IMG/VR virus record: IMGVR_UViG_2728369500_000003
Coordinates: 9,917-73,916 of that record
Length of the DNA stretch: 64,000 bases
Direction: 5' to 3' (one strand)
DNA from: a virus
Taxonomy: Duplodnaviria; Caudoviricetes
The position numbers and the translations under genes are program-made. Shown piece after piece: positions 1 to 64,000 of the stretch. Below the pieces are notes generated by a model. It was not told the DNA's origin. It saw only the letters and a list, made by a program, of their open reading frames with translations, and searched no databases. How positions within the stretch are numbered: the stretch's first letter is position 1; each line of letters starts with the position of its first letter.

Positions 1-334
1 ACAGCAAACAGCCCGAAATGCAAGGAAAAACGAGCAAGCCGGTGGAGGCGTTTCTATTGAGATCAAAAAAGGAAGCAGAAAAGTCATCCCTTATGCTTTC
101 TTAACGAAATCACAGGCCAATACCGGGGTTGAAAAGCAGATTTTTGCCAGAGGAAAATACGCCGGAGGAAAATTCCAGAAAGCAAAAGAAAGATTCCCCA
201 TTACAGCCATGAAAACCACTTCTGTTTTCGGGATTTTGACTCATGACCCTATTCAAAGAAAAATAGAAACAGAATCTAAAGAAACCCTGCAAAGAGAGTT
301 TGAAAGACAAATTTATTTATTAACAAGAAGATAA
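1..334 (+). CDS. 3' end of minor tail/neck protein (GpZ-like), truncated by window start
   Basis: Matches the 3' end of ORF 43535-44212; stop TAA at 332-334. Confidence 0.75.
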   Translation, partial: QQTARNARKNEQAGGGVSIEIKKGSRKVIPYAFLTKSQANTGVEKQIFARGKYAGGKFQKAKERFPITAMKTTSVFGILTHDPIQRKIETESKETLQREFERQIYLLTRR

Positions 335-391
335 CATCCTGAAACGGCACTGCTCAAAAGGAAATCAGACACTCTCTTAAGTGTTTTTTGT

Positions 392-435
392 CAAATATTT
401 AGCAAAGATACTATGGAATCCAATCCTTTGCTTTG
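392..435 (+). promoter_or_regulatory. Putative late promoter: CAAATATTTAGCAA motif plus -7-like box TTGCTTTG
   Basis: Same motif and 36-nt spacing to a TWnnTTTG box at six sites in the window. Confidence 0.6.
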
Positions 436-439
436 TATT

Positions 440-2359
440 ATGAAAAAGGCAAAAGTTTCCTTATCCTACGTCAGGGCTTCAATACCCGAGAACAGCTTTA
501 ATGAAAAGAACAACACCATTGAGGTGGTTTTCGCTACAGAAACTCCAGTAAAAAGATATGACTGGAATGAAGGATGCTATTTCAATGAAGTTCTCGAGAT
601 TTCCAAAGATGCCATCAATTTTGAAAGACTCAATAGAGGCCTTTCTGTTTTGAACTCCCATCAATCCTATGGACTGGAAAATATTCTGGGCGTGGTAGAG
701 TCAGCCTGGATCGATGAAAACACCAAAGAAGCCAAAGCCATTATCAGACTTTCCAGCACGGAAAAAGATGCAGATATCATTTCTAAAATCAAACAGGGCA
801 TCATCCGTCATATGAGCGTTGGCTACAAGGTAGATCAGTACACCGTTAAAAAAAATGGCAAAGAAATTCCCGAGTACAGGGCCACACGCTGGACTCCCAA
901 TGAATTATCACTGGTACCCGTTCCGGCAGACTTTAATTCCGGAATACGATCTCAGCAAAAAGAAGAACATTTTAATTTAATTACGATAATGGACCAAGAT
1001 AATATCCCGGCGGATGAAGTCCCAACACCGCCAAAAGTTCAGAATACACCCACACCTGAACCCAAAGTAAATGAATCAGAGGTAAGAGCAGAGGCTGTTG
1101 CCCAGGAAAGACAAAGAGCAATGGATATTTCAGAGGTCTGCCAGCGGGCAGGCTTAGAAACATCCTTCGCAGATTCACTCATCAAAAACGGCACCTCATT
1201 ACATGATGCCAGAGCACTGATCATCGATGAAGTAGCCAAAAGAGCCAATCCGGCGCCCGTAGCAACTCCCCCGCCAGCAGAAGTGACGCAAGATGAATCC
1301 GAGAAAAAAAGAATCTCGATGGTAGAGGGAATTGTTGCAAGAGCGATTCCCGGATCTATAGACCTTAACGGAAACGAAAAAGCGCTACAGTTCAGAAACA
1401 TGAGACTTCTCGATATAGCCAAAGACCGATTAACAGCAGCGGGTGAAAACTTCTCGATGTTAAGTGAACAGGAAGTGGTAAAAAGAGCATGGGCTACCAC
1501 AGACTTCCCCACCCTCTTATCCCTGGCCTTTGACAGATCCCTCAGAAGATTCTATGAAGGCTACGCCGATGAGTGGAGATTCATCGCAAGGCAGGAAAAC
1601 GCTACCGATTTCAGAGAAAAAACAGGTATCAAAGTCGATGGTGCCGTGTCTTTTGATGAAATTCCCGAAGGAGGAGAATACAAAGAAAGCAATATTCTAC
1701 AGGCAGAAGAAGCAAAGATTAAGCTTAAAAAATTCGGAAGAAAATACAGCATCAGCGATATTGCTATTATCAATGATGATTTGAGTGTCTTCAGCAGACT
1801 GCCACAAATTATGGCACTCGGAGCCCAGCAATTCCAAAGTGATCTGGTTTGGTCCAATATCACCGATAACAAAAATGCACCGGACGGAAAGGCTTTATTT
1901 CATGCTGACCATAAAAATTACGATGCCACAGGAGCCGCTCTCACCACCGATGCATTAAGCATCGCAAGAACCGCCATGAGAAGGCAAAAATCCCCCGCAG
2001 GATTAAAGTTAGGCATTAAACCCCAGTATCTGTTAGTACCCCCGGAATTACAGACCACCGCAGAAAGACTCGTATCAGCAGTACTAGCTACCGAAACCGG
2101 AAATGTTAACGTTTTCGCAGGACAGCTGAGGGTCATGGTAAGCGATCAGCTCGAAGATCCCAAAGCATGGTACCTCCTGGCAGATCCTTCAGCCATTTCA
2201 GCAGACGGCATCGTGTACGCTTACCTCAATGGTCAGGGTGGACTTAAAACAGAATCAAGAGTCAACTGGGATACCGATGCCCTGGAAGTAAAAGGATCCA
2301 TGGCTTTTGCCACCGCCGTATGGGGATGGGAAGGATGGTATAAAAACAAAGGAAAATAA
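440..2359 (+). CDS. Prohead protease-major capsid protein fusion
   Basis: N-terminal protease-like domain (VLNSH, MSVGY, ELSLVPVPAD), Pro-rich linker, C-terminal capsid domain (PQYLLVPPEL). Start at MKKAKV is conserved in copy B; ORF-track start 413 is not conserved. Confidence 0.85.
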   Translation: MKKAKVSLSYVRASIPENSFNEKNNTIEVVFATETPVKRYDWNEGCYFNEVLEISKDAINFERLNRGLSVLNSHQSYGLENILGVVESAWIDENTKEAKAIIRLSSTEKDADIISKIKQGIIRHMSVGYKVDQYTVKKNGKEIPEYRATRWTPNELSLVPVPADFNSGIRSQQKEEHFNLITIMDQDNIPADEVPTPPKVQNTPTPEPKVNESEVRAEAVAQERQRAMDISEVCQRAGLETSFADSLIKNGTSLHDARALIIDEVAKRANPAPVATPPPAEVTQDESEKKRISMVEGIVARAIPGSIDLNGNEKALQFRNMRLLDIAKDRLTAAGENFSMLSEQEVVKRAWATTDFPTLLSLAFDRSLRRFYEGYADEWRFIARQENATDFREKTGIKVDGAVSFDEIPEGGEYKESNILQAEEAKIKLKKFGRKYSISDIAIINDDLSVFSRLPQIMALGAQQFQSDLVWSNITDNKNAPDGKALFHADHKNYDATGAALTTDALSIARTAMRRQKSPAGLKLGIKPQYLLVPPELQTTAERLVSAVLATETGNVNVFAGQLRVMVSDQLEDPKAWYLLADPSAISADGIVYAYLNGQGGLKTESRVNWDTDALEVKGSMAFATAVWGWEGWYKNKGK

Positions 2360-2386
2360 TTTTTTTTCTAAAAATTACAATTAAAC

Positions 2387-2707
2387 ATGAAAAATTATAT
2401 CGAAAAAGGAGAGTTTCTCCACACTGTTTTAGAAGATACTGTAAAAGGAGGTGATCTGGTCATCAAAGAAGACACCATAGGGGTAGCCGTTTCAGATGGG
2501 AACGGAGTGGATTTATGCGCTGTAGCCGTTGAGGGCGTCTTTGAACTTCCTAAAGCTACAGCGGTCGCTTTGAACCAGGGGAAAAAAGCATATTTTATTT
2601 CTGCTGACAAAACCGTTACCGGCGTGGCTTCAGGCAATACACTCATCGGCTACGTTTGGGAAACGGCCGATGCCACTAACCCTGTAGTAAGAGTGAAAAT
2701 TGGATAA
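2387..2707 (+). CDS. DUF2190-type capsid cement/decoration protein
   Basis: MKNYIEKGE...VEGVFELPKA pattern; directly after the capsid gene. Confidence 0.75.
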   Translation: MKNYIEKGEFLHTVLEDTVKGGDLVIKEDTIGVAVSDGNGVDLCAVAVEGVFELPKATAVALNQGKKAYFISADKTVTGVASGNTLIGYVWETADATNPVVRVKIG

Positions 2708-3032
2708 TGTATTCGACACCTTCAAGGCTCTGACATTCGATGTCATAGCAACGACGATGGGATATGATGCCCAGTGCAGAGGAATCACAGCAAGAGTACT
2801 TTTCAACCATCCCAGTGAAAATGAAAAGCTCTCCGAACATAACTATGATTATGACCGTCCTACTTTAGAATTTAAAGTGAATGACTGGGAAGGAATCCGG
2901 GAAGCGATTGAGCGAAAAGAAGATGTTCTGATCACCCTCAGAGGAAAAGAATATTACGCTATGAAAATCATAGGCGATGATCGTATCGCCCACGATGGAG
3001 ACACCTATAAAGTATTACTGGAAGAAGCATAA
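2700..3032 (+). CDS. Head-tail joining/adaptor protein
   Basis: Position, size, conservation in copy B (TTG start in both). Confidence 0.55.
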   Translation: MDNVFDTFKALTFDVIATTMGYDAQCRGITARVLFNHPSENEKLSEHNYDYDRPTLEFKVNDWEGIREAIERKEDVLITLRGKEYYAMKIIGDDRIAHDGDTYKVLLEEA

Positions 3033-3505
3033 TGAATTACCAGGCAGTAGAATCAGAAATCGTCCATCAGATGCAGGCCAATACTGATTTATCTGCAATA
3101 GCAGATATTACAGTACTTCCGGAAGATATCGCCCAATACAAAATACCGGTTGTGAATGGTTTAGTGACCGTTGTTTTTATGAGTGAAACCTTTGATAAAA
3201 ATCAAAGTATCGGCCCCATATCACAGCACAGCACCGCTACCTTTACCATCAGCATTCAATCCAGAAGATTAAGAGGTCCAAAAGGAGTGTACGTCATTTC
3301 AGAACTCATCAAGCAGTCCTTGATGGGGTTTACCCCTACAGATTGCGGAGCGGTTTCTTTAGGGGATTTTGCTTATGTAAACTACCAGAATGATGTCTGG
3401 GAATATTCCCTGTCGGTTGCATGCAGATCACTCAGAACACAAATCCTCCCCCACTCTGTTGATCCTCCGCTAACGGATCAACCGGTATATGATCAACCCC
3501 AATAA
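3032..3505 (+). CDS. Tail completion/terminator protein (Gp37-like)
   Basis: Position upstream of the sheath; SRRLRGPKGVY motif; conserved in B. Confidence 0.55.
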   Translation: MNYQAVESEIVHQMQANTDLSAIADITVLPEDIAQYKIPVVNGLVTVVFMSETFDKNQSIGPISQHSTATFTISIQSRRLRGPKGVYVISELIKQSLMGFTPTDCGAVSLGDFAYVNYQNDVWEYSLSVACRSLRTQILPHSVDPPLTDQPVYDQPQ

Positions 3506-3511
3506 TGACAT

Positions 3512-3673
3512 ATGAAAAAGTACATCTATAAAGGTCTTGTTAAAACGACACTTGGCGGCTATATTGTTGTTCCAGGCTCAGTCATTGAGCTCCCAGAAAA
3601 AGACGAAAGAGTAAAAAGTCTCTTGGCACAGGGACTTTTAGAATTAGTAGAAACCAAAAAACAAACAAAATAA
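3512..3673 (+). CDS. Small conserved 53-aa virion-module protein (not in ORF track)
   Basis: ATG 3512 to TAA 3673, MKKYIYKGLV...QTK; intact copy at 49639-49800; abuts the sheath gene. Confidence 0.7.
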   Translation: MKKYIYKGLVKTTLGGYIVVPGSVIELPEKDERVKSLLAQGLLELVETKKQTK

Positions 3674-3674
3674 T

Positions 3675-5090
3675 ATGGCAGCAAATTATCTGCACGGGGT
3701 AGAAACACTCGAACTGAAACAGGGCACCAGAACCATACAGGTGGTCAAATCGGCCGTAATAGGTCTGGTGGGTACTGCCCCTTCGGGTGAAAAAAACACC
3801 CCTATTCTGGTGAATTCAGAGAAAGATGCCGCGCAATTTGGAAGTACAATATCCGGATTTTCTATTCCCACGGCTTTAGAGGCTATTTTCAACCAGGGAG
3901 CCGGAACAGTCATCGTGGTCAATGTTTTTGATCAGACCAGGCATACCACACCGGTAACCGATGAGTCGTTGAAAGTAGAAGACAGAGCCCTGAAATTAAC
4001 CTACCCTCCCCTGGATACGGTCATCATAAAAGATGCTGACGGAAACCCCGCAGACTATGTGCGGGATATCGATTACAGCATCGATCCTTTTGGAAACTTC
4101 AAGGCATTGACTCCCCGTATTGCAGATGGAATATTTATCAAATTTTCCTACAAAAGACTCGATGAAACTAAAATTACGGCCGGCGATATCATCGGGGAGA
4201 TCAACCCCGCAACAGACCAGAGAACCGGACTCAAATGCCTGGAACTTGCTTACAATCTTTTCGGGTTTTCTCCAAAAATTATCATTACCCCTACCTTTTC
4301 AGACGACAGTGCCGTGGCTGCTGAACTGATTTCCACCGCTGAAAAAATGCGTGCCATCTGCTATCTGGATGCCCCCTATGCCACGACCGTGCAACAAGCC
4401 ATTGAAGGCAGAGGACCAGGGGGAACCATCAACTTTAACACCTCCAGTAGTAGAGCACAGCTCCTGTATCCCATGCTCAAAACCTATAACGTACAAGCCA
4501 ATTCAGAGGAATTATTTCCTTATTCAGCCTTCCTGGCAGGGGTGAGAGCTAAAGTGGATCATCAAGAAGGCTATTGGGTCTCGGAGTCCAACCATGAAAT
4601 TAAAGGAATTACAGGAATTGAAAGAGAGATCAGTGCCGGTATCTCCAATAGCAACAGCGATGCCAATCTTTTGAATGAAAAAGGAATTACTACCGTATTT
4701 AATTCCTATGGCATCGGGTACAGAACATGGGGAAACAGAAGCGCAGCATTTCCTACAGGTACAAGTCCTGATAACTTTATCGCCGTAAGGAGAACAGCCG
4801 ATGTCATTAATGAAAGTATTGAACAGGCATGCCTGCAATTTGTAGACCAGCCCATCACTCAGGGATGGATTGACTCCGTCAGGGAAACCGTGAACGCCTT
4901 CTTAAGAACACTACAGGGACGAGGAGCCATCATAGACGGGGTATGTAAATATTTGCAAGAAGATAATCCCCCAACACAGCTGGCGCAGGGACATGTTACA
5001 TTCTATGTGGACTTTATGCCGCCTACTCCGGCCGAGAGAATTTCTTTTACTTCCCTGATCAACATTAATTATCTAAGCTCTTTAAAATAA
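3675..5090 (+). CDS. Contractile tail sheath protein (P2 FI-like)
   Basis: MAANYLHGVET start, YRTWGNRS, FIAVRRTAD, PPTPAERI motifs. Confidence 0.92.
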   Translation: MAANYLHGVETLELKQGTRTIQVVKSAVIGLVGTAPSGEKNTPILVNSEKDAAQFGSTISGFSIPTALEAIFNQGAGTVIVVNVFDQTRHTTPVTDESLKVEDRALKLTYPPLDTVIIKDADGNPADYVRDIDYSIDPFGNFKALTPRIADGIFIKFSYKRLDETKITAGDIIGEINPATDQRTGLKCLELAYNLFGFSPKIIITPTFSDDSAVAAELISTAEKMRAICYLDAPYATTVQQAIEGRGPGGTINFNTSSSRAQLLYPMLKTYNVQANSEELFPYSAFLAGVRAKVDHQEGYWVSESNHEIKGITGIEREISAGISNSNSDANLLNEKGITTVFNSYGIGYRTWGNRSAAFPTGTSPDNFIAVRRTADVINESIEQACLQFVDQPITQGWIDSVRETVNAFLRTLQGRGAIIDGVCKYLQEDNPPTQLAQGHVTFYVDFMPPTPAERISFTSLININYLSSLK

Positions 5091-5096
5091 TATAAA

Positions 5097-5621
5097 ATGG
5101 CTCAAAAAATCAAAATCGGAAGACTCACCAACGCCAATATATATGTGGATGGAGGGAGCCTTTTGGGGCGTGTTGAAGAATTTCAATGCCCGACCCTTAC
5201 TTTCAAGCAGTCTGAACATAAAGCCCTGGGAATGAATGGTACCATAGAATACTATTCCGGCATCGATAAAATGGAAGGCTCCATGAAATGGACCTCTTAT
5301 TATCCTGAATTTTTAAAGAAAATGGCCAATCCATTTAAGGCCGTAAGAATTCAGGTAAGGGGAAGTTTGGAAGAATACCAGGGCGGAGAAAGAATAGCAC
5401 AGACTCCTGCTGTTGTTTTCCTTACCATTCAACCAAAGAATTTTCCCCTCGGAAATTTCCAGCAGCATGATAATGTCGAACTTTCCACAAACTATGGATG
5501 TACCTATGTCAGACTGGAAATTGGAGGAGAAGTCATTACGGAAGTAGATGTAGAAGCCAATATCTTTAAAGTCGATGGAGAAGATCTGTTAGCAGCGTAT
5601 AGACAAAATCTGGGAATTTAA
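5097..5621 (+). CDS. Tail tube protein (P2 FII-like)
   Basis: LTNANIYVDG..LLGRVEE motif; follows the sheath; identical protein at 51224-51748. Confidence 0.9.
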   Translation: MAQKIKIGRLTNANIYVDGGSLLGRVEEFQCPTLTFKQSEHKALGMNGTIEYYSGIDKMEGSMKWTSYYPEFLKKMANPFKAVRIQVRGSLEEYQGGERIAQTPAVVFLTIQPKNFPLGNFQQHDNVELSTNYGCTYVRLEIGGEVITEVDVEANIFKVDGEDLLAAYRQNLGI

Positions 5622-5700
5622 TCCTTTTTTTATCGCGTAATAATAAAATTAAACACACAAAACCCACTAAAATTACGATTCAGTCCGTTAAAAACATTTA

Positions 5701-5739
5701 GAGCCTGTTTAAATTTTCTACTCAAATTTAAACAGGCTC
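5701..5739. repeat. Perfect 16-bp inverted repeat (collapsed IS-like ends and/or bidirectional terminator)
   Basis: GAGCCTGTTTAAATTT-7nt-AAATTTAAACAGGCTC; the left arm recurs within a 21-bp direct repeat (5697-5717 = 9226-9246). Confidence 0.7.
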
Positions 5740-5863
5740 CTTCAAGTTCATTGTTGTTATGAACCTTGAATTCCATTTTCTGATCTTTGTATTGTTTGGT
5801 GTCGTCTTTTAGGCTGACCGTTATCTCACGCTTGGCGTTCTGTCTTTCCGTTGTTTGTACTCG

Positions 5864-7027
5864 TCATTTGTTTCCTTTTGCTCTGTTGTGTGTCTTGCAT
5901 AACATTTGGCAATTTTTCGTGTTAGTTGCACCGCCTTTACTCCAAGCTGTTACGTGGTCTGCGTCCATCTCTGCGAGTTTCCAAATTTTAGTTTTATTGC
6001 TGTCATGTCCTAATGCACATAATGGGCAATTTGAAACACTCTTTTTCTCTGCTTCTGCTGTCTGAATAGTATAAACAGATTTTTTTGTCGCATCGTTAAA
6101 AACCCGAATTGCTAAAAGTTTGGTATCTGTTGAACCGCCAAGAACATACTCAAAAATCCCTTTATGATTTTCCACATAGGGGTCAGCATAAAGTGTTTTA
6201 ACTTTTTCGGAAACTTCTTGTGGGTTGTATGGTTGCTTTTTGTAGGTTTCAAAAAGTCGTCCCCATTCAAGTCCACGCATTTCACTTTCTACGTCTATAA
6301 ATACAGTTGAAACCCAGTCAATAACGCTATTAAAATAAGTTTTTAACTCGTTTATGTCAGTGTCATAACGGTGTTTGCTCATATAACCGCCTATATTCCC
6401 TTTGCTTACCCAGTCAAGTGCTCTTTCTAAAAACTCTTGTCTGTTTGCACTACCCGAAACGTAAGCACTCCATTTTTGAATATTGGCATTTTGTGTGTTA
6501 CTAAATTCTTCCTTGCCAAGTGTTACGAAAGGGCCAGAATAAACAGCATTTAGTAATTCTTGATTGTTAAGTGGAACACCAGTAATATTGATTGTCCTAA
6601 ACCATTCTTTAATTTCACTTTCAGTTCCTTCGCACTCGTAAATTAAAAGTTCTGTATTCAATATTTTTTCTTGCTTGTCCTTTGCAATACCTCCAAAATA
6701 TTGCTCCATTCCGCTCTCGTCTTTGATTGCAAATTTGTTAGTTACAAATCTGCCAAAACTTGTAATGCGTTGTTGGCCATCTAAAACTTCAAACTTGTCT
6801 GCACTTAATGTATTGAAATAGATTAGTCCTAATGGATAACCTTTTAAAATGCTTTCAATTACTGCAACATCTCTTTTGCCGTCTGCATAAATATAATTAC
6901 GTTGATACTCCGGCTGAATTGTCAGTTTGCCTGACAAACCAAACAGTCCTTTGCCTTCAAGTTCGTTGTAAACAAAGCCATCGCAAATGGCTTTTACTGT
7001 TATATCTGTTCTAAGAGTAGTTTTCAT
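5864..7027 (-). CDS. DUF262 (GmrSD-family) protein with C-terminal HNH nuclease
   Basis: PEYQR and LDGQQR DUF262 motifs; CPLC...DADH...[13 protein letters not shown] motif. Confidence 0.88.
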
Positions 7028-8194
7028 TTACTTTTTATGTTTTATTAAAACTCTTGCGTAGGGAACTTCAACTACACCATCCAAAATCATATATAAATCC
7101 CCATCAACTGCACCACGCTTCTGAATTTCCTTTCTGTATTTTTTATGTTCAGTTTTATACGGTTGAACTCCGACTTCCAACCCTGAATTTGAAATACCTA
7201 AACCAATAATATCAAATTGATCGGGGTTATACTTATTTAAGAAACTGATAGGAACACCCATTGCACCATCGTAATCGCTTGGTATTGCATCAGTAAAGGG
7301 AACATCAATAGCATCAAAGTTTTCATATTTCTGATATTCTTTCCCTTTTACTTCTTTGTGTTTGCTGAATTTTATATTGTCTTGTTTAGTCATTAAAGGT
7401 AAAGGATCGTGTCGCCTGCCGTGGTCAAGATTTGTGTACCAACCAGTACCAGCAACACTTATCATTTTCTTACCATCACTACTTATTTCAACTTCTGTTC
7501 CGCTCAATTCATAGTCATCTGGAACAAAAAAAGTCATATTCTTACCGTTTATTCTTTGATTGAACCTAACTCCAGTCCATAGTTTATTTTGCTTTATAAG
7601 TGAAAAAATATCTTTGTAAGTTATAGCATTCATATTACCGATGATAACAAAATTCTTTTCAGCCTCAATAATCCAAGCAACAAATTCACGGAATAATGAG
7701 AAAGGAGGATTGGTAATTATTATGTCCGCCTCATTTCTAAGTTTTTTAATTTCTTCACTTCTAAAATCACCATCACCTTTTAAGTAAGACCACTCCAAAT
7801 CATTAACATCAATTTTCCCATCGCCTGATTTGTCACGTGTTAAAGTGAAAATTTTACCATTTTGCTTTGTTTTATATTCGTCAAACTGTGGGTCGTTTAC
7901 TTCAAAAAGTGTCGGTTGATAGTTGTTTTTGATCTTTTTACTTTCAGGTGCGTAACTCGTGCTAATTAGTTTTTTAAGTCCGAAGCGTTCAAAATTTTGA
8001 GCAAAGAACTTTGTGAAGTTGCTCCATTCAGGATCGTCACAAGGTAACAATATGGTTTTACCCTTAAAAACTTTGGGATTATATTCAAGGTAGGCAGACA
8101 TTTCTTTTTCAATATCATGGTATTGAGTATAAAACTCATCCATTTTTGCCTTATTCGCATTCCTTAAATTTTTATTCTTTGCTGTATTCGCCAT
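7028..8194 (-). CDS. Adenine-specific DNA methyltransferase, EcoRI-methylase family
   Basis: DEFYT, ILLPCDDPEWSNF, GDGDFRS, IITNPPFSLFREF motifs; stop abuts the DUF262 start. Confidence 0.88.
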   Translation of the reverse strand: MANTAKNKNLRNANKAKMDEFYTQYHDIEKEMSAYLEYNPKVFKGKTILLPCDDPEWSNFTKFFAQNFERFGLKKLISTSYAPESKKIKNNYQPTLFEVNDPQFDEYKTKQNGKIFTLTRDKSGDGKIDVNDLEWSYLKGDGDFRSEEIKKLRNEADIIITNPPFSLFREFVAWIIEAEKNFVIIGNMNAITYKDIFSLIKQNKLWTGVRFNQRINGKNMTFFVPDDYELSGTEVEISSDGKKMISVAGTGWYTNLDHGRRHDPLPLMTKQDNIKFSKHKEVKGKEYQKYENFDAIDVPFTDAIPSDYDGAMGVPISFLNKYNPDQFDIIGLGISNSGLEVGVQPYKTEHKKYRKEIQKRGAVDGDLYMILDGVVEVPYARVLIKHKK

Positions 8195-8263
8195 TTCTAT
8201 TTATCTCGTCTTTATATTTTTAATGTCGGTTCTGTCTTGCGGTGTCGTTTTTACGCTTGCCTG

Positions 8264-8393
8264 TAATAACGTTTCGAAGCTTTATTAAGCAACTGATTTT
8301 AACCCACTTAATTTCATTTAACACTAACTTCATTTGAAAACCAAATGTTCAATTTAGCATTGAACCCGCCATTTTGCCAAACTGCTATTAGCC
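8264..8393 (-). repeat. attC-like ~130-bp cassette-boundary repeat
   Basis: On the gene strand: GGCTAAT-agcag-TTTGGCAAAATGGCGG ... cgaaac-GTTATTA; overlaps the protease stop and precedes the MTase leader. Confidence 0.5.
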
Positions 8394-9059
8394 GATGTTA
8401 TTCTTTAAAATAATTTCTTTGACGTGTTTTATGTTATAAGTTATTACTATTCCAGAATTTTCAAGGTATTTAATTTCCCCTAATGGTGTGTCAGTAAAAT
8501 TAGTTTGGGGTAAGTAGCCAGAAACAACACTAGTTAATACCATTTTATTTGTTGAGTTTTCATAGTAACCAACAGGTCCTCCAGAAAATCCTGGATTGTT
8601 ATGACCATCTAATAACATAATCGAACTACCATTTGGTTCATGAATATATCCAGAAACAATACATTTTTTGACAAGTGGAATAGGAAAGTTTGTTTTATTT
8701 GTAAAACTTTGATTTAAATTGTAAGGAAAACCTAGAAAGAAAATGTCACCACCAATAACTATATCCTCATCTAACAAAAAAGGAATGTCTTGAACGACTT
8801 TTTGTTGTAATTTAAATACAGCAATATCAACCCCTGATATTTCTGAAATATTTATATTTAAGGAAAATTCAATAAAACCATTATCAGTACGTATTTTGAA
8901 GTTTTTAATTTCTCCATTTTTTGCATTTGGAAATAAATGTTTTGCTGTAATTAGAAATTGGTTATTATTCCATGTAATTATGAAACATGTCCCTACTGAA
9001 GTTTCAAAAATAATATTAAATGTGTTCGTAAAAAATCCTAAAGGTATTGATTTTTCCAT
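8388..9059 (-). CDS. Trypsin-like (S1) serine protease, no signal peptide
   Basis: Catalytic triad motifs TAKH, DIAV, GFSGGP. Confidence 0.85.
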   Translation of the reverse strand: MEKSIPLGFFTNTFNIIFETSVGTCFIITWNNNQFLITAKHLFPNAKNGEIKNFKIRTDNGFIEFSLNINISEISGVDIAVFKLQQKVVQDIPFLLDEDIVIGGDIFFLGFPYNLNQSFTNKTNFPIPLVKKCIVSGYIHEPNGSSIMLLDGHNNPGFSGGPVGYYENSTNKMVLTSVVSGYLPQTNFTDTPLGEIKYLENSGIVITYNIKHVKEIILKNNIG

Positions 9060-9078
9060 AGTTTTTTTTTATAATGTT

Positions 9079-9150
9079 GTCTAACTCTTTTATACTCGCT
9101 ATAAACTAGCGACTATACATCTTAGTTGTGATGAATAGTCGCTACCAAGT
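9079..9150 (-). repeat. attC-like hairpin with GTTAGAC core upstream of the protease
   Basis: GTTAGAC (fits GTTRRRY) at 9085-9079 on minus; 10-bp inverted repeat TAGCGACTAT 9107-9116 / ATAGTCGCTA 9135-9144. Confidence 0.4.
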
Positions 9151-9225
9151 AGCTAATTTTTATCAAAAATACTTTTTTTTTATTTTCCTACAAGTCATCA
9201 AACGGATTTTTATTTGTTGAATACT

Positions 9226-9246
9226 TTTAGAGCCTGTTTAAATTTT
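9226..9246 (+). repeat. 21-bp direct repeat of 5697-5717 (IS-like end)
   Basis: TTTAGAGCCTGTTTAAATTTT at both ends of the 3.6-kb insert. Confidence 0.75.
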
Positions 9247-9310
9247 AGTGGAAAATTTTGTTAAAGCATTTCCGTGAACTTCCTACAAAATCCATTCAGG
9301 AGAAACCTGT

Positions 9311-9354
9311 CAAATATTTGGCAAGTTTTTTTTCTGCTTTCTTTCCTAGTTTTG
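9311..9354 (+). promoter_or_regulatory. Putative late promoter: CAAATATTTGGCAA plus TAGTTTTG -7 box
   Basis: Bacteroidetes TAnnTTTG at 9347-9354, 36 nt after motif start; identical layout at 51820/51856. Confidence 0.65.
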
Positions 9355-9372
9355 AGCTTTAAACAAAGTATT

Positions 9373-9723
9373 ATGAATAAAGAAATTTTCCCAACAGAGC
9401 CCAGCGAAGATGGCTTTTTCTACCAAAGTGAAGAGGAGAAAAACAGCGGCATATTAACCCGGAAATACGACAACGGAAGTGAAGTAAAACACCTTGAACT
9501 CAAGGATGGCCGAAAAGCTTCGGTGAGAAAGCTCAAAGGCCGGGATTTTGTCGAAACCAAGAAAAGAATGCAAAATGATCCTGCCGGTGATTTTGAAACC
9601 ATCAATATGAGTGTAGCCACCACCATAGAGGGAAAACAGCAGCCCCCGGAATTTTATCTCGATGATCTCTTCCAGGATGATTATGCAAAACTCATGATCG
9701 CGTTTTCCTCATTAAATTTTTAA
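9373..9723 (+). CDS. Tail assembly chaperone (P2 gpE-like)
   Basis: Between tube and tape measure; start MNKEIF shared with copy B. Confidence 0.7.
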   Translation: MNKEIFPTEPSEDGFFYQSEEEKNSGILTRKYDNGSEVKHLELKDGRKASVRKLKGRDFVETKKRMQNDPAGDFETINMSVATTIEGKQQPPEFYLDDLFQDDYAKLMIAFSSLNF

Positions 9724-9866
9724 TAGGGCTCAGGGAAATAGCCTTTACAGCGCACTTCTATGGCATATCACCATTAGAGGTAGAACAGTGGTACAGCCGT
9801 GAGATATACCTTTATTATAGAGAAGCGGTAGCCATTCATAATACCTTAAACTCTATCGAAGAATGA
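9717..9866 (+). CDS. -1 frameshift extension of the chaperone (gpE+E'-like)
   Basis: T run 9717-9721 before the stop; -1 frame open 49 codons (IAFTAHFYGISPLEVEQWYSREIY), TGA overlaps tape-measure ATG; conserved in B. Confidence 0.7.
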   Translation, partial: FLIGLREIAFTAHFYGISPLEVEQWYSREIYLYYREAVAIHNTLNSIEE

Positions 9867-12043
9867 ATCATGCAGCTACCGCCGTAACCCTTTTACTCAG
9901 AGCCGATATTTCAGGCGCAGAGTCCGCCATCAGACAACTTGACAGATCTTTCTCCGGCACATTAAGCAGAATCAATGCACAGGGACAATCCTTGATCAAT
10001 AGGGGGAAGAAAATGCAGGAGGCAGGCCTTTCCAACATGGCTGGAGGTGCTGCCATGCTCGCTCCATTAGGTTTAGCCGTAAAACAGGCCATAGAATTAG
10101 AATCAAAAATTGCCGATGTGGCCAAGGTAACCAATGATGATTTTGGAAGTAAAGGGTTTACTGAATTAACCAATAATGCCATCGCTGTTTCTAATCTATA
10201 CGGAGGGGCTGCTACCAGTGTAGCAGAACTCATGGCCGAATTGGCAGCAGGAGGCGTGGCCAAAAAAGAAATTGATGGAGTGGCAAGGTCTGCCAGTAAG
10301 ATTTCTTTCGCCTTTGACATGGCAGCAGGGGAGGCAGCCAAAGGCTATATGGTCATTAAAAATGCCATGGGCATTACCCTAAAAGAAACCGATGCCGTAA
10401 TGGATGCCATGAACGCCGCCACCAACAAATTTGGCGGTAAAGCTTCCAATCTGGTGACTTTTATGGCCAAGGGCGGAGCCTCTGTAGCCAGTACATTAAA
10501 AGTTTCAGGAACTCATATGCAGGCCTTCGGGAATGCCCTGCAGGTTGTAGGACAAAGCGGCGAAGAGTCCGCAACCATCATGAAAAGATTCCAAAAAGCC
10601 ATCATGGGAAATAAGGAGCTCAGCGCGATGTTTGTTAAAGCAGGCGGCGGAGCAAAAGGACTCATCGCTATTTTGGAAAAAGCAAAAGCCAGCGGTAATG
10701 CCTTTAGCTGGCTCAATAAAAGAGATGTCGGTGAATACAGTAACGCGGTAGCTCAATTAGCTGCCAATATGGATACAGCAACCGGAGTCAGAAACCAGCT
10801 TAACTTTCTCTCTAAAAATTCCAATGTGACAGGTAGTGTTCAAAATGAAGCCCAGAACCGCTTAAAAACAACAGGTGCACAATTGGAAATCCTAAAGCAG
10901 CAAACCATCAATGCCGGTATTAAAATAGGAGGCGCTTTATTACCCTCCCTAATGAAGCTGGCTCAGGCTGCAAAACCACTCATAGACAACCTTTCTAAAT
11001 GGATAACAGAAAATCCTAAATTAGTGGAGGGTATTGTAAAAATCATTGCAGCCATTGCCGCTCTAAAGATAGGAGTCGGCGCCTTACAATTTGGACTTGG
11101 AAGTACGATCACCACGATAGGAAAATTTATCACTGGCGGAAGTAAGGCACTAAGTGCCATTTCTAAGTTTTCCTCAACAATAGGACCGCACATCGGTAAA
11201 ACTTTCACAGTAGTGGGCAGAGTTTTTACCAGTATAGGCCCCGCCGCCATAAAAGCCGCTATGGGTCTGGGAAAAGCATTCAGGTTTATTGGGATCGCTT
11301 TTTCCACCGTGTCAAAATTACTCATCGCAAATCCCTGGATACTCTCTCTGACCGCCATTGCAGCAGCAGCCTATCTTATTTATAAAAACTGGGATAAGAT
11401 TTCCACCTGGTTTTCTAAATTATGGACCAAGGTAGCCGCTGTTTTCCGTTCCTATATTAAACTCATATCCGCTCTGCTGATCAAATTCACCCCTGCAGGA
11501 CTGATCTATAAACATTGGGATAAGATAAAAGGATGGTTCTCCTCACTCTGGGGCACTCTAAAAGAACTCTTTAATAAAGGACTGGAAGGCATTAAATTTT
11601 TATTTTTGAATTTCACTCCGCAGGGGCTGATCTACAAACACTGGTCTCCCATTACTGCTTTTTTCCAGAAATTATGGGACAAGGTCAAAGAGATATTCGC
11701 TAAAGCGATCAGTTGGATAAAAAATTCTGCGATAGGCCCATTAATCAGTAAGATGTTAAGTGGCCTGCAAGGAGCCGTGAGCAGTACCCGTTCCGCTCTT
11801 GATTACGCCTCAAAAAATTCTCTGGACGCAACAATTAATCATGTGGGAGGCACTAAAGCGCTCCCTCAACCCAAATCGTATGCCCGAAATCTAAACAGCA
11901 GCATGAGCTTCGCACCGGTGATTAATATAAGCGGCAGTATGGATCAGCCGACCCAACAAAAACTGACCGCCCAGATGCGAAGGGATTTTGAAAAGCAAAT
12001 GGCAGACTACAGTCACGGACAAAAAAGAAAAGGATTCGAATGA
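9863..12043 (+). CDS. Tail tape measure protein
   Basis: 726 aa Ala/Gly-rich, TP901-type core, C-terminal periodic W/F repeats. Confidence 0.92.
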   Translation: MNHAATAVTLLLRADISGAESAIRQLDRSFSGTLSRINAQGQSLINRGKKMQEAGLSNMAGGAAMLAPLGLAVKQAIELESKIADVAKVTNDDFGSKGFTELTNNAIAVSNLYGGAATSVAELMAELAAGGVAKKEIDGVARSASKISFAFDMAAGEAAKGYMVIKNAMGITLKETDAVMDAMNAATNKFGGKASNLVTFMAKGGASVASTLKVSGTHMQAFGNALQVVGQSGEESATIMKRFQKAIMGNKELSAMFVKAGGGAKGLIAILEKAKASGNAFSWLNKRDVGEYSNAVAQLAANMDTATGVRNQLNFLSKNSNVTGSVQNEAQNRLKTTGAQLEILKQQTINAGIKIGGALLPSLMKLAQAAKPLIDNLSKWITENPKLVEGIVKIIAAIAALKIGVGALQFGLGSTITTIGKFITGGSKALSAISKFSSTIGPHIGKTFTVVGRVFTSIGPAAIKAAMGLGKAFRFIGIAFSTVSKLLIANPWILSLTAIAAAAYLIYKNWDKISTWFSKLWTKVAAVFRSYIKLISALLIKFTPAGLIYKHWDKIKGWFSSLWGTLKELFNKGLEGIKFLFLNFTPQGLIYKHWSPITAFFQKLWDKVKEIFAKAISWIKNSAIGPLISKMLSGLQGAVSSTRSALDYASKNSLDATINHVGGTKALPQPKSYARNLNSSMSFAPVINISGSMDQPTQQKLTAQMRRDFEKQMADYSHGQKRKGFE

Positions 12044-12891
12044 TATTTCAATTAGGCAATAAAGAATTTTCAGGCCTCTACGCCCCGGAAGCATGGTCTT
12101 ATTCCGGAAATGAGGCTGTGCTTTCCCAGTATGATTTGATAGGCTCCAAGCCAAGGCTACAATTGGGGAGTGAAACCCTGGAAGAATTATCCCTACAGCT
12201 CACTTTAAGAGCGGATTTCTGCAATATCAATCAGGAATTACAGGATTTTGAAACATGGAAAAGCACAGGAGAAATATTACCCCTGATATTAGGCAATGGG
12301 GAGTATATCAACGATTTTGTACTCAAGTCCGCAGTGAAAACCATCTCGCAGACTTTCAGCGATGGATCCCCTATTGAGATTCAGGTTTCTCTGTCTCTTT
12401 TGGAAGTAGCTAATGATCCTGATAAGAAAAAAATCAATGCAAGGAAAAATGCACGGGCTGTTGGTGATAAACAGCAGATCAATACACTTCCTCCACAGCC
12501 CAAAACCTCAGAAGCACAGGCCCATAAAGCACTCATGGATGCCCAGTTAAAAGCATGGCAGGCCGCTGAAACAGCCAATCAAACCCTCCAAGTGGACAAT
12601 CCCGCTTCTTTATTTGACAAAGTTAAAAACACTCTCGATCAGGCGCAGAATAACATGACCAAAGCAATCGATGCTATTTCTGAGGCGCAGCAGCAGATCC
12701 ATAATGCAGCCGGTATTATTTCAGCCCTTAAAGAGTCTATGGCTCAGCTCACAGAGATTAAAACGGTAATGAAAGAACCTTTCAGAACACAAGACGTAAA
12801 GGCTGCTGTTTTGAATGCACAAAACGGAATCAGGGCGGTTAATACCGCTTCTACCGTATTCACTAATGATATTATTCTAAGAAAAATATAA
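12040..12891 (+). CDS. Tail protein (P2 GpU-like) with coiled-coil C-terminal extension
   Basis: MIFQLG start, KPRLQ..ETLEEL motif, position after tape measure. Confidence 0.65.
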   Translation: MIFQLGNKEFSGLYAPEAWSYSGNEAVLSQYDLIGSKPRLQLGSETLEELSLQLTLRADFCNINQELQDFETWKSTGEILPLILGNGEYINDFVLKSAVKTISQTFSDGSPIEIQVSLSLLEVANDPDKKKINARKNARAVGDKQQINTLPPQPKTSEAQAHKALMDAQLKAWQAAETANQTLQVDNPASLFDKVKNTLDQAQNNMTKAIDAISEAQQQIHNAAGIISALKESMAQLTEIKTVMKEPFRTQDVKAAVLNAQNGIRAVNTASTVFTNDIILRKI

Positions 12892-13112
12892 TAGCCGATA
12901 CGATTCAATATATCACGCAAGATGGAGAGAGATGGGATTCCATTTCCTGGAAAATGTATGGAACCGTGAGAGAAATTCCACGATTAATTTCTGCTAATCC
13001 CCAGGTGCCCATTTCTGAAAGACTAAAAGCAGGGACTGTGCTGGAGGTTCCAGTATTGGAAAGTTACAACCTAAAAACCGAAAAAGACCAATTACCACCA
13101 TGGAAACGCTAG
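12891..13112 (+). pseudogene. Tail protein X (P2 gpX-like) with start codon ATG changed to ATA
   Basis: Frame intact and homologous to 55400-55621 (YITQDGERWDSI) but first codon is ATA. Confidence 0.65.
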
Positions 13113-14155
13113 ATCAGATATACATCAAAGTCCTTTATAATGGTAAAAACATTACCGCAGATGTAAGCAAAAGCCTCATGTCTTTGGGGTATACAGATCA
13201 TATGTCCGAGGCAGATACTCTGGACATTACCCTGGAGGATTCTGAGTGTAAATGGCAGAGTGAGTGGTATCCCGAGAAAGGTGCAAAGATCACTGCTCAA
13301 ATCGGTATTGCAGGAGGTGAAGTCTTAGATTGCGGAATCTTTGAAATTGATGAGATTGAATTGTACGGCAGCCCCGATGCAGTCAATATACGCTGTATCG
13401 CAGCCGGATTTAAACAGGGACAGAAAAGAACCCTAAAAAGCCATGTTCACGAAAAGAAAACCCTTTCTCAGATCGTGCATACCATCGCAGCAGATCTAGG
13501 GTTAAAAGTCATTGGCAATGTGAGCCAGGTAAAAGTAGAGAGGCTCGTTCAGCAGAAAAAAGGCAATCTGACCACGCTCAAAAAACTCGCTTCCAGATAC
13601 GGCTATACCTTCAATGTCAGGGATCAGAATTTAATTTTTATTAAAAACGAAGAATTGGAGGGTAAACAGGCCGTAGCCTATTTCGATAAAACGGATCTAA
13701 TCAGCTTCTCTTTAACGGATAGAACTTTTGGCACCTATAGCTCCGCATCTATCAGGTTTCACAATCCGGAAGCAGGATCCATTATTGAGTATAAGACCTC
13801 AGAGGGAGGACTCCCCAATTCAGATGATGTCCTACATTTAGAACAGAGCGTAGATAGTATCGAGCAGGCACAGCAGATCACAAAATCAGCCCTCCGGGAA
13901 GCTAATAAAATGCAGCAATCAGGAAATATTGCCCTTCCCGGATCTGTGGTTCTGATAAGCGGCAATATCATTTCCCTGCATCGCCTGGGAAGACTTTCCG
14001 GGGATTATCTGATCAAAAGTGCTTCTCATACCTTGAGCAGTACCAGCGGCTGGCTGGTAGATGCAGAGATCTATAAAGTAGGATATAAGGAGGAGCTAGA
14101 AAAACAGACCGAAAGAAATACCCCGAAAAAAAATAAAAAAGACAGCAGCCAGTAA
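13100..14155 (+). CDS. Late control D / baseplate hub protein
   Basis: YTDHMSEADTLDITL, DCGIFEIDEIE motifs; P2 gene order. Confidence 0.85.
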   Translation: METLDQIYIKVLYNGKNITADVSKSLMSLGYTDHMSEADTLDITLEDSECKWQSEWYPEKGAKITAQIGIAGGEVLDCGIFEIDEIELYGSPDAVNIRCIAAGFKQGQKRTLKSHVHEKKTLSQIVHTIAADLGLKVIGNVSQVKVERLVQQKKGNLTTLKKLASRYGYTFNVRDQNLIFIKNEELEGKQAVAYFDKTDLISFSLTDRTFGTYSSASIRFHNPEAGSIIEYKTSEGGLPNSDDVLHLEQSVDSIEQAQQITKSALREANKMQQSGNIALPGSVVLISGNIISLHRLGRLSGDYLIKSASHTLSSTSGWLVDAEIYKVGYKEELEKQTERNTPKKNKKDSSQ

Positions 14156-14205
14156 GTTTTAATGATAAAGCCAACTGGAGAATCCTTAAAAAATTGGCCA
14201 CCACA

Positions 14206-14691
14206 ATGCTAAAATTCGGATTTATAACAGAAATAGACCACGCTAAAGGGTGTGTCAGAGTGAACTTTGCCAGCGATCAGATCGTCAGCAATCCCCTGCC
14301 GGTATCTGTACCGGCTTCAAAAAAGGACAAATACACATTCCCATTTTCAATCAATGAGCAGGTATGGTGCCTGATGGATGAAAACTGTGAATTCGGAGTC
14401 GTGGGCGGCGCCATCTATTCCCAGAAAGATTTCCCGCCACAAGGAGCCCGTGAAGATAAGCTCATCACAGAAATGAACGATGGTACATTTAGACTGGAAA
14501 TTGATAAAGCAAGCGGGAAATTCAAGATCAGCAATCCCGAAGTTAGTTTTAAGGAATTGTTTGAGGATTTAAAAATACTCATTGAAAACCTCAAAGTCAA
14601 AACATCCTCAGGACCCAGCGCAGGACTCCTGCCCGATACCATAGAGCGATTAAACCAGTTCGAACAGAAATACGAAAAAATACTATCCTGA
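14206..14691 (+). CDS. Baseplate spike protein (gpV-like)
   Basis: MLKFGFITEID.AKGCVRV, PFSINEQVWCLMD OB-fold motifs. Confidence 0.8.
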   Translation: MLKFGFITEIDHAKGCVRVNFASDQIVSNPLPVSVPASKKDKYTFPFSINEQVWCLMDENCEFGVVGGAIYSQKDFPPQGAREDKLITEMNDGTFRLEIDKASGKFKISNPEVSFKELFEDLKILIENLKVKTSSGPSAGLLPDTIERLNQFEQKYEKILS

Positions 14692-14912
14692 TGCCATTAG
14701 ATAAAAATACATTAAAAACCGAAATTAAAGCCATTCTATCCGATATGGAAAACAAAGAAACGGACAGCAAAGAAGAATTTGCCCAAAGACTTTCAGAGGC
14801 TATTGATGCATTTGTTAAGAGCGCTACGGTTACGGTCGCTGCGGGAATTCCGGTAACAACCTCCGGCGGATCGGGCTCTACTTCAGAGCAAGGAACTGGA
14901 ACCATCTCCTAA
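14691..14912 (+). CDS. Small conserved baseplate-region protein
   Basis: 73 aa, conserved in B (57203-57424). Confidence 0.6.
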   Translation: MPLDKNTLKTEIKAILSDMENKETDSKEEFAQRLSEAIDAFVKSATVTVAAGIPVTTSGGSGSTSEQGTGTIS

Positions 14913-14915
14913 AGG

Positions 14916-14959
14916 CAAATATTCAGCAAAAATTTTCCCGGCACAAGACATTAAGTTTG
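14916..14959 (+). promoter_or_regulatory. Putative late promoter: CAAATATTCAGCAA plus TAAGTTTG -7 box
   Basis: 36-nt spacing; same at 57428/57464. Confidence 0.6.
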
Positions 14960-14963
14960 CCCT

Positions 14964-15881
14964 ATGCAAGTGAGCGATATCCCAACAAAAAACTGGCAGT
15001 TAGACCTTAACAATGCAGGTAAAATTGTAGCCGGATATGATGATATTCAGCAGTGTATTGCTATTATTCTGCGCACCCGAAAAGGAGAAGACCCCCTAAG
15101 ACCAGACTTTGGAAGTGATATCTGGAAATGGCTCGATAAACCCATATCTGCCTCAATTCCCAACATGAAAAGAGAAATTATTCAGGCCCTGCAATCATAT
15201 GAACCCCGAATAACCATCCAAAAAATTGTCCATGAAATGGATATAACAGAGGGCAAAAGCAATATTATTTTTGGGATTACCTACAAAACCGGAGAGAATT
15301 ACACAGGTACCTTTCAGTATCACCTGAAACAGGACACCAGGCCTTTGGCTCTTTCCGCATCCTACCTGCCTGATGCATTCCTCTATTTTATTGAGATGTC
15401 TTTACAGGGTGGGGAGGTTACTCCAGCGAGTCCACAAAATGGATTCCTGTCTATTAATGAAATGATGAAATGGGTACATCAATTTTGGGGAAATCTGGGC
15501 AATTGGTATCTACTCATCCAGGAAAACAAGGTGATTGTGTATATCAATACCCAATTAGGAGCATCCGGTAAATTGACCGTCACAAGTGTTACAAGTGAAT
15601 TACACGCACCATTTCCAGAGAGATACGATCTTATCAATTACAATATCATATTTAAGAAAGACGGACGCAGAATAGCTCCCTGGAATTCAGAAGGCTTTCA
15701 GACCGAAAATGAAGCGTTGAATTTCGTAAGTCAGCAATACAAAGACTATGGGAAGTGGATCTTAAAAGACAATTATTTAGTGCTCATAGCAAGTGAGCCT
15801 TTAGATGGCTGTACGTTAGAAATTAACCTATTAACAAAAGGGGCTTTTAGCTCTGATTTTAATGAAGACTTTGAAATATAA
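14964..15881 (+). CDS. Baseplate wedge gp25/GpW-family protein with long C-terminal extension
   Basis: ILRTRKGEDPLRPDFGS...YEPRI gp25 motifs in the first ~115 aa. Confidence 0.8.
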   Translation: MQVSDIPTKNWQLDLNNAGKIVAGYDDIQQCIAIILRTRKGEDPLRPDFGSDIWKWLDKPISASIPNMKREIIQALQSYEPRITIQKIVHEMDITEGKSNIIFGITYKTGENYTGTFQYHLKQDTRPLALSASYLPDAFLYFIEMSLQGGEVTPASPQNGFLSINEMMKWVHQFWGNLGNWYLLIQENKVIVYINTQLGASGKLTVTSVTSELHAPFPERYDLINYNIIFKKDGRRIAPWNSEGFQTENEALNFVSQQYKDYGKWILKDNYLVLIASEPLDGCTLEINLLTKGAFSSDFNEDFEI

Positions 15882-16984
15882 TGGAAGCACCTGAATTTAT
15901 AGATATAGACCCTGAAACCATTATCCGCGAGATAAAATCGGACTACGAGCAGATGACCGGCAGTACCCTTTATCCCGGACAGGTAGAACAATTGCTGATT
16001 AATGCTTTGGCCTATCGGGAAGTCTTATTAAGAACACAGATTCAAAATGCCGCAACACAGAATCTGGTAGCCTTCAGCTCTGCCCCCTTTTTAGATTTCC
16101 TGGGAGATCTGGTCGGCGTAAAAAGACTTCCACCTTCTAAGGCTTTCGTTCAGGTAAAAATGAAATGTACGCCAGGACACGGAGTTCTCACCATACCAAA
16201 GGGCATTAGAATACAGGCTAATAATACCGGGGAGGTCTTTGCTCTCATGGAGGATGTGACCCTTCAGGCTGATGAAGATGAAAAAACAGCATCATTTGTC
16301 AGTGTGAATAACGGCGCACAGGCTAATGGATTGAATCCCGGGGAAATATCAATCATATTAGACCCTCAGCCTTATCTCTTCTCGGTAACCAACATCAATA
16401 CATCCACAGGCGGAAGCAATGAAGAATCGGACGAAGCTTTGCGAGAGCGTATTACCCTGGCTCCACAATCTTTCAGCAATGCCGGAAGCCGCGGAGCGTA
16501 TGCCTTTTTTGCACGCAGCGCCAATGCAGCAATTATGGATGTAGGAATCACCTCCCCTCTTCCCGGTCAGGTTAATATTTATCCATTAATGAAAGACGGA
16601 GAATTACCCAGCCAGGCCGTTTTGGACCAGGTAAAGATCGCATGCAGCGATGAAAAAGTACGACCCCTCACAGACACAGTTATCGTACTGCCCCCTACCG
16701 CTAAAAGTTACCAGATTGATGTTGATCTCACATTAATCACAGGGGCTTTAAGTTCGGAAGTTATCGCTATGGTACATGATAAACTCATCAATTATGCCAG
16801 CAGCAGGAAGATGAAAACAGGACTTGACGTGGTTATCGAAAAAATTATAGGAGAAGCCATGAAAGTAGATTCTGTGTATGAGGTAAAGGTAAATTCACCT
16901 TTATCGACAATCCTTGTCGGTGAAGATCAGGTAGCCCTATGCTCGGGGGTCAATGTTAAAGTAACAGGATATAGCGATGAATAA
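15881..16984 (+). CDS. Baseplate J-like protein
   Basis: GGSNEESDEALRERI, FSNAGSRGAY, VRPLTDTV motifs. Confidence 0.9.
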   Translation: MEAPEFIDIDPETIIREIKSDYEQMTGSTLYPGQVEQLLINALAYREVLLRTQIQNAATQNLVAFSSAPFLDFLGDLVGVKRLPPSKAFVQVKMKCTPGHGVLTIPKGIRIQANNTGEVFALMEDVTLQADEDEKTASFVSVNNGAQANGLNPGEISIILDPQPYLFSVTNINTSTGGSNEESDEALRERITLAPQSFSNAGSRGAYAFFARSANAAIMDVGITSPLPGQVNIYPLMKDGELPSQAVLDQVKIACSDEKVRPLTDTVIVLPPTAKSYQIDVDLTLITGALSSEVIAMVHDKLINYASSRKMKTGLDVVIEKIIGEAMKVDSVYEVKVNSPLSTILVGEDQVALCSGVNVKVTGYSDE

Positions 16985-17609
16985 TATACTGCCCGAGAGC
17001 TTGCAGCAACCCCATATCATCGCTTTTGACCTTTTGGCAAAAAAGCGCTTTAATGCCATAGAGCTAGATACCCTGCTGGTCTACATGATTGATTCCGTAC
17101 CGGAATCAGTCCTAAGAACATTAGCGATTCAGTTTGATCTCATGGGCTACAATGGATGGAAACTCGCAGACACCACCGAAAAGAAAAGAGACCTTATCAA
17201 AAGAGGAATTGAGCTTCACAGGTATAAAGGGACGCTCTGGGCCATCAAAGAAGCCCTGAGAACAGTAGGATTTCCTGATGCAACCATTACAGAGCATGTA
17301 AACCACTGGGCAGGATTTACCATTGAACTGGGTATTGGGCAGAATGCTGTAGATCCACAGCGTATTGAAGATGCCCTGGCCATGGTCAAAGCCTATAAGA
17401 ATGAACGATCACATCTCATGGGATTTGAATTTAAACTCGATTTCCAGGAAATGCTTTCATTGGTCGATGACAGCTATGAAGCTCCCGGAATAGAAAGTGA
17501 AGATGCTCTATTCTTAGGGGGTGACTTTATATATGACGGCACCTACACCTACAATGGTGAAAAAAATTACAACAACGACAACGATGTTTTAGAAATCATA
17601 ATAAACTGA
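16977..17609 (+). CDS. Tail protein I (P2 gpI-like)
   Basis: LHRYKGTLWAIKEAL motif; follows J. Confidence 0.85.
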   Translation: MNNILPESLQQPHIIAFDLLAKKRFNAIELDTLLVYMIDSVPESVLRTLAIQFDLMGYNGWKLADTTEKKRDLIKRGIELHRYKGTLWAIKEALRTVGFPDATITEHVNHWAGFTIELGIGQNAVDPQRIEDALAMVKAYKNERSHLMGFEFKLDFQEMLSLVDDSYEAPGIESEDALFLGGDFIYDGTYTYNGEKNYNNDNDVLEIIIN

Positions 17610-17610
17610 G

Positions 17611-18051
17611 ATGAAAGAAAATATAATAACAAAAGGATCTCTGGAAATCATTGTAAAAGATTCGGCAACACGACAAACCCTGAAGCGGATGAGCGGTGAT
17701 AATCTTATTGTTTCCGGAGGAATCATCAACGTAGCCAAACTACTGGGCGGAGATCTTTCCGGGAAAAGTATTTCCAAAGTAGGTTTTGGTGAAGGCCTCG
17801 CCGATCCCTCACCACAAGACAATGCCCTGGTCAATGGTTTCTATAAAAATATAGATAGCGTTACCTACCCTTCCATGAGTAAGGTACAATTTACTTTTTC
17901 TTTAGCTGCCGGGGAGGCGAACGGACTCAAAATTACAGAGCTGGGACTTTTTAATGCAGATCTGGTCATGTTTTCAAGAAAAACCAGACCGGAAATACTC
18001 AAGACATCAGCAATTATTTTAACAGGAATCTGGACCATAACAATTAACTAA
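17611..18051 (+). CDS. Baseplate/tail-fibre attachment protein
   Basis: EANGLKITELGLF motif resembling tail-fibre N-terminal domains; conserved in B. Confidence 0.55.
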   Translation: MKENIITKGSLEIIVKDSATRQTLKRMSGDNLIVSGGIINVAKLLGGDLSGKSISKVGFGEGLADPSPQDNALVNGFYKNIDSVTYPSMSKVQFTFSLAAGEANGLKITELGLFNADLVMFSRKTRPEILKTSAIILTGIWTITIN

Positions 18052-18052
18052 A

Positions 18053-19030
18053 ATGGGAGTTTTACAAGAATCAGCAGAGTGGGAAAAAAGCATCTATCAG
18101 ATAGAACAGTCGGATGTAGTACGGGGAGGTGATCCCCAGTCCGGAGGAATTGCCAACCGACAGGCTCAGCAGCTGGCCAATAGAACGAAGTATCTTTATG
18201 ATCATTTCAGCAAAAGAAAATCTCTAACCATCAAGCAGGTTTCACAGAGCATTCAATTGACTTTGCCTGATATCGTGGATAAAGACGTCGTTTTGGATAT
18301 TGCAAGCAGCGGCAAAGTGGTAACAGTAAATACTTCAGGAATTAATGAGGGTCAGGTTATGTCTTTCACCGCACTGGGGACAAACAGAAACGCCGTAAAA
18401 ATAGAAACCGGAATCCCCATAGAAGCAACTCCCGATGATGAGTTTAAAACAGATTTGTGGTTACATGGCGGAGAAAGCTTTTCAGCAGCATTCTACGGAG
18501 GTAAACTCTATCTCATCGGTGGAAATATTCATCTGGAAAACATTGGTGAAGTACGCTATGGATATACCCCGCAATCTTTCTCTCTCCCGGCAAACGGCAC
18601 TCTTGTTAACCGAGCGGATTTCCCAAGACTTTGGCAAATGGTCAGCAAATATTCCAAGATCGTTACAGACTCCCAGTGGCTCAGTGCCAGTGGTTTAAAC
18701 AGCGGATATTTTTCCTCAGGCAATGGTACTTCTACTTTCAGGGTGCCGGATTTACGAGGTCTTTTCATTCGTGGATTAGACGCTGGAAGGGGCATAGACC
18801 TGGACAGAAATTCAGCAAACATTCAGGACGGATCTTTCCAGGCAGATGCTTTAAAAAAGCACAAACACCTCATTACCGATGTTCATCCCTATGATGGATT
18901 TGCACTGCTGGGAGGAGGATTTAATGGAGGAGCAAATAACTTCAAATGGAGAAATACTGAAACCCAGGAAGCAGGAACCTATGAAACAAGACCGCAAAAC
19001 ATAGCCCTAACACCTTATATAAGATTTTAA
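18053..19030 (+). CDS. Tail fibre protein with tail-collar domain
   Basis: IYQIE...NRQAQQLANRT N-terminus; ANG...FPRLW...FRVPDLRGLFIRG collar motif. Confidence 0.85.
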   Translation: MGVLQESAEWEKSIYQIEQSDVVRGGDPQSGGIANRQAQQLANRTKYLYDHFSKRKSLTIKQVSQSIQLTLPDIVDKDVVLDIASSGKVVTVNTSGINEGQVMSFTALGTNRNAVKIETGIPIEATPDDEFKTDLWLHGGESFSAAFYGGKLYLIGGNIHLENIGEVRYGYTPQSFSLPANGTLVNRADFPRLWQMVSKYSKIVTDSQWLSASGLNSGYFSSGNGTSTFRVPDLRGLFIRGLDAGRGIDLDRNSANIQDGSFQADALKKHKHLITDVHPYDGFALLGGGFNGGANNFKWRNTETQEAGTYETRPQNIALTPYIRF

Positions 19031-19031
19031 G

Positions 19032-20411
19032 ATGGATACAACGAATATTAAAAATAAGATCAACCTAAACATCAAAGACAATCAGGCCAGAGAAATTACC
19101 GCTGAAAAAGTCAGGGAGGTGCTGTATTATATCGTGGATGAGTTTAATGATAACTTTGTCGATGAAAAAGGCATTGATGGAAAACTCGATAAAACGACCG
19201 AGACCGTTTCAGGTCCTGATACCGTTTTTAAGTATGCCTATATTCTTGACCAGGATAATAATGTCAGAAGAATGTTTGCCGGTGATCTGGGGAAAAATGT
19301 TGCCAATTCGGCATTGACATCAATTGCCGGAGCCGGATTGACTCTAGGCGCCAACTGGACCATTAATACAGCAGGATTCTATTATTACCTCAAAAATTTG
19401 CCCGATAAATCAACAGATTCCACATTTGTAAGAATGAGAGTCCAGGATTCAACAGGCCAGGAAGCATGGAGTAACGGGAAAAATATCGTCTTACGTTTTC
19501 CCTCACTGGCAACCGATGCCGAAAAAACGACCTTTAGAAATGGACTGAAATTATCAACTGAAAATTTCTCTACAGGGACCCCAAGAATTGATGTCCTACT
19601 CCTTCCTTTTATTGACAATACAAAGAACTTCATTCAATATACAACACTCGTAGGAGTCAATCTATTTGTGGATAATATTACCCCAAACGCCTACATCAAA
19701 ATTAAAAGAATCAAGGATATTAACGGTACAATTCTTCCAGCACCTGAAACCTATGATGTCGATAATTTCACTGTACTGCAGAATTTCCCCAATAACCTGA
19801 ATTTTGGAATCAACTGGAAAACAAAGCCAGAAGGATATTACCAGGTTTTTGTAACCCATAACAATATGACAAACGCAAGCTCCCCGGAATTAATCGTAAA
19901 AGAAGGATTAACTTACAGCCAGTTTACAGGCATTGCGAACTGGCAGAAAGCTTCAGGAGGGGATTCTTCCGTAAATGACACAGCCATTTCATCTGGATCT
20001 CAAAACACCCTCTATTACTCCGATAACTTAATAAATACCGCCGAAGTAAATGCAGGTTTTATGGCCTCATTTTCTTTAAATAATCAATTAACCAACTATG
20101 GAGCCAACTTCGTTAACTTTTGGAGATGCGGGTTAATTGGCAACGGGGATAGCGTATTCTATGGAGTTCAGTACTACGATGGCGGCGGAATAGGCATGTT
20201 ACCTGGCACTACATTGGCCATAAGAAACGATACTTTTCATATTGCCTATTATAATGGAGTCGTATATGTCATCGCCGAAGGAAATGGCAAAACGTATCAA
20301 CAGTTTAACAGTACTTACAATTTATACCCGAAAAGGTTTGTTTTCCAATTAGGTGGAGGAGGACAAGGCTCTATCAGTATGCAGGTACTAGGAAAAATTC
20401 TATTATCTTAA
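19032..20411 (+). CDS. Putative virion structural / receptor-binding protein
   Basis: After the tail fibre; beta-rich Gly/Asn/Thr composition; conserved in B. Confidence 0.5.
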   Translation: MDTTNIKNKINLNIKDNQAREITAEKVREVLYYIVDEFNDNFVDEKGIDGKLDKTTETVSGPDTVFKYAYILDQDNNVRRMFAGDLGKNVANSALTSIAGAGLTLGANWTINTAGFYYYLKNLPDKSTDSTFVRMRVQDSTGQEAWSNGKNIVLRFPSLATDAEKTTFRNGLKLSTENFSTGTPRIDVLLLPFIDNTKNFIQYTTLVGVNLFVDNITPNAYIKIKRIKDINGTILPAPETYDVDNFTVLQNFPNNLNFGINWKTKPEGYYQVFVTHNNMTNASSPELIVKEGLTYSQFTGIANWQKASGGDSSVNDTAISSGSQNTLYYSDNLINTAEVNAGFMASFSLNNQLTNYGANFVNFWRCGLIGNGDSVFYGVQYYDGGGIGMLPGTTLAIRNDTFHIAYYNGVVYVIAEGNGKTYQQFNSTYNLYPKRFVFQLGGGGQGSISMQVLGKILLS

Positions 20412-20657
20412 AAATTAAAAGCATGAACGAAAATTTAAACATACCCGAAAATATTCAAAAAATTACCTTTTTTGTAATCAGTTTGTTCTGCACATTAGGT
20501 AAATATCTTATAAAGTGGGATTATAAGCTTACTACATTATATGCTATTCTAACAAGTAACAATCTTGTTTTTGACCGTTTTTTCCACATATGCCCGAAAA
20601 GCTGAACAAAAACTTCAAAAGAAGCTAATATATTAATCTTTTAATACAATAATCACA

Positions 20658-21491
20658 ATGAAAAATTATACTCAGGCTCCTTTGCCTTTTCAGGGACAGA
20701 AAAGAAAATTTTTAAAACACTTTAAAGAAGCTTTAAAAGAATTCTCACCCAATGCTACCTATGTAGATTTATTTGGTGGATCGGGACTGCTCAGCCATAC
20801 TGTGAAAAATTTCTATCCGGATGCAACGGTTATTTATAATGATTTTGATAATTACACATTACGCATTGAGAATATTGATAACACCAATACTTTACTGGCT
20901 GATATTCGGGCAATCTGTTCTAAAAATACCAATAGAAAAGACAAAGAAAGACTAAGTGATAGTCTTTGTCGTGAAATTATTGAAAGAATAAGCCATGAGC
21001 AAGGTTTTATCGACTGGGTGACCATATCATCATCTTTACTGTTCTCCATGAATTATGTGACAAACTTTGACCAGCTGAAAAAAGAAACATTCTATAATAA
21101 GGTCAGATTAAGTGATTATAACGCAGAGGGCTATCTTGAAGGGGTAAACACAACTAAAAAAGATTATCGTGATTTATTTGCCGATTATAGAAATAATACA
21201 GATGTAGTCTTTTTGGTTGATCCTCCCTATCTATCAACAGATACCACAACATACAACCGTAATGATTATTGGAAATTGTCAGACTATCTCAATGTACTCA
21301 AGACTATTGAAGATACATCTTACTTCTATTTTACAAGCAATAAAAGCCAAATTACAGAGCTTTGCGAGTGGATGCAGCAGCATGGATACTGCAGAAGTCC
21401 TTTTGATGGAGCTAAAACCATAACCGTAGGAACACAGCTGACTTACAATGCTGCTTACAATGATATAATGATCTATAGAAATATTTTTTAA
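20658..21491 (+). CDS. Orphan DNA adenine methyltransferase (Dam/D12 class)
   Basis: PLPFQGQK, VDLFGGSG (motif I), LVDPPY (motif IV). Confidence 0.88.
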   Translation: MKNYTQAPLPFQGQKRKFLKHFKEALKEFSPNATYVDLFGGSGLLSHTVKNFYPDATVIYNDFDNYTLRIENIDNTNTLLADIRAICSKNTNRKDKERLSDSLCREIIERISHEQGFIDWVTISSSLLFSMNYVTNFDQLKKETFYNKVRLSDYNAEGYLEGVNTTKKDYRDLFADYRNNTDVVFLVDPPYLSTDTTTYNRNDYWKLSDYLNVLKTIEDTSYFYFTSNKSQITELCEWMQQHGYCRSPFDGAKTITVGTQLTYNAAYNDIMIYRNIF

Positions 21492-21512
21492 ACAGTATTT
21501 CAATTCTCTTTT

Positions 21513-21535
21513 AAAGCATCCCAAATGGATGCTTT
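21513..21535 (+). terminator. Intrinsic terminator after the methylase
   Basis: AAAGCATCC-caaat-GGATGCTTT followed by T/A-rich tract. Confidence 0.65.
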
Positions 21536-21656
21536 TATTATATATAGAAACAACAAACATAACAATAAAGCCGGATCGGTATTTCACGTTTTTGTTTGGC
21601 CAATTAGAAGTTCAAAAAATATCTCTATATTAGCACCCATAATTTTTACGAAACAA

Positions 21657-21800
21657 GCGTAAGCTATCATTTGGGATAAAGAAAACCGCGAATTTTCTAA
21701 AACAGTTCTAAAAATGATAGGCTTACGCCCTCGTACCTATATGGGCGTGAGGGCTGTAAGTCATATCTGAACTGTTGGGTTCTTCGCGGTACCTCTTTAT
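21657..21800 (+). ncRNA. Putative structured RNA leader (long imperfect hairpin with alternative pairing)
   Basis: Nested stems ATAAAGA/TCTTTAT, ACCGCGAA/TTCGCGGT, AACAGTTC/GAACTGTT, CTTAC/GTAAG, GCCCTC/GAGGGC; 21657-21672 can instead pair with 21712-21728. Confidence 0.45.
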
Positions 21801-21990
21801 CGGATTGGCTTCAGTATCACGCCTTTCTTATTTTAATGTGATTTTTATCATGTGTAAGAAAATACGTCACGGTTTGTCGCCGTGTCGTGATAGCTTTGCA
21901 TTAGAACGGCTGAAAACACATAAATAATAAGGTTAAGAATGTTCATGCTAAATCTATAAAACAACTCTTTATCTTGTGAACAAAAAAATA

Positions 21991-21998
21991 TACTTTTG
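21991..21998 (+). promoter_or_regulatory. Bacteroidetes -7 box (TACTTTTG) for the Rhs operon
   Basis: TAnnTTTG ~40 nt upstream of ATG 22039, TTG upstream at ~21974. Confidence 0.55.
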
Positions 21999-22038
21999 CA
22001 GGAAAGTTAAAACATAAATATTTAATACATATATAATT

Positions 22039-22872
22039 ATGAAAGTACAATTATTTTCGATTGCACTATTAGTGTCATCATTTTCATTCGCCCAAAGCTG
22101 GAATACTACTGGGAATTCAGGGACTAATCCATCCAATAATTTTATTGGAACTACAGACAACCAACCTCTGGTTTTTAAAACGAACAATACAAAAGTGATG
22201 AACATTCTTCCAAATGGAGTAATAAATGTAGGAACTAATGATCCGGGAGGTAGTGGTGAGGCTTATTTCAGAATCTATAAGGAAGACAATCTGGCTTTTG
22301 AGATCGCTAATTCATTGGGATCATTCCAGATCGGAAAATCGGGCTGTTCAGGCTGTTGGGGTGGACAAATCGGAGATACAGTTCTTAGAAACTTAGGAAA
22401 AAGCCACAATATCATTATCGCTCAACCTAATGATGGTAATGATGGCTCTACCTATTTCGGTATTCAGGATGCTTATAATGGAACCTGGGTAAAGTTTTTC
22501 AATAATGCTATTGCCAGATTTGACGGTAAAATTAAGGCTAAAGAGGTTGAAGTAAAAGCTAATGTATGGGCTGATTATGTCTTTAAAAAAGAATATCAGC
22601 TGAAATCTTTAGAGGAGGTTGAAAAACATATTAATGAAAAAGGGCATTTGCCTAACATTCCCACTGCTCAGCAAGTACTGGAAAACGGAATTAATGTTGC
22701 TGAAATGAATTCTAAGCTGCTTGAGAAGATTGAAGAATTAACATTATATTCTATTGAGCAAAATAAGCAATTAAAGTTCCAGGCAGAAGAAATTAAGATG
22801 TTAAGAAAACAATCCGAAGAGCTTCAGGAACTCAAAAGTCAAGTTCAGCAATTATTATCAACCAAAAAATAA
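22039..22872 (+). CDS. Secreted protein, first gene of the Rhs operon
   Basis: Signal peptide; WNTTGNSGT..FIGTTDNQPL repeat-like N-terminus; WADYVF...HLPNIP...LLEKIEELTLY coiled C-terminus. Confidence 0.75.
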   Translation: MKVQLFSIALLVSSFSFAQSWNTTGNSGTNPSNNFIGTTDNQPLVFKTNNTKVMNILPNGVINVGTNDPGGSGEAYFRIYKEDNLAFEIANSLGSFQIGKSGCSGCWGGQIGDTVLRNLGKSHNIIIAQPNDGNDGSTYFGIQDAYNGTWVKFFNNAIARFDGKIKAKEVEVKANVWADYVFKKEYQLKSLEEVEKHINEKGHLPNIPTAQQVLENGINVAEMNSKLLEKIEELTLYSIEQNKQLKFQAEEIKMLRKQSEELQELKSQVQQLLSTKK

Positions 22873-22878
22873 TCACCA

Positions 22879-23337
22879 ATGAAAAGAAAATTACTATCAC
22901 TTTCATCCCTGATGATAAGCTTCTTCGGGTTTTCCCAAACCGAAGTCTATTTCAAATATGATGAAGCAGGAAATCAAAGATACAGGGGAACTAATATCGC
23001 TGGGAAAATAGCCCAAGAGCCTGTACAAACCGTAGCTAAAACAGCTTCCCCTACTCAAATTATAGATGAAACTTCATTTTGGAAGCAAATTAGACTATAT
23101 CCCGTTCCTGTAAACGACTATCTTACGATAGACTGGAGTGAAGAGGTAGATGGACTCATAGAATCTATTTCACTGTATCAGCATAGTACAGTTCACTGGA
23201 AATTCCAGCAGCAGAATGCGCCTGATCTTAACAAGCAAGTAAAGGTTAACATGATAGGCTATGATTGGGGGGTATACGTTGTACAATTTACCCTAAAAGA
23301 TGGCAGAATTTTTAGTAAAAATATCACCAAACGATAA
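22879..23337 (+). CDS. T9SS C-terminal sorting (type A)-like protein
   Basis: Signal peptide, YDEAGNQRYR, LYPVPV..L.I...GVYVVQFT CTD pattern. Confidence 0.75.
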   Translation: MKRKLLSLSSLMISFFGFSQTEVYFKYDEAGNQRYRGTNIAGKIAQEPVQTVAKTASPTQIIDETSFWKQIRLYPVPVNDYLTIDWSEEVDGLIESISLYQHSTVHWKFQQQNAPDLNKQVKVNMIGYDWGVYVVQFTLKDGRIFSKNITKR

Positions 23338-23342
23338 GAGCC

Positions 23343-26300
23343 ATGAAACGTTACGATAAGAAAATACAACTATTTTCAACAATTATACTGTCACTTTGTT
23401 CGGTATTGGGCTTTTCACAGACCATACTGTATCAAACAGAAAGTACCTCAAGGACGGTTCAAGACCCGCAATCAGTGGTGTTAGCACAAGGATTCTATGC
23501 TTCTTCCAGCTCATCGAATCCCTTTGTTGCTAAGATCGGTCCAGCTACTGAGAATCCGGGAGGTGGACCTGTGGACTCTGGCGCTGGATCAACCAACCCA
23601 TCAGGAACGACAGCACCGGATGGAAAGAGTTTTCATGACACTAAAGGAAATATTGAGGTTAATGGAGCTGGGCAATTGCAATTCACATTACCTATTGCCC
23701 TCCCTCCAGGAGTAAAAAGTGTAGCACCACAGATTAATCTATTGTATACCAGTGGGGCTTCTAATGGAATAGCTGGTTATGGCTGGAATATTTCAGGAAT
23801 TACCTCTATTTCAAGAGCCGGAAAAACAATTGATAAAGACGCAGAAGCTAAAGCAGTACAAATTGATTATTCTGATTATTATAGTTTTAATGGTCAGCGA
23901 TTGATTTTAAAATCTGGAGAATATGGTAAAGATGGTGCAGAATATGTGACAGAGAAATATTCTAATATCAAAATAAAATCTGTCGGAAATAGTTTAAATA
24001 TTTCAGGACCTAACTATTGGGAAGTGACTTTTGAAAATGGTTCTCAAGCTAAATATGAGAAAACATTTTCAACAGGATTTATGGGCGATACTACCCCAGC
24101 ATTGGAGTATAACATCACAAAATGGAAAGATCCTCAAGGGAACTTCATCACATACAACTATGAATATACACCACTTGGTTCCGCGGGTATTAATGGTGGC
24201 GTGTCCAGAATATCCACTATAACATGGGGAGGAAATGAAACATTAAACAAACCTCATTATAACAGCATTGAATTTACTTATATAGACAGGGACTTGATCG
24301 AACAGTCATATGTACAGGGATTAAAATATACTCAAAATAAACTTTTGTCCGAAATTAAGGTAAGTTACAATGGCAGTCAATTTAAAAAATATGGAATTGA
24401 TTACATTAAAAATGGAACAAATTATCAATCAGTTGATAAGATAACGGAGTACAATGCAGAAAACAAAGCTGCTAATCCGGTAGTTTTTACTTATCCAGCT
24501 CCTACCCAGCCTGTTTTAGAGTTTTCAGATAATAATGTAGATAGCTTTGAAAACGTAAAGCTGACAGGTGACTTTAATGGTGATGGATATTTGGATTTTT
24601 CAATGAACAATGGTGTAGTGAAGCTTGGAGGATTGAATAATACCTTTACGGATATTTCCACAGGTAAAACCTTTAATACAGAAGCTAAAGTTATCAGTAC
24701 GTTGTTAGATGAAGAAGGACAAATCCATAATGGAAACGGAATTGTTCAATACGAAGGCGGCAAAGTAGTAGGGTACATTTTCAGAGATAATACCTTTGCT
24801 AAAGTATTTGAGAAGGTGGTTTATGTTGATCCAAACTGTACATATCAGGGAGGTGGCGTAGGCTGTAGTATACAAATGGCTTCATTCAATGAAGGAGATA
24901 TTAATGGTGATGGTATTTCGGATGTATTTGTGAAGATCAATAAAAAAATTTGCCAGTTTGAACCAACACCCGGATGTAATGATTTAACAAAAACAACTAT
25001 GTCCACTTCTGATGGTACAATTAACAGACCACCGCCATGTCATGAACTCAATTGTAATACTTATTTGGTAGGGAATTATATTGTTGACTTAAAAAATGCT
25101 GACAATCCTTTATCAACCTATACAGTTGATTCAGGGATCAATGAAAGTTCTTATTACAAGCAGCAATATCTGGATGTAGATGGCGATGGTAAAATAAATA
25201 TTATTGATATTTCCAATACAGCCTATACCGTATTTGAGTTTATAAAAACAGCTCCTAATCAGTATCTTAAGAAGATAAAATTCTCCGGTAATTTAGCTGA
25301 AACAAAAGCACCTGAATTTCCTGTTTTGTTTGGAGACTTTAACGGTGATGGGAACCTTGACTTTACGATCCCAACAACAGATAACAAGGATAAAGATAAC
25401 TGGAGGTTTTATATGGGGACAGGAAAAGGATTTTCCAATATCTTAAAAACTGACTTTTTGAAATACAGAAAACCTAATGACTATCAAAACAGTAATTACC
25501 CTACTTTTAATATTTACCAGCATGTATATTCGGTATCAGACATCAATAAAGACGGGAAATCGGATATTGTACATATACTGCCCTATAATAAAGCAGGTGT
25601 AGTAAATTCAAGTGGACTTATACTGAATAGATATTACGGCTATACTATTGACACTTATACATCTAATGGAGCTACGGCCAATGGAAGTCCTGATTTTTAT
25701 ACAAGCTATACATATAACGGCTCTAATTATGTAACAGGTACCAGTGAATTTGCTTTATTCTCTCCTATCACATCACAGGTAAAAATCAACAACAACTATT
25801 ATGATGTACTATTATTCTGGAAAGAGAGAATGCACAAGCTTAAATCACCTTCTTCTGCTGGAAAGCTGTCTCAAGTGCAAACTATTACTCAGGGAGGGAT
25901 TACTACATCAGCAGATTATTTAGAGGTAATCCCGAATAATCCTCTTAACCCTAATTTTTATCAAAAGGTTAAAAAAGAATATTATCCTTATTTTTCTTTA
26001 AGCAGGGTTGACCAATCCTATGCTGTATCTCAACTTAGACAAGAAGGCAGAAAGCAGGATTTTCGATACAGAGGGATGACCGGACATATGCATGGAAAAG
26101 GGATGATGGGCTATTATCAATCTGCCCGCAGTTCATGGTATGCAGACGGTTTTGAAAATACGAAAATCTGGTCAGCAGTAGAAATAGATCCTCTTTTTGA
26201 TGGGCTTCCGGTGAAAGAATGGAGTATCTCGACCAACGACGAATCAAAAATATTCCCTGCTGATATTTCTGAGAACAACACCCAGCTATTAAGTTTCAAA

Positions 26301-29300
26301 TCTACTATTTACCAAACAGATAAATTATTAAACGGACAAATCGTAACAGGCATAATTGCTGATGCTGATAAGCCAAAGGTGATAACTGCTACTGTTCCCA
26401 AAAGTACTAAAACAAAGGATTTCCTGAATGATACATTAACAAACGCTTCTATTACTTATGGGGATTATTATCTTCCAAAGCAAAGTGTATCGAATGTTAA
26501 TAATGGATATGCAATAACAACTTCTAATTTTGAATATATTCATAATACATCAGGAATTGCGGCAGATTACTTTGTAGGTCGTCCTCAATCTAAAACTGAT
26601 CAAATCTCAGCTTACGGAGATACCAAATCCGCAAAAGAAGAATATACTTATGAGAGTAATCTCTTAAAAACACAGAAAACCTGGAACAGAGATAATACCG
26701 GATATTTACTGGAAACTTATAGTTACGATGGTTTTGGAAATATTACCGGAAAAATAACTAGCAATAGTATTGATTCCCAAATTCAGACAGAAGCAAGCGT
26801 ATATGATCCGAAAGGGAGATTTGTTGTAAAGAAAACAGATAACTTAGGATTAGAAACAGGTATTGAGTATAATGACTGGGGGCAGATCAAAAAGCAAACT
26901 GATCCGTTAGGAAATATCCTTACCAATACCTACGATGCATGGGGTAAAATCCTTACCTCCAAAACAAATCTTGGAGGAACGACTACCTATCAATATAATA
27001 GAGATAACAATTCTAATATCACTGTTACACAGTATAATCCGGATGGAGATATTTCAAAAAAATATACCAATAAGCTAGGACAGGAATATAAAGTCTCTAC
27101 GAAGGCATTTGGACAGGGACAATTTGTTTCTAAAGAAACCCAGTATGACATACTGGGAAGAAAAATTAGGGAATCCGAGCATTATTTTGAAGGACAAAGT
27201 GCTTCTGGATGGAATACCATTACTTATGATGACTCTGTTTTCCCTATCACCAAAGCAACCGCTACATCATTCAATGGTAAGCAGATGGAAACTACTGTCT
27301 CAGGCTTGACCACAATTGTCAAAGAACTTAACGGTTATGGAAGAACTACTTCCAAAAACACTGATGCTTTAGGAAATGTAGTTTCTTCAACGGACAAAGG
27401 AGGAACGATTACCTTCTTCTATAATGCAGCCGGAGAGCAAATCAAAGCACAGTATGCAGAAAATATTGTCACCACAAAATATGATTCCTGGGGAAGAAAA
27501 TTAGAATTTAATGATCCTTCCAACGGATTGTACAAATATGAATATGACGGATTCGGACAACCGAAGAAGATCATAAGTCCGAAAGGAACAAAAGAATATA
27601 TGTATAATAATCTGGGACAGTTGGTTGCTCAGACGGAAATTTCAACTATAGACGGAGGGCAGGCTACCAACAAAACAATTTCTTTTACTTATGATAATAA
27701 AGGAAGGTTAGTTTCAAAAGATGGAACATCTAAAGGAAAAGCTTACAGTTCAAATGTGTCTTATGATCAACAAGGAAGAGTATTATCATCCTCAGAAAGC
27801 AGTAACGGAAAATACTTTATCCAGAAAGGAATTACCTATGATGATAAAGGAAGGGTAATTTCTTATGAAAAGCAGCTCTATTCTTCCGGTGCTCTTACTA
27901 AAGTTCAGATTGAGAATCTGTACAGCGCCTGGAGTGGTGAACTGTATCAGGTAAAAGACAAAAACTCTGGTAAAATCCTATGGGAATTGACAGAAGCCAA
28001 TGCCAAAGGGCAAGTGCTGAAAGCAAAATTAGGTGCGGCTAACATTAATAATACATACGATGATAATGGTTTCCTTACGAATGTGAATCACTCTTCGGCA
28101 CTAAAACCAGGTATTCTCCAACTCTCTTATTCATTCAATGCTATAAAAAATGAACTCAAGAGTAGAACAACAGGTGGAGACTTTAATATTGTTGAATCTT
28201 TCGATTATGATGATAATAATCGTTTGGTAAACTGGACAAATCCTGTGACAGGGATCAAGCCAACAAGCAACAGAAACGTTTATGATGTTAAAGGTAGAAT
28301 CATAGAGAACGACCAAGTGGGAATCATGAAGTATGAGAACTCAGCTAAGATCTACCAGCCAACAGGAATGACTTTGAATGCAGCAGGAACACAAAATTAT
28401 AACAATGATTTAATACAAAGCATTACCTACAATGAGAACAATGACCCTGTATTCATTGATGGAATGAAAGGAGATGTTGCCTTCCAGTATGGACTTACGA
28501 ATATGAGACAAAGAGTTACCTATGGTGGTAATTTCAGTATTGATGGAGATGGTAAGTTCACCAAATTTTACAGTGAAGACGGAAGCTATGAAATCGTAAA
28601 AGATAATACGACCGGAAAAGAAAAGCATATCATTTATATTGGGGGCACACCTTATGAATCCAATATTGTATATTTAAAAAACTTTACAGAGAGCATCGGT
28701 TCTTACAAATTTTTACATAAGGATTATATTGGAAGCATCCTAGCCATCAGCGATGAAGCCGGAAATAAATTAGAGCAGAGACATTTTGATGCATGGGGTA
28801 ATTTCACACACCTCCAGATAGGAAATGGAGTCATTATTACAGATAAAAATATCATTGATAATGCTTCGTTATTAGTAGACAGAGGCTATACAAGCCACGA
28901 ACATTTTGCAGAAGTAGGAATCATCCACATGAATGGTAGATTATATGATCCGTTATTGAGAAGATTCTTAAATGCAGATGAAAATATCCAGGACCCTACA
29001 AATACCCAAAACTATAATAAGTACGGGTATGTGATGAATAATCCCTTGATGTATAATGACCCTAGCGGGGAATTCTGGCAGATTTTTGCAATTCCTATTG
29101 TTAAAGCGTTACTTTTTGCTGTAGTCTCTTACACTGCTACTGTTTTGATTACTGGTGCGAAGTTTAATATTCTTAACTTATATTCTAGCATTGTAATGAG
29201 TTTGATAAGTGCGGGGATAACAACTGTTATAGGGGATGTCTTTTCTACTGCAACTGCAAGTATAGGAAATGAAGCTTTAAAAAGCCTCGTCCATGCAGGT

Positions 29301-30071
29301 GTACAGGGAACATTAAGCTTTATGCAGGGTGACAACTTTTTCACTGCAGCAGCAAGTGCATTTTTATCCAGCTTTGCTTCTTTTGGATATGCTAAAGCTA
29401 TTGGAGAAGCTGCATATAGCGGTGTAGGCCAGGTTGCATTCAGCATGCTTTCAGGTGGTGTGGGATCTGCCCTTACAGGAGGTAATTTCTGGGAAGGTGT
29501 GAAGATTGGTGCTATTGTATCTATTTTTAATCATCTAGCTCACAGAGGAGACAATCTTTTCAAGGCTTCTAAATCAGATGAGGATGGTGATTCTTCAATC
29601 ATGAAGATAATGAAGGCGAATAGTCCTGTAGGAATTGAATCTGAACAGGGATCTTCTTCTTCTTCTTCTTTTGTTTTTAAAAAATTAAGAAGTACTAACT
29701 GGCAGGTTGCTGATGTCTCAAATATCCACTATACTAGTGTCACTTCATTATATCCTAATCTTGACATTTTCTTTTTGTCTGTTACTAGAGGGTATTATCA
29801 ATTTCCTGTTAAATATGCAAATGGCTATGTTTTACCTAGCAATATAGCAGCAAATATAGCAGCAAAGGCTACTGATTTTGGACTAAAAGAGACTAGAAAT
29901 TATTACACTATTCGACAAGGTAACGCAATGCAAGCTGAAATGCAAAACTTTTTTAAAACTTCTGTGAATTTTTACCTTGGAACATGGGGAGGCAGGTTTT
30001 CATTTTCTCCACCGATGGGCTATAAAGGAATTCCAACCCCATATAGAAGAAATTTAAACCCATTCCAATAA
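23343..30071 (+). CDS. rhs: Rhs/YD-repeat polymorphic toxin (SpvB-like N-terminus, FG-GAP repeats, Rhs core)
   Basis: Signal peptide; LPIALPPG..GIAGYGWNISG; GDFNGDG repeats; RGYTSHEH, HMNGRLYDP, YNKYGYVMNNPLMYNDPSG core. Confidence 0.92.
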   Translation: MKRYDKKIQLFSTIILSLCSVLGFSQTILYQTESTSRTVQDPQSVVLAQGFYASSSSSNPFVAKIGPATENPGGGPVDSGAGSTNPSGTTAPDGKSFHDTKGNIEVNGAGQLQFTLPIALPPGVKSVAPQINLLYTSGASNGIAGYGWNISGITSISRAGKTIDKDAEAKAVQIDYSDYYSFNGQRLILKSGEYGKDGAEYVTEKYSNIKIKSVGNSLNISGPNYWEVTFENGSQAKYEKTFSTGFMGDTTPALEYNITKWKDPQGNFITYNYEYTPLGSAGINGGVSRISTITWGGNETLNKPHYNSIEFTYIDRDLIEQSYVQGLKYTQNKLLSEIKVSYNGSQFKKYGIDYIKNGTNYQSVDKITEYNAENKAANPVVFTYPAPTQPVLEFSDNNVDSFENVKLTGDFNGDGYLDFSMNNGVVKLGGLNNTFTDISTGKTFNTEAKVISTLLDEEGQIHNGNGIVQYEGGKVVGYIFRDNTFAKVFEKVVYVDPNCTYQGGGVGCSIQMASFNEGDINGDGISDVFVKINKKICQFEPTPGCNDLTKTTMSTSDGTINRPPPCHELNCNTYLVGNYIVDLKNADNPLSTYTVDSGINESSYYKQQYLDVDGDGKINIIDISNTAYTVFEFIKTAPNQYLKKIKFSGNLAETKAPEFPVLFGDFNGDGNLDFTIPTTDNKDKDNWRFYMGTGKGFSNILKTDFLKYRKPNDYQNSNYPTFNIYQHVYSVSDINKDGKSDIVHILPYNKAGVVNSSGLILNRYYGYTIDTYTSNGATANGSPDFYTSYTYNGSNYVTGTSEFALFSPITSQVKINNNYYDVLLFWKERMHKLKSPSSAGKLSQVQTITQGGITTSADYLEVIPNNPLNPNFYQKVKKEYYPYFSLSRVDQSYAVSQLRQEGRKQDFRYRGMTGHMHGKGMMGYYQSARSSWYADGFENTKIWSAVEIDPLFDGLPVKEWSISTNDESKIFPADISENNTQLLSFKSTIYQTDKLLNGQIVTGIIADADKPKVITATVPKSTKTKDFLNDTLTNASITYGDYYLPKQSVSNVNNGYAITTSNFEYIHNTSGIAADYFVGRPQSKTDQISAYGDTKSAKEEYTYESNLLKTQKTWNRDNTGYLLETYSYDGFGNITGKITSNSIDSQIQTEASVYDPKGRFVVKKTDNLGLETGIEYNDWGQIKKQTDPLGNILTNTYDAWGKILTSKTNLGGTTTYQYNRDNNSNITVTQYNPDGDISKKYTNKLGQEYKVSTKAFGQGQFVSKETQYDILGRKIRESEHYFEGQSASGWNTITYDDSVFPITKATATSFNGKQMETTVSGLTTIVKELNGYGRTTSKNTDALGNVVSSTDKGGTITFFYNAAGEQIKAQYAENIVTTKYDSWGRKLEFNDPSNGLYKYEYDGFGQPKKIISPKGTKEYMYNNLGQLVAQTEISTIDGGQATNKTISFTYDNKGRLVSKDGTSKGKAYSSNVSYDQQGRVLSSSESSNGKYFIQKGITYDDKGRVISYEKQLYSSGALTKVQIENLYSAWSGELYQVKDKNSGKILWELTEANAKGQVLKAKLGAANINNTYDDNGFLTNVNHSSALKPGILQLSYSFNAIKNELKSRTTGGDFNIVESFDYDDNNRLVNWTNPVTGIKPTSNRNVYDVKGRIIENDQVGIMKYENSAKIYQPTGMTLNAAGTQNYNNDLIQSITYNENNDPVFIDGMKGDVAFQYGLTNMRQRVTYGGNFSIDGDGKFTKFYSEDGSYEIVKDNTTGKEKHIIYIGGTPYESNIVYLKNFTESIGSYKFLHKDYIGSILAISDEAGNKLEQRHFDAWGNFTHLQIGNGVIITDKNIIDNASLLVDRGYTSHEHFAEVGIIHMNGRLYDPLLRRFLNADENIQDPTNTQNYNKYGYVMNNPLMYNDPSGEFWQIFAIPIVKALLFAVVSYTATVLITGAKFNILNLYSSIVMSLISAGITTVIGDVFSTATASIGNEALKSLVHAGVQGTLSFMQGDNFFTAAASAFLSSFASFGYAKAIGEAAYSGVGQVAFSMLSGGVGSALTGGNFWEGVKIGAIVSIFNHLAHRGDNLFKASKSDEDGDSSIMKIMKANSPVGIESEQGSSSSSSFVFKKLRSTNWQVADVSNIHYTSVTSLYPNLDIFFLSVTRGYYQFPVKYANGYVLPSNIAANIAAKATDFGLKETRNYYTIRQGNAMQAEMQNFFKTSVNFYLGTWGGRFSFSPPMGYKGIPTPYRRNLNPFQ

Positions 30072-30080
30072 ATTATAATT

Positions 30081-30587
30081 ATGAAAAAACTACATATTTT
30101 AATTCTTATATTTGTTACTATGAATTTTGAAGCACAAAAAATTGAAGATATTTTTGGAAAAAAATTAGGATCTTTAAATACTTATACTAAAGATCAAACA
30201 TTTGAAAATAAATTACCTTTATCTTTTTTAGGAAAAGAAGTAAAAGCTTCTAATATTGGCATTAACAATGATACAATAAATTCAATAATTTTTTCCATAG
30301 ATGTAAAGCATTCAGATATCTTAAGTAAATTATTAGAGTTATATGGAAGTCCGAAAGTTGCTTTTGAAGCCAATCTATTTCCAAGTCAAAACAATAATGA
30401 TAAAGAAGGTACATTTAGCTCTGGTATAGCATCCAGTAAGGACTTTAAGTTTGATAAAGCTAAATTAAATGAATACATTTATATTGTTTGGGATACCGAA
30501 AACTATATGCTAAATTATTATAAGCCTAATTCAGCAATGAATGAAAGTTTGGATGTTAGAATAGAAATGATAAATAAAGGTTTTTAG
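30081..30587 (+). CDS. Putative cognate immunity protein
   Basis: 9 nt downstream of rhs, signal-peptide-like N-terminus, AT-rich. Confidence 0.6.
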   Translation: MKKLHILILIFVTMNFEAQKIEDIFGKKLGSLNTYTKDQTFENKLPLSFLGKEVKASNIGINNDTINSIIFSIDVKHSDILSKLLELYGSPKVAFEANLFPSQNNNDKEGTFSSGIASSKDFKFDKAKLNEYIYIVWDTENYMLNYYKPNSAMNESLDVRIEMINKGF

Positions 30588-30617
30588 AAATTTCTTATTC
30601 ACTAACTTTATATTTTT

Positions 30618-30647
30618 AGCTCCTGCACTTACTGCAGGAGCTTTTTT
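30618..30647. terminator. Bidirectional intrinsic terminator between the Rhs operon and integrase
   Basis: AGCTCCTGCA-cttac-TGCAGGAGCT with a downstream T run, between convergent genes. Confidence 0.75.
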
Positions 30648-30708
30648 ATGTAAATATCAGAAGTAATTTTATTTGGTAAACATGCTTACATGAAGCTATT
30701 TTAGTCCG

Positions 30709-31986
30709 TTAAGAACGTTCACCAATCCCAAGTCTCACTTGTTTTAAAGCCTCATTTTCCCTCTTTTTCTTTCCTACAGTGTAAACATTTGTAATAGACT
30801 CTGTTCGATGACTGGCTGCTGTCTTTGCAAGATTAATATCCGGTATAGCGATATAATCCGGTGCTAATGGGTCAGGTTTAAATCCATCTAAAATATCTAA
30901 GAACAAATGCTTCAGAGCATAGAAATCTTCTGTAACCTTTATAATATTTCCGTTTTCATCTTTTATATTATCAGACTGCTTTATCAGTCTATACCAACGT
31001 TTAGTAATTTGATATGGCTGTATTGGATCCTTTCCTGGAACCAAACCTTTGGAAAAAAGATAATCATTTTCAGATTTACACATAGATAAGATTTCCCGCC
31101 AATAAGGAATCGCATCAGGAAGAATAACTTTTATAGTTTCTGTATATTGTCTTCCCTTCCTAATAATGACTTTATATTCCTGTTGAATTAAATTAACGTC
31201 TTTTTTCTGCAATCTCATTAATTCTGATGTTCTAGCTCCCGAAAGAAAAAATATCTTAAAATATCGAAAGAAATCAGGGTAATTCTCTTCTATATAATCG
31301 TGGACTATTTGGTATTTTGAATCTGAAAGAGTTTCCCGGATTGTTACAATTGTTTTCTGCTTGGATATTTCTCTGCATGGGTTATGCTCAATACAACCAT
31401 ACTGTATGAGTTCTTTGAATAAACTCATCATAACACTTCTATACTTATTGTAGACAGAAGGTGTCAATTTAGCATGTTCAAAAGCATTTTTAATATGCCA
31501 AATTTTTACTTCTGATATTTTCAGCTCATCATATTTTAACCTTTCAAAAAAAGGTTTTAATCGTGCTATACACTGCTTGACTTGTTTTAAATGAATTGAT
31601 GATGCACTAATTTTATCGTATGCCAATTCCAATGCCTTTATAAACGGAGTGTACGGAGATAGTTCAATATACTGCGAATCCTCTATTACTGCAATAGATT
31701 TTTTTTGAATAGGATTATAACCTTCTTTTAAAGTTTTTAATTCATTTTCTAATAGAATTTTAGTGGCGTTTCGCCTATCTTCAATATCCTTATATTCATT
31801 CATACCCTTAACAATAGTAAGACGACCATAAGGGTATTTATCTTTGAATAAGGGATCGTGGAAATAATATTGAATTTTCCATGTTAATGTAAGAGATTTT
31901 TTTCCGGCAGTTTTCCAGTCTTTCGGAAATACCGAAGGAGTACTACAAGAACATCCATTCGGAAGTAGAATTTTGCTGCGTTTCAT
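30709..31986 (-). CDS. int: Tyrosine recombinase/integrase
   Basis: SGARTSE, FYALKH, ASH...VY catalytic boxes; adjacent to the tRNA fragment. Confidence 0.9.
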   Translation of the reverse strand: MKRSKILLPNGCSCSTPSVFPKDWKTAGKKSLTLTWKIQYYFHDPLFKDKYPYGRLTIVKGMNEYKDIEDRRNATKILLENELKTLKEGYNPIQKKSIAVIEDSQYIELSPYTPFIKALELAYDKISASSIHLKQVKQCIARLKPFFERLKYDELKISEVKIWHIKNAFEHAKLTPSVYNKYRSVMMSLFKELIQYGCIEHNPCREISKQKTIVTIRETLSDSKYQIVHDYIEENYPDFFRYFKIFFLSGARTSELMRLQKKDVNLIQQEYKVIIRKGRQYTETIKVILPDAIPYWREILSMCKSENDYLFSKGLVPGKDPIQPYQITKRWYRLIKQSDNIKDENGNIIKVTEDFYALKHLFLDILDGFKPDPLAPDYIAIPDINLAKTAASHRTESITNVYTVGKKKRENEALKQVRLGIGERS

Positions 31987-32048
31987 TGCTTTGTTTATTA
32001 ACGATTTTATTAACGTTTGTAAACTGCAATGCTAAAATGTATTTAAAT

Positions 32049-32087
32049 AAAAAGCGGAAAACCCAATGTGGGAAAGGCTTTCCGCCT
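32049..32087 (-). terminator. Hairpin/terminator downstream of the tRNA fragment
   Basis: On minus: AGGCGGAAAGCC...GGTTTTCCGCTTTTT. Confidence 0.55.
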
Positions 32088-32131
32088 AGAGCCAACTACG
32101 GGACTTGAACCCGTGACCTCTTCCTTACCAA
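32088..32131 (-). tRNA. 3' half of tRNA-Thr(GGT), attachment-site core (not a full tRNA)
   Basis: Minus strand TTGGTAAGGAAGAGGTCACGGGTTCAAGTCCCGTAGTTGGCTCT: anticodon loop, T-arm (GGTTCAAGTCC) and acceptor 3' strand; no 5' half/D-arm upstream. Confidence 0.85.
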
Positions 32132-32270
32132 AGATAAGACTTGCGAATTATCAAAATATATGCTCTGATTATCAATTGTTTATATTTTAAATTTTAACTG
32201 TTTTTAATGCTATAAACACGGTTACAAACACGATTGTAAGCACATTTTTAACCTTACATTATCATGTAAA

Positions 32271-32927
32271 TCAACACTTCAAATATCCATTTTCTCTTAG
32301 TTCTTTATGGATGGATTGAATGTCTTCAGGGATACCTCCCTTAATGAGCCAGTTTACATCCAGTCCATTCTGTATTGCCAAATCCATTAGAACAGGAATA
32401 CCTCCTACTTTATGACCTAGCTTTTCAAGTTCCGGATTGAACTCAACCCAATAATCTTCGTGAAGCTTATTTACTATAAGAAGAACTTTAAAAATTCGAG
32501 CAATAATAGCTACGTAAAACTTTTCTAACTTCCAATTATATTGAAGATCATTAAGCTGATCTGTAATTTGCTCTAACAATTCGTTTAATAAAAATAGGTT
32601 AAGCCACGCTTCACCAAATTTATCCTTGGTAACAGAAACATGCTTGTTTATTAAACCACTCATATCGCGGACATCCATACTCAAATAACCAATTGAATAA
32701 ATATGTTGAGATGATATTTTGCAATACTTTTTCAACCTCTCCTCTACTTCATCCCTTAACTCCTCTACTGATTTTTCGCTTAACAATTCAAACTGCAATC
32801 TATTAGCCAGCACCAAATCCTTTTTCAAAAGTCTGAATATTAACTTATCTTTTTCTATCGAAGGAAGATTGGAAACAGCTTCTTTAAACTCTTCAGAGAA
32901 TTTCATTCTATCTCTTTTTTTAGGCAT
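32271..32927 (-). CDS. Hypothetical helical protein (accessory gene co-oriented with the repressor)
   Basis: 218-aa ORF; no recognised motif. Confidence 0.6.
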   Translation of the reverse strand: MPKKRDRMKFSEEFKEAVSNLPSIEKDKLIFRLLKKDLVLANRLQFELLSEKSVEELRDEVEERLKKYCKISSQHIYSIGYLSMDVRDMSGLINKHVSVTKDKFGEAWLNLFLLNELLEQITDQLNDLQYNWKLEKFYVAIIARIFKVLLIVNKLHEDYWVEFNPELEKLGHKVGGIPVLMDLAIQNGLDVNWLIKGGIPEDIQSIHKELRENGYLKC

Positions 32928-32960
32928 TAAACAAATCGATTATTATAAAAAAACTAACAC

Positions 32961-33767
32961 TTATTTCTCTTCTAAATAATAGACAGCATCAGGCTTTGTC
33001 GCCAAAATTTCTTTAAAGTTATTCATATCAAATGATGGTTGATTAAAAGAAATTACCGCAGTGAAACTCCATATTTCTGAGATGTATCTAATATCAACAT
33101 ATATGTCAGGATAAATATTACTGATGTTGTTATTATCAGACCTAAGAATAATTACATTTTGATCTTTAGGATGCCTGAACACTCTTTTTAATAATAGAGA
33201 ATCAAGCTCAGGTATTATTAAGGCATGAATCCTACCCTCTCCAAAATTTCTAATATTGTCAATAAATTTTCCCACAAAATAATCTCCATCTTTGATCCCC
33301 TCTTCCATAGAGCATCCCTGCACCTCAAAACATCTAAATGTTCCGTTTCTAAGATATGGCAATCTAAAGGTAGGTAATGCTTCTACAAAACTGGCATCCA
33401 TAAATCCACCTCCCACATAGCCGGCTGCAAGTTTAGCAGGGACCGCCAGAATATTTTCTTCCTCTTCGTTAGATTCAACAGTAACTACAGCAGGCAAGCG
33501 ATTATAATTGATATAAGGCCTCTTTTCAAATTTAGACCCTGAAACAGCGCTGCTATCGCATTCTGATCTTAACATTTCACCTTTGCCTGTTAGAAGCCAC
33601 TCAGGATTAAAATCAGGATATTTATCAATGATAATTCTCAATTTATCTACCCCTAAACTATTACCACTATCTAAGAATCCTGTTGAAAACCCAGTTGTTG
33701 TATAAAATTTATTTTTACTTATCCCTTTATAATCAAGAAACTGTAAAATTTTCTCCTTATCAGTCAT
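32961..33767 (-). CDS. cI: CI-like repressor (HTH + S24 peptidase-like domain)
   Basis: N-terminal HTH (ISKNKFYTTTGFS), NPEWLLTGKGEM, FEVQGCSMEE, LLLKR; divergent from a small cro-like gene. Confidence 0.88.
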   Translation of the reverse strand: MTDKEKILQFLDYKGISKNKFYTTTGFSTGFLDSGNSLGVDKLRIIIDKYPDFNPEWLLTGKGEMLRSECDSSAVSGSKFEKRPYINYNRLPAVVTVESNEEEENILAVPAKLAAGYVGGGFMDASFVEALPTFRLPYLRNGTFRCFEVQGCSMEEGIKDGDYFVGKFIDNIRNFGEGRIHALIIPELDSLLLKRVFRHPKDQNVIILRSDNNNISNIYPDIYVDIRYISEIWSFTAVISFNQPSFDMNNFKEILATKPDAVYYLEEK

Positions 33768-33789
33768 GATTTTTATCTTTAATAATTTT

Positions 33790-33817
33790 CAAATATAAGA
33801 TAATTATCATATATTTG
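33790..33817. promoter_or_regulatory. Back-to-back -7 boxes forming a 28-bp palindrome (immunity switch)
   Basis: CAAATATA-a-GATAATTATC-a-TATATTTG; TATATTTG on each strand. Confidence 0.7.
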
Positions 33818-33848
33818 TGTTGTAAAACAAACATGAACATTTAAAACT

Positions 33849-34049
33849 ATGGACAAAGATAAGAAAACAAAACAGTACAATGGTTATAATAAGGATATTA
33901 TAAGAAGACTCAAACAAAAACACGGCTTTACGGCACGTTTCATCTATGCCTCTCTTAGAGGGAATAGAACCAGTGATAGCTCAACCAAAATAGTTGATGA
34001 TTACAATAAAATGAAAAAGGCAATTCAACAGGTCCTAAACAATATATAG
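33849..34049 (+). CDS. Cro-like small DNA-binding protein
   Basis: 66 aa basic, divergent from cI. Confidence 0.6.
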   Translation: MDKDKKTKQYNGYNKDIIRRLKQKHGFTARFIYASLRGNRTSDSSTKIVDDYNKMKKAIQQVLNNI

Positions 34050-34051
34050 TA

Positions 34052-34282
34052 ATGAAAACAGAAAACTTACTGCGGAGATTTAATGCACTAGAGCAACGCA
34101 TACGCCGAAGTGAACAATCTTTGGAAGAAGCTAAGCTTGAGGCGTCTACATTAAAACAATTAATCGACAACTCGCAAAGTACTAAAAAAGAAGACATCTC
34201 ATTTTTAGCTTCTTTGGCAGTAAGTAAGAGAAACGCTCGATTGGGAATAAAGTATGTGGACGGTAAACCTGTGAAAATATAA
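34052..34282 (+). CDS. Hypothetical coiled-coil early protein
   Basis: 76-aa ORF in the early operon. Confidence 0.55.
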   Translation: MKTENLLRRFNALEQRIRRSEQSLEEAKLEASTLKQLIDNSQSTKKEDISFLASLAVSKRNARLGIKYVDGKPVKI

Positions 34283-34368
34283 AAGCCACCCGCACCCAGC
34301 AGATGGCTAATGTTTAAGAAAAATTGCTAAAAAAATGATGACAACAAAAGTAAAAAAAATAAATAGCC

Positions 34369-34467
34369 ATGAAACCACACACTAACGACCTCCCTACTAC
34401 ACTTGCAATAGCTCTGATAGTAGTAGGAACAATTTTAACCGGATATGTTCAATCACTAAATTTTTAA
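34369..34467 (+). CDS. 32-aa single-TM peptide (not in ORF track)
   Basis: MKPHTNDLPTTLAIALIVVGTILTGYVQSLNF; stop 3 nt before the next ATG. Confidence 0.45.
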   Translation: MKPHTNDLPTTLAIALIVVGTILTGYVQSLNF

Positions 34468-34470
34468 ATC

Positions 34471-35046
34471 ATGATGAAGCTTGAAAATAAGCTAAGAATA
34501 GTACGCATTTCAGCGCTGGTAAGAATGTTTGACACTTTTACTCAACTTAAATTATTTGAAACTGTTATTAAACAAGAAAAAAGGTCTGACTGGGATATAT
34601 CAGAGCTATTTAAAGAACTGTTCAATATAGATTTATCTGCTTATCATAAAACAGAAGATGAAGAAGCCAATAAATGCATAGAACTTCATTCAGAACTTGA
34701 ATATCTAATAGAGCGTTATAAGGGATTTGATTTTCTAAAATTTGACAGAGAAAACATAATGGCATTTCTCAACTATACTGAAAATAAAAATCATTCCCTA
34801 AAGATTAATCACTTAATGTATAGTAGTGTTATGGAGGTTGTTTGCAGCTACTATAATAATACTACTATCAGCGAAGAAGACTTTTTTAAAAGTATAAATT
34901 ACTATAAGAGCTTAACATTTCCTGTTTTTCCACTTAATGTAAAAAGTATGGTTAGAAGTCTTCAAGAAACAGAAAAAAGTTTTATAACGATCAGTGAACT
35001 AAGAACAACAAGAAAACAATTAAAAGATGGAATTACAAATATTTAA
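34471..35046 (+). CDS. Hypothetical early protein
   Basis: 191-aa ORF overlapping the next start. Confidence 0.55.
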   Translation: MMKLENKLRIVRISALVRMFDTFTQLKLFETVIKQEKRSDWDISELFKELFNIDLSAYHKTEDEEANKCIELHSELEYLIERYKGFDFLKFDRENIMAFLNYTENKNHSLKINHLMYSSVMEVVCSYYNNTTISEEDFFKSINYYKSLTFPVFPLNVKSMVRSLQETEKSFITISELRTTRKQLKDGITNI

Positions 35047-35821
35047 CAGTCAAAAATTCGGAAAAATCAGAGCTTTCCAATCTGAAGACAGCAGCCCTTT
35101 ATTTGTCGCTGTTGATGTCGCAAGGGCTCTGGGATATGAAGATCCGGCTAAAGCAATCGCAACTCATTGTAAATCAGGCGACACGACAAAACGGTTTGTC
35201 GCTCACAAAAACGGTATTGGAGGAACATATGTCCAGATCATTAATGAGCCCAACCTTTACAGGCTGATTATGAAATCTAAATTAAAGGAAGCAGAGTCTT
35301 TTCAAGATTGGGTTTTTGAAGAGGTTCTTCCTACTATGCGTAAACATGGAGGTTATATAGTAACCCAGGTAACGGACACGAATGAAATGATCATGGCTAA
35401 AGGGTTTCAAATAGCAATGCAAACTATCGAAAATGTAAAGCTTAAGAACAAACAATTGGAAATGCAAAATGAGATCCAGCAGCAACAGATCATAAGTGAC
35501 GCTCCTTGGGTTGACTTATCAAAAAACTGTTATAACAGCACCGGATCCTACACAGCCTCTATCCTATCAGCAAGATTAGGATTTAGAAGTGCAAAAGCAT
35601 TGAATGCAGAATTGAAAAAGTTAGGCATTCAATACAAAATAAAAGGTGATGATTGTTGGAAGCTTACTGCAAAATATTCTGGCAATGGATATACTAAAAC
35701 AATACCATATCCATTTTTCAGATCTGACGGAACCTCTGACACCAGAAACAGAATGGAATGGACCGAGAAAGGATTTGTTTTCCTCAGGGAGTTTTTGAGT
35801 ACAAAACAGATCATACCATAA
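35027..35821 (+). CDS. BRO-N / KilA-C antirepressor-like protein
   Basis: FVAVDVARALGY, INEPNLYRLIMKS, FQDWVFEEVLPTMRKHGGY; EWTEKG C-terminus. Confidence 0.88.
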   Translation: MELQIFNSQKFGKIRAFQSEDSSPLFVAVDVARALGYEDPAKAIATHCKSGDTTKRFVAHKNGIGGTYVQIINEPNLYRLIMKSKLKEAESFQDWVFEEVLPTMRKHGGYIVTQVTDTNEMIMAKGFQIAMQTIENVKLKNKQLEMQNEIQQQQIISDAPWVDLSKNCYNSTGSYTASILSARLGFRSAKALNAELKKLGIQYKIKGDDCWKLTAKYSGNGYTKTIPYPFFRSDGTSDTRNRMEWTEKGFVFLREFLSTKQIIP

Positions 35822-35872
35822 ATTCTTTCAAATGTGCTAAAAAAGCACTTTTAAACCCTATAAAATAATATT

Positions 35873-36253
35873 ATGACATTTTACCAAGACAACAAAAGAA
35901 ACCCATCACAACCATTCAGTAACGATACTTTTAAACTTAGCTTATCAGAAATTCTACTCGGATGCGTTCCAGACATTGATAAGTTCCTGAAAGAGTTCTT
36001 ATCAAGTAATGAATACCTGGAATATTCAGACATAAGCCCAGTGTACTCAAATGATCAGACCCGCAAAATACCTATAAAAGAAAGGGAAATAATAGATTAT
36101 CTGGTAGAGATTCCGGCAGCAGCACACATCCTGTACTGGCTTTTCTTTAAAACAACAGATGAGTATTTTAAAAACAAGATTGACCTTCGTATAACGGAAC
36201 TCAACCAGGCAATAGGTCCTCGTACAGGAGAACTGGTTATTAAGAATTATTAA
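35873..36253 (+). CDS. Hypothetical protein
   Basis: 126-aa ORF before the replication gene. Confidence 0.55.
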   Translation: MTFYQDNKRNPSQPFSNDTFKLSLSEILLGCVPDIDKFLKEFLSSNEYLEYSDISPVYSNDQTRKIPIKEREIIDYLVEIPAAAHILYWLFFKTTDEYFKNKIDLRITELNQAIGPRTGELVIKNY

Positions 36254-36285
36254 TTTTTTACCTGAAACATTTCAAATTAGTTAGA

Positions 36286-37191
36286 ATGAATCTTAAAACA
36301 GCTATGGACCACTTTTGGAGTATGAACGAAATCCATTCATTCAATTCGACTGAGATCGCTCTTTATATGTATCTGATACGCATAAACGACCTTTGCTCAT
36401 GGAAAGAATCCTTCAAGCATAACAATAGTAAAATCATAGCAAGCATCAAAGTTACATTCAAAACTTTGGCAAATGCCCGAAATAAATTAAAACAGGCAGG
36501 AATGATAGATTTTGTAACCAAAAACGGAGCTTCTGAAACGCTATACTCCCTAACCTTTGGAAATTTTACAGAGGCTCGGGATGAGGTTCCTACCAAGGTT
36601 AAGGATGAGGTTTATTCCAAGGTTTCGCCGAGGTTTGGTAAGGGTAAAGTATATACTAACTGTATTAATAATAGTAGTATTAATAATAGTAGTATTAATA
36701 AATATATTGTGAAGGGTCAGGAAAAAGAAAAATTTCTTTTTGTTTCGATTAAAAATCTCAACGACTATCTTCAAAATTTTAAGGGCAATAAATCTCACTT
36801 TATTCTGGCCTACAGATTTTGGAAATTATGGATCGAAGAAAACCCTAAAGCTTCGCATCTGCTCAAAGCCGATGTTTATCAGTGGGTAAATACCATGAAA
36901 TTAATTATTGTCAACGACCAAAACGGAGTGGAAAGAATGCTTGCCATCCTGGAACATTTCAAAAGATGCCAGGCGAAGCAATTGGGCTTTAACGATTTTT
37001 GGTTTACCACCATTTCAAGCCTGAAAGCTTTTCGCAAAACAGGCAAAGATGACGTAAAGCAGATTGATAAAATCGCAAAAGAAGTCAATCAGACCGCCGA
37101 AAAACAGCCCGAATTTCATCTGGCTATTGAAACCGCAATTAAAAAATTTAAACAGTATGAAAGCTCTTGTACACCTTCGAAACAGGTTTGA
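36286..37191 (+). CDS. Replication initiator (winged-HTH, lambda O-like)
   Basis: ALYMYL...ARNKLKQAGMIDF wHTH pattern; internal iteron-like repeats. Confidence 0.7.
   Translation: MNLKTAMDHFWSMNEIHSFNSTEIALYMYLIRINDLCSWKESFKHNNSKIIASIKVTFKTLANARNKLKQAGMIDFVTKNGASETLYSLTFGNFTEARDEVPTKVKDEVYSKVSPRFGKGKVYTNCINNSSINNSSINKYIVKGQEKEKFLFVSIKNLNDYLQNFKGNKSHFILAYRFWKLWIEENPKASHLLKADVYQWVNTMKLIIVNDQNGVERMLAILEHFKRCQAKQLGFNDFWFTTISSLKAFRKTGKDDVKQIDKIAKEVNQTAEKQPEFHLAIETAIKKFKQYESSCTPSKQV
36579..36701 (+). repeat. Putative replication origin: iteron-like repeats plus AT-rich tandem repeat
   Basis: GGATGAGGTT at 36579 and 36603 with RAGGTT about every 12 nt; GTATTAATAATAGTA x2.7 at 36662-36701. Confidence 0.55.
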
Positions 37192-37798
37192 TTATGCCAG
37201 TAGAAATTCAGGAACATTGAAGTTAACTCAAACCGACATTGATGCCTTGCAGCAGCTCATTAATGAAGAGAATTCCAAACAGCGAAATACCTCTCTCGAG
37301 GATGCTCTTCTCTTATTTTACCTTCTAAAATGCTATAAAGTTCAGAATGAAAATAATAAAGCCGTTTTGCGGGAAAAACCGTTAGAGGAAATCAATTTTC
37401 CAATGGGAATGCCTGATGCCATGGATATTATGAGAAGAATAACCATGCTCATAGACCCAAAAGAAGAAGTGATACGAAAAATTACAGATGAACTTTGGAT
37501 TTATCAGCAGTATGAACGCATACCGAAAGATCGGGATGTATACCTGAAAGAAATGTATAGAGAACAAAACTGGGAACAAAATGATCATCTATCGACTTTA
37601 AAAGTAACGCCACAAAAAATGGTCCCAATCAAAAAAGAAGAGAGGATCACCTATCAGCAGGTAGAAGAGTTAATCAATAATCTGCTTAAAAAAGCTAAAG
37701 AAGAGTTTCCAAAACTTAAATTATGGAATGAAGGATACAGATTCAAGGAAGTTAAACCTTTGAGTTCTGCCTATCAACAAAGATCGGATAATACGTAA
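37157..37798 (+). CDS. Hypothetical replication-region protein
   Basis: Probable start MKALVH; between the initiator and the ATPase. Confidence 0.55.
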   Translation: MKALVHLRNRFDYASRNSGTLKLTQTDIDALQQLINEENSKQRNTSLEDALLLFYLLKCYKVQNENNKAVLREKPLEEINFPMGMPDAMDIMRRITMLIDPKEEVIRKITDELWIYQQYERIPKDRDVYLKEMYREQNWEQNDHLSTLKVTPQKMVPIKKEERITYQQVEELINNLLKKAKEEFPKLKLWNEGYRFKEVKPLSSAYQQRSDNT

Positions 37799-37808
37799 TT
37801 TTTGAGTA

Positions 37809-38642
37809 ATGATTGAGCCGATTAAACCCATTGCAGCAGGATATGAAGATCCAGTGTTACTCAATATTTCAGATTATTTAATCCGCAGAACGGATCATTA
37901 TCCCAAACCCATTCCCATACTTTGCATTAAGCAGGATGGATATCATATCCCTTTCATGTCTGAAGATAATATCTCCATTCTTTTCGGACCTGCAAAAGCA
38001 AGAAAATCAGGACTTATAAAATCAATGTGTCAGGCTATTTTAAATGGAAGTAATGAAAAAATGTTCTCAACCTATCAAAGCAAAAAAATTGCAGTAATTG
38101 ACACCGAACAATCACAGCATGACAGCCACGATGCAGTAAAAGGAATTTATTATATGACAGGCGCCGATATAGATTATTACAGTGTTTTAACCCTTACCAA
38201 AGACCAAAAAAAACAATTGGTAGAGCAGCATTTGAAACAAAACCCCGATTGCAAAATGCTGATCATTGATAACATTGTACACTTTGTAAAAGACTTTAAT
38301 AACGTTGCGGAAAGTGGGGAAATCACTCAGTGGCTGCTCAAATTAAAATCAGAGTATAAAACACATATTCTTGTGGTCATTCATGAAAACCCATCCGGAA
38401 CTTACAATCAGAGCCTCAAACCCCGCGGAAATCTGGGAACCAATCTTATGAACCTCTGTGAAACAGCCATCAGAATTCAGAAAGATCCCGATGATGAAAC
38501 AAGAAGTATTGTCTCTGCTGCCCTTACCAGAGGAAAAACATTCCGGGACTTTATCCTGATGATGGATGACCAGAAAATCCCCTTCCTCATGGATGATCAT
38601 TCTTTACATGAAAAAAAGACCGCCAAAAAACCCAATTATTAA
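37809..38642 (+). CDS. RecA-like/AAA ATPase (putative helicase)
   Basis: GPAKARKS P-loop variant, IDTEQ, LIIDNI Walker B, RGNLGT. Confidence 0.75.
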   Translation: MIEPIKPIAAGYEDPVLLNISDYLIRRTDHYPKPIPILCIKQDGYHIPFMSEDNISILFGPAKARKSGLIKSMCQAILNGSNEKMFSTYQSKKIAVIDTEQSQHDSHDAVKGIYYMTGADIDYYSVLTLTKDQKKQLVEQHLKQNPDCKMLIIDNIVHFVKDFNNVAESGEITQWLLKLKSEYKTHILVVIHENPSGTYNQSLKPRGNLGTNLMNLCETAIRIQKDPDDETRSIVSAALTRGKTFRDFILMMDDQKIPFLMDDHSLHEKKTAKKPNY

Positions 38643-38679
38643 TGAAACCCATAAAACTGAAAATCGTAGCAATATCAAT

Positions 38680-38955
38680 ATGAAAAGTTTACAATCAAAA
38701 ACCAGAGACGGTACAGAAATAGAGATCATTATATCAGACAATGCCATTAAATCGGGGTTCAGCATTGGGAAGCCGACAGATCTGGAAATGATAGTAACGG
38801 ATAAAAACAACGAGCAGTATCAGGCTGATGTGTTTTTAAAGTCGGGATGGACCCATAAGGAGCTTCAGGAAATCATAACAGAGACCGTCCTAAGTTGCGA
38901 TGCAAAAGTTAAACGGATACGGGCTACAATCAAGGGGCTTGTGTCGATAAATTAA
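38680..38955 (+). CDS. Hypothetical protein
   Basis: Probable start MKSLQS; last gene before the packaging region. Confidence 0.5.
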   Translation: MKSLQSKTRDGTEIEIIISDNAIKSGFSIGKPTDLEMIVTDKNNEQYQADVFLKSGWTHKELQEIITETVLSCDAKVKRIRATIKGLVSIN

Positions 38956-38984
38956 GTAAAAAATAACATACACCCCTGGAATCC

Positions 38985-39180
38985 GAGTAGGTACTTTACG
39001 GAAATCCCCTTCTACGGCGCTACGAGCCCCAAAAAAGCGCTAGTCACAGAATTTTTTCCTGGTTGCCGGTTGCCAGTATGACAGCACAAAAATGCAGCAT
39101 TAATAAGGGGTTTGGAAAGACCAGCCTGGCAACCAGACACCACTTTAGTTGCCACCATGGTTGCCACTTTGGTTGCCACT
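38985..39180. promoter_or_regulatory. Putative cos/packaging site with six GTTGCC boxes
   Basis: GTTGCC at 39062, 39069, 39148, 39160, 39172 and inverted at 39128-39133, directly upstream of terS. Confidence 0.55.
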
Positions 39181-39192
39181 CACTAAAAAATT

Positions 39193-39732
39193 ATGAAAAA
39201 AGAAAAATATTTATCCATAAGAGCATATGCCAAGCGCGTAGGGGTAAGTCATGCTTCGATTCAGAAGGCCATCAAAGCAGGAAAAATTTCTAAAGGCTAT
39301 GATTCAGAAACCAAAACCATCAACCCCGATATTGCAGATCAGGAATACGGTTTTCAGACCGAGATCAAAAAGATCAATGAAAAATTAAAAGAAAATATAT
39401 CCCAGCAGCAATTGGATGCTTACAGCGGTCTCGATGTCGTTGAGATACAAATCTCTCATCAGGACACAGCACCCGAAGCCTTGCGAAAGCAAATCATCAT
39501 TAAAGCGCAGCTCGATCTCTTGAAACTCAAAACAGAAAGCGGGCAGCTCGTAAACAAAGAAGAAGTGTATAAAGAAATTTACGCCTATGGCAAAGAAATT
39601 AGAATGAGTCTGCAAGCTATCCCCGACAGGATCATAGATCAGCTCCTGACCATGGACCGAAACGATGCCCATAAATTATTAACAGAAAGCATCAACGAAT
39701 CTTTAATAAAACTTACAACCTATGCTCATTAA
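39193..39732 (+). CDS. terS: Terminase small subunit (Nu1-like)
   Basis: LSIRAYAKRVGVSHASIQKAIKAG wHTH; overlaps terL. Confidence 0.75.
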   Translation: MKKEKYLSIRAYAKRVGVSHASIQKAIKAGKISKGYDSETKTINPDIADQEYGFQTEIKKINEKLKENISQQQLDAYSGLDVVEIQISHQDTAPEALRKQIIIKAQLDLLKLKTESGQLVNKEEVYKEIYAYGKEIRMSLQAIPDRIIDQLLTMDRNDAHKLLTESINESLIKLTTYAH

Positions 39733-41557
39733 AGGATTTTTAGACGCCTTACAACCAGAACCCATACTATCTGTGAGCCAGTGGGCAGATCAAAACCGAC
39801 TCTTAGACAGTAAAAGTTCAGCAATGCCAGGAAAATACAGAACTTCCATCACTCCGTTTCTCAAAGAGATTATGGATCATCTCGGGGAATATTCTCCTGT
39901 AGAGGAAGTTATTGTCATGAAAGGAGCACAGCTGGGCGTGACCGAGGCTGGAATCAACTGGATAGGCTACACCATTGATGTTTCACCCTGTCCTATGCTT
40001 TTTGTAGAACCCACCAAAGAAGTGGTGGAACTGGTAAGCAAGACCAGAATACAGCCCATGCTCGAAAGCTCGCCCAGCTTGGCACACAAAGTAAAGCCAC
40101 CAAAGTCCAGAGACAGCGGAAATACCCTGACAAAAAAAGAATTCCCAGGTGGGATATTGAGGTTAGCGGGAGCCAACAGCGCCGCAGGGCTCAGAAATAT
40201 GCCCGTCAAAAGACTCATGCTCGATGAGGTAGATGCTTATCCTGTGGATTTGGATACTGAAGGAAATCCCATTGACCTGGCAAAGAAAAGGACTTCCACA
40301 TTTGCCAAAAGAAAAATCTTCATTTTATCCACTCCGGTAACAAAAGGGCTTAGTGTTATTGAGCCCCTGTTTGAGAGTACCGACCAGAGATACTTTTTTC
40401 TCCCATGCCCTCATTGCGGAGCTTTGCAGCATTTGAAATGGGAAAATTTAAAATATCAATACAACAAAAGCTCAAAAGTGGCAAAAGAGGTTTACTACCA
40501 GTGTGAACACTGCCAGGAAGGTATTCAGGAATCCGAAAAAACAAAAATGCTGGAGAGTGGAGTTTGGATACCTACAAAGCCTGAGAATCAAAATAAAAAA
40601 AGAGTAGGCTATCATATCAATTCCCTCTATTCCCCTTTAGGATGGAAAAGCTGGGAGGATTTGGCCATAGAATATGAAGAGGCCATTGGAGATGTCCCGA
40701 AAATGAAAACGTTTTACAACACCTCCTTAGGACTGACCTATGAAGAAAGCGGAGATAAGCCCCAGTGGGAAGCATTGTATGACCGTAGAGAGGATTACCC
40801 AAGAGGAAAAATACCCACTGATGAAATTGCTTTTTTAACAGCCGGGGTAGATATTCAGAAAGACCGTATCGAACTGGAAATAGTAGGCTGGTGTGAGGGG
40901 AAGGTTTCCTACTCCATTGATTATAGAGTGCTAATGGGGTTTGTGGCAGGTGATGGCAGCGCCCAGGTTTGGCAAAAACTCGATGCCGTCCTGAATGAAA
41001 CATGGATAAGACCCGACGGCACACAGATGAGTATCAGAATGATGTGTGTGGACAGTGGAAACTGGTCCAGTGAAGTCTATGCTTTTTGCGGCCGTTATCC
41101 CCCTTCAAGAGTCGTCCCCATCAAAGGACGTGACAATCAGATTACCATTATTTCTGCTCCAAAAGCCGTGAATGTTACCAGAAAAAACAAATCCGTGGAC
41201 GGGGTCAAAGTATGGCATGTCGGAGTTTCATTATTGAAGTCAGAGTTATACGGCTGGTTAAGAGTTAATCCAGGAGATCCAGGGTATTGTCATTTCCCGA
41301 TGTATGATGAGGCCTACTTCAAAGGACTGACCTCTGAAGAACTTATTACAACCAAAAATAAAAATGGACACACGGTACAGAGGTGGGTGAAAAAGTTCAC
41401 CCGAAATGAGCCCCTCGATATCAGGAACTACGCCAGGGCTGCGGCCCATATGGTCGGCATGGACTCCTTTTCACCCAAACATTGGGAACTCATGCGAAAT
41501 AAAAGAACCGGAGCAGTTAAAAATAAAGTAAAGAAGAAATCAGATTTTTGGAATTAA
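39722..41557 (+). CDS. terL: Terminase large subunit (lambda GpA family)
   Basis: MKGAQLGVTE, LMLDEVD, STP, NEPLDIRNYA motifs. Confidence 0.93.
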   Translation: MLIKGFLDALQPEPILSVSQWADQNRLLDSKSSAMPGKYRTSITPFLKEIMDHLGEYSPVEEVIVMKGAQLGVTEAGINWIGYTIDVSPCPMLFVEPTKEVVELVSKTRIQPMLESSPSLAHKVKPPKSRDSGNTLTKKEFPGGILRLAGANSAAGLRNMPVKRLMLDEVDAYPVDLDTEGNPIDLAKKRTSTFAKRKIFILSTPVTKGLSVIEPLFESTDQRYFFLPCPHCGALQHLKWENLKYQYNKSSKVAKEVYYQCEHCQEGIQESEKTKMLESGVWIPTKPENQNKKRVGYHINSLYSPLGWKSWEDLAIEYEEAIGDVPKMKTFYNTSLGLTYEESGDKPQWEALYDRREDYPRGKIPTDEIAFLTAGVDIQKDRIELEIVGWCEGKVSYSIDYRVLMGFVAGDGSAQVWQKLDAVLNETWIRPDGTQMSIRMMCVDSGNWSSEVYAFCGRYPPSRVVPIKGRDNQITIISAPKAVNVTRKNKSVDGVKVWHVGVSLLKSELYGWLRVNPGDPGYCHFPMYDEAYFKGLTSEELITTKNKNGHTVQRWVKKFTRNEPLDIRNYARAAAHMVGMDSFSPKHWELMRNKRTGAVKNKVKKKSDFWN

Positions 41558-41558
41558 T

Positions 41559-41921
41559 ATGGAAAAACACATCACAATACGCATTCAAATGCCGTTAAGC
41601 CTTGCAGAAATGGCCATTCATGCTGCATGTATATACTATCAGACCACCCCAGAAGAATTATTTGGAAAAAGTCCTAATCACGAGCATTCAGAAAGAAAAT
41701 CACTCGTCTATCATTTGTTAAAAACAGAATGCAATATGACAGTCCCGGAAATTGCAAGAATAGCCGGTACCAGCCGACAATATGTGAGCTATATGCTCGA
41801 TCGTGTGGATATCCGCTCAAGATTGTATTTGTCAAATGCTTGCCACTACAAAAATATACACCATATTTTCACAACTTTACAGAAAGAACAAAAAAAATGG
41901 ATGGACCAGAATTCACAATAG
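41559..41921 (+). CDS. HTH protein resembling the DnaA domain IV fold
   Basis: ACIYYQTTPEELFGKS...YHLLKTECNMTVPEIARIAG pattern. Confidence 0.55.
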   Translation: MEKHITIRIQMPLSLAEMAIHAACIYYQTTPEELFGKSPNHEHSERKSLVYHLLKTECNMTVPEIARIAGTSRQYVSYMLDRVDIRSRLYLSNACHYKNIHHIFTTLQKEQKKWMDQNSQ

Positions 41922-42118
41922 AACAGTATTACGCCTTGAATAAGAGTATCGCACAGGGAACCTTAACTGTTACCTATGGTGATAAAACCGTTACCTACCG
42001 CAGCCTTGATGAGATGCTCAGAATCAAAAATCTCATCGCAGCAGAATTGGGGCTTATCAAAAAAGACAATGGCCGAAAAGTAGGAGTCTTTAGTAAAAAC
42101 TGGAAAAAATGTCCTTAG
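41897..42118 (+). CDS. Head-tail joining protein (lambda gpW-like)
   Basis: TVTYGDKTVTYRSLDEM motif; between terL and portal. Confidence 0.8.
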   Translation: MDGPEFTIEQYYALNKSIAQGTLTVTYGDKTVTYRSLDEMLRIKNLIAAELGLIKKDNGRKVGVFSKNWKKCP

Positions 42119-43566
42119 AATTAAATTTACTCGATAAAGTAGTTTCTTATTTCAGTCCGCAGTGGGGACTAAAAAGAATACAGCGGCGTAATGCAATGGA
42201 TATCCTACAAAGAGGGTATGAAGGAGCACGAAAAGACCGCCGTACCAAAGGATGGAATGTGAATGATTTTGAACAGGCCGCAAAACTAGCCGAAATTAAA
42301 ACCCTGAAAAACAGAAGCAGGGACCTCTACCGAAACAACCCCTATTCTTTCCGGGCTCACAATTCCATTGCCAACAATACCACCGGAAGAGGCATTGTTC
42401 CGGCCATTAAAAATGAACTGCTAAAAAAAATCTGGAAGGACTGGGCCCATCAGACCTCAGTGGATTTTGACGCCAATTGTAATTTTTATGGATTACAGAA
42501 CCTTTGCATGAGAACACTCTCTATGCATGGTTCAGTACTCATCTTAAGAATTAAAACCAATAATAAAGAACATATTCCATTAGAACTCAAGGTGGTTTCC
42601 ACTAAATTTTTAGACCTCTCAAAAGATACCATAAAAACTTCCACCGGGTCATATATTTCCGGGGGAATTGAGTTTGCTTCCACCGGAAAAAGGAAAGGAT
42701 ACTGGATTTACGATAAGGATCCGGAGCTGGAATATTCTAAAAGCACATTTTGGAAAGATCAGGATGTGATCCATCTCTTTTTCCAGGACGAACCCGGGCA
42801 GATCCATGGAGTTCCATTTGGTTCTCCCTCCATGATGAGCTTAAGAGATTTTGACGATTATTCGGATGCGCAGCTGGTAAGACAAAAGATCGCCTCCTGC
42901 TTCTCCATATTCATCACCAAGACAGATGCTGAAATGATCGGGGCAGACACCCAGGATTATGAAGAGTTTGACAGGGTGGAACCAGGGCTCATTCAGACCT
43001 TAGAGCCAGGCAAATCGGTCACTTTTGCTTCCCCTCCTCCCGCAGACGGGTATGGCGAATATTCCAAAAACGTCCTTACAGGTATTTCAGCAGGCTACGG
43101 CATGAGCTATGAAGCCATGACAGGAGATTTAAGCCATGTCAATTACTCCAGCGGACGCATGGGGTGGTTAGAATACCAAAGAATGATTGAGACATGGCAG
43201 AATTTTATTCTCATCCCTAAATTATGCGCGAAAGTATGGCTTTGGTTTGTAGAGGCAGGAAATTTATTAGGCATTCTTCCCAAAGACACGCCTAAAACAG
43301 TGGAATGGACCGCCCCGGGTAGAATGATGATTGACCCTGTAAAAGAAGTGAACGGACTTTTAGCACAGGTAAGAGCCGGATTTATGAGCTGGCAGGAAGC
43401 CGTAAGACTTTTAGGCTATGCCCCGGAAGAAATTCTGGAAGAGATGAAAATTTCTAAAGAATTATTTGACAAGGCAGGCCTTCACCCAAAATCAGATCCC
43501 CGATATGATGCGGTAAATCTAAAAAATCAGAGTAATGATACAGGTAACAATAGCACACACCAGTAA
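42109..43566 (+). CDS. Portal protein (lambda family)
   Basis: RSRDLYRNNPY, YEAMTGDLSHVNYSSGRMG, IDPVKE motifs. Confidence 0.93.
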   Translation: MSLELNLLDKVVSYFSPQWGLKRIQRRNAMDILQRGYEGARKDRRTKGWNVNDFEQAAKLAEIKTLKNRSRDLYRNNPYSFRAHNSIANNTTGRGIVPAIKNELLKKIWKDWAHQTSVDFDANCNFYGLQNLCMRTLSMHGSVLILRIKTNNKEHIPLELKVVSTKFLDLSKDTIKTSTGSYISGGIEFASTGKRKGYWIYDKDPELEYSKSTFWKDQDVIHLFFQDEPGQIHGVPFGSPSMMSLRDFDDYSDAQLVRQKIASCFSIFITKTDAEMIGADTQDYEEFDRVEPGLIQTLEPGKSVTFASPPPADGYGEYSKNVLTGISAGYGMSYEAMTGDLSHVNYSSGRMGWLEYQRMIETWQNFILIPKLCAKVWLWFVEAGNLLGILPKDTPKTVEWTAPGRMMIDPVKEVNGLLAQVRAGFMSWQEAVRLLGYAPEEILEEMKISKELFDKAGLHPKSDPRYDAVNLKNQSNDTGNNSTHQ

Positions 43567-44212
43567 TGGCCTCAACTTTTTGCAGAGACAATTAGAGGAC
43601 AGAAATCTTAAGAAAGCCAGCACAAGGGCCCTAAATAAAGCAATTGCAAAAGGTAACACCCATTATAGGCGAATGATTTCTGAATATTATAACATTAAGC
43701 CTATTGATATCAGAAATTCTATTGTGCTGAAAAAAGCAACCTATTCACAGAATGAGGCTTCTATCTCAGGAAATTTCAAACCCTTGAGCTTATCCAGGTT
43801 TGGTCCACAGTTTGTTAATGGCCGAAGTGTTATTTCTATTCGCTCGGTGAGAAATAAAGAAACAGGAAGAAGAACTTTACAGCAAAGAACCCGAAATGCA
43901 AGGAAAAACGAGCAAGCCGGTGGAGGGGTTTCTATTGAGATCAAAAAAGGAAGCAGAAAAGTTATTCCTTATGCTTTCTTAACAAAATCATCGGCAAATA
44001 CCGGAGTTGAAAAACAAATTTTTGCCAGAGGAAAATACGCCGGAGGAAAATTCGAGAAAGCAAAAGAAAGATTCCCCATTACCGCCATGAAAACCACTTC
44101 TGTTTTTGGGATTTTGACTAATGACCCTATTCAAAGAAAAATAGAAACAGAATCTAAAGAAACTCTGCAAAGAGAGTTTGAAAGACAAATTTATTTATTA
44201 ATAAGAAGATAA
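43535..44212 (+). CDS. Minor tail/neck protein (GpZ-like)
   Basis: Basic protein, RALNKA motif, follows the portal. Confidence 0.55.
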   Translation: MIQVTIAHTSNGLNFLQRQLEDRNLKKASTRALNKAIAKGNTHYRRMISEYYNIKPIDIRNSIVLKKATYSQNEASISGNFKPLSLSRFGPQFVNGRSVISIRSVRNKETGRRTLQQRTRNARKNEQAGGGVSIEIKKGSRKVIPYAFLTKSSANTGVEKQIFARGKYAGGKFEKAKERFPITAMKTTSVFGILTNDPIQRKIETESKETLQREFERQIYLLIRR

Positions 44213-44308
44213 CGTTTCGCTGTTTTGCAAAGTGGCGGATTGTATGCACAACTGTTGATACGAAGCAGTTCGCATTCATACACCTCACATTGGCGAGGCA
44301 TTATAGGC
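44208..44308 (-). repeat. attC-like ~100-bp repeat whose GTT core coincides with the phage junction
   Basis: Minus: GCCTATAAT ... CCGCCACTTTGCAAAA-cagcgaaac-GTTATC; homology with copy A ends at the shared AAC (335/44213). Confidence 0.55.
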
Positions 44309-44339
44309 AGGCTACCTGTCAGCGTACTATTGACCGACC

Positions 44340-45311
44340 TTAACCAATAAACAACTGATTTGAGAAAAGAGAGTGAGGTGCGGATACTAAATTAATATCA
44401 AACTTTAAAGATGGCTCAATCCGAGAACTTGCATTATGAATACGGAAAGAAATTTGCCAACCTTCACTTAACGTTACTAAAATAGTTGTCTTTGAATTAT
44501 CTTGGTAAACTACTTCAATCAAACGGTTTGGTAGTTTCAGACGCTGAATTTTTGCTTTTGGTTTTACGCTTTCAAAAGGTAAATTCAATGTTCCGTGTAA
44601 ATTATAGGCTTGAATTTCGACCTTGTTTTTACCTTTTATGACTTTGTAAAAATCTTGATTACCAATCAAATACTTAATTAAATTTTCGGCTACAATTCCA
44701 GGGTTTTCGTTATCCAAACGCAATAATTCTTTCTTAAAAGCATCCAAAACAGGAACATAAACGGATGTATGATAATCGCCTAAGGTATCCCATTTTTGGG
44801 TTGCTTTGCTTGCTGTTCTCAGCTTTGCCAAATTATCGAAAACAGGTTTGACTTCTTGGAAATATTCAGCAGAACAAGGAAAGCCTAACCACTTTTGACC
44901 AAAATCAATATCGTTTGACAAACGAGAATGTTTTACGGCTCTATGATTGTTTTTTGCCGAAACTCCTATTTCCCATTTTTGCAATGAGCGAATAGCCAAA
45001 ACATCGCGAACATCACCGGTTTGACCAGCTTTGTCGGCTACAATCTCGAGTTGTAGAATATCTTCATCACTAATTCCGTTTGATAAACGTGGCTCAATAT
45101 CAAGTAAAAAATTTACCGCAAAACTTGCCACTAATTTGTAATGACTTTGTTCCTTTTCGTCAAAGCTTGTAAAACATTTCAAAGCAGTTTTGTAAGGTTC
45201 ATTTTCAACAAATGAAACAGAAGTTAGCACTCTTAAACGTTCTAAAAACTCGATTAGCAAAGCATATTCAAATGCTTTTCCGTTTATGGTTTGGGTTGCA
45301 ATTTTTGACAT
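44340..45311 (-). CDS. haeIIIR: HaeIII-family type II restriction endonuclease
   Basis: NGKAFEY, GDVRDVL, GVSAKNNHRAVKHSRLS motifs; TAATG overlap with the C5 MTase. Confidence 0.8.
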   Translation of the reverse strand: MSKIATQTINGKAFEYALLIEFLERLRVLTSVSFVENEPYKTALKCFTSFDEKEQSHYKLVASFAVNFLLDIEPRLSNGISDEDILQLEIVADKAGQTGDVRDVLAIRSLQKWEIGVSAKNNHRAVKHSRLSNDIDFGQKWLGFPCSAEYFQEVKPVFDNLAKLRTASKATQKWDTLGDYHTSVYVPVLDAFKKELLRLDNENPGIVAENLIKYLIGNQDFYKVIKGKNKVEIQAYNLHGTLNLPFESVKPKAKIQRLKLPNRLIEVVYQDNSKTTILVTLSEGWQISFRIHNASSRIEPSLKFDINLVSAPHSLFSNQLFIG

Positions 45312-46402
45312 TATACTGTTACTCGGTTTACAATTTCATTCAGTTTTTCAATTACAACATTTCCATTGTATTCAGTAGAAATAGGTTTTTGAACAACTTT
45401 ATTAATAACGTTCAAATGATCTAAATCAGCATAAATCTTTTCTGCCAAAATCACACCCATTCTAACAGGAACAGCATTTCCAATCATTTTGTAACCAGCG
45501 GATACACTGCTATATTCAAATGAAAAAGTATCCGGAAAAGTTTGAATTCTTGCACATTCCCGAACACTTAATCTTCGATATAAATGTTCTTGACCTTTCA
45601 CAAATTCACGCAAATTTTGTTCAATAAGTTTCATTTTTGGAGCTTGTGGGTGGATTGGTGCATGACGACCACCAGCTTGGATTGTAAATGACACTTCATC
45701 CCAAGAGCGAACCCTATTTCTTGACATAAACATCGACGAAAAACCACCAATCATATATTCATGGTTTGATACTTTGCAGTCTTTTCCATTGGTATAGTTC
45801 CCTTCTTTTGCAGGTAAGGCAGTATCTTTTAAATCACTAATTGCTTTTTCAAGAGTAATTTTGTTTTCTAACGTTGTGGGTCTTGGAAAGGTGAATTTAA
45901 TTCCCAAATCTTTACGATAACCTATAAAAAAAACACGTTTCCTATCTTGTGGAACGCCATAATCTGAGACATTCAATAACTGAAATGACAAGTCGTAGCC
46001 TATATCAGTAAACATCTGTTTTATGTTTGCTAACGCTTCTTTATGAGCAGGCAACAACATTCCAGACACATTTTCAGCCAAGAAAAATTTAGGTTTCTTA
46101 TCTGCTAAAATTCGCATAAATTCATAAAAAAGCTGACCTCTTTTATCTGCAATTCCTCGCTTTGAACCAGCCTCCGACCAGCTTTGACAAGGAGGTCCGC
46201 CAATAATTCCATCACAATCAGGAACTTCATTTGATGGAATATCGACAATACTTCTTCTATCTAAAATTGTGTTTTTATGGTTCTTTTCATAGGTTGCCCA
46301 AATTTCTTTATCATATTCATTTGCCCAAACGACATCAAAACCAGCTTTCTCAAACCCTAAATCAAGACCACCTGCACCTGCAAAAAACGATACGACTTTC
46401 AT
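45311..46402 (-). CDS. haeIIIM: C5-cytosine DNA methyltransferase, M.HaeIII-like (likely GGCC)
   Basis: FAGAGG, GGPPCQSWS, ENV, QDRKRVF, YKMIGNAVP; ANEYDK..W.TYEKNH and LSVRECARIQ segments as recalled for M.HaeIII. Confidence 0.88.
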   Translation of the reverse strand: MKVVSFFAGAGGLDLGFEKAGFDVVWANEYDKEIWATYEKNHKNTILDRRSIVDIPSNEVPDCDGIIGGPPCQSWSEAGSKRGIADKRGQLFYEFMRILADKKPKFFLAENVSGMLLPAHKEALANIKQMFTDIGYDLSFQLLNVSDYGVPQDRKRVFFIGYRKDLGIKFTFPRPTTLENKITLEKAISDLKDTALPAKEGNYTNGKDCKVSNHEYMIGGFSSMFMSRNRVRSWDEVSFTIQAGGRHAPIHPQAPKMKLIEQNLREFVKGQEHLYRRLSVRECARIQTFPDTFSFEYSSVSAGYKMIGNAVPVRMGVILAEKIYADLDHLNVINKVVQKPISTEYNGNVVIEKLNEIVNRVTV

Positions 46403-46483
46403 ACCTTGGAAATTTAATTATTCAACAACAAACTTACTAATTTAAAAACATTTCGCCCAAATTATGAGCGGGAAAATTGACCA

Positions 46484-46515
46484 GTCTATAACAAGAGTTT
46501 TGCATAATGGCGGTG
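46484..46515 (+). repeat. Truncated attC-like half site
   Basis: GTCTATAAC-aagag-TTTTGCATAATGGCGG, 14/16 identical to the arms at 44223-44238 and in the 8264-8393 repeat; cut by the phage promoter motif at 46516. Confidence 0.5.
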
Positions 46516-46518
46516 TGT

Positions 46519-46562
46519 CAAATATTTAGCAAATATAATTTGAATACGAATTCTTTGTTTTG
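46519..46562 (+). promoter_or_regulatory. Putative late promoter (copy B capsid)
   Basis: CAAATATTTAGCAA plus TTGTTTTG at +36. Confidence 0.6.
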
Positions 46563-46566
46563 TATC

Positions 46567-48486
46567 ATGAAAAAGGCAAAAGTTTCCTTATCCTACGTCA
46601 GGGCTTCAATACCCGAGAACAGCTTCAATGAAAAGAACAACACCATTGAGGTGGTTTTCGCTACAGAAACTCCAGTAAAAAGGTATGACTGGAATGAAGG
46701 ATGCTATTTCAATGAAGTTCTCGAGATTTCCAAAGATGCCATCAATTTTGAAAGACTCAATAGAGGACTTTCTGTTTTGGACTCCCATCAATCCTATGGA
46801 CTGGAAAATATTCTGGGCGTGGTAGAGTCTGCCTGGATCGATGAAAACACCAAAGAAGCCAAAGCCATTATCAGACTTTCCAGCACGGAAAAAGATGCAG
46901 ATATCATTTCTAAAATCAAACAGGGCATCATCCGTCATATGAGCGTTGGCTACAAGATAGACCAGTACACCGTTTCAAAAAATGGCAAAGAAATTCCAGA
47001 GTATAGAGCCACCCAATGGACACCCAACGAATTATCACTGGTACCCGTTCCGGCAGACTTTAATTCCGGAATACGATCTCAGCAAAAAGAAGAACATTTT
47101 AATTTAATTGATATAATGGACCAAGATAATATCACAGCGGATGAAGTCCCAACACCGCCAAAAGTTCAGGCAACACCCACTCCTGAACCCAAAGTAAATG
47201 AATCAGAGGTAAGAGCAGAGGCTGTTGCCCAGGAAAGACAAAGAGCAATGGATATTTCAGAGGTCTGCCAGCGGGCAGGCTTAGAAACAGCCTTCACAGA
47301 TTCACTCATAAAAAACGGCACCTCGCTGCATGATGCCAGGGCATTAATCATCGATGAAGTAGCCAAAAGAGCCAATCCGGCGCCCGTAGCAGCTCCCCCG
47401 CCAGCAGAAGTGGCGCAAGATGAAGCCCAGAAAAAAAGAAACTCAATGGTAGAAGGAATTGTGGCAAGAGCTATTCCCGGATCTATAGACCTTAAAGGAA
47501 ACGAAAAAGCGCTACAGTTCAGAAACATGAGACTTCTCGATGTAGCCAAAGACAGATTAACAGCAGCGGGTGAAAACTTCTCGATGTTAAGTGAACAGGA
47601 AATGGTAAAAAGAGCATGGGCTACCACAGACTTCCCCACCCTCTTATCCCTGGCCTTTGACAGATCCCTCAGAAGGTTCTATGAAGGCTACGCCGATGAG
47701 TGGAGATTCATCGCAAGGCAGGAAAACGCTACCGATTTCAGAGAAAAAACAGGAATCAAAGTCGATGGTGCTGTGTCTTTTGATGAAATTCCCGAAGGAG
47801 GAGAATACAAAGAAAGCAATATCCTTCAGGCGGAAGATGCCAAAATAAAACTTAAAAAATTCGGAAGAAAATACAGCATCAGCGATATTGCCATTATCAA
47901 TGATGATTTGAGTGTCTTCAGCAGACTGCCACAAATTATGGCACTGGGAGCCCAGCAATTCCAAAGTGATTTAGTTTGGTCCAATATCACCGATAACAAA
48001 AATGCGCCGGACGGAAAGGCTTTATTTCATGCTGACCATAAAAATTACGATGCCACAGGAGCCCCTCTCACCACCGATGCATTAAGCATTGCAAGAACCG
48101 CTATGAGAAGGCAGAAATCCCCCGCAGGATTAAAATTAGGAATTAAACCCCAGTATCTGTTAGTACCCCCGGAATTACAAACCACCGCAGAAAGACTCGT
48201 ATCAGCAGTACTGGCTACCGAAACCGGAAATGTTAACGTTTTCGCAGGGCAGCTCAAGGTCATGGTAAGCGATCAGCTCGAAGATCCCAAAGCATGGTAC
48301 CTCCTGGCAGATCCTTCAGCCATTTCAGCAGACGGCATCGTGTACGCTTACCTCAATGGTCAGGGAGGACTTAAAACAGAATCAAGAGTCAACTGGGATA
48401 CCGATGCCCTGGAAGTAAAAGGATCCATGGCTTTTGCCACCGCCGTATGGGGATGGGAAGGATGGTATAAAAACAAAGGAAAATAA
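46567..48486 (+). CDS. Prohead protease-major capsid fusion (copy B)
   Basis: Near-identical to 440-2359. Confidence 0.85.
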   Translation: MKKAKVSLSYVRASIPENSFNEKNNTIEVVFATETPVKRYDWNEGCYFNEVLEISKDAINFERLNRGLSVLDSHQSYGLENILGVVESAWIDENTKEAKAIIRLSSTEKDADIISKIKQGIIRHMSVGYKIDQYTVSKNGKEIPEYRATQWTPNELSLVPVPADFNSGIRSQQKEEHFNLIDIMDQDNITADEVPTPPKVQATPTPEPKVNESEVRAEAVAQERQRAMDISEVCQRAGLETAFTDSLIKNGTSLHDARALIIDEVAKRANPAPVAAPPPAEVAQDEAQKKRNSMVEGIVARAIPGSIDLKGNEKALQFRNMRLLDVAKDRLTAAGENFSMLSEQEMVKRAWATTDFPTLLSLAFDRSLRRFYEGYADEWRFIARQENATDFREKTGIKVDGAVSFDEIPEGGEYKESNILQAEDAKIKLKKFGRKYSISDIAIINDDLSVFSRLPQIMALGAQQFQSDLVWSNITDNKNAPDGKALFHADHKNYDATGAPLTTDALSIARTAMRRQKSPAGLKLGIKPQYLLVPPELQTTAERLVSAVLATETGNVNVFAGQLKVMVSDQLEDPKAWYLLADPSAISADGIVYAYLNGQGGLKTESRVNWDTDALEVKGSMAFATAVWGWEGWYKNKGK

Positions 48487-48513
48487 TTTTTTTTCTAAAA
48501 ATTACAATTAAAC

Positions 48514-48834
48514 ATGAAAAATTATATCGAAAAAGGAGAGTTTCTCCACACTGTTTTAGAAGATACTGTAAAAGGAGGAGATCTGGTGATCAAAGAAGAC
48601 ACCATAGGGGTAGCCGTTTCAGATGGGAACGGAATAGATCTATGCGCTATAGCCGTTGAGGGAGTCTTTGAACTTCCTAAAGCTACAGGGGTCGCTTTGA
48701 GTCAGGGGAAAAAAGCATACTTCATTTCTGCTGACAAAACCGTTACCGGCGTGGCTTCAGGCAATACACTCATCGGCTACGTTTGGGAAACTGCTGATGC
48801 CACTAACCCTGTAGTAAGAGTGAAAATTGGATAA
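48514..48834 (+). CDS. DUF2190-type capsid cement protein (B)
   Basis: Homolog of 2387-2707. Confidence 0.75.
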   Translation: MKNYIEKGEFLHTVLEDTVKGGDLVIKEDTIGVAVSDGNGIDLCAIAVEGVFELPKATGVALSQGKKAYFISADKTVTGVASGNTLIGYVWETADATNPVVRVKIG

Positions 48835-49162
48835 TGTATTCGACTCCTTCAAGGCTCAGACATTCGATGTTATCGCAACAACGATGGGATATGATGCCCA
48901 GTGCAGAGGAATCACAGCAAGAGTACTTTTCAACCATCCCAGTGAAAATGAAAAGCTCTCCGAACATAATTATGATTATGACCGTCCTACTTTAGAATTT
49001 AAAGTAAATGACTGGGAAGGAATCCGGGAAGCTATTGAACGAAAAGAAGATGTTCTGATCACCCTCAGAGAAAAAGAGTATTACGCTATGAAAATCATAG
49101 GCGATGATCGTATAGCCCAAGATGGAGACACCTATAAAGTACTACTAGAAGAAGCATCATGA
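48827..49162 (+). CDS. Head-tail adaptor (B)
   Basis: Homolog of 2700-3032. Confidence 0.55.
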   Translation: MDNVFDSFKAQTFDVIATTMGYDAQCRGITARVLFNHPSENEKLSEHNYDYDRPTLEFKVNDWEGIREAIERKEDVLITLREKEYYAMKIIGDDRIAQDGDTYKVLLEEAS

Positions 49163-49617
49163 ATTACCAGGCAGTAGAATCAGAACTCGCACATCAGCTG
49201 GAAGCAAATACAGATTTATCTGCAATAGCAGATATTACAGTACTTCCGGAAGATATTGCACAATACAAAATACCGGTTGTGAATGGTTTAGTGACCGTTG
49301 TTTTTATGAGTGAAATCTTTGATAAAAATCAAAGTATCGGCCCAATATCACAACACAGCACCGCGACCTTTACTATCAGCATTCAATCCAGAAGATTAAG
49401 AGGTCCAAAAGGAGTTTACAGCATTTCAGAACTCATCAAGCAGTCCTTGATGGGGTTTACCCCTACAGATTGCGGAGCGGTTTCTTTAGGGGATTTTGCT
49501 TATGTAAACTACCAGAATGATGTCTGGGAATATTCCCTGTCAGTAGCATGCAGATCACTCAGAACACAAATCCTCCCCCACTCTGTTGATCCTCCGCTAA
49601 CGGATCAACCGGTATAG
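49159..49617 (+). CDS. Tail completion protein (B), 5 aa shorter
   Basis: Homolog of 3032-3505; TAT changed to TAG near the end. Confidence 0.55.
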   Translation: MNYQAVESELAHQLEANTDLSAIADITVLPEDIAQYKIPVVNGLVTVVFMSEIFDKNQSIGPISQHSTATFTISIQSRRLRGPKGVYSISELIKQSLMGFTPTDCGAVSLGDFAYVNYQNDVWEYSLSVACRSLRTQILPHSVDPPLTDQPV

Positions 49618-49638
49618 GATCAACCCGAATAATGACAT

Positions 49639-49800
49639 ATGAAAAAGTACATCTATAAAGGTCTTGTTAAAACGACACTTGGCGGCTATATTGTTGTTCC
49701 AGGCTCAGTCATTGAGCTCTCAGAAAAAGACGAAAGAGTAAAAAGTCTCCTGGCACAGGGACTTTTAGAATTAGTAGAAACCAAAAAACAAACAAAATAA
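49639..49800 (+). CDS. Small conserved 53-aa protein (B)
   Basis: Homolog of 3512-3673. Confidence 0.7.
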   Translation: MKKYIYKGLVKTTLGGYIVVPGSVIELSEKDERVKSLLAQGLLELVETKKQTK

Positions 49801-49801
49801 T

Positions 49802-51217
49802 ATGGCAGCAAATTATCTTCACGGGGTAGAAACACTCGAAATGAAACAGGGCACCAGGACCATACAGGTGGTCAAATCGGCCGTAATAGGTCTGGTGGGT
49901 ACTGCCCCGTCGGGTGAAAAAAACACCCCTATTCTGGTGAATTCAGAGAAAGATGCAGCGCAATTTGGAAGTACAATATCCGGATTTTCTATTCCCGGAG
50001 CTTTAGAGGCTATTTTCAATCAGGGAGCCGGAACAGTCATCGTGGTCAATGTTTTTGATCAGACCAGACATACCACACCGGTAACCGATGAGTCGTTGAA
50101 AGTAGAAGACAGAGCCCTTAAATTAACCTACCCTCCCCTGGATACGGTCATCATAAAAGATGCTGACGGAAACCCCGCAGACTATGTGCAGGATATTGAT
50201 TACAGCATCGATCCTTTTGGAAACTTCAAGGCATTGACTCCCCGTATTGCAGATGGAATATTTATCAAATTTTCCTACAAAAGACTCGATGAAACTAAAA
50301 TTACGGCCGGCGATATCATCGGGGAGATCAACCCCGCAACCGACCAGAGAACCGGACTCAAATGCCTGGAACTTGCTTACAATCTTTTCGGGTTTTCTCC
50401 AAAAATTATCATTACCCCTACCTTTTCCGATGACAAGACCGTGGCAGCAGAGCTTATTTCCACCGCTGAAAAACTACGGGCCATATGCTATTTGGATGCT
50501 CCCTATGCCACGACCGTGCAACAAGCCATTGAAGGTAGAGGACCAGAAGGAACCATTAACTTTAACACCTCCAGTAGTAGAGCACAGCTCCTGTATCCCA
50601 TGCTCAAAACCTATAACACACAAGCCAATTTAGAGGAATTATTTCCTTATTCAGCCTTCCTGGCAGGGGTGAGAGCTAAAGTGGATCATCAAGAAGGCTA
50701 TTGGGTGTCGGATTCCAACCATGAAATTAAAGGAATTACAGGAATTGAAAGAGAGATCAGTGCCGGTATCTCTAATAGCAGCAGCGATGCTAATCTTTTG
50801 AATGAAAAAGGAATTACTACCGTATTTAATTCCTATGGCACCGGGTACAGAACATGGGGAAACAGAAGCGCAGCATTTCCTACAGGTACAAGTCCTGATA
50901 ACTTTATCGCCGTAAGGAGAACAGCAGATGTGATTAATGAAAGTATTGAACAGGCATGCCTGCAATTTGTAGACCAGCCCATCACTCAGGGATGGATTGA
51001 CACCGTCAGGGAAACCGTGAACGCCTTCTTAAGAACTCTCCAGGGGCGCGGAGCCATCATAGACGGGGTATGTAAATATTTGCAAGAAGATAATCCCCCA
51101 ACACAGCTGGCACAGGGACATGTAACATTCTATGTCGACTTTATGCCGCCAACACCCGCAGAGAGGATTTCCTTTACTTCACTGATCAACATTAATTATC
51201 TAAGCTCTTTAAAATAA
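49802..51217 (+). CDS. Tail sheath (B)
   Basis: Homolog of 3675-5090. Confidence 0.92.
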   Translation: MAANYLHGVETLEMKQGTRTIQVVKSAVIGLVGTAPSGEKNTPILVNSEKDAAQFGSTISGFSIPGALEAIFNQGAGTVIVVNVFDQTRHTTPVTDESLKVEDRALKLTYPPLDTVIIKDADGNPADYVQDIDYSIDPFGNFKALTPRIADGIFIKFSYKRLDETKITAGDIIGEINPATDQRTGLKCLELAYNLFGFSPKIIITPTFSDDKTVAAELISTAEKLRAICYLDAPYATTVQQAIEGRGPEGTINFNTSSSRAQLLYPMLKTYNTQANLEELFPYSAFLAGVRAKVDHQEGYWVSDSNHEIKGITGIEREISAGISNSSSDANLLNEKGITTVFNSYGTGYRTWGNRSAAFPTGTSPDNFIAVRRTADVINESIEQACLQFVDQPITQGWIDTVRETVNAFLRTLQGRGAIIDGVCKYLQEDNPPTQLAQGHVTFYVDFMPPTPAERISFTSLININYLSSLK

Positions 51218-51223
51218 TATAAA

Positions 51224-51748
51224 ATGGCTCAAAAAATCAAAATCGGAAGACTCACCAACGCCAATATATATGTGGATGGAGGGAGCCTTTTGGGGCGTGT
51301 TGAAGAATTTCAATGCCCCACCCTTACTTTCAAGCAGTCTGAACATAAAGCCTTAGGAATGAATGGTACCATAGAATACTATTCCGGCATCGACAAAATG
51401 GAAGGTTCCATGAAATGGACCTCTTATTATCCTGAATTTTTAAAGAAAATGGCCAATCCATTTAAGGCCGTAAGAATTCAGGTAAGGGGAAGTTTGGAAG
51501 AATACCAGGGCGGAGAAAGAATAGCACAGACTCCTGCCGTTGTTTTCCTTACCATTCAACCAAAGAATTTTCCCCTCGGAAATTTCCAGCAGCATGATAA
51601 TGTCGAACTTTCCACAAATTATGGATGTACCTATGTCAGACTGGAAATTGGAGGAGAAGTCATTACGGAAGTAGATGTAGAAGCCAATATCTTTAAAGTC
51701 GATGGAGAAGATCTGTTAGCCGCTTACAGACAAAATCTGGGGATTTAA
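51224..51748 (+). CDS. Tail tube (B)
   Basis: Identical protein to 5097-5621. Confidence 0.9.
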   Translation: MAQKIKIGRLTNANIYVDGGSLLGRVEEFQCPTLTFKQSEHKALGMNGTIEYYSGIDKMEGSMKWTSYYPEFLKKMANPFKAVRIQVRGSLEEYQGGERIAQTPAVVFLTIQPKNFPLGNFQQHDNVELSTNYGCTYVRLEIGGEVITEVDVEANIFKVDGEDLLAAYRQNLGI

Positions 51749-51819
51749 TCCCTTTTATTGTCAATATCTGTTTTAGCGTTTTTTATCCTTTTATAACATT
51801 GGTTTAAGGAAAAGCTTGT

Positions 51820-51863
51820 CAAATATTTGGCAAGTTTTTTTTCTGCTTTCTTTCCTAGTTTTG
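51820..51863 (+). promoter_or_regulatory. Putative late promoter (B chaperone)
   Basis: CAAATATTTGGCAA plus TAGTTTTG at 51856. Confidence 0.65.
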
Positions 51864-51881
51864 AGCTTTAAACAAAGTATT

Positions 51882-52232
51882 ATGAATAAAGAAATTTTCC
51901 CAACAGAGCCCAGCGAGGATGGCTTTTTCTACCAAAGTGAAGAGGAGAAAAACAGCGGCATATTAACCCGGAAATACGACAACGGAAGTGAAGTAAAACA
52001 CCTTGAACTCAAGGATGGCCGAAAAGCTTCGGTGAGAAAGCTCAAAGGCCGGGATTTTGTCGAAACCAAGAAAAGAATGCAAAACGATCCTGCCGGTGAT
52101 TTTGAAACCATCAATATGAGTGTTGCTACCACCATAGAGGGGAAACAGCAGCCCCCGGAATTTTATCTCGATGATCTCTTCCAGGATGATTATGCAAAAC
52201 TCATGATCGCGTTTTCTTCATTAAATTTTTAA
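51882..52232 (+). CDS. Tail assembly chaperone (B)
   Basis: Homolog of 9373-9723. Confidence 0.7.
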   Translation: MNKEIFPTEPSEDGFFYQSEEEKNSGILTRKYDNGSEVKHLELKDGRKASVRKLKGRDFVETKKRMQNDPAGDFETINMSVATTIEGKQQPPEFYLDDLFQDDYAKLMIAFSSLNF

Positions 52233-52375
52233 TAGGGCTCAGGGAAATAGCCTTTACAGCGCACTTCTATGGCATATCACCATTAGAGGTAGAACAGTGG
52301 TACAGCCGGGAGATATACCTTTATTATAGAGAAGCGGTAGCCATTCATAATACCTTAAACTCTATCGAAGAATGA
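52226..52375 (+). CDS. -1 frameshift extension of the chaperone (B)
   Basis: Same T run and open frame; the CGT/CGG difference from A (9798/52307) is synonymous in this frame. Confidence 0.7.
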   Translation, partial: FLIGLREIAFTAHFYGISPLEVEQWYSREIYLYYREAVAIHNTLNSIEE

Positions 52376-54552
52376 ATCATGCAGCAACCGCCGTAACCCT
52401 TTTACTCAGAGCCGATATTTCAGGCGCAGAGTCCGCCATCAGACAACTTGACAGATCTTTCTCCGGCACATTAAGCAGAATCAATGCACAGGGACAATCC
52501 TTGATCAATAAGGGGAAGAAAATGCAGGAGGCAGGCCTTTCCAACATGGCCGGAGGTGCTGCCATGCTCGCTCCATTAGGTTTAGCCGTAAAACAGTCCA
52601 TAGAATTAGAATCAAAAATTGCCGATGTGGCCAAGGTAACCAATGATGATTTTGGAAGTAAAGGGTTTGCTGAATTAACCCATAATGCCATCGCTGTTTC
52701 TAATCTATACGGAGGGGCTGCTACCAGTGTAGCAGAACTCATGGCCGAATTGGCAGCAGGAGGCGTGGCCAAAAAAGAAATTGATGGAGTGGCCAGGTCT
52801 GCCAGTAAGATTTCTTTCGCCTTTGACATGGCAGCAGGTGAGGCCGCCAAAGGCTATATGGTCATTAAAAATGCCATGGGCATTACCCTAAAAGAAACCG
52901 ATGCCGTAATGGATGCCATGAACGCCGCCACCAACAAATTTGGAGGTAAAGCTTCCAATTTAGTGACTTTTATGGCCAAGGGCGGAGCCTCTGTAGCCAG
53001 TACATTAAAAGTTTCAGGAACTCATATGCAGGCCTTCGGGAATGCCCTGCAGGTTGTAGGACAAAGCGGTGAAGAGTCCGCAACCATTATGAAAAGATTC
53101 CAAAAAGCCATCATGGGAAATAAGGAGCTAAGCGCTATGTTTAATAAAGCAGGCGGCGGAGCTAAAGGACTCATCGCTATTTTGGAAAAAGCCAAAGCCA
53201 GCGGAAATGCCTTTAGCTGGCTCAATAAAAGAGATGTCGGTGAATACAGTAACGCTGTAGCTCAATTAGCAGCCAATATGGATACAGCAACCGGAGTCAG
53301 AAATCAGCTCAACTTTCTCTCTAAAAATTCCAATGTGACAGGCAGTGTTCAAAAAGAAGCCCAGAACCGCTTAAAAACAACAGGTGCACAACTGGAAATC
53401 CTAAAGCAGCAAACCATCAATGCCGGTATTAAAATAGGAGGCGCTTTATTACCCTCCCTAATGAAGCTGGCTCAGGCTGCAAAACCATTCATAGACAACC
53501 TTTCTAAATGGATAACAGAAAATCCTAAATTAGTAGAGGGTATTGTAAAAACCATTGCAGCCATTGCCGCTCTAAAGATAGGAGTCGGCGCCTTACAATT
53601 TGGACTTGGCAGTACGATCACCACGATAGGAAAATTTATCACTGGCGGAAGTAAGGCCCTAGGTGCCATTTCTAAGTTTTCCTCAACAATAGGACCGCAC
53701 ATCGGTAAAACTTTCACCGTAGTGGGCAGAGTTTTTACCGCCATAGGACCCGCCGCTATCAAAGCAGCTATGGGTCTGGGAAAAGCATTCAGGGTTATTG
53801 GGATCGCTTTTTCAGCAGTATCAAAATTACTCATCGCAAATCCCTGGATACTTGCCATTACAGCCATTGCAGCAGGTGCATACCTTATTTATAAAAACTG
53901 GGATAAGATCTCCACCTGGTTTTCTAAATTATGGACCAGGGTAACCGCTATTTTCCGATCCTATATTAAACTCATAACAGCCCTGCTCATAAAATTTACG
54001 CCTGCCGGACTGATCTATAAACATTGGGATAAGATAAAAGCATGGTTCTCCTCACTCTGGGGCACTCTAAAAGAACTCTTTAATAAAGGACTGGAAGGCA
54101 TTAAATTTTTATTTTTGAATTTCACCCCGCAGGGGCTGATCTACAAACACTGGTCTCCCATTACTGCTTTTTTCCAGAAGTTATGGGACAAGGTCAAAGA
54201 GATATTCGCTAAAGCGATCAGTTGGATAAAAAATTCTGCAATAGGACAATTAATCAGTAAGATGTTAAGTGGCCTGCAAGGAGCCGTGAGCAGTACCCGT
54301 TCCGCTCTTGATTACGCCTCAAAAAATTCTCTGGACGCAACAATTAATCATGTGGGAGGCGCCAAAGGGCTCCCTCAACCCAAATCGTATGCCCGAAATC
54401 TAAACAGCAGCATGAGCTTCGCACCGGTGATTAATATAAGCGGCAGTATGGATCAGATCACCCAACAAAAACTGACCGCTCAGATGCGTAGAGATTTTGA
54501 AAAGCAAATGGCAGACTACAGTCACGGACAAAAAAGAAAAGGATTCGCATGA
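52372..54552 (+). CDS. Tape measure protein (B)
   Basis: 726 aa, homolog of 9863-12043. Confidence 0.92.
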   Translation: MNHAATAVTLLLRADISGAESAIRQLDRSFSGTLSRINAQGQSLINKGKKMQEAGLSNMAGGAAMLAPLGLAVKQSIELESKIADVAKVTNDDFGSKGFAELTHNAIAVSNLYGGAATSVAELMAELAAGGVAKKEIDGVARSASKISFAFDMAAGEAAKGYMVIKNAMGITLKETDAVMDAMNAATNKFGGKASNLVTFMAKGGASVASTLKVSGTHMQAFGNALQVVGQSGEESATIMKRFQKAIMGNKELSAMFNKAGGGAKGLIAILEKAKASGNAFSWLNKRDVGEYSNAVAQLAANMDTATGVRNQLNFLSKNSNVTGSVQKEAQNRLKTTGAQLEILKQQTINAGIKIGGALLPSLMKLAQAAKPFIDNLSKWITENPKLVEGIVKTIAAIAALKIGVGALQFGLGSTITTIGKFITGGSKALGAISKFSSTIGPHIGKTFTVVGRVFTAIGPAAIKAAMGLGKAFRVIGIAFSAVSKLLIANPWILAITAIAAGAYLIYKNWDKISTWFSKLWTRVTAIFRSYIKLITALLIKFTPAGLIYKHWDKIKAWFSSLWGTLKELFNKGLEGIKFLFLNFTPQGLIYKHWSPITAFFQKLWDKVKEIFAKAISWIKNSAIGQLISKMLSGLQGAVSSTRSALDYASKNSLDATINHVGGAKGLPQPKSYARNLNSSMSFAPVINISGSMDQITQQKLTAQMRRDFEKQMADYSHGQKRKGFA

Positions 54553-55400
54553 TATTTCAATTAGGCAATAAAGAATTTTCAGGACTTTACGCCCCGGAAG
54601 CATGGTCTTATTCCGGAAACGAGGCCGTGCTCTCCCAGTATGATTTGATAGGCTCCAAGCCAAGGCTACAATTGGGGAGTGAAACCCTGGAAGAATTATC
54701 CCTACAGCTCACTTTAAGAGCTGATTTCTGTAATATCAATCAGGAATTACAGGATTTTGAAACCTGGAAAAGCACAGGAGAAATATTACCGCTGATATTA
54801 GGCAATGGGGAGTATATCAACGATTTTGTACTCAAATCCGCAGCGAAGACCATCTCGCAGACTTTCAGCGATGGCTCCCCTGTTGAGATTCAGGTTTCCC
54901 TGTCTCTTTTGGAAGTCGCTAATGATCCTGATAAGAAAAAAATCAATGCAAGGAAAAATGCACGCGCTGTTGGAGATAAACAGCAGATCAATACACTTCC
55001 TCCACAACCCAAAACCTCAGAAGCACAGGCCCATAAAGCACTCATGGATGCCCAGTTAAAAGCATGGCAGGCCGCTGAAACAGCCAATCAAACCCTCCAG
55101 ATGGACAATCCCGCTTCTTTATTTGACAAAGTTAAAAACACTCTCGATCAGGCGCAGAATAACATGACCAAAGCAATCGATGCTATTTCCCAAACCCGGC
55201 AGCAGATCCATAATGCCGCCGGTATTATTTCAGCCCTTAAAGAGTCTATGGCTCAGCTCACAGAGGTTAAAAGTTTAATGAAAGAGCCTTTTAAACCAGA
55301 AGAGGTAAAAGTTTCTGTTTTGAATGTAAAGAACGGAATCAGAGCAGTGAATATCGCTTCTGCTGTATTCACTAATGATATTATTCTAAGAAAAATATAA
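54549..55400 (+). CDS. GpU-like tail protein (B)
   Basis: Homolog of 12040-12891, diverged C-terminus. Confidence 0.65.
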   Translation: MIFQLGNKEFSGLYAPEAWSYSGNEAVLSQYDLIGSKPRLQLGSETLEELSLQLTLRADFCNINQELQDFETWKSTGEILPLILGNGEYINDFVLKSAAKTISQTFSDGSPVEIQVSLSLLEVANDPDKKKINARKNARAVGDKQQINTLPPQPKTSEAQAHKALMDAQLKAWQAAETANQTLQMDNPASLFDKVKNTLDQAQNNMTKAIDAISQTRQQIHNAAGIISALKESMAQLTEVKSLMKEPFKPEEVKVSVLNVKNGIRAVNIASAVFTNDIILRKI

Positions 55401-55621
55401 TGGCTGATACCATTCAATATATTACGCAAGATGGAGAGAGATGGGATTCCATTTCCTGGAAAATGTATGGAACCGTGAGAGAAATTCCACGATTAATTTC
55501 TGCTAATCCCCAGGTGCCCATTTCCGAAAGACTAAAAGCAGGTACAGTGCTGGTGGTTCCGGTGCTGGAAAGTTACAACCTCAAAACCGATAAAGACCAA
55601 TTACCGCCATGGAAACAATAG
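55400..55621 (+). CDS. Tail protein X (B), intact ATG
   Basis: YITQDGERWDSI LysM-like gpX motif. Confidence 0.85.
   Translation: MADTIQYITQDGERWDSISWKMYGTVREIPRLISANPQVPISERLKAGTVLVVPVLESYNLKTDKDQLPPWKQ

Positions 55622-64000: not shown

Follow-up and report, generated by a model that had tools for sequence, protein, structure and literature searches.

Antisense restriction-modification cassettes occupy the spacers upstream of probable late promoters in sibling prophages of an uncharacterised Bacteroidota phage family

Comparison of three near-identical sibling prophages in one bacterial genome showed that their structural differences are confined to the spacer between an upstream stop codon and a probable late promoter, and that the DNA carried there differs from sibling to sibling, making them a clear Bacteroidota example of the known defence hotspot or moron layout. 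Two of the siblings, A and B, lie in tandem in the 64,000-nt stretch of DNA analysed here (the window) and belong to the same uncharacterised family of Bacteroidota temperate phages. The third, C, is found 3.1 Mb from A/B in the same Chryseobacterium-like genome (5.09 Mb, GC 0.36). The explanation that we favour, with a probability of roughly 0.7, is that bays between the late operons hold self-contained antisense cassettes, for which there would be no single delivery mechanism.

The gene content of these prophages indicated a family in which a contractile tail of the P2/phiE255 type is paired with a head of the Mu-gpT type. Phage_tube was identified by Pfam in the window, and Phage_sheath_1, Phage_P2_GpU, Phage_tail_X, Baseplate_J and Tail_P2_I in the gene calls of relatives, so that the FI/FII sheath and tube, gpU/X/D and baseplate J/I module of P2-like phages (Peduoviridae) is represented. 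Sheath identity to P2-like and phiE255-like phages was about 50%, and no cultured phage relative above approximately that value was found. The head protein is a Mu gpT/Phage_capsid_4 protein fused to an S78 protease, accompanied by a lambda-type GpA terminase and a portal_2 protein; the P2-type head (gpN/gpO) and Ogr late activator of Peduoviridae were not found. In A, the 3' end of a GpZ-like gene (2–334, plus strand; Minor_tail_Z by Pfam in the B copy) terminates with a TAA codon at 332–334, and the full B copy (43535–44212) with a TAA at 44210–44212. There follows in A an operon (440–5621, plus strand) that opens with the capsid gene, a protease-gpT fusion, and was assigned by Pfam (Phage_capsid_4/Mu-like_gpT/Peptidase_S78 and Phage_tube) and by synteny in relatives; it includes the sheath gene (3675–5090) and ends with the tube gene (5097–5621).

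Self-BLAST of A against B aligned 1–335 with 43879–44213 (94.6% identity), 389–5629 with 46516–51756 (96.0%) and 9295–21491 with 51804–64000 (93.7%), and outside the two gaps the prophages were collinear with no further notable indel. The gap between GpZ and the capsid gene (slot 1) holds B-only DNA at 44214–46515, with a 53-nt counterpart in A, and that between the tube and chaperone genes (slot 2) holds A-only DNA at 5630–9294, with a 47-nt counterpart in B. These alignments bore out the original prediction that module A is missing from B and module B from A, and gene calls placed both modules on the minus strand, as it had also stated. Slot 1 was empty in A, and contained a HaeIII-type restriction-modification (R-M) system in B and a type IIG-like R-M fusion in C; slot 2 contained an R-M pair and a protease in A and was empty in B and in C. 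The siblings have three alleles at each slot, those of slot 1 being unrelated to one another; the loci ranged from 47 nt to 3.7 kb between conserved phage core genes, and the cargo of all three siblings was antisense to the virion genes. As predicted, the modules were AT-richer than the virion genes (GC 0.33 for module A and 0.35 for module B, versus 0.42–0.44). The GC of the cargo is close to that of the host genome, however, which makes the virion genes, and not the cargo, the compositional outliers relative to the host.

On the left, the siblings diverge at the GpZ stop codon in slot 1 and 8 nt past the tube stop codon in slot 2. The empty slot 1 allele of A (335–388) is a 53-nt spacer in which a small hairpin and T-run directly precede the promoter, and is unrelated to the B and C alleles; the empty slot 2 allele of B (51749–51816) contains a terminator-like hairpin overlapping the tube stop codon. 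Homology had been described as restarting exactly at the promoter motif, which was the case in slot 1, whereas in slot 2 the BLAST alignment restarts 13 nt earlier. When the A insert was judged against C, it started about 95 nt past the tube stop and ended approximately 60–80 nt upstream of the motif, at the end of an insertion sequence (IS). The insertion point in A is set by a remnant of an IS end and not by the motif.

The motif TGTCAAATATTT occurs at 389, 9308, 46516 and 51817, and the variant CAAATATTCAGCAA at a third site in each prophage (14916/57428). Genome-wide (5.09 Mb), the 14-mer CAAATATTYRGCAA had nine matches, all nine being the three operon starts in each of the three siblings, and a composite repeat-plus-box pattern had 20 matches, nine of which were the sibling promoters. 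The motif is an 11-bp-spaced direct repeat (nCAAA-N6-GCAAr) located where the -33 element would be, with a Bacteroidetes -7 box (TAnnTTTG or TTnnTTTG) 21 nt past the repeat and a start codon 4–18 nt past the box. In A, P1 (389–442, plus strand) has the motif at 389–405, the -7-like box TTGCTTTG at 428–435 and the capsid ATG at 440; P2 (9308–9375, plus strand) has the motif at 9308–9324, the box TAGTTTTG at 9347–9354 and the chaperone ATG at 9373; and P3 (14913–14966, plus strand) has the motif at 14913–14929, the box TAAGTTTG at 14952–14959 and an ATG at 14964. In B, P1 (46516–46569, plus strand) has the motif at 46516–46532, the box TTGTTTTG at 46555–46562 and an ATG at 46567, with P2 at 51817–51863 and P3 at 57425–57478 (both plus strand).

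Bacteroidetes sigma-A type promoters consist of a -33 TTTG and a -7 TAnnTTTG element. The -7 box was present at P1–P3 with identical motif-to-box spacing throughout, while no -33 TTTG was found at P1–P3, the phage-specific direct repeat being there instead, an arrangement that fits an activator-dependent promoter. Mu Mor/C-type and P2 Ogr-type late promoters likewise have no normal upstream element and a phage-specific operator near the -35-equivalent position. The candidate promoters here resemble these in having an operator upstream of or overlapping the -35 equivalent that recurs at each late operon, but differ in that the operator is a direct repeat of 11-bp period with no dyad and the core is a Bacteroidetes -7 box. 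Searches of the early genes of B with Pfam and PHROGs found no late activator (Mor, C, Ogr or sigma). A sequence search of relatives found no exact copy of the motif, which led us to recognise the half-sites as lineage-specific; the repeat-plus-box architecture, with differing half-sites, was present in L168, L013, L251, L254, L250, L089, L017 and L019. As this layout is kept in relatives, the motif very probably serves as a late promoter that depends on an activator. It behaves as the conserved late promoter that had been predicted, with fixed -7 box spacing, the same layout in relatives and three copies per prophage. We also considered whether it was a mere terminator, since the slot 2 copy forms a palindrome ahead of a T8 run, and rejected this as its general function because the slot 1 and slot 3 copies and all copies in relatives are direct repeats without T-runs.

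Module A consists of two cargo units bracketed by IS ends. At the 3' end of the cargo, a palindrome at 5700–5740 is formed by both terminal inverted repeats of an IS5-family element and is terminator-like on the minus strand. A 21-bp direct repeat is found at 5697–5717 and again at 9226–9246, the right copy lying in a 36-nt IS right-end remnant (9226–9264), and the single copy of this repeat in C represents the empty site of slot 2. The element (L255; DDE_Tnp_1, 9e-19; DUF4096, 1e-18; 17-nt terminal inverted repeats) has 13 copies of 99.5–100% identity in the genome and is active there. Although its terminal repeats bracket module A in the manner of a composite transposon, only the ends remain in the slot (the 41-nt IRL+IRR palindrome and the 36-nt IRR remnant); the slot has no transposase gene, and the 21-mers on either side form a direct repeat.

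The first unit is a promiscuous two-gene R-M cassette (5833–8266, minus strand), with nucleotide homology to unrelated contigs stopping at 5833 and 8266. It comprises a GmrSD_N/HNH type II restriction endonuclease (REase; 5864–7027, minus strand) and an EcoRI-family methyltransferase (MTase; 7028–8194, minus strand), both assigned by Pfam and PADLOC (REase_II, 1e-85; EcoRI_methylase, 1e-128). The junction of the two units (8266–8382) begins with the 11-mer ATAACGTTTCG (8266–8276), identical to 44209–44219, and ends with an inverted copy (8366–8382) of the repeat that flanks module B. The second unit is a 223-aa trypsin-like peptidase (8388–9059, minus strand) with weak N-terminal similarity to LmuA/HamA and its own TATTTTTG -7 box (9171–9164); it is a separate unit that is not found beside the R-M pair in other contexts.

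The slot 1 cargo of B (44214–46515, minus strand) comprises a HaeIII-family REase (44340–45311, minus strand; RE_HaeIII, 3e-98) and an m5C MTase (45311–46402, minus strand; DNA_methylase, 2e-97). It has its own -7 box (TAAGTTTG at 46436–46429) and is flanked by imperfect 17-nt direct repeats (44222–44238 and 46497–46513, 15/17 identical). The cassettes of all three siblings matched PADLOC R-M models, and the type II R-M annotations by Pfam and PADLOC had E values of 1e-86 to 1e-129; the REase and MTase genes that fit the curated models lie side by side, and the open reading frames were full length relative to the profiles. Homology points to a putative defence function for the cassettes. The cargo units, besides their own -7 boxes, have terminator-like hairpins at their 3' ends, and a hairpin of this kind also occurs at the tube stop codon; these hairpins may act as terminators.

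We propose that the virion genes are organised into three or more operons, each headed by an activator-type late promoter, and that nothing in the late region would be dispensable except the spacer that separates the end of one operon (its stop codon or terminator) from the promoter of the next. Foreign cassettes in this spacer would be retained because they leave translational coupling and promoter function unbroken, and the internal late promoters may, as had been suggested, insulate the virion genes that follow them. The cassettes would bring host-type promoters and terminator-like hairpins and are oriented away from the late genes, an antisense layout that would allow expression in the lysogen without read-through into lethal late genes. 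To judge from homology, they would then restrict incoming phages or stabilise the prophage. Several routes of delivery may have contributed: module A is bracketed by IS5-family ends and carries a widely travelled R-M pair, module B has short imperfect direct repeats on both sides, and alleles could also be exchanged by homologous recombination in the conserved flanks.

The original prediction had looked to Weeksellaceae for relatives in which the cargo could be catalogued, and the family proved rare there: the tube protein was found in none of 239 further species of the genus and in one of 400 sampled Weeksellaceae genomes. As there were too few relatives in named genomes, the cargo was catalogued in about 40 other relatives from MAG, IMG/VR and Logan contigs, few in number and mostly MAG fragments. 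Inserts clustered at a few operon boundaries, which accounted for every one of them, and were never found at tightly coupled junctions. Slot 1 was filled in one of eight relatives, and slot 2 carried antisense morons in two of 15. Further variable alleles were found in L168, L254, L008, L009 and L092/L096; in the independent pair L096 and L092, homology restarts at the promoter-like motif, whereas at the L014/L015 break the promoter-like region is lost too. Units of the defence, toxin-antitoxin or protease type were antisense in eight of nine cases, with an 826-aa defence-like insert in L015 in the sense orientation.

The cargo in relatives included GmrSD, a nuclease-NTPase (HSDR_N-NTPase), HicB-like/HicA, proteases, endolysins, tRNA-Met and unknown ORFs. 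PADLOC matched only GmrSD/HEC-05 and, weakly, mad8, with HicAB recognised by Pfam and many inserts having no match. Other lineages use the tape measure-gpU junction, and there are sense-strand inserts before the sheath gene; some inserts before the sheath gene and at gpU-gpD lie at junctions with no recognised motif. PADLOC gave no matches for the large sense-strand pre-sheath inserts of L095, L101, L105 and L185 or the gpU-gpD insert of L112, and these were excluded from the defence count. Also uncounted were 370–480-nt chaperone-tape measure "gaps" with small antisense ORFs, which are most likely a frameshift extension of the chaperone, presumably comparable to P2 E/E'. The third promoter gap, where in A the motif directly abuts the stop codon (14910–14912) with no spacer, was essentially never used in relatives, in agreement with its prediction as an unused slot, and a promoter alone is consequently insufficient for a bay. 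The idea of a family-wide defence hotspot was upheld in that variable cargo occurs at both slots in relatives, but was weakened by low occupancy, non-defence cargo and the use of other junctions. In the siblings the slots do contain swappable cargo of the defence type; the cargo of relatives also includes lysis genes, a tRNA-Met and unknown ORFs.

Known hotspots of P2 phages are small loci (about 1–5 kb) between two conserved phage genes; a phage has several of them, some within the tail genes, and what they contain, R-M and further defence systems among it, changes fast between close relatives (PMC9122126, PMC13586616). Slots 1 and 2 are likewise small variable loci between core genes (sensu Rousset 2022) with high turnover among close relatives (flanks 94–96% identical). 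They differ in having a Bacteroidota host and a Mu-type head with no recognisable Ogr/Cox, in lying at GpZ-capsid, tube-chaperone and tape measure-gpU instead of gpA-gpQ or downstream of gpL, and in that a stop codon and a defined candidate late promoter bound the bay with single-nucleotide precision. The cassettes also resemble the "moron" genes (Hendrix/Juhala concept) of lambdoid and other temperate phages (cited in PMC9122126), being autonomous units with a putative promoter and terminator between phage genes, of deviating composition and probably expressed from the prophage. Classic morons often run in the same direction as the late genes, in contrast to the mostly antisense defence-type units here.

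An alternative that we consider possible, if distinctly less probable, is that whole operons were swapped by homologous recombination at mosaic module boundaries, with the cargo riding at the junctions, so that the differing slots of the siblings would reflect recombination among co-resident prophages and not independent insertions. The siblings have mosaic early regions, the slot 2 flanks including the IS remnant are common to A and C while B has a different short spacer, and the tube boundary is also a gene-order breakpoint in relatives, with the tube followed directly by baseplate genes in L250 and L012 and by a repressor and early genes in L248. Such swapping does not account for the first arrival of each cassette, however; de novo acquisition is indicated there by the IS ends and by the promiscuity of the R-M pair. 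Operon swapping is compatible with the bay explanation rather than opposed to it.

It is less likely that the cassettes (R-M, HicAB) act as selfish addiction modules, which stabilise the prophage and persist where they do least harm, with no selection for defence. Pairs of the module A type are 83–94% identical across several phyla in unrelated chromosomal and mobile contexts, and toxin-antitoxin pairs occupy the same slots of relatives, both of which would suit such a role. The GmrSD and nuclease-NTPase genes of relatives are not addiction modules, though, and type II R-M systems, wherever they themselves come from, restrict incoming DNA. The two roles are not mutually exclusive.

We regard as improbable that position is set by site-specific capture, integron-like or otherwise sequence-directed, with promoter proximity incidental. 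The observations that suggested it were that cassettes end in CGAAAC and join GTTAT/GTTAC, with short repeats (GTTTTGCAWARTGGCGG) as conceivable recombination sites; that the identical 11-mer stands at the left junction of B and between the two units of A, the latter being the exact end of homology to unrelated R-M contigs; and that the 15/17 repeat of module B has its inverted copy inside module A. Against it, single-stranded DNA folds of five cassette end regions were no better than shuffles (z = 0.1, -1.7, -2.3, -0.6 and +1.5) and formed no end-to-end attC-like hairpin, the boundaries GTTATTA, GTTACAG and GTTATCT do not conform to the integron core GTTRRRY, and the repeats are missing from the C insert and the inserts of relatives and are not a genome-wide family. 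No integron integrase was seen, the recombinases being a prophage tyrosine integrase (the one Phage_integrase in the window, 30709–31986) and the IS transposase. That arrival is sequence-directed and not filtered by selection, with CGAAAC|GTTAY and the 17-nt GTTTTGCAWARTGGCGG repeats marking a new capture system, is very doubtful; if true, a system with neither integron integrase nor attC would load R-M and other defence genes into bays that immediately precede Bacteroidota phage late promoters of a hitherto undescribed class. The attC reading was rejected on the folds and core sites given above.

With the bays as the preferred explanation, the hotspot and moron logic of enterobacterial P2/P4 would also hold in an uncharacterised Bacteroidota phage family, and the three co-resident siblings represent a natural swap experiment. 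The candidate promoter is the more useful by-product: an 11-bp-period direct repeat, conserved in position and lineage-specific in sequence. To our knowledge, late gene control in Bacteroidota temperate phages is poorly known, and the promoter provides a testable model for it as well as a practical landmark with which cargo bays may be located in related prophages.

Self-comparison of the window revealed two copies of one prophage late region, in siblings A and B. The aligned blocks (1-335 versus 43879-44213, 94.6% identical; 389-5629 versus 46516-51756, 96.0%; 9295-21491 versus 51804-64000, 93.7%) are of about equal length, so that two gaps are the sole structural differences over ~17.4 kb. 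The gap between the GpZ and capsid genes (slot 1) is 53 nt in A and 2.30 kb in B (module B, 44214-46515), and that between the tube and tail chaperone genes (slot 2) is 3.66 kb in A (module A, 5630-9294) and 47 nt in B. Each module is missing from the other sibling, as originally noted, and the coding strand of both is the minus strand. The cargo is AT-richer than the virion genes (GC of 0.33 and 0.35 versus 0.42-0.44), as had also been noted; however, at a host genome GC of 0.36 the cargo looks host-like and it is the virion genes that deviate, by their high GC. On the left, homology breaks at the GpZ stop codon (332-334 / 44210-44212) in slot 1 and 8 nt beyond the tube stop codon in slot 2. 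Homology had been thought to resume exactly at the motif TGTCAAATATTT, which is correct for slot 1 but not for slot 2, where it resumes 13 nt earlier.

Module B encodes a HaeIII-family endonuclease (44340-45311, minus strand) and an m5C methylase (45311-46402, minus). Module A encodes, also on the minus strand, a GmrSD_N/HNH nuclease (5864-7027) matching a PADLOC type II restriction endonuclease (REase) model, an EcoRI-family methylase (MTase; 7028-8194) and a 223-residue trypsin-like peptidase (8388-9059) with weak LmuA/HamA N-terminal similarity. The MTase-REase pair was found without the adjoining protease in other contigs, one of them chromosomal, among housekeeping genes, and another adjoining IS91, an integrase and a group II intron; nucleotide homology to these contigs is limited to 5833-8266. 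Module A is made up of two units, the restriction-modification (R-M) pair and a separate peptidase unit. The REase family is very widespread, with 83-94% identity among proteins source-assigned to Cloacimonas, Ignavibacteria, Chloroherpetonaceae, Brumimicrobium and Chryseobacterium. The DUF262/HNH REase and EcoRI-family MTase form a two-gene cassette, and protein identities this high in several phyla imply that its horizontal spread was very recent and wide.

The 5.09-Mb host genome, in which the window is C1:3955465-4019464, contains a third sibling, C (C1:831676-861141; L004, L005; IMG/VR L088), whose late region is 93-95% identical. Slot 1 of C holds an antisense gene (L004:7634-10225) for an 863-residue, type IIG-like protein in which HSDR_N nuclease, N6 methylase and specificity domains are fused; both breakpoints coincide with those of B to the nucleotide. 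Slot 2 of C is empty, yet unlike that of B, as its flanks are those of A. The original core idea stands: the spacer from the end of a late operon to the next putative late promoter would be a bay in which cargo that can be swapped, and that is expressed in the lysogen, is tolerated.

The 21-mer TTTAGAGCCTGTTTAAATTTT brackets the A insert as a direct repeat (5697-5717 and 9226-9246) and is present as a single copy in the empty slot 2 of C. It is the terminal inverted repeat (TIR) of an 854-bp IS5-family element (L255, G000:C1:929850-930850) that has a 17-nt TIR (GAGCCTGTTTAAATTTT) and a 255-residue DDE_Tnp_1/DUF4096 transposase. This element, with 13 genome copies (L255 and 12 other places) of 99.5-100% identity and MITE-like derivatives of ~190 bp (C1:1004209-1004401, C5:4714-4906), is probably active in the host genome. 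On the left side of module A the two ends of the IS abut one another back to back (5700-5740), and their palindrome gives a 17-bp-stem hairpin then a T-run on the minus strand, a predicted terminator-like end of the cargo operon. To the right is a 36-nt remnant of the IS right end that is also in C. Based on these common flanks, what separates A from C at this slot is a clean indel, located at an IS end ~60-80 nt upstream of the motif; the slot-2 spacer of B is short and differs from both. We interpret the arrival of cargo in A as having been mediated by IS ends, not by the motif.

The upstream limit of the R-M homology lies within the 11-mer ATAACGTTTCG (8266-8276), and the left junction of module B (44209-44219) has the identical sequence. 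On either side of module B is an imperfect 17-nt direct repeat (44222-44238, 46497-46513; 15/17), of which an inverted copy lies in module A (8366-8382). Another 17-nt sequence, ACCTCACATTGGCGAGG, is common to the B and C inserts in inverted orientation and absent elsewhere in the genome; it is inside the B insert near its left end (44282-44298) and at the right end of the C insert, just before the promoter (C1:849519-849536). An attC-like reading of the cassette ends was rejected because they folded no better than shuffled sequence (z-scores of 0.1, -1.7, -2.3, -0.6 and +1.5) and the junctions misfit GTTRRRY.

The sequence CAAATATTYRGCAA has nine matches in the whole host genome, all on the sense strand and three per sibling at corresponding positions, preceding the capsid (P1), tail chaperone (P2) and first baseplate (P3) genes. 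At every site the 17-mer motif is followed, after exactly 22 nt, by a Bacteroidetes -7 box or near-box: TTGCTTTG or TTGTTTTG at P1, TAGTTTTG at P2 and TAAGTTTG at P3, with an ATG 4, 18 and 4 nt later, respectively. This spacing makes 440 the probable start of the capsid gene and 9373 that of the chaperone gene. Start codons 4 nt past the box (window 428-442, 14952-14966 and 46555-46569; 5351-5365 in the relative L168) suggest that the capsid and baseplate late mRNAs would be (nearly) leaderless. Genome-wide, 20 matches were found to a composite of half-site, N6, half-site, 20-22 nt and box, nine being the sibling sites. The slot-2 copy of the motif is also a hairpin plus T8, unlike the others, and may double as a terminator.

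No exact match to the motif was found in relatives. When these were aligned on the -7 box, a direct repeat of 11-bp period was seen, ending 21 nt before the box, with a half-site and spacer specific to each phage: GCAAGcagaacGCAAG at the capsid and baseplate genes of L168, GCAATcaaaccGCAAG at those of L013 (16/16 identical between the two sites), GCAAGaaaagcGCAAA and GCAAAcaaaaaGCAAA at the chaperone genes of L251 and L254, and GCAAAtaactcGCAAA at the capsid gene of L250. The same layout is present in L089, L017 and L019. The repeat looks like an operator for a phage-encoded activator; its position is kept while its sequence turns over, and the sites of any one genome show concerted evolution, which makes a late promoter the best reading of the motif. 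Searches of the early genes of B with Pfam and PHROGs identified no candidate late activator.

Named genomes rarely contain this phage family, the tube protein being found in 0/239 other species of the genus and 1/400 sampled genomes of the family; among cultured phages none was closer than ~50% sheath identity. Relatives were drawn from GTDB MAGs, IMG/VR, JGI metagenomes and Logan contigs, their labels being mostly Weeksellaceae, Chitinophagales or Sphingobacteriales, and ~40 non-redundant loci (tube identity of at least 55%) entered a junction census. At the junctions with tight packing, namely those of the head-completion genes, sheath-tube, and baseplate J-I onwards, there were no large gaps (none above 127 nt, 22-39 loci each). 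A large gap was found at GpZ-capsid in 1/8 loci (L168, antisense HicB-like gene) and at tube-chaperone in 5/15, including L254 (three sense genes, an M15 endolysin gene among them, and antisense HicA with an HTH partner), L008 (sense glucosaminidase, antisense ClpP/SDH-type protease) and the L009 group (a 165-residue sense ORF). Two endolysin genes (L254, L008) are among the sense-strand occupants of slot 2. In L092/L096, a Chitinophagales-type relative, the short tube-chaperone gap contains a tRNA-Met directly after the tube gene (L092 5311-5383, L096 5258-5330). L008, a Chitinophagales prophage, has a GTCGTCTGTCGTCC-like short repeat family in most of its intergenic gaps (e.g., 3959, 4758, 6895, 8393, 13488 and 13674).

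Large gaps were also present between the tape measure gene and gpU in 5-7 of 25 loci, with an antisense GmrSD/HEC-05 gene in L092, a sense 826-residue HSDR_N/P-loop NTPase protein in L015/L172 and small antisense ORFs in L017/L019. L096 and L092 become homologous again 51 nt upstream of the gpU start, at that lineage's promoter-like bipartite motif. The L014/L015 break extends over the promoter-like region and replaces it too. Large sense ORFs without a PADLOC match precede the sheath gene in 4/29 loci, and gpU-gpD and the junction from gpD to the next gene each had large gaps in two loci. Gene order changes at the tube boundary as well: baseplate genes directly follow the tube gene in L250 (10678-13254) and L012, and in L248 the late region is rearranged (3334-5204, 10651-11862), with an integrase and an inverted GpZ-like gene next to the capsid gene, and with the tube gene followed by a repressor and early genes. 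Units with defense, toxin-antitoxin or protease annotations were antisense in 8/9 independent cases.

This catalogue confirmed variable cargo at slots 1 and 2 of relatives, but the proposal of a family-wide defense hotspot stood only in part, as occupancy is low, the cargo is only partly defense and the junctions depend on the lineage. Operon boundaries as a class form the bays, and lineages differ in those they use. The third promoter was rightly called an unused slot, with a large gap in at most 1/26 relatives (one 104-residue antisense ORF). Having a promoter does not suffice for a bay, as slot 3, which lacks a spacer, remains empty. The terminator-like hairpins and own -7 boxes of the cassettes suggest that the virion genes would be insulated.

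At its right end, prophage A has an operon (21941-30587) for a Por_Secre_tail (T9SS) protein and a 2242-residue SpvB/FG-GAP/RHS-repeat protein. Diverged copies (74-85% nucleotide identity) are located after siblings B and C, with a fourth locus at C1:1006840-1014426; the operon's position is a further variable cargo position. Additionally, ~1 kb containing the 3' part of the B integrase gene and its flank (30671-31650) is repeated, at 95%, beyond the right end of B (C1:4029222-4030198). ARAGORN identified no tRNA gene within the window.

The tail genes of P2 also house hotspots (PMC13586616). The whole pattern described here would be a Bacteroidota counterpart of the P2/P4 defense hotspots (PMC9122126; PMC13586616) and of classical morons (PMC9122126), and its most original element is the putative late-promoter architecture.

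Follow-up and report, generated by a model that had tools for sequence, protein, structure and literature searches.

Decayed attC-like sites beside restriction-modification genes in two Bacteroidota prophages: probable remnants of an integron-like cassette system

The closest described counterparts of the repeats treated here are the sedentary chromosomal integrons and CALINs, systems of the integrase IntI, the attI site and attC sites such as the Vibrio cholerae superintegron with its VCR repeats. In the IntegronFinder surveys, IntI is defined by its IntI-specific region, and recombinases without this region are rejected (PMC4889954); only one complete integron has been reported in Bacteroidetes (PMC9024848). 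Cassettes at secondary sites are known from Recchia and Hall (1995) and Segal et al. (1999), as cited in PMC4889954. Integron components have been found in bacteriophage genomes (Qi et al. 2023, PMC9892861) and defence cassettes in integrons (bioRxiv 10.1101/2024.07.02.601686, 10.1101/2024.07.02.601719), and all three of these reports concern IntI-type integrons of Proteobacteria. We found no published description of a Xer-type cassette system of Bacteroidota in the literature.

The window (the whole stretch of 64,000 nucleotides analysed here) contains parts of two sister prophages, A and B, which are homologous in three blocks (1–335 with 43879–44213, 389–5629 with 46516–51756, and 9295–21491 with 51804–64000), and each of which carries an insert with defence genes (Table 1). 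Related repeats had been noticed at three places in this DNA, and they are confirmed. The degenerate 16-mer that describes their arms matches with 0 mismatches at 8366–8381 (minus strand), 44223–44238 and 46498–46513 (both plus strand); the exact 16-mer has only these three matches in the whole 5.09-Mb genome, each within a prophage insert, and the 11-mer ATAACGTTTCG occurs genome-wide only at 8266 and 44209. The exact 16-mer was also found in 22 of 239 other genomes of the genus, as compared with 3 matches for a reversed control pattern, and its matches in these congeners always lie in the same context of about 133 nt. With a covariance model (R1) built from the other genomes only, the window copies being left out, the copy at 8263–8393 was recovered at an E-value of 3.5e-20, and the two half-sites were the next-best matches in the window and, by R1 and nhmmer, the sole other matches in the genome. 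Several details of the original prediction were likewise borne out: the homology between A and B stops at GATAAC (335/44213) in the block alignment, both long copies have AAT instead of AAC at the gene-proximal core (GGCTAAT at 8386–8392 on the minus strand, TATAAT within 44300–44306 in minus reading), and GTTAGAC is present 20 nt upstream of the protease start, accompanied by a strong hairpin at 9107–9144 (DNA fold z = -4.2).

Table 1. Features of inserts A and B and of their borders, in window coordinates
Feature	Coordinates	Strand	Evidence
Two back-to-back IS5-family tips, left border of insert A	5701–5739	.	16-nt perfect inverted repeats, 7-nt spacer (I6)
Putative second-site remnant (CGCCAAGC ... 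GATAAC replacing GTTAnC), then conserved leader of third cassette	5797–5840	-	Direct reading
GmrSD_N/HNH nuclease, 387 aa, partner of the methyltransferase	5864–7027	-	Pfam GmrSD_N E 4e-22, HNH; PADLOC REase_II E 1e-85
EcoRI-family adenine methyltransferase, 388 aa	7028–8194	-	Pfam EcoRI_methylase E 1e-128; PADLOC MTase_II
Full-length attC-like site, decayed, after protease gene	8263–8393	-	R1 positions 1–133, 88.9 bits; nhmmer whole genome E 6.7e-21
Trypsin-like peptidase gene, 223 aa	8388–9059	-	Pfam Trypsin_2 E 2.5e-10; weak LmuA/HamA-type PADLOC hits
GTTAGAC (as GTCTAAC on + at 9079–9085) and hairpin with 15-bp arms (9107–9144), upstream of protease	9079–9144	-	Fold z -4.2
Right border of insert A: third IS tip, including about 20 nt from inside the IS	9216–9265	+	Repeat and genome comparison
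Phage gene, minor tail protein Z-like	43535–44212	+	Pfam Minor_tail_Z; homology to prophage A ends at 44213
Decayed attC-like site, downstream of HaeIII-type nuclease gene	44206–44312	-	nhmmer positions 53–131, E 8.9e-4 genome-wide
HaeIII-type restriction endonuclease, 323 aa	44340–45311	-	Pfam RE_HaeIII E 3e-98; PADLOC REase_II E 1e-103
C5 cytosine methyltransferase, 363 aa	45311–46402	-	Pfam DNA_methylase E 2e-97; PADLOC MTase_II E 4e-114
Truncated half-site, abutting phage motif GTCAAATATTTAGCAA	46481–46516	+	R1 18 bits, E 0.055; nhmmer positions 3–35, E 0.08; left half only, matching from 46486 on, weak alone

In the other genomes, the intact site is an imperfect palindrome of about 133 nt (range, 97–195 nt) of the form yTAAC-A-GCAG-TTTGGCAAAATGGCGG ... 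CCGCCACTTCGCCAAGCTGC-AAAAC-GTTA, that is, a TAAC core, a 1-nt spacer, a 20-nt left arm with the 16-mer as its conserved part, a variable middle, a right arm, a 5-nt spacer and a GTTA core. Folding of two alignments (A1 and A2) yielded the consensus TAAC...GTTA with a stem of 23 pairs. Among 60 sites, 86% of the cells in this stem are paired, against 30–46% with slid partners, and double-sided (compensatory) changes number 163, against 64 in shuffles, none of 500 of which reached the observed value. The long hairpins by which attC-like elements were to be recognized are thus formed by the intact copies, with compensatory changes; in these hairpins A·C mismatches are conserved at two positions and the spacer is asymmetric, with no bulged bases, and the two strands fold about equally well (top, -18.2 kcal/mol; bottom, -19.0 kcal/mol). 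Compared with shuffled sequence, no copy in the window shows a better fold (z = -1.3 to +1.7 for the three copies); on folding, the closing stem is absent, and a foldable, potentially active stem has not been retained. This is because their arms have decayed, and not because the family is unstructured.

Sites of this family were found in 83 of 150 other genomes of the genus, where they form same-strand runs with a spacing of 0.4–2.7 kb and amount to at least 22 in the richest genome; three loci (L051, L053 and L056) hold 10–11 sites within 7.5–9 kb. The gene-separating arrays sought elsewhere as a check of the original prediction therefore exist, with diverse single genes between the sites: the extracted element, whose start lies 12 nt upstream of the 16-mer, is preceded at 5–19 nt by the end of an ORF, and the cargo includes GNAT, reverse transcriptase, GmrSD, PIN, kinase, Mrr and several DUF proteins. 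In 35 cassettes, the 8 nt following GTT were compared with the reverse complement of the 8 nt that precede AAC in the same cassette. On average, 5.94 of the 8 positions agree; the value is 3.19 when other pairings are taken and 3.3 when the two sides of a single site are compared. Such complementarity of the bases after GTT to the cassette's own bases before AAC is the signature of integrons, and suggests that cassettes in the array-bearing congeners are cut and joined at G/TT.

The arrays start beside a divergent tyrosine recombinase (G013:C4, G123:C23, G124:C2 and G009:C27), so the linked recombinase that had been named as a further check is present in congeners. At L051 the recombinase gene occupies 7893–8717 (minus strand) and the first cassette runs from 8868 (plus strand); an attI-like motif ending in GTTAGC is common to two genomes. 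With the divergent recombinase, the attI-like region, the same-strand arrays and the G/TT crossover, one might think of a canonical integron, in which ordinary attC sites are used by an IntI-type integrase, and the IntI model TIGR02249 is indeed the second-best model for the recombinase. However, its score of 204 bits is below the cut-off of 265, and the match consists of two pieces that leave positions 181–238 unmatched; in the alignment to VchIntIA (2a3v), 18 residues stand opposite about 50. The best model above its cut-off is NF040815 (XerA type; 234.6 bits, cut-off 220), and NF011946 gave 130 bits (cut-off 435). The array-linked recombinases, which are 274 aa long, are XerA-like and lack the IntI-specific region without which the surveys cited above reject a recombinase, in a phylum for which those surveys list a single complete integron. 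A canonical integron is thus very improbable, and the array-linked enzyme is not an integron integrase; since the recombinase is XerA-like and without the IntI-specific region, the system is integron-like, with a simpler recombinase of the Xer type.

Elements that lie directly after stop codons and form long hairpins could also be REP-like repeats, intrinsic terminators or structured RNAs at gene 3' ends, without any role in recombination. However, no Rfam match to the element and no T-run after the stems were found, scattered copies are missing from this genome, a recombinase is consistently linked to the arrays, and complementarity between the start and the end of a cassette over 0.4–2.7 kb has no RNA or terminator rationale; this explanation is thus extremely unlikely. 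As in chromosomal integrons and CALINs, the arrays are made up mostly of single genes with few promoters, and an imperfect palindrome with AAC/GTT cores comes after each gene; site sequences vary little, both within an array and from one array to the next; a divergent tyrosine recombinase stands at the head of the array, and within-cassette complementarity indicates crossover at G/TT; the cargo is rich in defence genes and genes of unknown function; and orphan sites occur in recombinase-free genomes. This situation is different from that of chromosomal integrons in the XerA-like nature of the recombinase, in sites with arms of about 20 bp, two A·C mismatches instead of bulged bases and spacers of 1 and 5 nt, in a site sequence that recurs in different orders of one phylum, and in a host phylum that published surveys report to be almost free of integrons.

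Insert A appears to be a piece of such an array. Its parts are a protease cassette, whose site is full-length but decayed, a second cassette with the methylase and nuclease genes, and what is left of a third cassette. The protease is the first cassette of this fragment. The R'' of its site, GGCTAAT, holds the protease stop codon TAA, and the left arm is the 16-mer; the right arm has decayed, R' reads GTTATTA (8266–8272), about 7 of the 23 model pairs are broken, and the site lacks a closing stem (-13.8 kcal/mol, against a mean of -18.2 in array copies). The methyltransferase gene starts 78 nt past the R' core, and no recognizable site belonging to the methylase/nuclease cassette itself was found. 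The putative remnant at 5797–5840 was read by comparison with array cassette starts elsewhere and with the attI-proximal start in L058, and resembles 8229–8267; of the third-cassette ORF, only a short start precedes the IS tip that cuts it off at 5739/5740. A cassette boundary at GTTAGAC (9079–9085) is unsupported, the 7 nt after GTT being complementary to the R'' extension of the protease cassette at only 4 of 7 positions, which is the chance level. The repeats had been said to border both defence inserts, and for insert A this does not hold: the repeat is internal, between protease and methylase, and the actual outer borders are IS5-family tips. Their 16-mer, GAGCCTGTTTAAATTT, is identical (16/16) to the ends of an 846-bp IS that is present in about 15 copies in the genome; the transposase of this IS is a DDE enzyme of the IS4/IS5 type, with DDE_Tnp_1 and DUF4096 domains. 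Because the flanks of the tips at 5701–5739 (TTA on the left, CTT on the right) do not match as a TNA target duplication, these IS remnants represent products of rearrangement and not one clean insertion. The right-hand tip forms, with 5687–5717, a 31-nt direct repeat (21 nt exact). In the third sister prophage, C, one copy of this repeat stands at precisely the corresponding place, and the insert is missing. With IS5-family tips on both sides, insert A most likely entered the phage through an IS-linked event, and its loss by recombination between the 21–31-nt direct repeats would lead to the state of prophage C.

Insert B, at hotspot 1, may be read as a HaeIII-type restriction-modification cassette whose downstream site ends exactly at a GTTA core in the phage stop codon. 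The TAA stop of the Minor_tail_Z-like gene plus the following C supplies this core, the R' core GTTA being the reverse complement of TAAC at 44210–44213. Next come a 5-nt spacer (GAAAC, 44214–44218) and the right arm, which is the reverse complement of the 16-mer region (44219–44238). The left arm has diverged (17-mer at 44282–44298) and is recognized by position and spacer only, R'' reads CTATAAT, and the site as a whole scores 15.1 bits with R1 (E = 0.3), with no significant fold; the nhmmer match spans 44208–44267. The left junction thus falls on the GTT core exactly, as originally predicted. This is as expected if a recombinase had joined the cassette to the phage at a secondary GTT site, the origin to which we incline on balance; the same boundary is also the end of a conserved gene. 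At the other end, the half-site has the R'' extension CCAGTCTATAAC and then a 1-nt spacer, as in left arms, followed by the 16-mer. The extension is complementary at 9 of 12 positions to 44300–44311, and cassette-end complementarity is modest (5/7 after the core). The ends of insert B are unlike those of a simple cassette insertion, which would leave just a GTT junction at the place where a left half-site, truncated and lying on the opposite strand, is found.

At hotspot 1, unrelated sequences of 53 bp, 2302 bp and about 2.8 kb are found in the three sister prophages, none of which has a true pre-insertion allele. Delivery of the defence genes by site-specific recombination, as first proposed, is accordingly suggested by the left junction of insert B only, and the hotspot 1 alleles represent replacement, not clean insertion. 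Homologous HaeIII-type pairs in two congeners (74% identity) have no flanking sites of the attC-like family. As far as the secondary-site cassettes of integrons are described in PMC4889954, insert B resembles them in lying outside an integron, in a target-supplied GTT at the end of the site and in an expected difficulty of re-excision, and differs in its second junction, in the lack of a pre-insertion allele and in an enzyme that is not IntI.

The sites could also be true remnants of the cassette system that came as mere passengers, by IS-mediated, homologous or illegitimate entry and with no recombinase crossover in the phage, the GTT junction being microhomology or a chance TAAC at the stop codon. 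The IS5-family tips and the direct repeat around insert A, the wrong-strand half-site of insert B, and the replacement at hotspot 1, which extends from a stop codon to a conserved motif as is typical of moron mosaicism in phages, all agree with passengers. However, the site-specific sequence of B stops exactly at the boundary of spacer and core, the phage supplies 4–6 nt of a GTTATC core in register with the family consensus (about 1 in 100 to 1 in 250 for a random junction), and allele C also has a related half-site at the same position beside the phage motif. Passage as mere passengers is thus possible but rather unlikely.

A whole-genome search detected no arrays in the host, only the three prophage copies of the site. 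The claim that the window has no integron integrase holds, and a cognate recombinase of the array type is absent from the window and from the whole genome, the best relative being 34% identical. Judging from sequence, the restriction-modification genes of both inserts would be stranded cassettes in a host without their recombinase. In short, the original interpretation is partly supported: given the arrays, hairpins and linked recombinase of the congeners, the repeats are very probably decayed attC analogues of an integron-like cassette system of Bacteroidota, and both prophage inserts pieces of its arrays. The cassettes seem immobile now, because the arms are unpaired, one site is truncated and the host lacks the cognate recombinase; with these losses, the AAT change that had been proposed to lock them in place would be superfluous, and it is minor beside the other decay of the sites.

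As in the reports on phage-borne integron components and on defence cassettes, attC-type sites and cassettes are found here in phage DNA, with anti-phage systems as cassettes; different from those reports are the complete type II restriction-modification pairs, the non-IntI system and the location in moron hotspots of temperate Bacteroidota phages. Like phage morons and mobile restriction-modification units, the inserts are antisense defence genes of lower GC content flanked by conserved late genes, and the cargo at the same two hotspots differs among the three sister prophages. Unlike these, the cargo here has recognizable cassette recombination sites, and in one case IS tips as well, which would give it a concrete origin. 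The function that may remain to the inserts is that of prophage-borne restriction-modification modules protecting the lysogen.

Three related prophages, two of them (A and B) in tandem in the window and the third (C) elsewhere in the same 5.09-Mb host genome, allowed the cargo to be compared allele by allele. Prophages A and B share 94-96% identity outside two hotspots (see the table), and all of the cargo lies antisense to the late genes and has a lower G+C content (25-36% versus 39-48%). No relatives of the prophages were found in the genus, in INPHARED or in metagenome contigs, and IMG/VR gave only the sister prophage C. A 16-nt motif, GTCAAATATTTRGCAA, has six genomic copies, all in the three prophages (389-404, 9307-9322, 46517-46532 and 51816-51831 in the window); each copy stands exactly where the prophages become homologous again past a cargo hotspot, shortly upstream of the following late gene, and probably serves as a late promoter or regulator site.

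Features of the three prophages, their hotspots and the elements in the inserts (window coordinates unless prefixed; G000, the host genome; L011, a stretch of prophage C in it)
Feature	Position	Strand	Description
Prophage A	1 to about 31986		tandem with B
Prophage B	from about 32088		tandem with A
Prophage C	G000:C1:831676-861141 (L011, C1:849400-852450)		third relative; IMG/VR UViG 2728369500_000001
Hotspot 1	between minor-tail-Z-like gene and protease/capsid gene
Hotspot 1, allele A			53 bp
Hotspot 1, allele B	44214-46515		2302 bp; HaeIII-type nuclease and C5 methylase
Hotspot 1, allele C			about 2.8 kb; 863-aa type IIG-like R-M enzyme (HSDR_N, N6_Mtase, Methylase_S)
Hotspot 2	after tail tube gene
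Hotspot 2, allele A			about 3.5 kb; trypsin-like peptidase, EcoRI-family methylase, GmrSD_N/HNH nuclease
Hotspot 2, allele B			47 bp
Hotspot 2, allele C			empty form
attC-like site, insert A	8263-8393	minus	full length; 88.9 bits, E 3.5e-20
attC-like site, insert B	after nuclease gene	minus	100 nt; layout correct
IS tips, insert A	5701-5739 (two, back to back); 9230-9245 (third)		give a 21-31-nt direct repeat

The original prediction was that attC-like repeats border both defence inserts. A pattern search of the window placed the degenerate 16-mer of these repeats at 8366-8381 (minus), 44223-44238 (plus) and 46498-46513 (plus), and no further copies exist elsewhere in the 5.09-Mb genome. The break in homology at GATAAC, the 11-mer common to 8266 and 44209, the GTTAGAC lying 20 nt before the protease and the hairpin at 9107-9144 were also found as described. 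Because all three regions fold no better than their shuffles (z -1.3 to +1.7) and the genome otherwise lacks the motif, chance or a REP element was suspected at first, and this reading was dropped after pattern and model searches of the whole genus. Of 239 other genomes of the genus, 22 contain the exact 16-mer, whereas the reversed control pattern gave three hits. The 16-mer stands in a near-constant context: yTAAC, one base, GCAG, the 16-mer, a variable middle, CCGCCACTTCGCCAAGCTGC, AAAAC and GTTA. By a covariance model (R1) trained on 19 sites, all from other genomes, the element was recognized in 83 of 150 other genomes of the genus, with up to 22 or more copies per genome.

The whole element is usually 133 nt long (range 97-195), and alignment folding recovered a stem formed by pairing of its arms. 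In an alignment of 60 sites, which was fitted to the model and is thus biased toward structure, 86% of the cells are paired, as compared with 30-46% with slid partners, and changes on both sides were seen in 18 of the 23 pairs (163 double-sided changes in total, versus 64 in shuffles). Asymmetry of folding between the strands is not marked, and Rfam holds no family for the element. In the congeners, the elements detected by the model form same-strand runs with a spacing of 0.4-2.7 kb, for example 11 sites in 9 kb (locus L051) and 10 sites in 7.5 kb (L053). An ORF on the same strand ends 5-19 nt before the extracted element, the start of which is 12 nt upstream of the 16-mer, and the ORFs preceding the sites are very diverse: beta-lactamase fold, reverse transcriptase, GNAT, ParA-like, GmrSD, PIN, kinase, Mrr and several DUFs. 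In the genomes of three different species (loci L015, L022 and L033 in G080, G128 and G255), the same site, having TAAT for TAAC, has a 200-aa ORF of the opposite strand on either side, with identical flanks; this arrangement may be a different type of mobile unit.

Cassette ends carry a signature of the crossover. When the 8 nt after GTT are compared with the reverse complement of the 8 nt before the AAC of the next site, complementarity within a cassette is 5.94 of 8, as against 3.19 for unrelated pairings and 3.3 for the two sides of the same site, and it reaches seven of eight in 18 of 35 cassettes. Cutting and joining of circular cassettes at G|TT leaves such complementarity behind, and a terminator or an RNA element would not give it. 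A gene for a divergent tyrosine recombinase adjoins the start of the array in four genomes (G013, G123, G124 and G009), and an attI-like region ending in GTTAGC is common to two genomes. The complementarity and the linked recombinase together identify the repeats as predicted recombination sites.

This recombinase scores 204 bits against TIGR02249 (cut-off 265), the match being split in two with model positions 181-238 left out, and 234.6 bits against NF040815, the XerA type, which exceeds the cut-off of 220. Aligned with VchIntIA (2a3v), it has 18 residues opposite about 50, a stretch that in IntI contains the I2 helix, the reader of extrahelical bases. Two kinds of recombinase are linked to arrays (L051:7893-8867, L058:6931-7900, L055:7531-8394 and 18670-19548), a short one of 274-279 aa, accompanied by the attI-like motif TACGCAATGCGTAAATTTGGAWGTTAGC, and a long one of about 330 aa, which partially matches the IntI-specific region and in which the first site follows a conserved GCTACCGRAGGTTTAGTTCAAC leader. 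IntegronFinder defines IntI by the IntI-specific region and sets aside recombinases without it (PMC4889954). Judged by these profile matches, the array-linked recombinase is not an IntI, and the system is an integron-like variant outside the IntI integrons. In short, the comparisons among genomes establish, at the level of sequence, a repeat family with arrays, a G|TT crossover signature and a linked Xer-type recombinase.

Beyond the genus, a search of the species-representative genome collection gave more than 120 stretches with an 18-mer of the left arm, from taxa that include Flavobacterium, Chryseobacterium, Epilithonimonas, Pedobacter, Sphingobacterium, Chitinophagaceae, Saprospiraceae, Cytophagales and Bacteroidales; 80 of these stretches gave model scores of up to 157 bits and more arrays. 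The 18-mer is also present on 13 IMG/VR contigs, three of which carry arrays. Near-perfect sites (114-146 bits; L069, L098 and L135) lie on MAG contigs labelled Acidobacteria, Gammaproteobacteria and Ignavibacteriales, and represent either binning error or transfer beyond Bacteroidota. A single complete integron, that of Salinibacter ruber, is recorded in Bacteroidetes by IntegronFinder 2.0 (PMC9024848). For integrons of the IntI type, both phage-borne parts (PMC9892861) and defence cassettes (bioRxiv 10.1101/2024.07.02.601686) have been described; no published description of this Bacteroidota cassette system was found in the literature.

In the host genome itself arrays are absent, model and profile searches of the whole genome giving only the three prophage copies, and so is a cognate recombinase, the best relative being 34% identical. 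The window copies are, by their structure, decayed members of the family. In the insert A site, R'' (GGCTAAT) includes the protease stop codon, R' is GTTATTA, and the methylase starts 78 nt beyond R'; the right arm is decayed, with about 7 of 23 pairs broken, and the closing stem is absent (-13.8 kcal/mol versus a mean of -18.2). On the 3' side of the nuclease gene only a remnant, CGCCAAGC ... GATAAC, is left, followed by a leader resembling cassette starts elsewhere and a few codons, which we infer to be what is left of a second site and the stump of a third cassette. The stump stops at 5739/5740 against an IS5-family tip. The tip sequence, GAGCCTGTTTAAATTT (a 16-mer), forms the ends of an 846-bp IS5-family element that has about 15 copies in this genome (DDE_Tnp_1 and DUF4096; 16-nt terminal repeats; TNA target duplications; G000:C1:119617-120462 and about 14 others). 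Two 185-bp MITE-like derivatives with the same tips lie at C1:1004213-1004397 and C5:4718-4902. Prophage C has exactly one copy of the direct repeat and lacks the cargo. The tips and this single copy indicate that the outer borders of insert A are IS-derived, and recombination across the direct repeat can, as the two alleles suggest, interconvert the A and C states of hotspot 2. The core of the original interpretation was right, but some of its details were wrong. In insert A the attC-like site is internal and not at a border.

No DNA relatives of the insert A genes occur in 239 congeners, only its attC-like site being matched, and a search for an R'' belonging to the methylase/nuclease cassette found none. 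Two candidates for the 5' boundary of the protease cassette, GTTAGAC and the alternative ATTAGCT (9141-9149), each reach 4/7 complementarity. The hairpin at 9107-9144, upstream of the protease between the IS tip and GTTAGAC, has 15-nt arms that are 93% complementary (DNA fold z about -4.2), and was rejected as an attC-like site because it has no R'' partner. Insert A would be an array fragment, brought in via an IS-linked event.

The site of insert B consists of R'' CTATAAT, one base, a diverged left arm, a hairpin middle, a right arm, GAAAC and GTTATC, and matches nhmmer profile positions 53-131 (E 8.9e-4 genome-wide). The spacer is exactly where sequence specific to insert B ends; prophage A also has the GTTATC core, which, read on the opposite strand, gives the stop codon of the phage gene with bases flanking it. 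The far end of the insert carries, on the plus strand, a left half-site that shows the 1-nt spacer geometry, is truncated behind its arm and abuts the motif GTCAAATATTTAGCAA. The extension of its R'' is complementary to that of the other site at 9 of 12 positions (5/7 beyond the core), which fits a single cassette modestly well. This half-site (46481-46516) was rejected as an attI, being unlike the attI regions of the two recombinase types. A perfect 17-mer, ACCTCACATTGGCGAGG, occurs only at 44282-44298, in the left part of insert B, and at L011:119-135, the right end of the hotspot 1 cargo of C, in opposite orientations relative to the phage. There, at the same position beside GTCAAATATTTAGCAA, allele C has a half-site-like sequence containing the 17-mer, in the opposite orientation relative to the cargo; ACCTCACATTGGCGAGG looks like the diverged left arm of an attC-like site, and this arm is undetected by the model.

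With its insert-specific sequence ending exactly at the spacer beside a shared GTTATC, the left junction of B was probably made in a previous host that had the enzyme, through a crossover by the recombinase at a secondary GTT. Homologous HaeIII-type R-M pairs in two congeners (L002 and L003; 74% identity) have no flanking sites, and so no donor array was found for insert B among the congeners. That some other recombination made the junction, with the sites carried along as passengers, is a less likely account. As for the suggestion that the AAT change locks the cassettes in place, C is the usual base at this position (46 of 56 sites); such a lock is possible, but it is not needed because the arms are broken and the enzyme is missing.

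The chances seem to us about even that these sites belong to an undescribed class of Bacteroidota integrons, with an Xer-like recombinase lacking the IntI domain and near-invariant sites of ~133 nt across orders, for which temperate phages serve as shuttles; cassettes, complete R-M systems among them, would land at GTT secondary sites or site remnants in moron hotspots and reach hosts without the system, as here. The window would contribute whole R-M systems travelling as cassettes and ending in prophages, and it illustrates cassette fixation by site decay and absence of the recombinase. The three sister prophages of one genome offer natural alleles with and without cargo and exact junctions, and form a useful natural experiment. 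Surveys treat Bacteroidota as almost integron-free, defining integrases by a domain that is absent from this recombinase. If true, a phylum-wide cassette system without the IntI domain would revise the view of how folded-site recombination arose from Xer enzymes, and would change where reservoirs of gene cassettes are sought.
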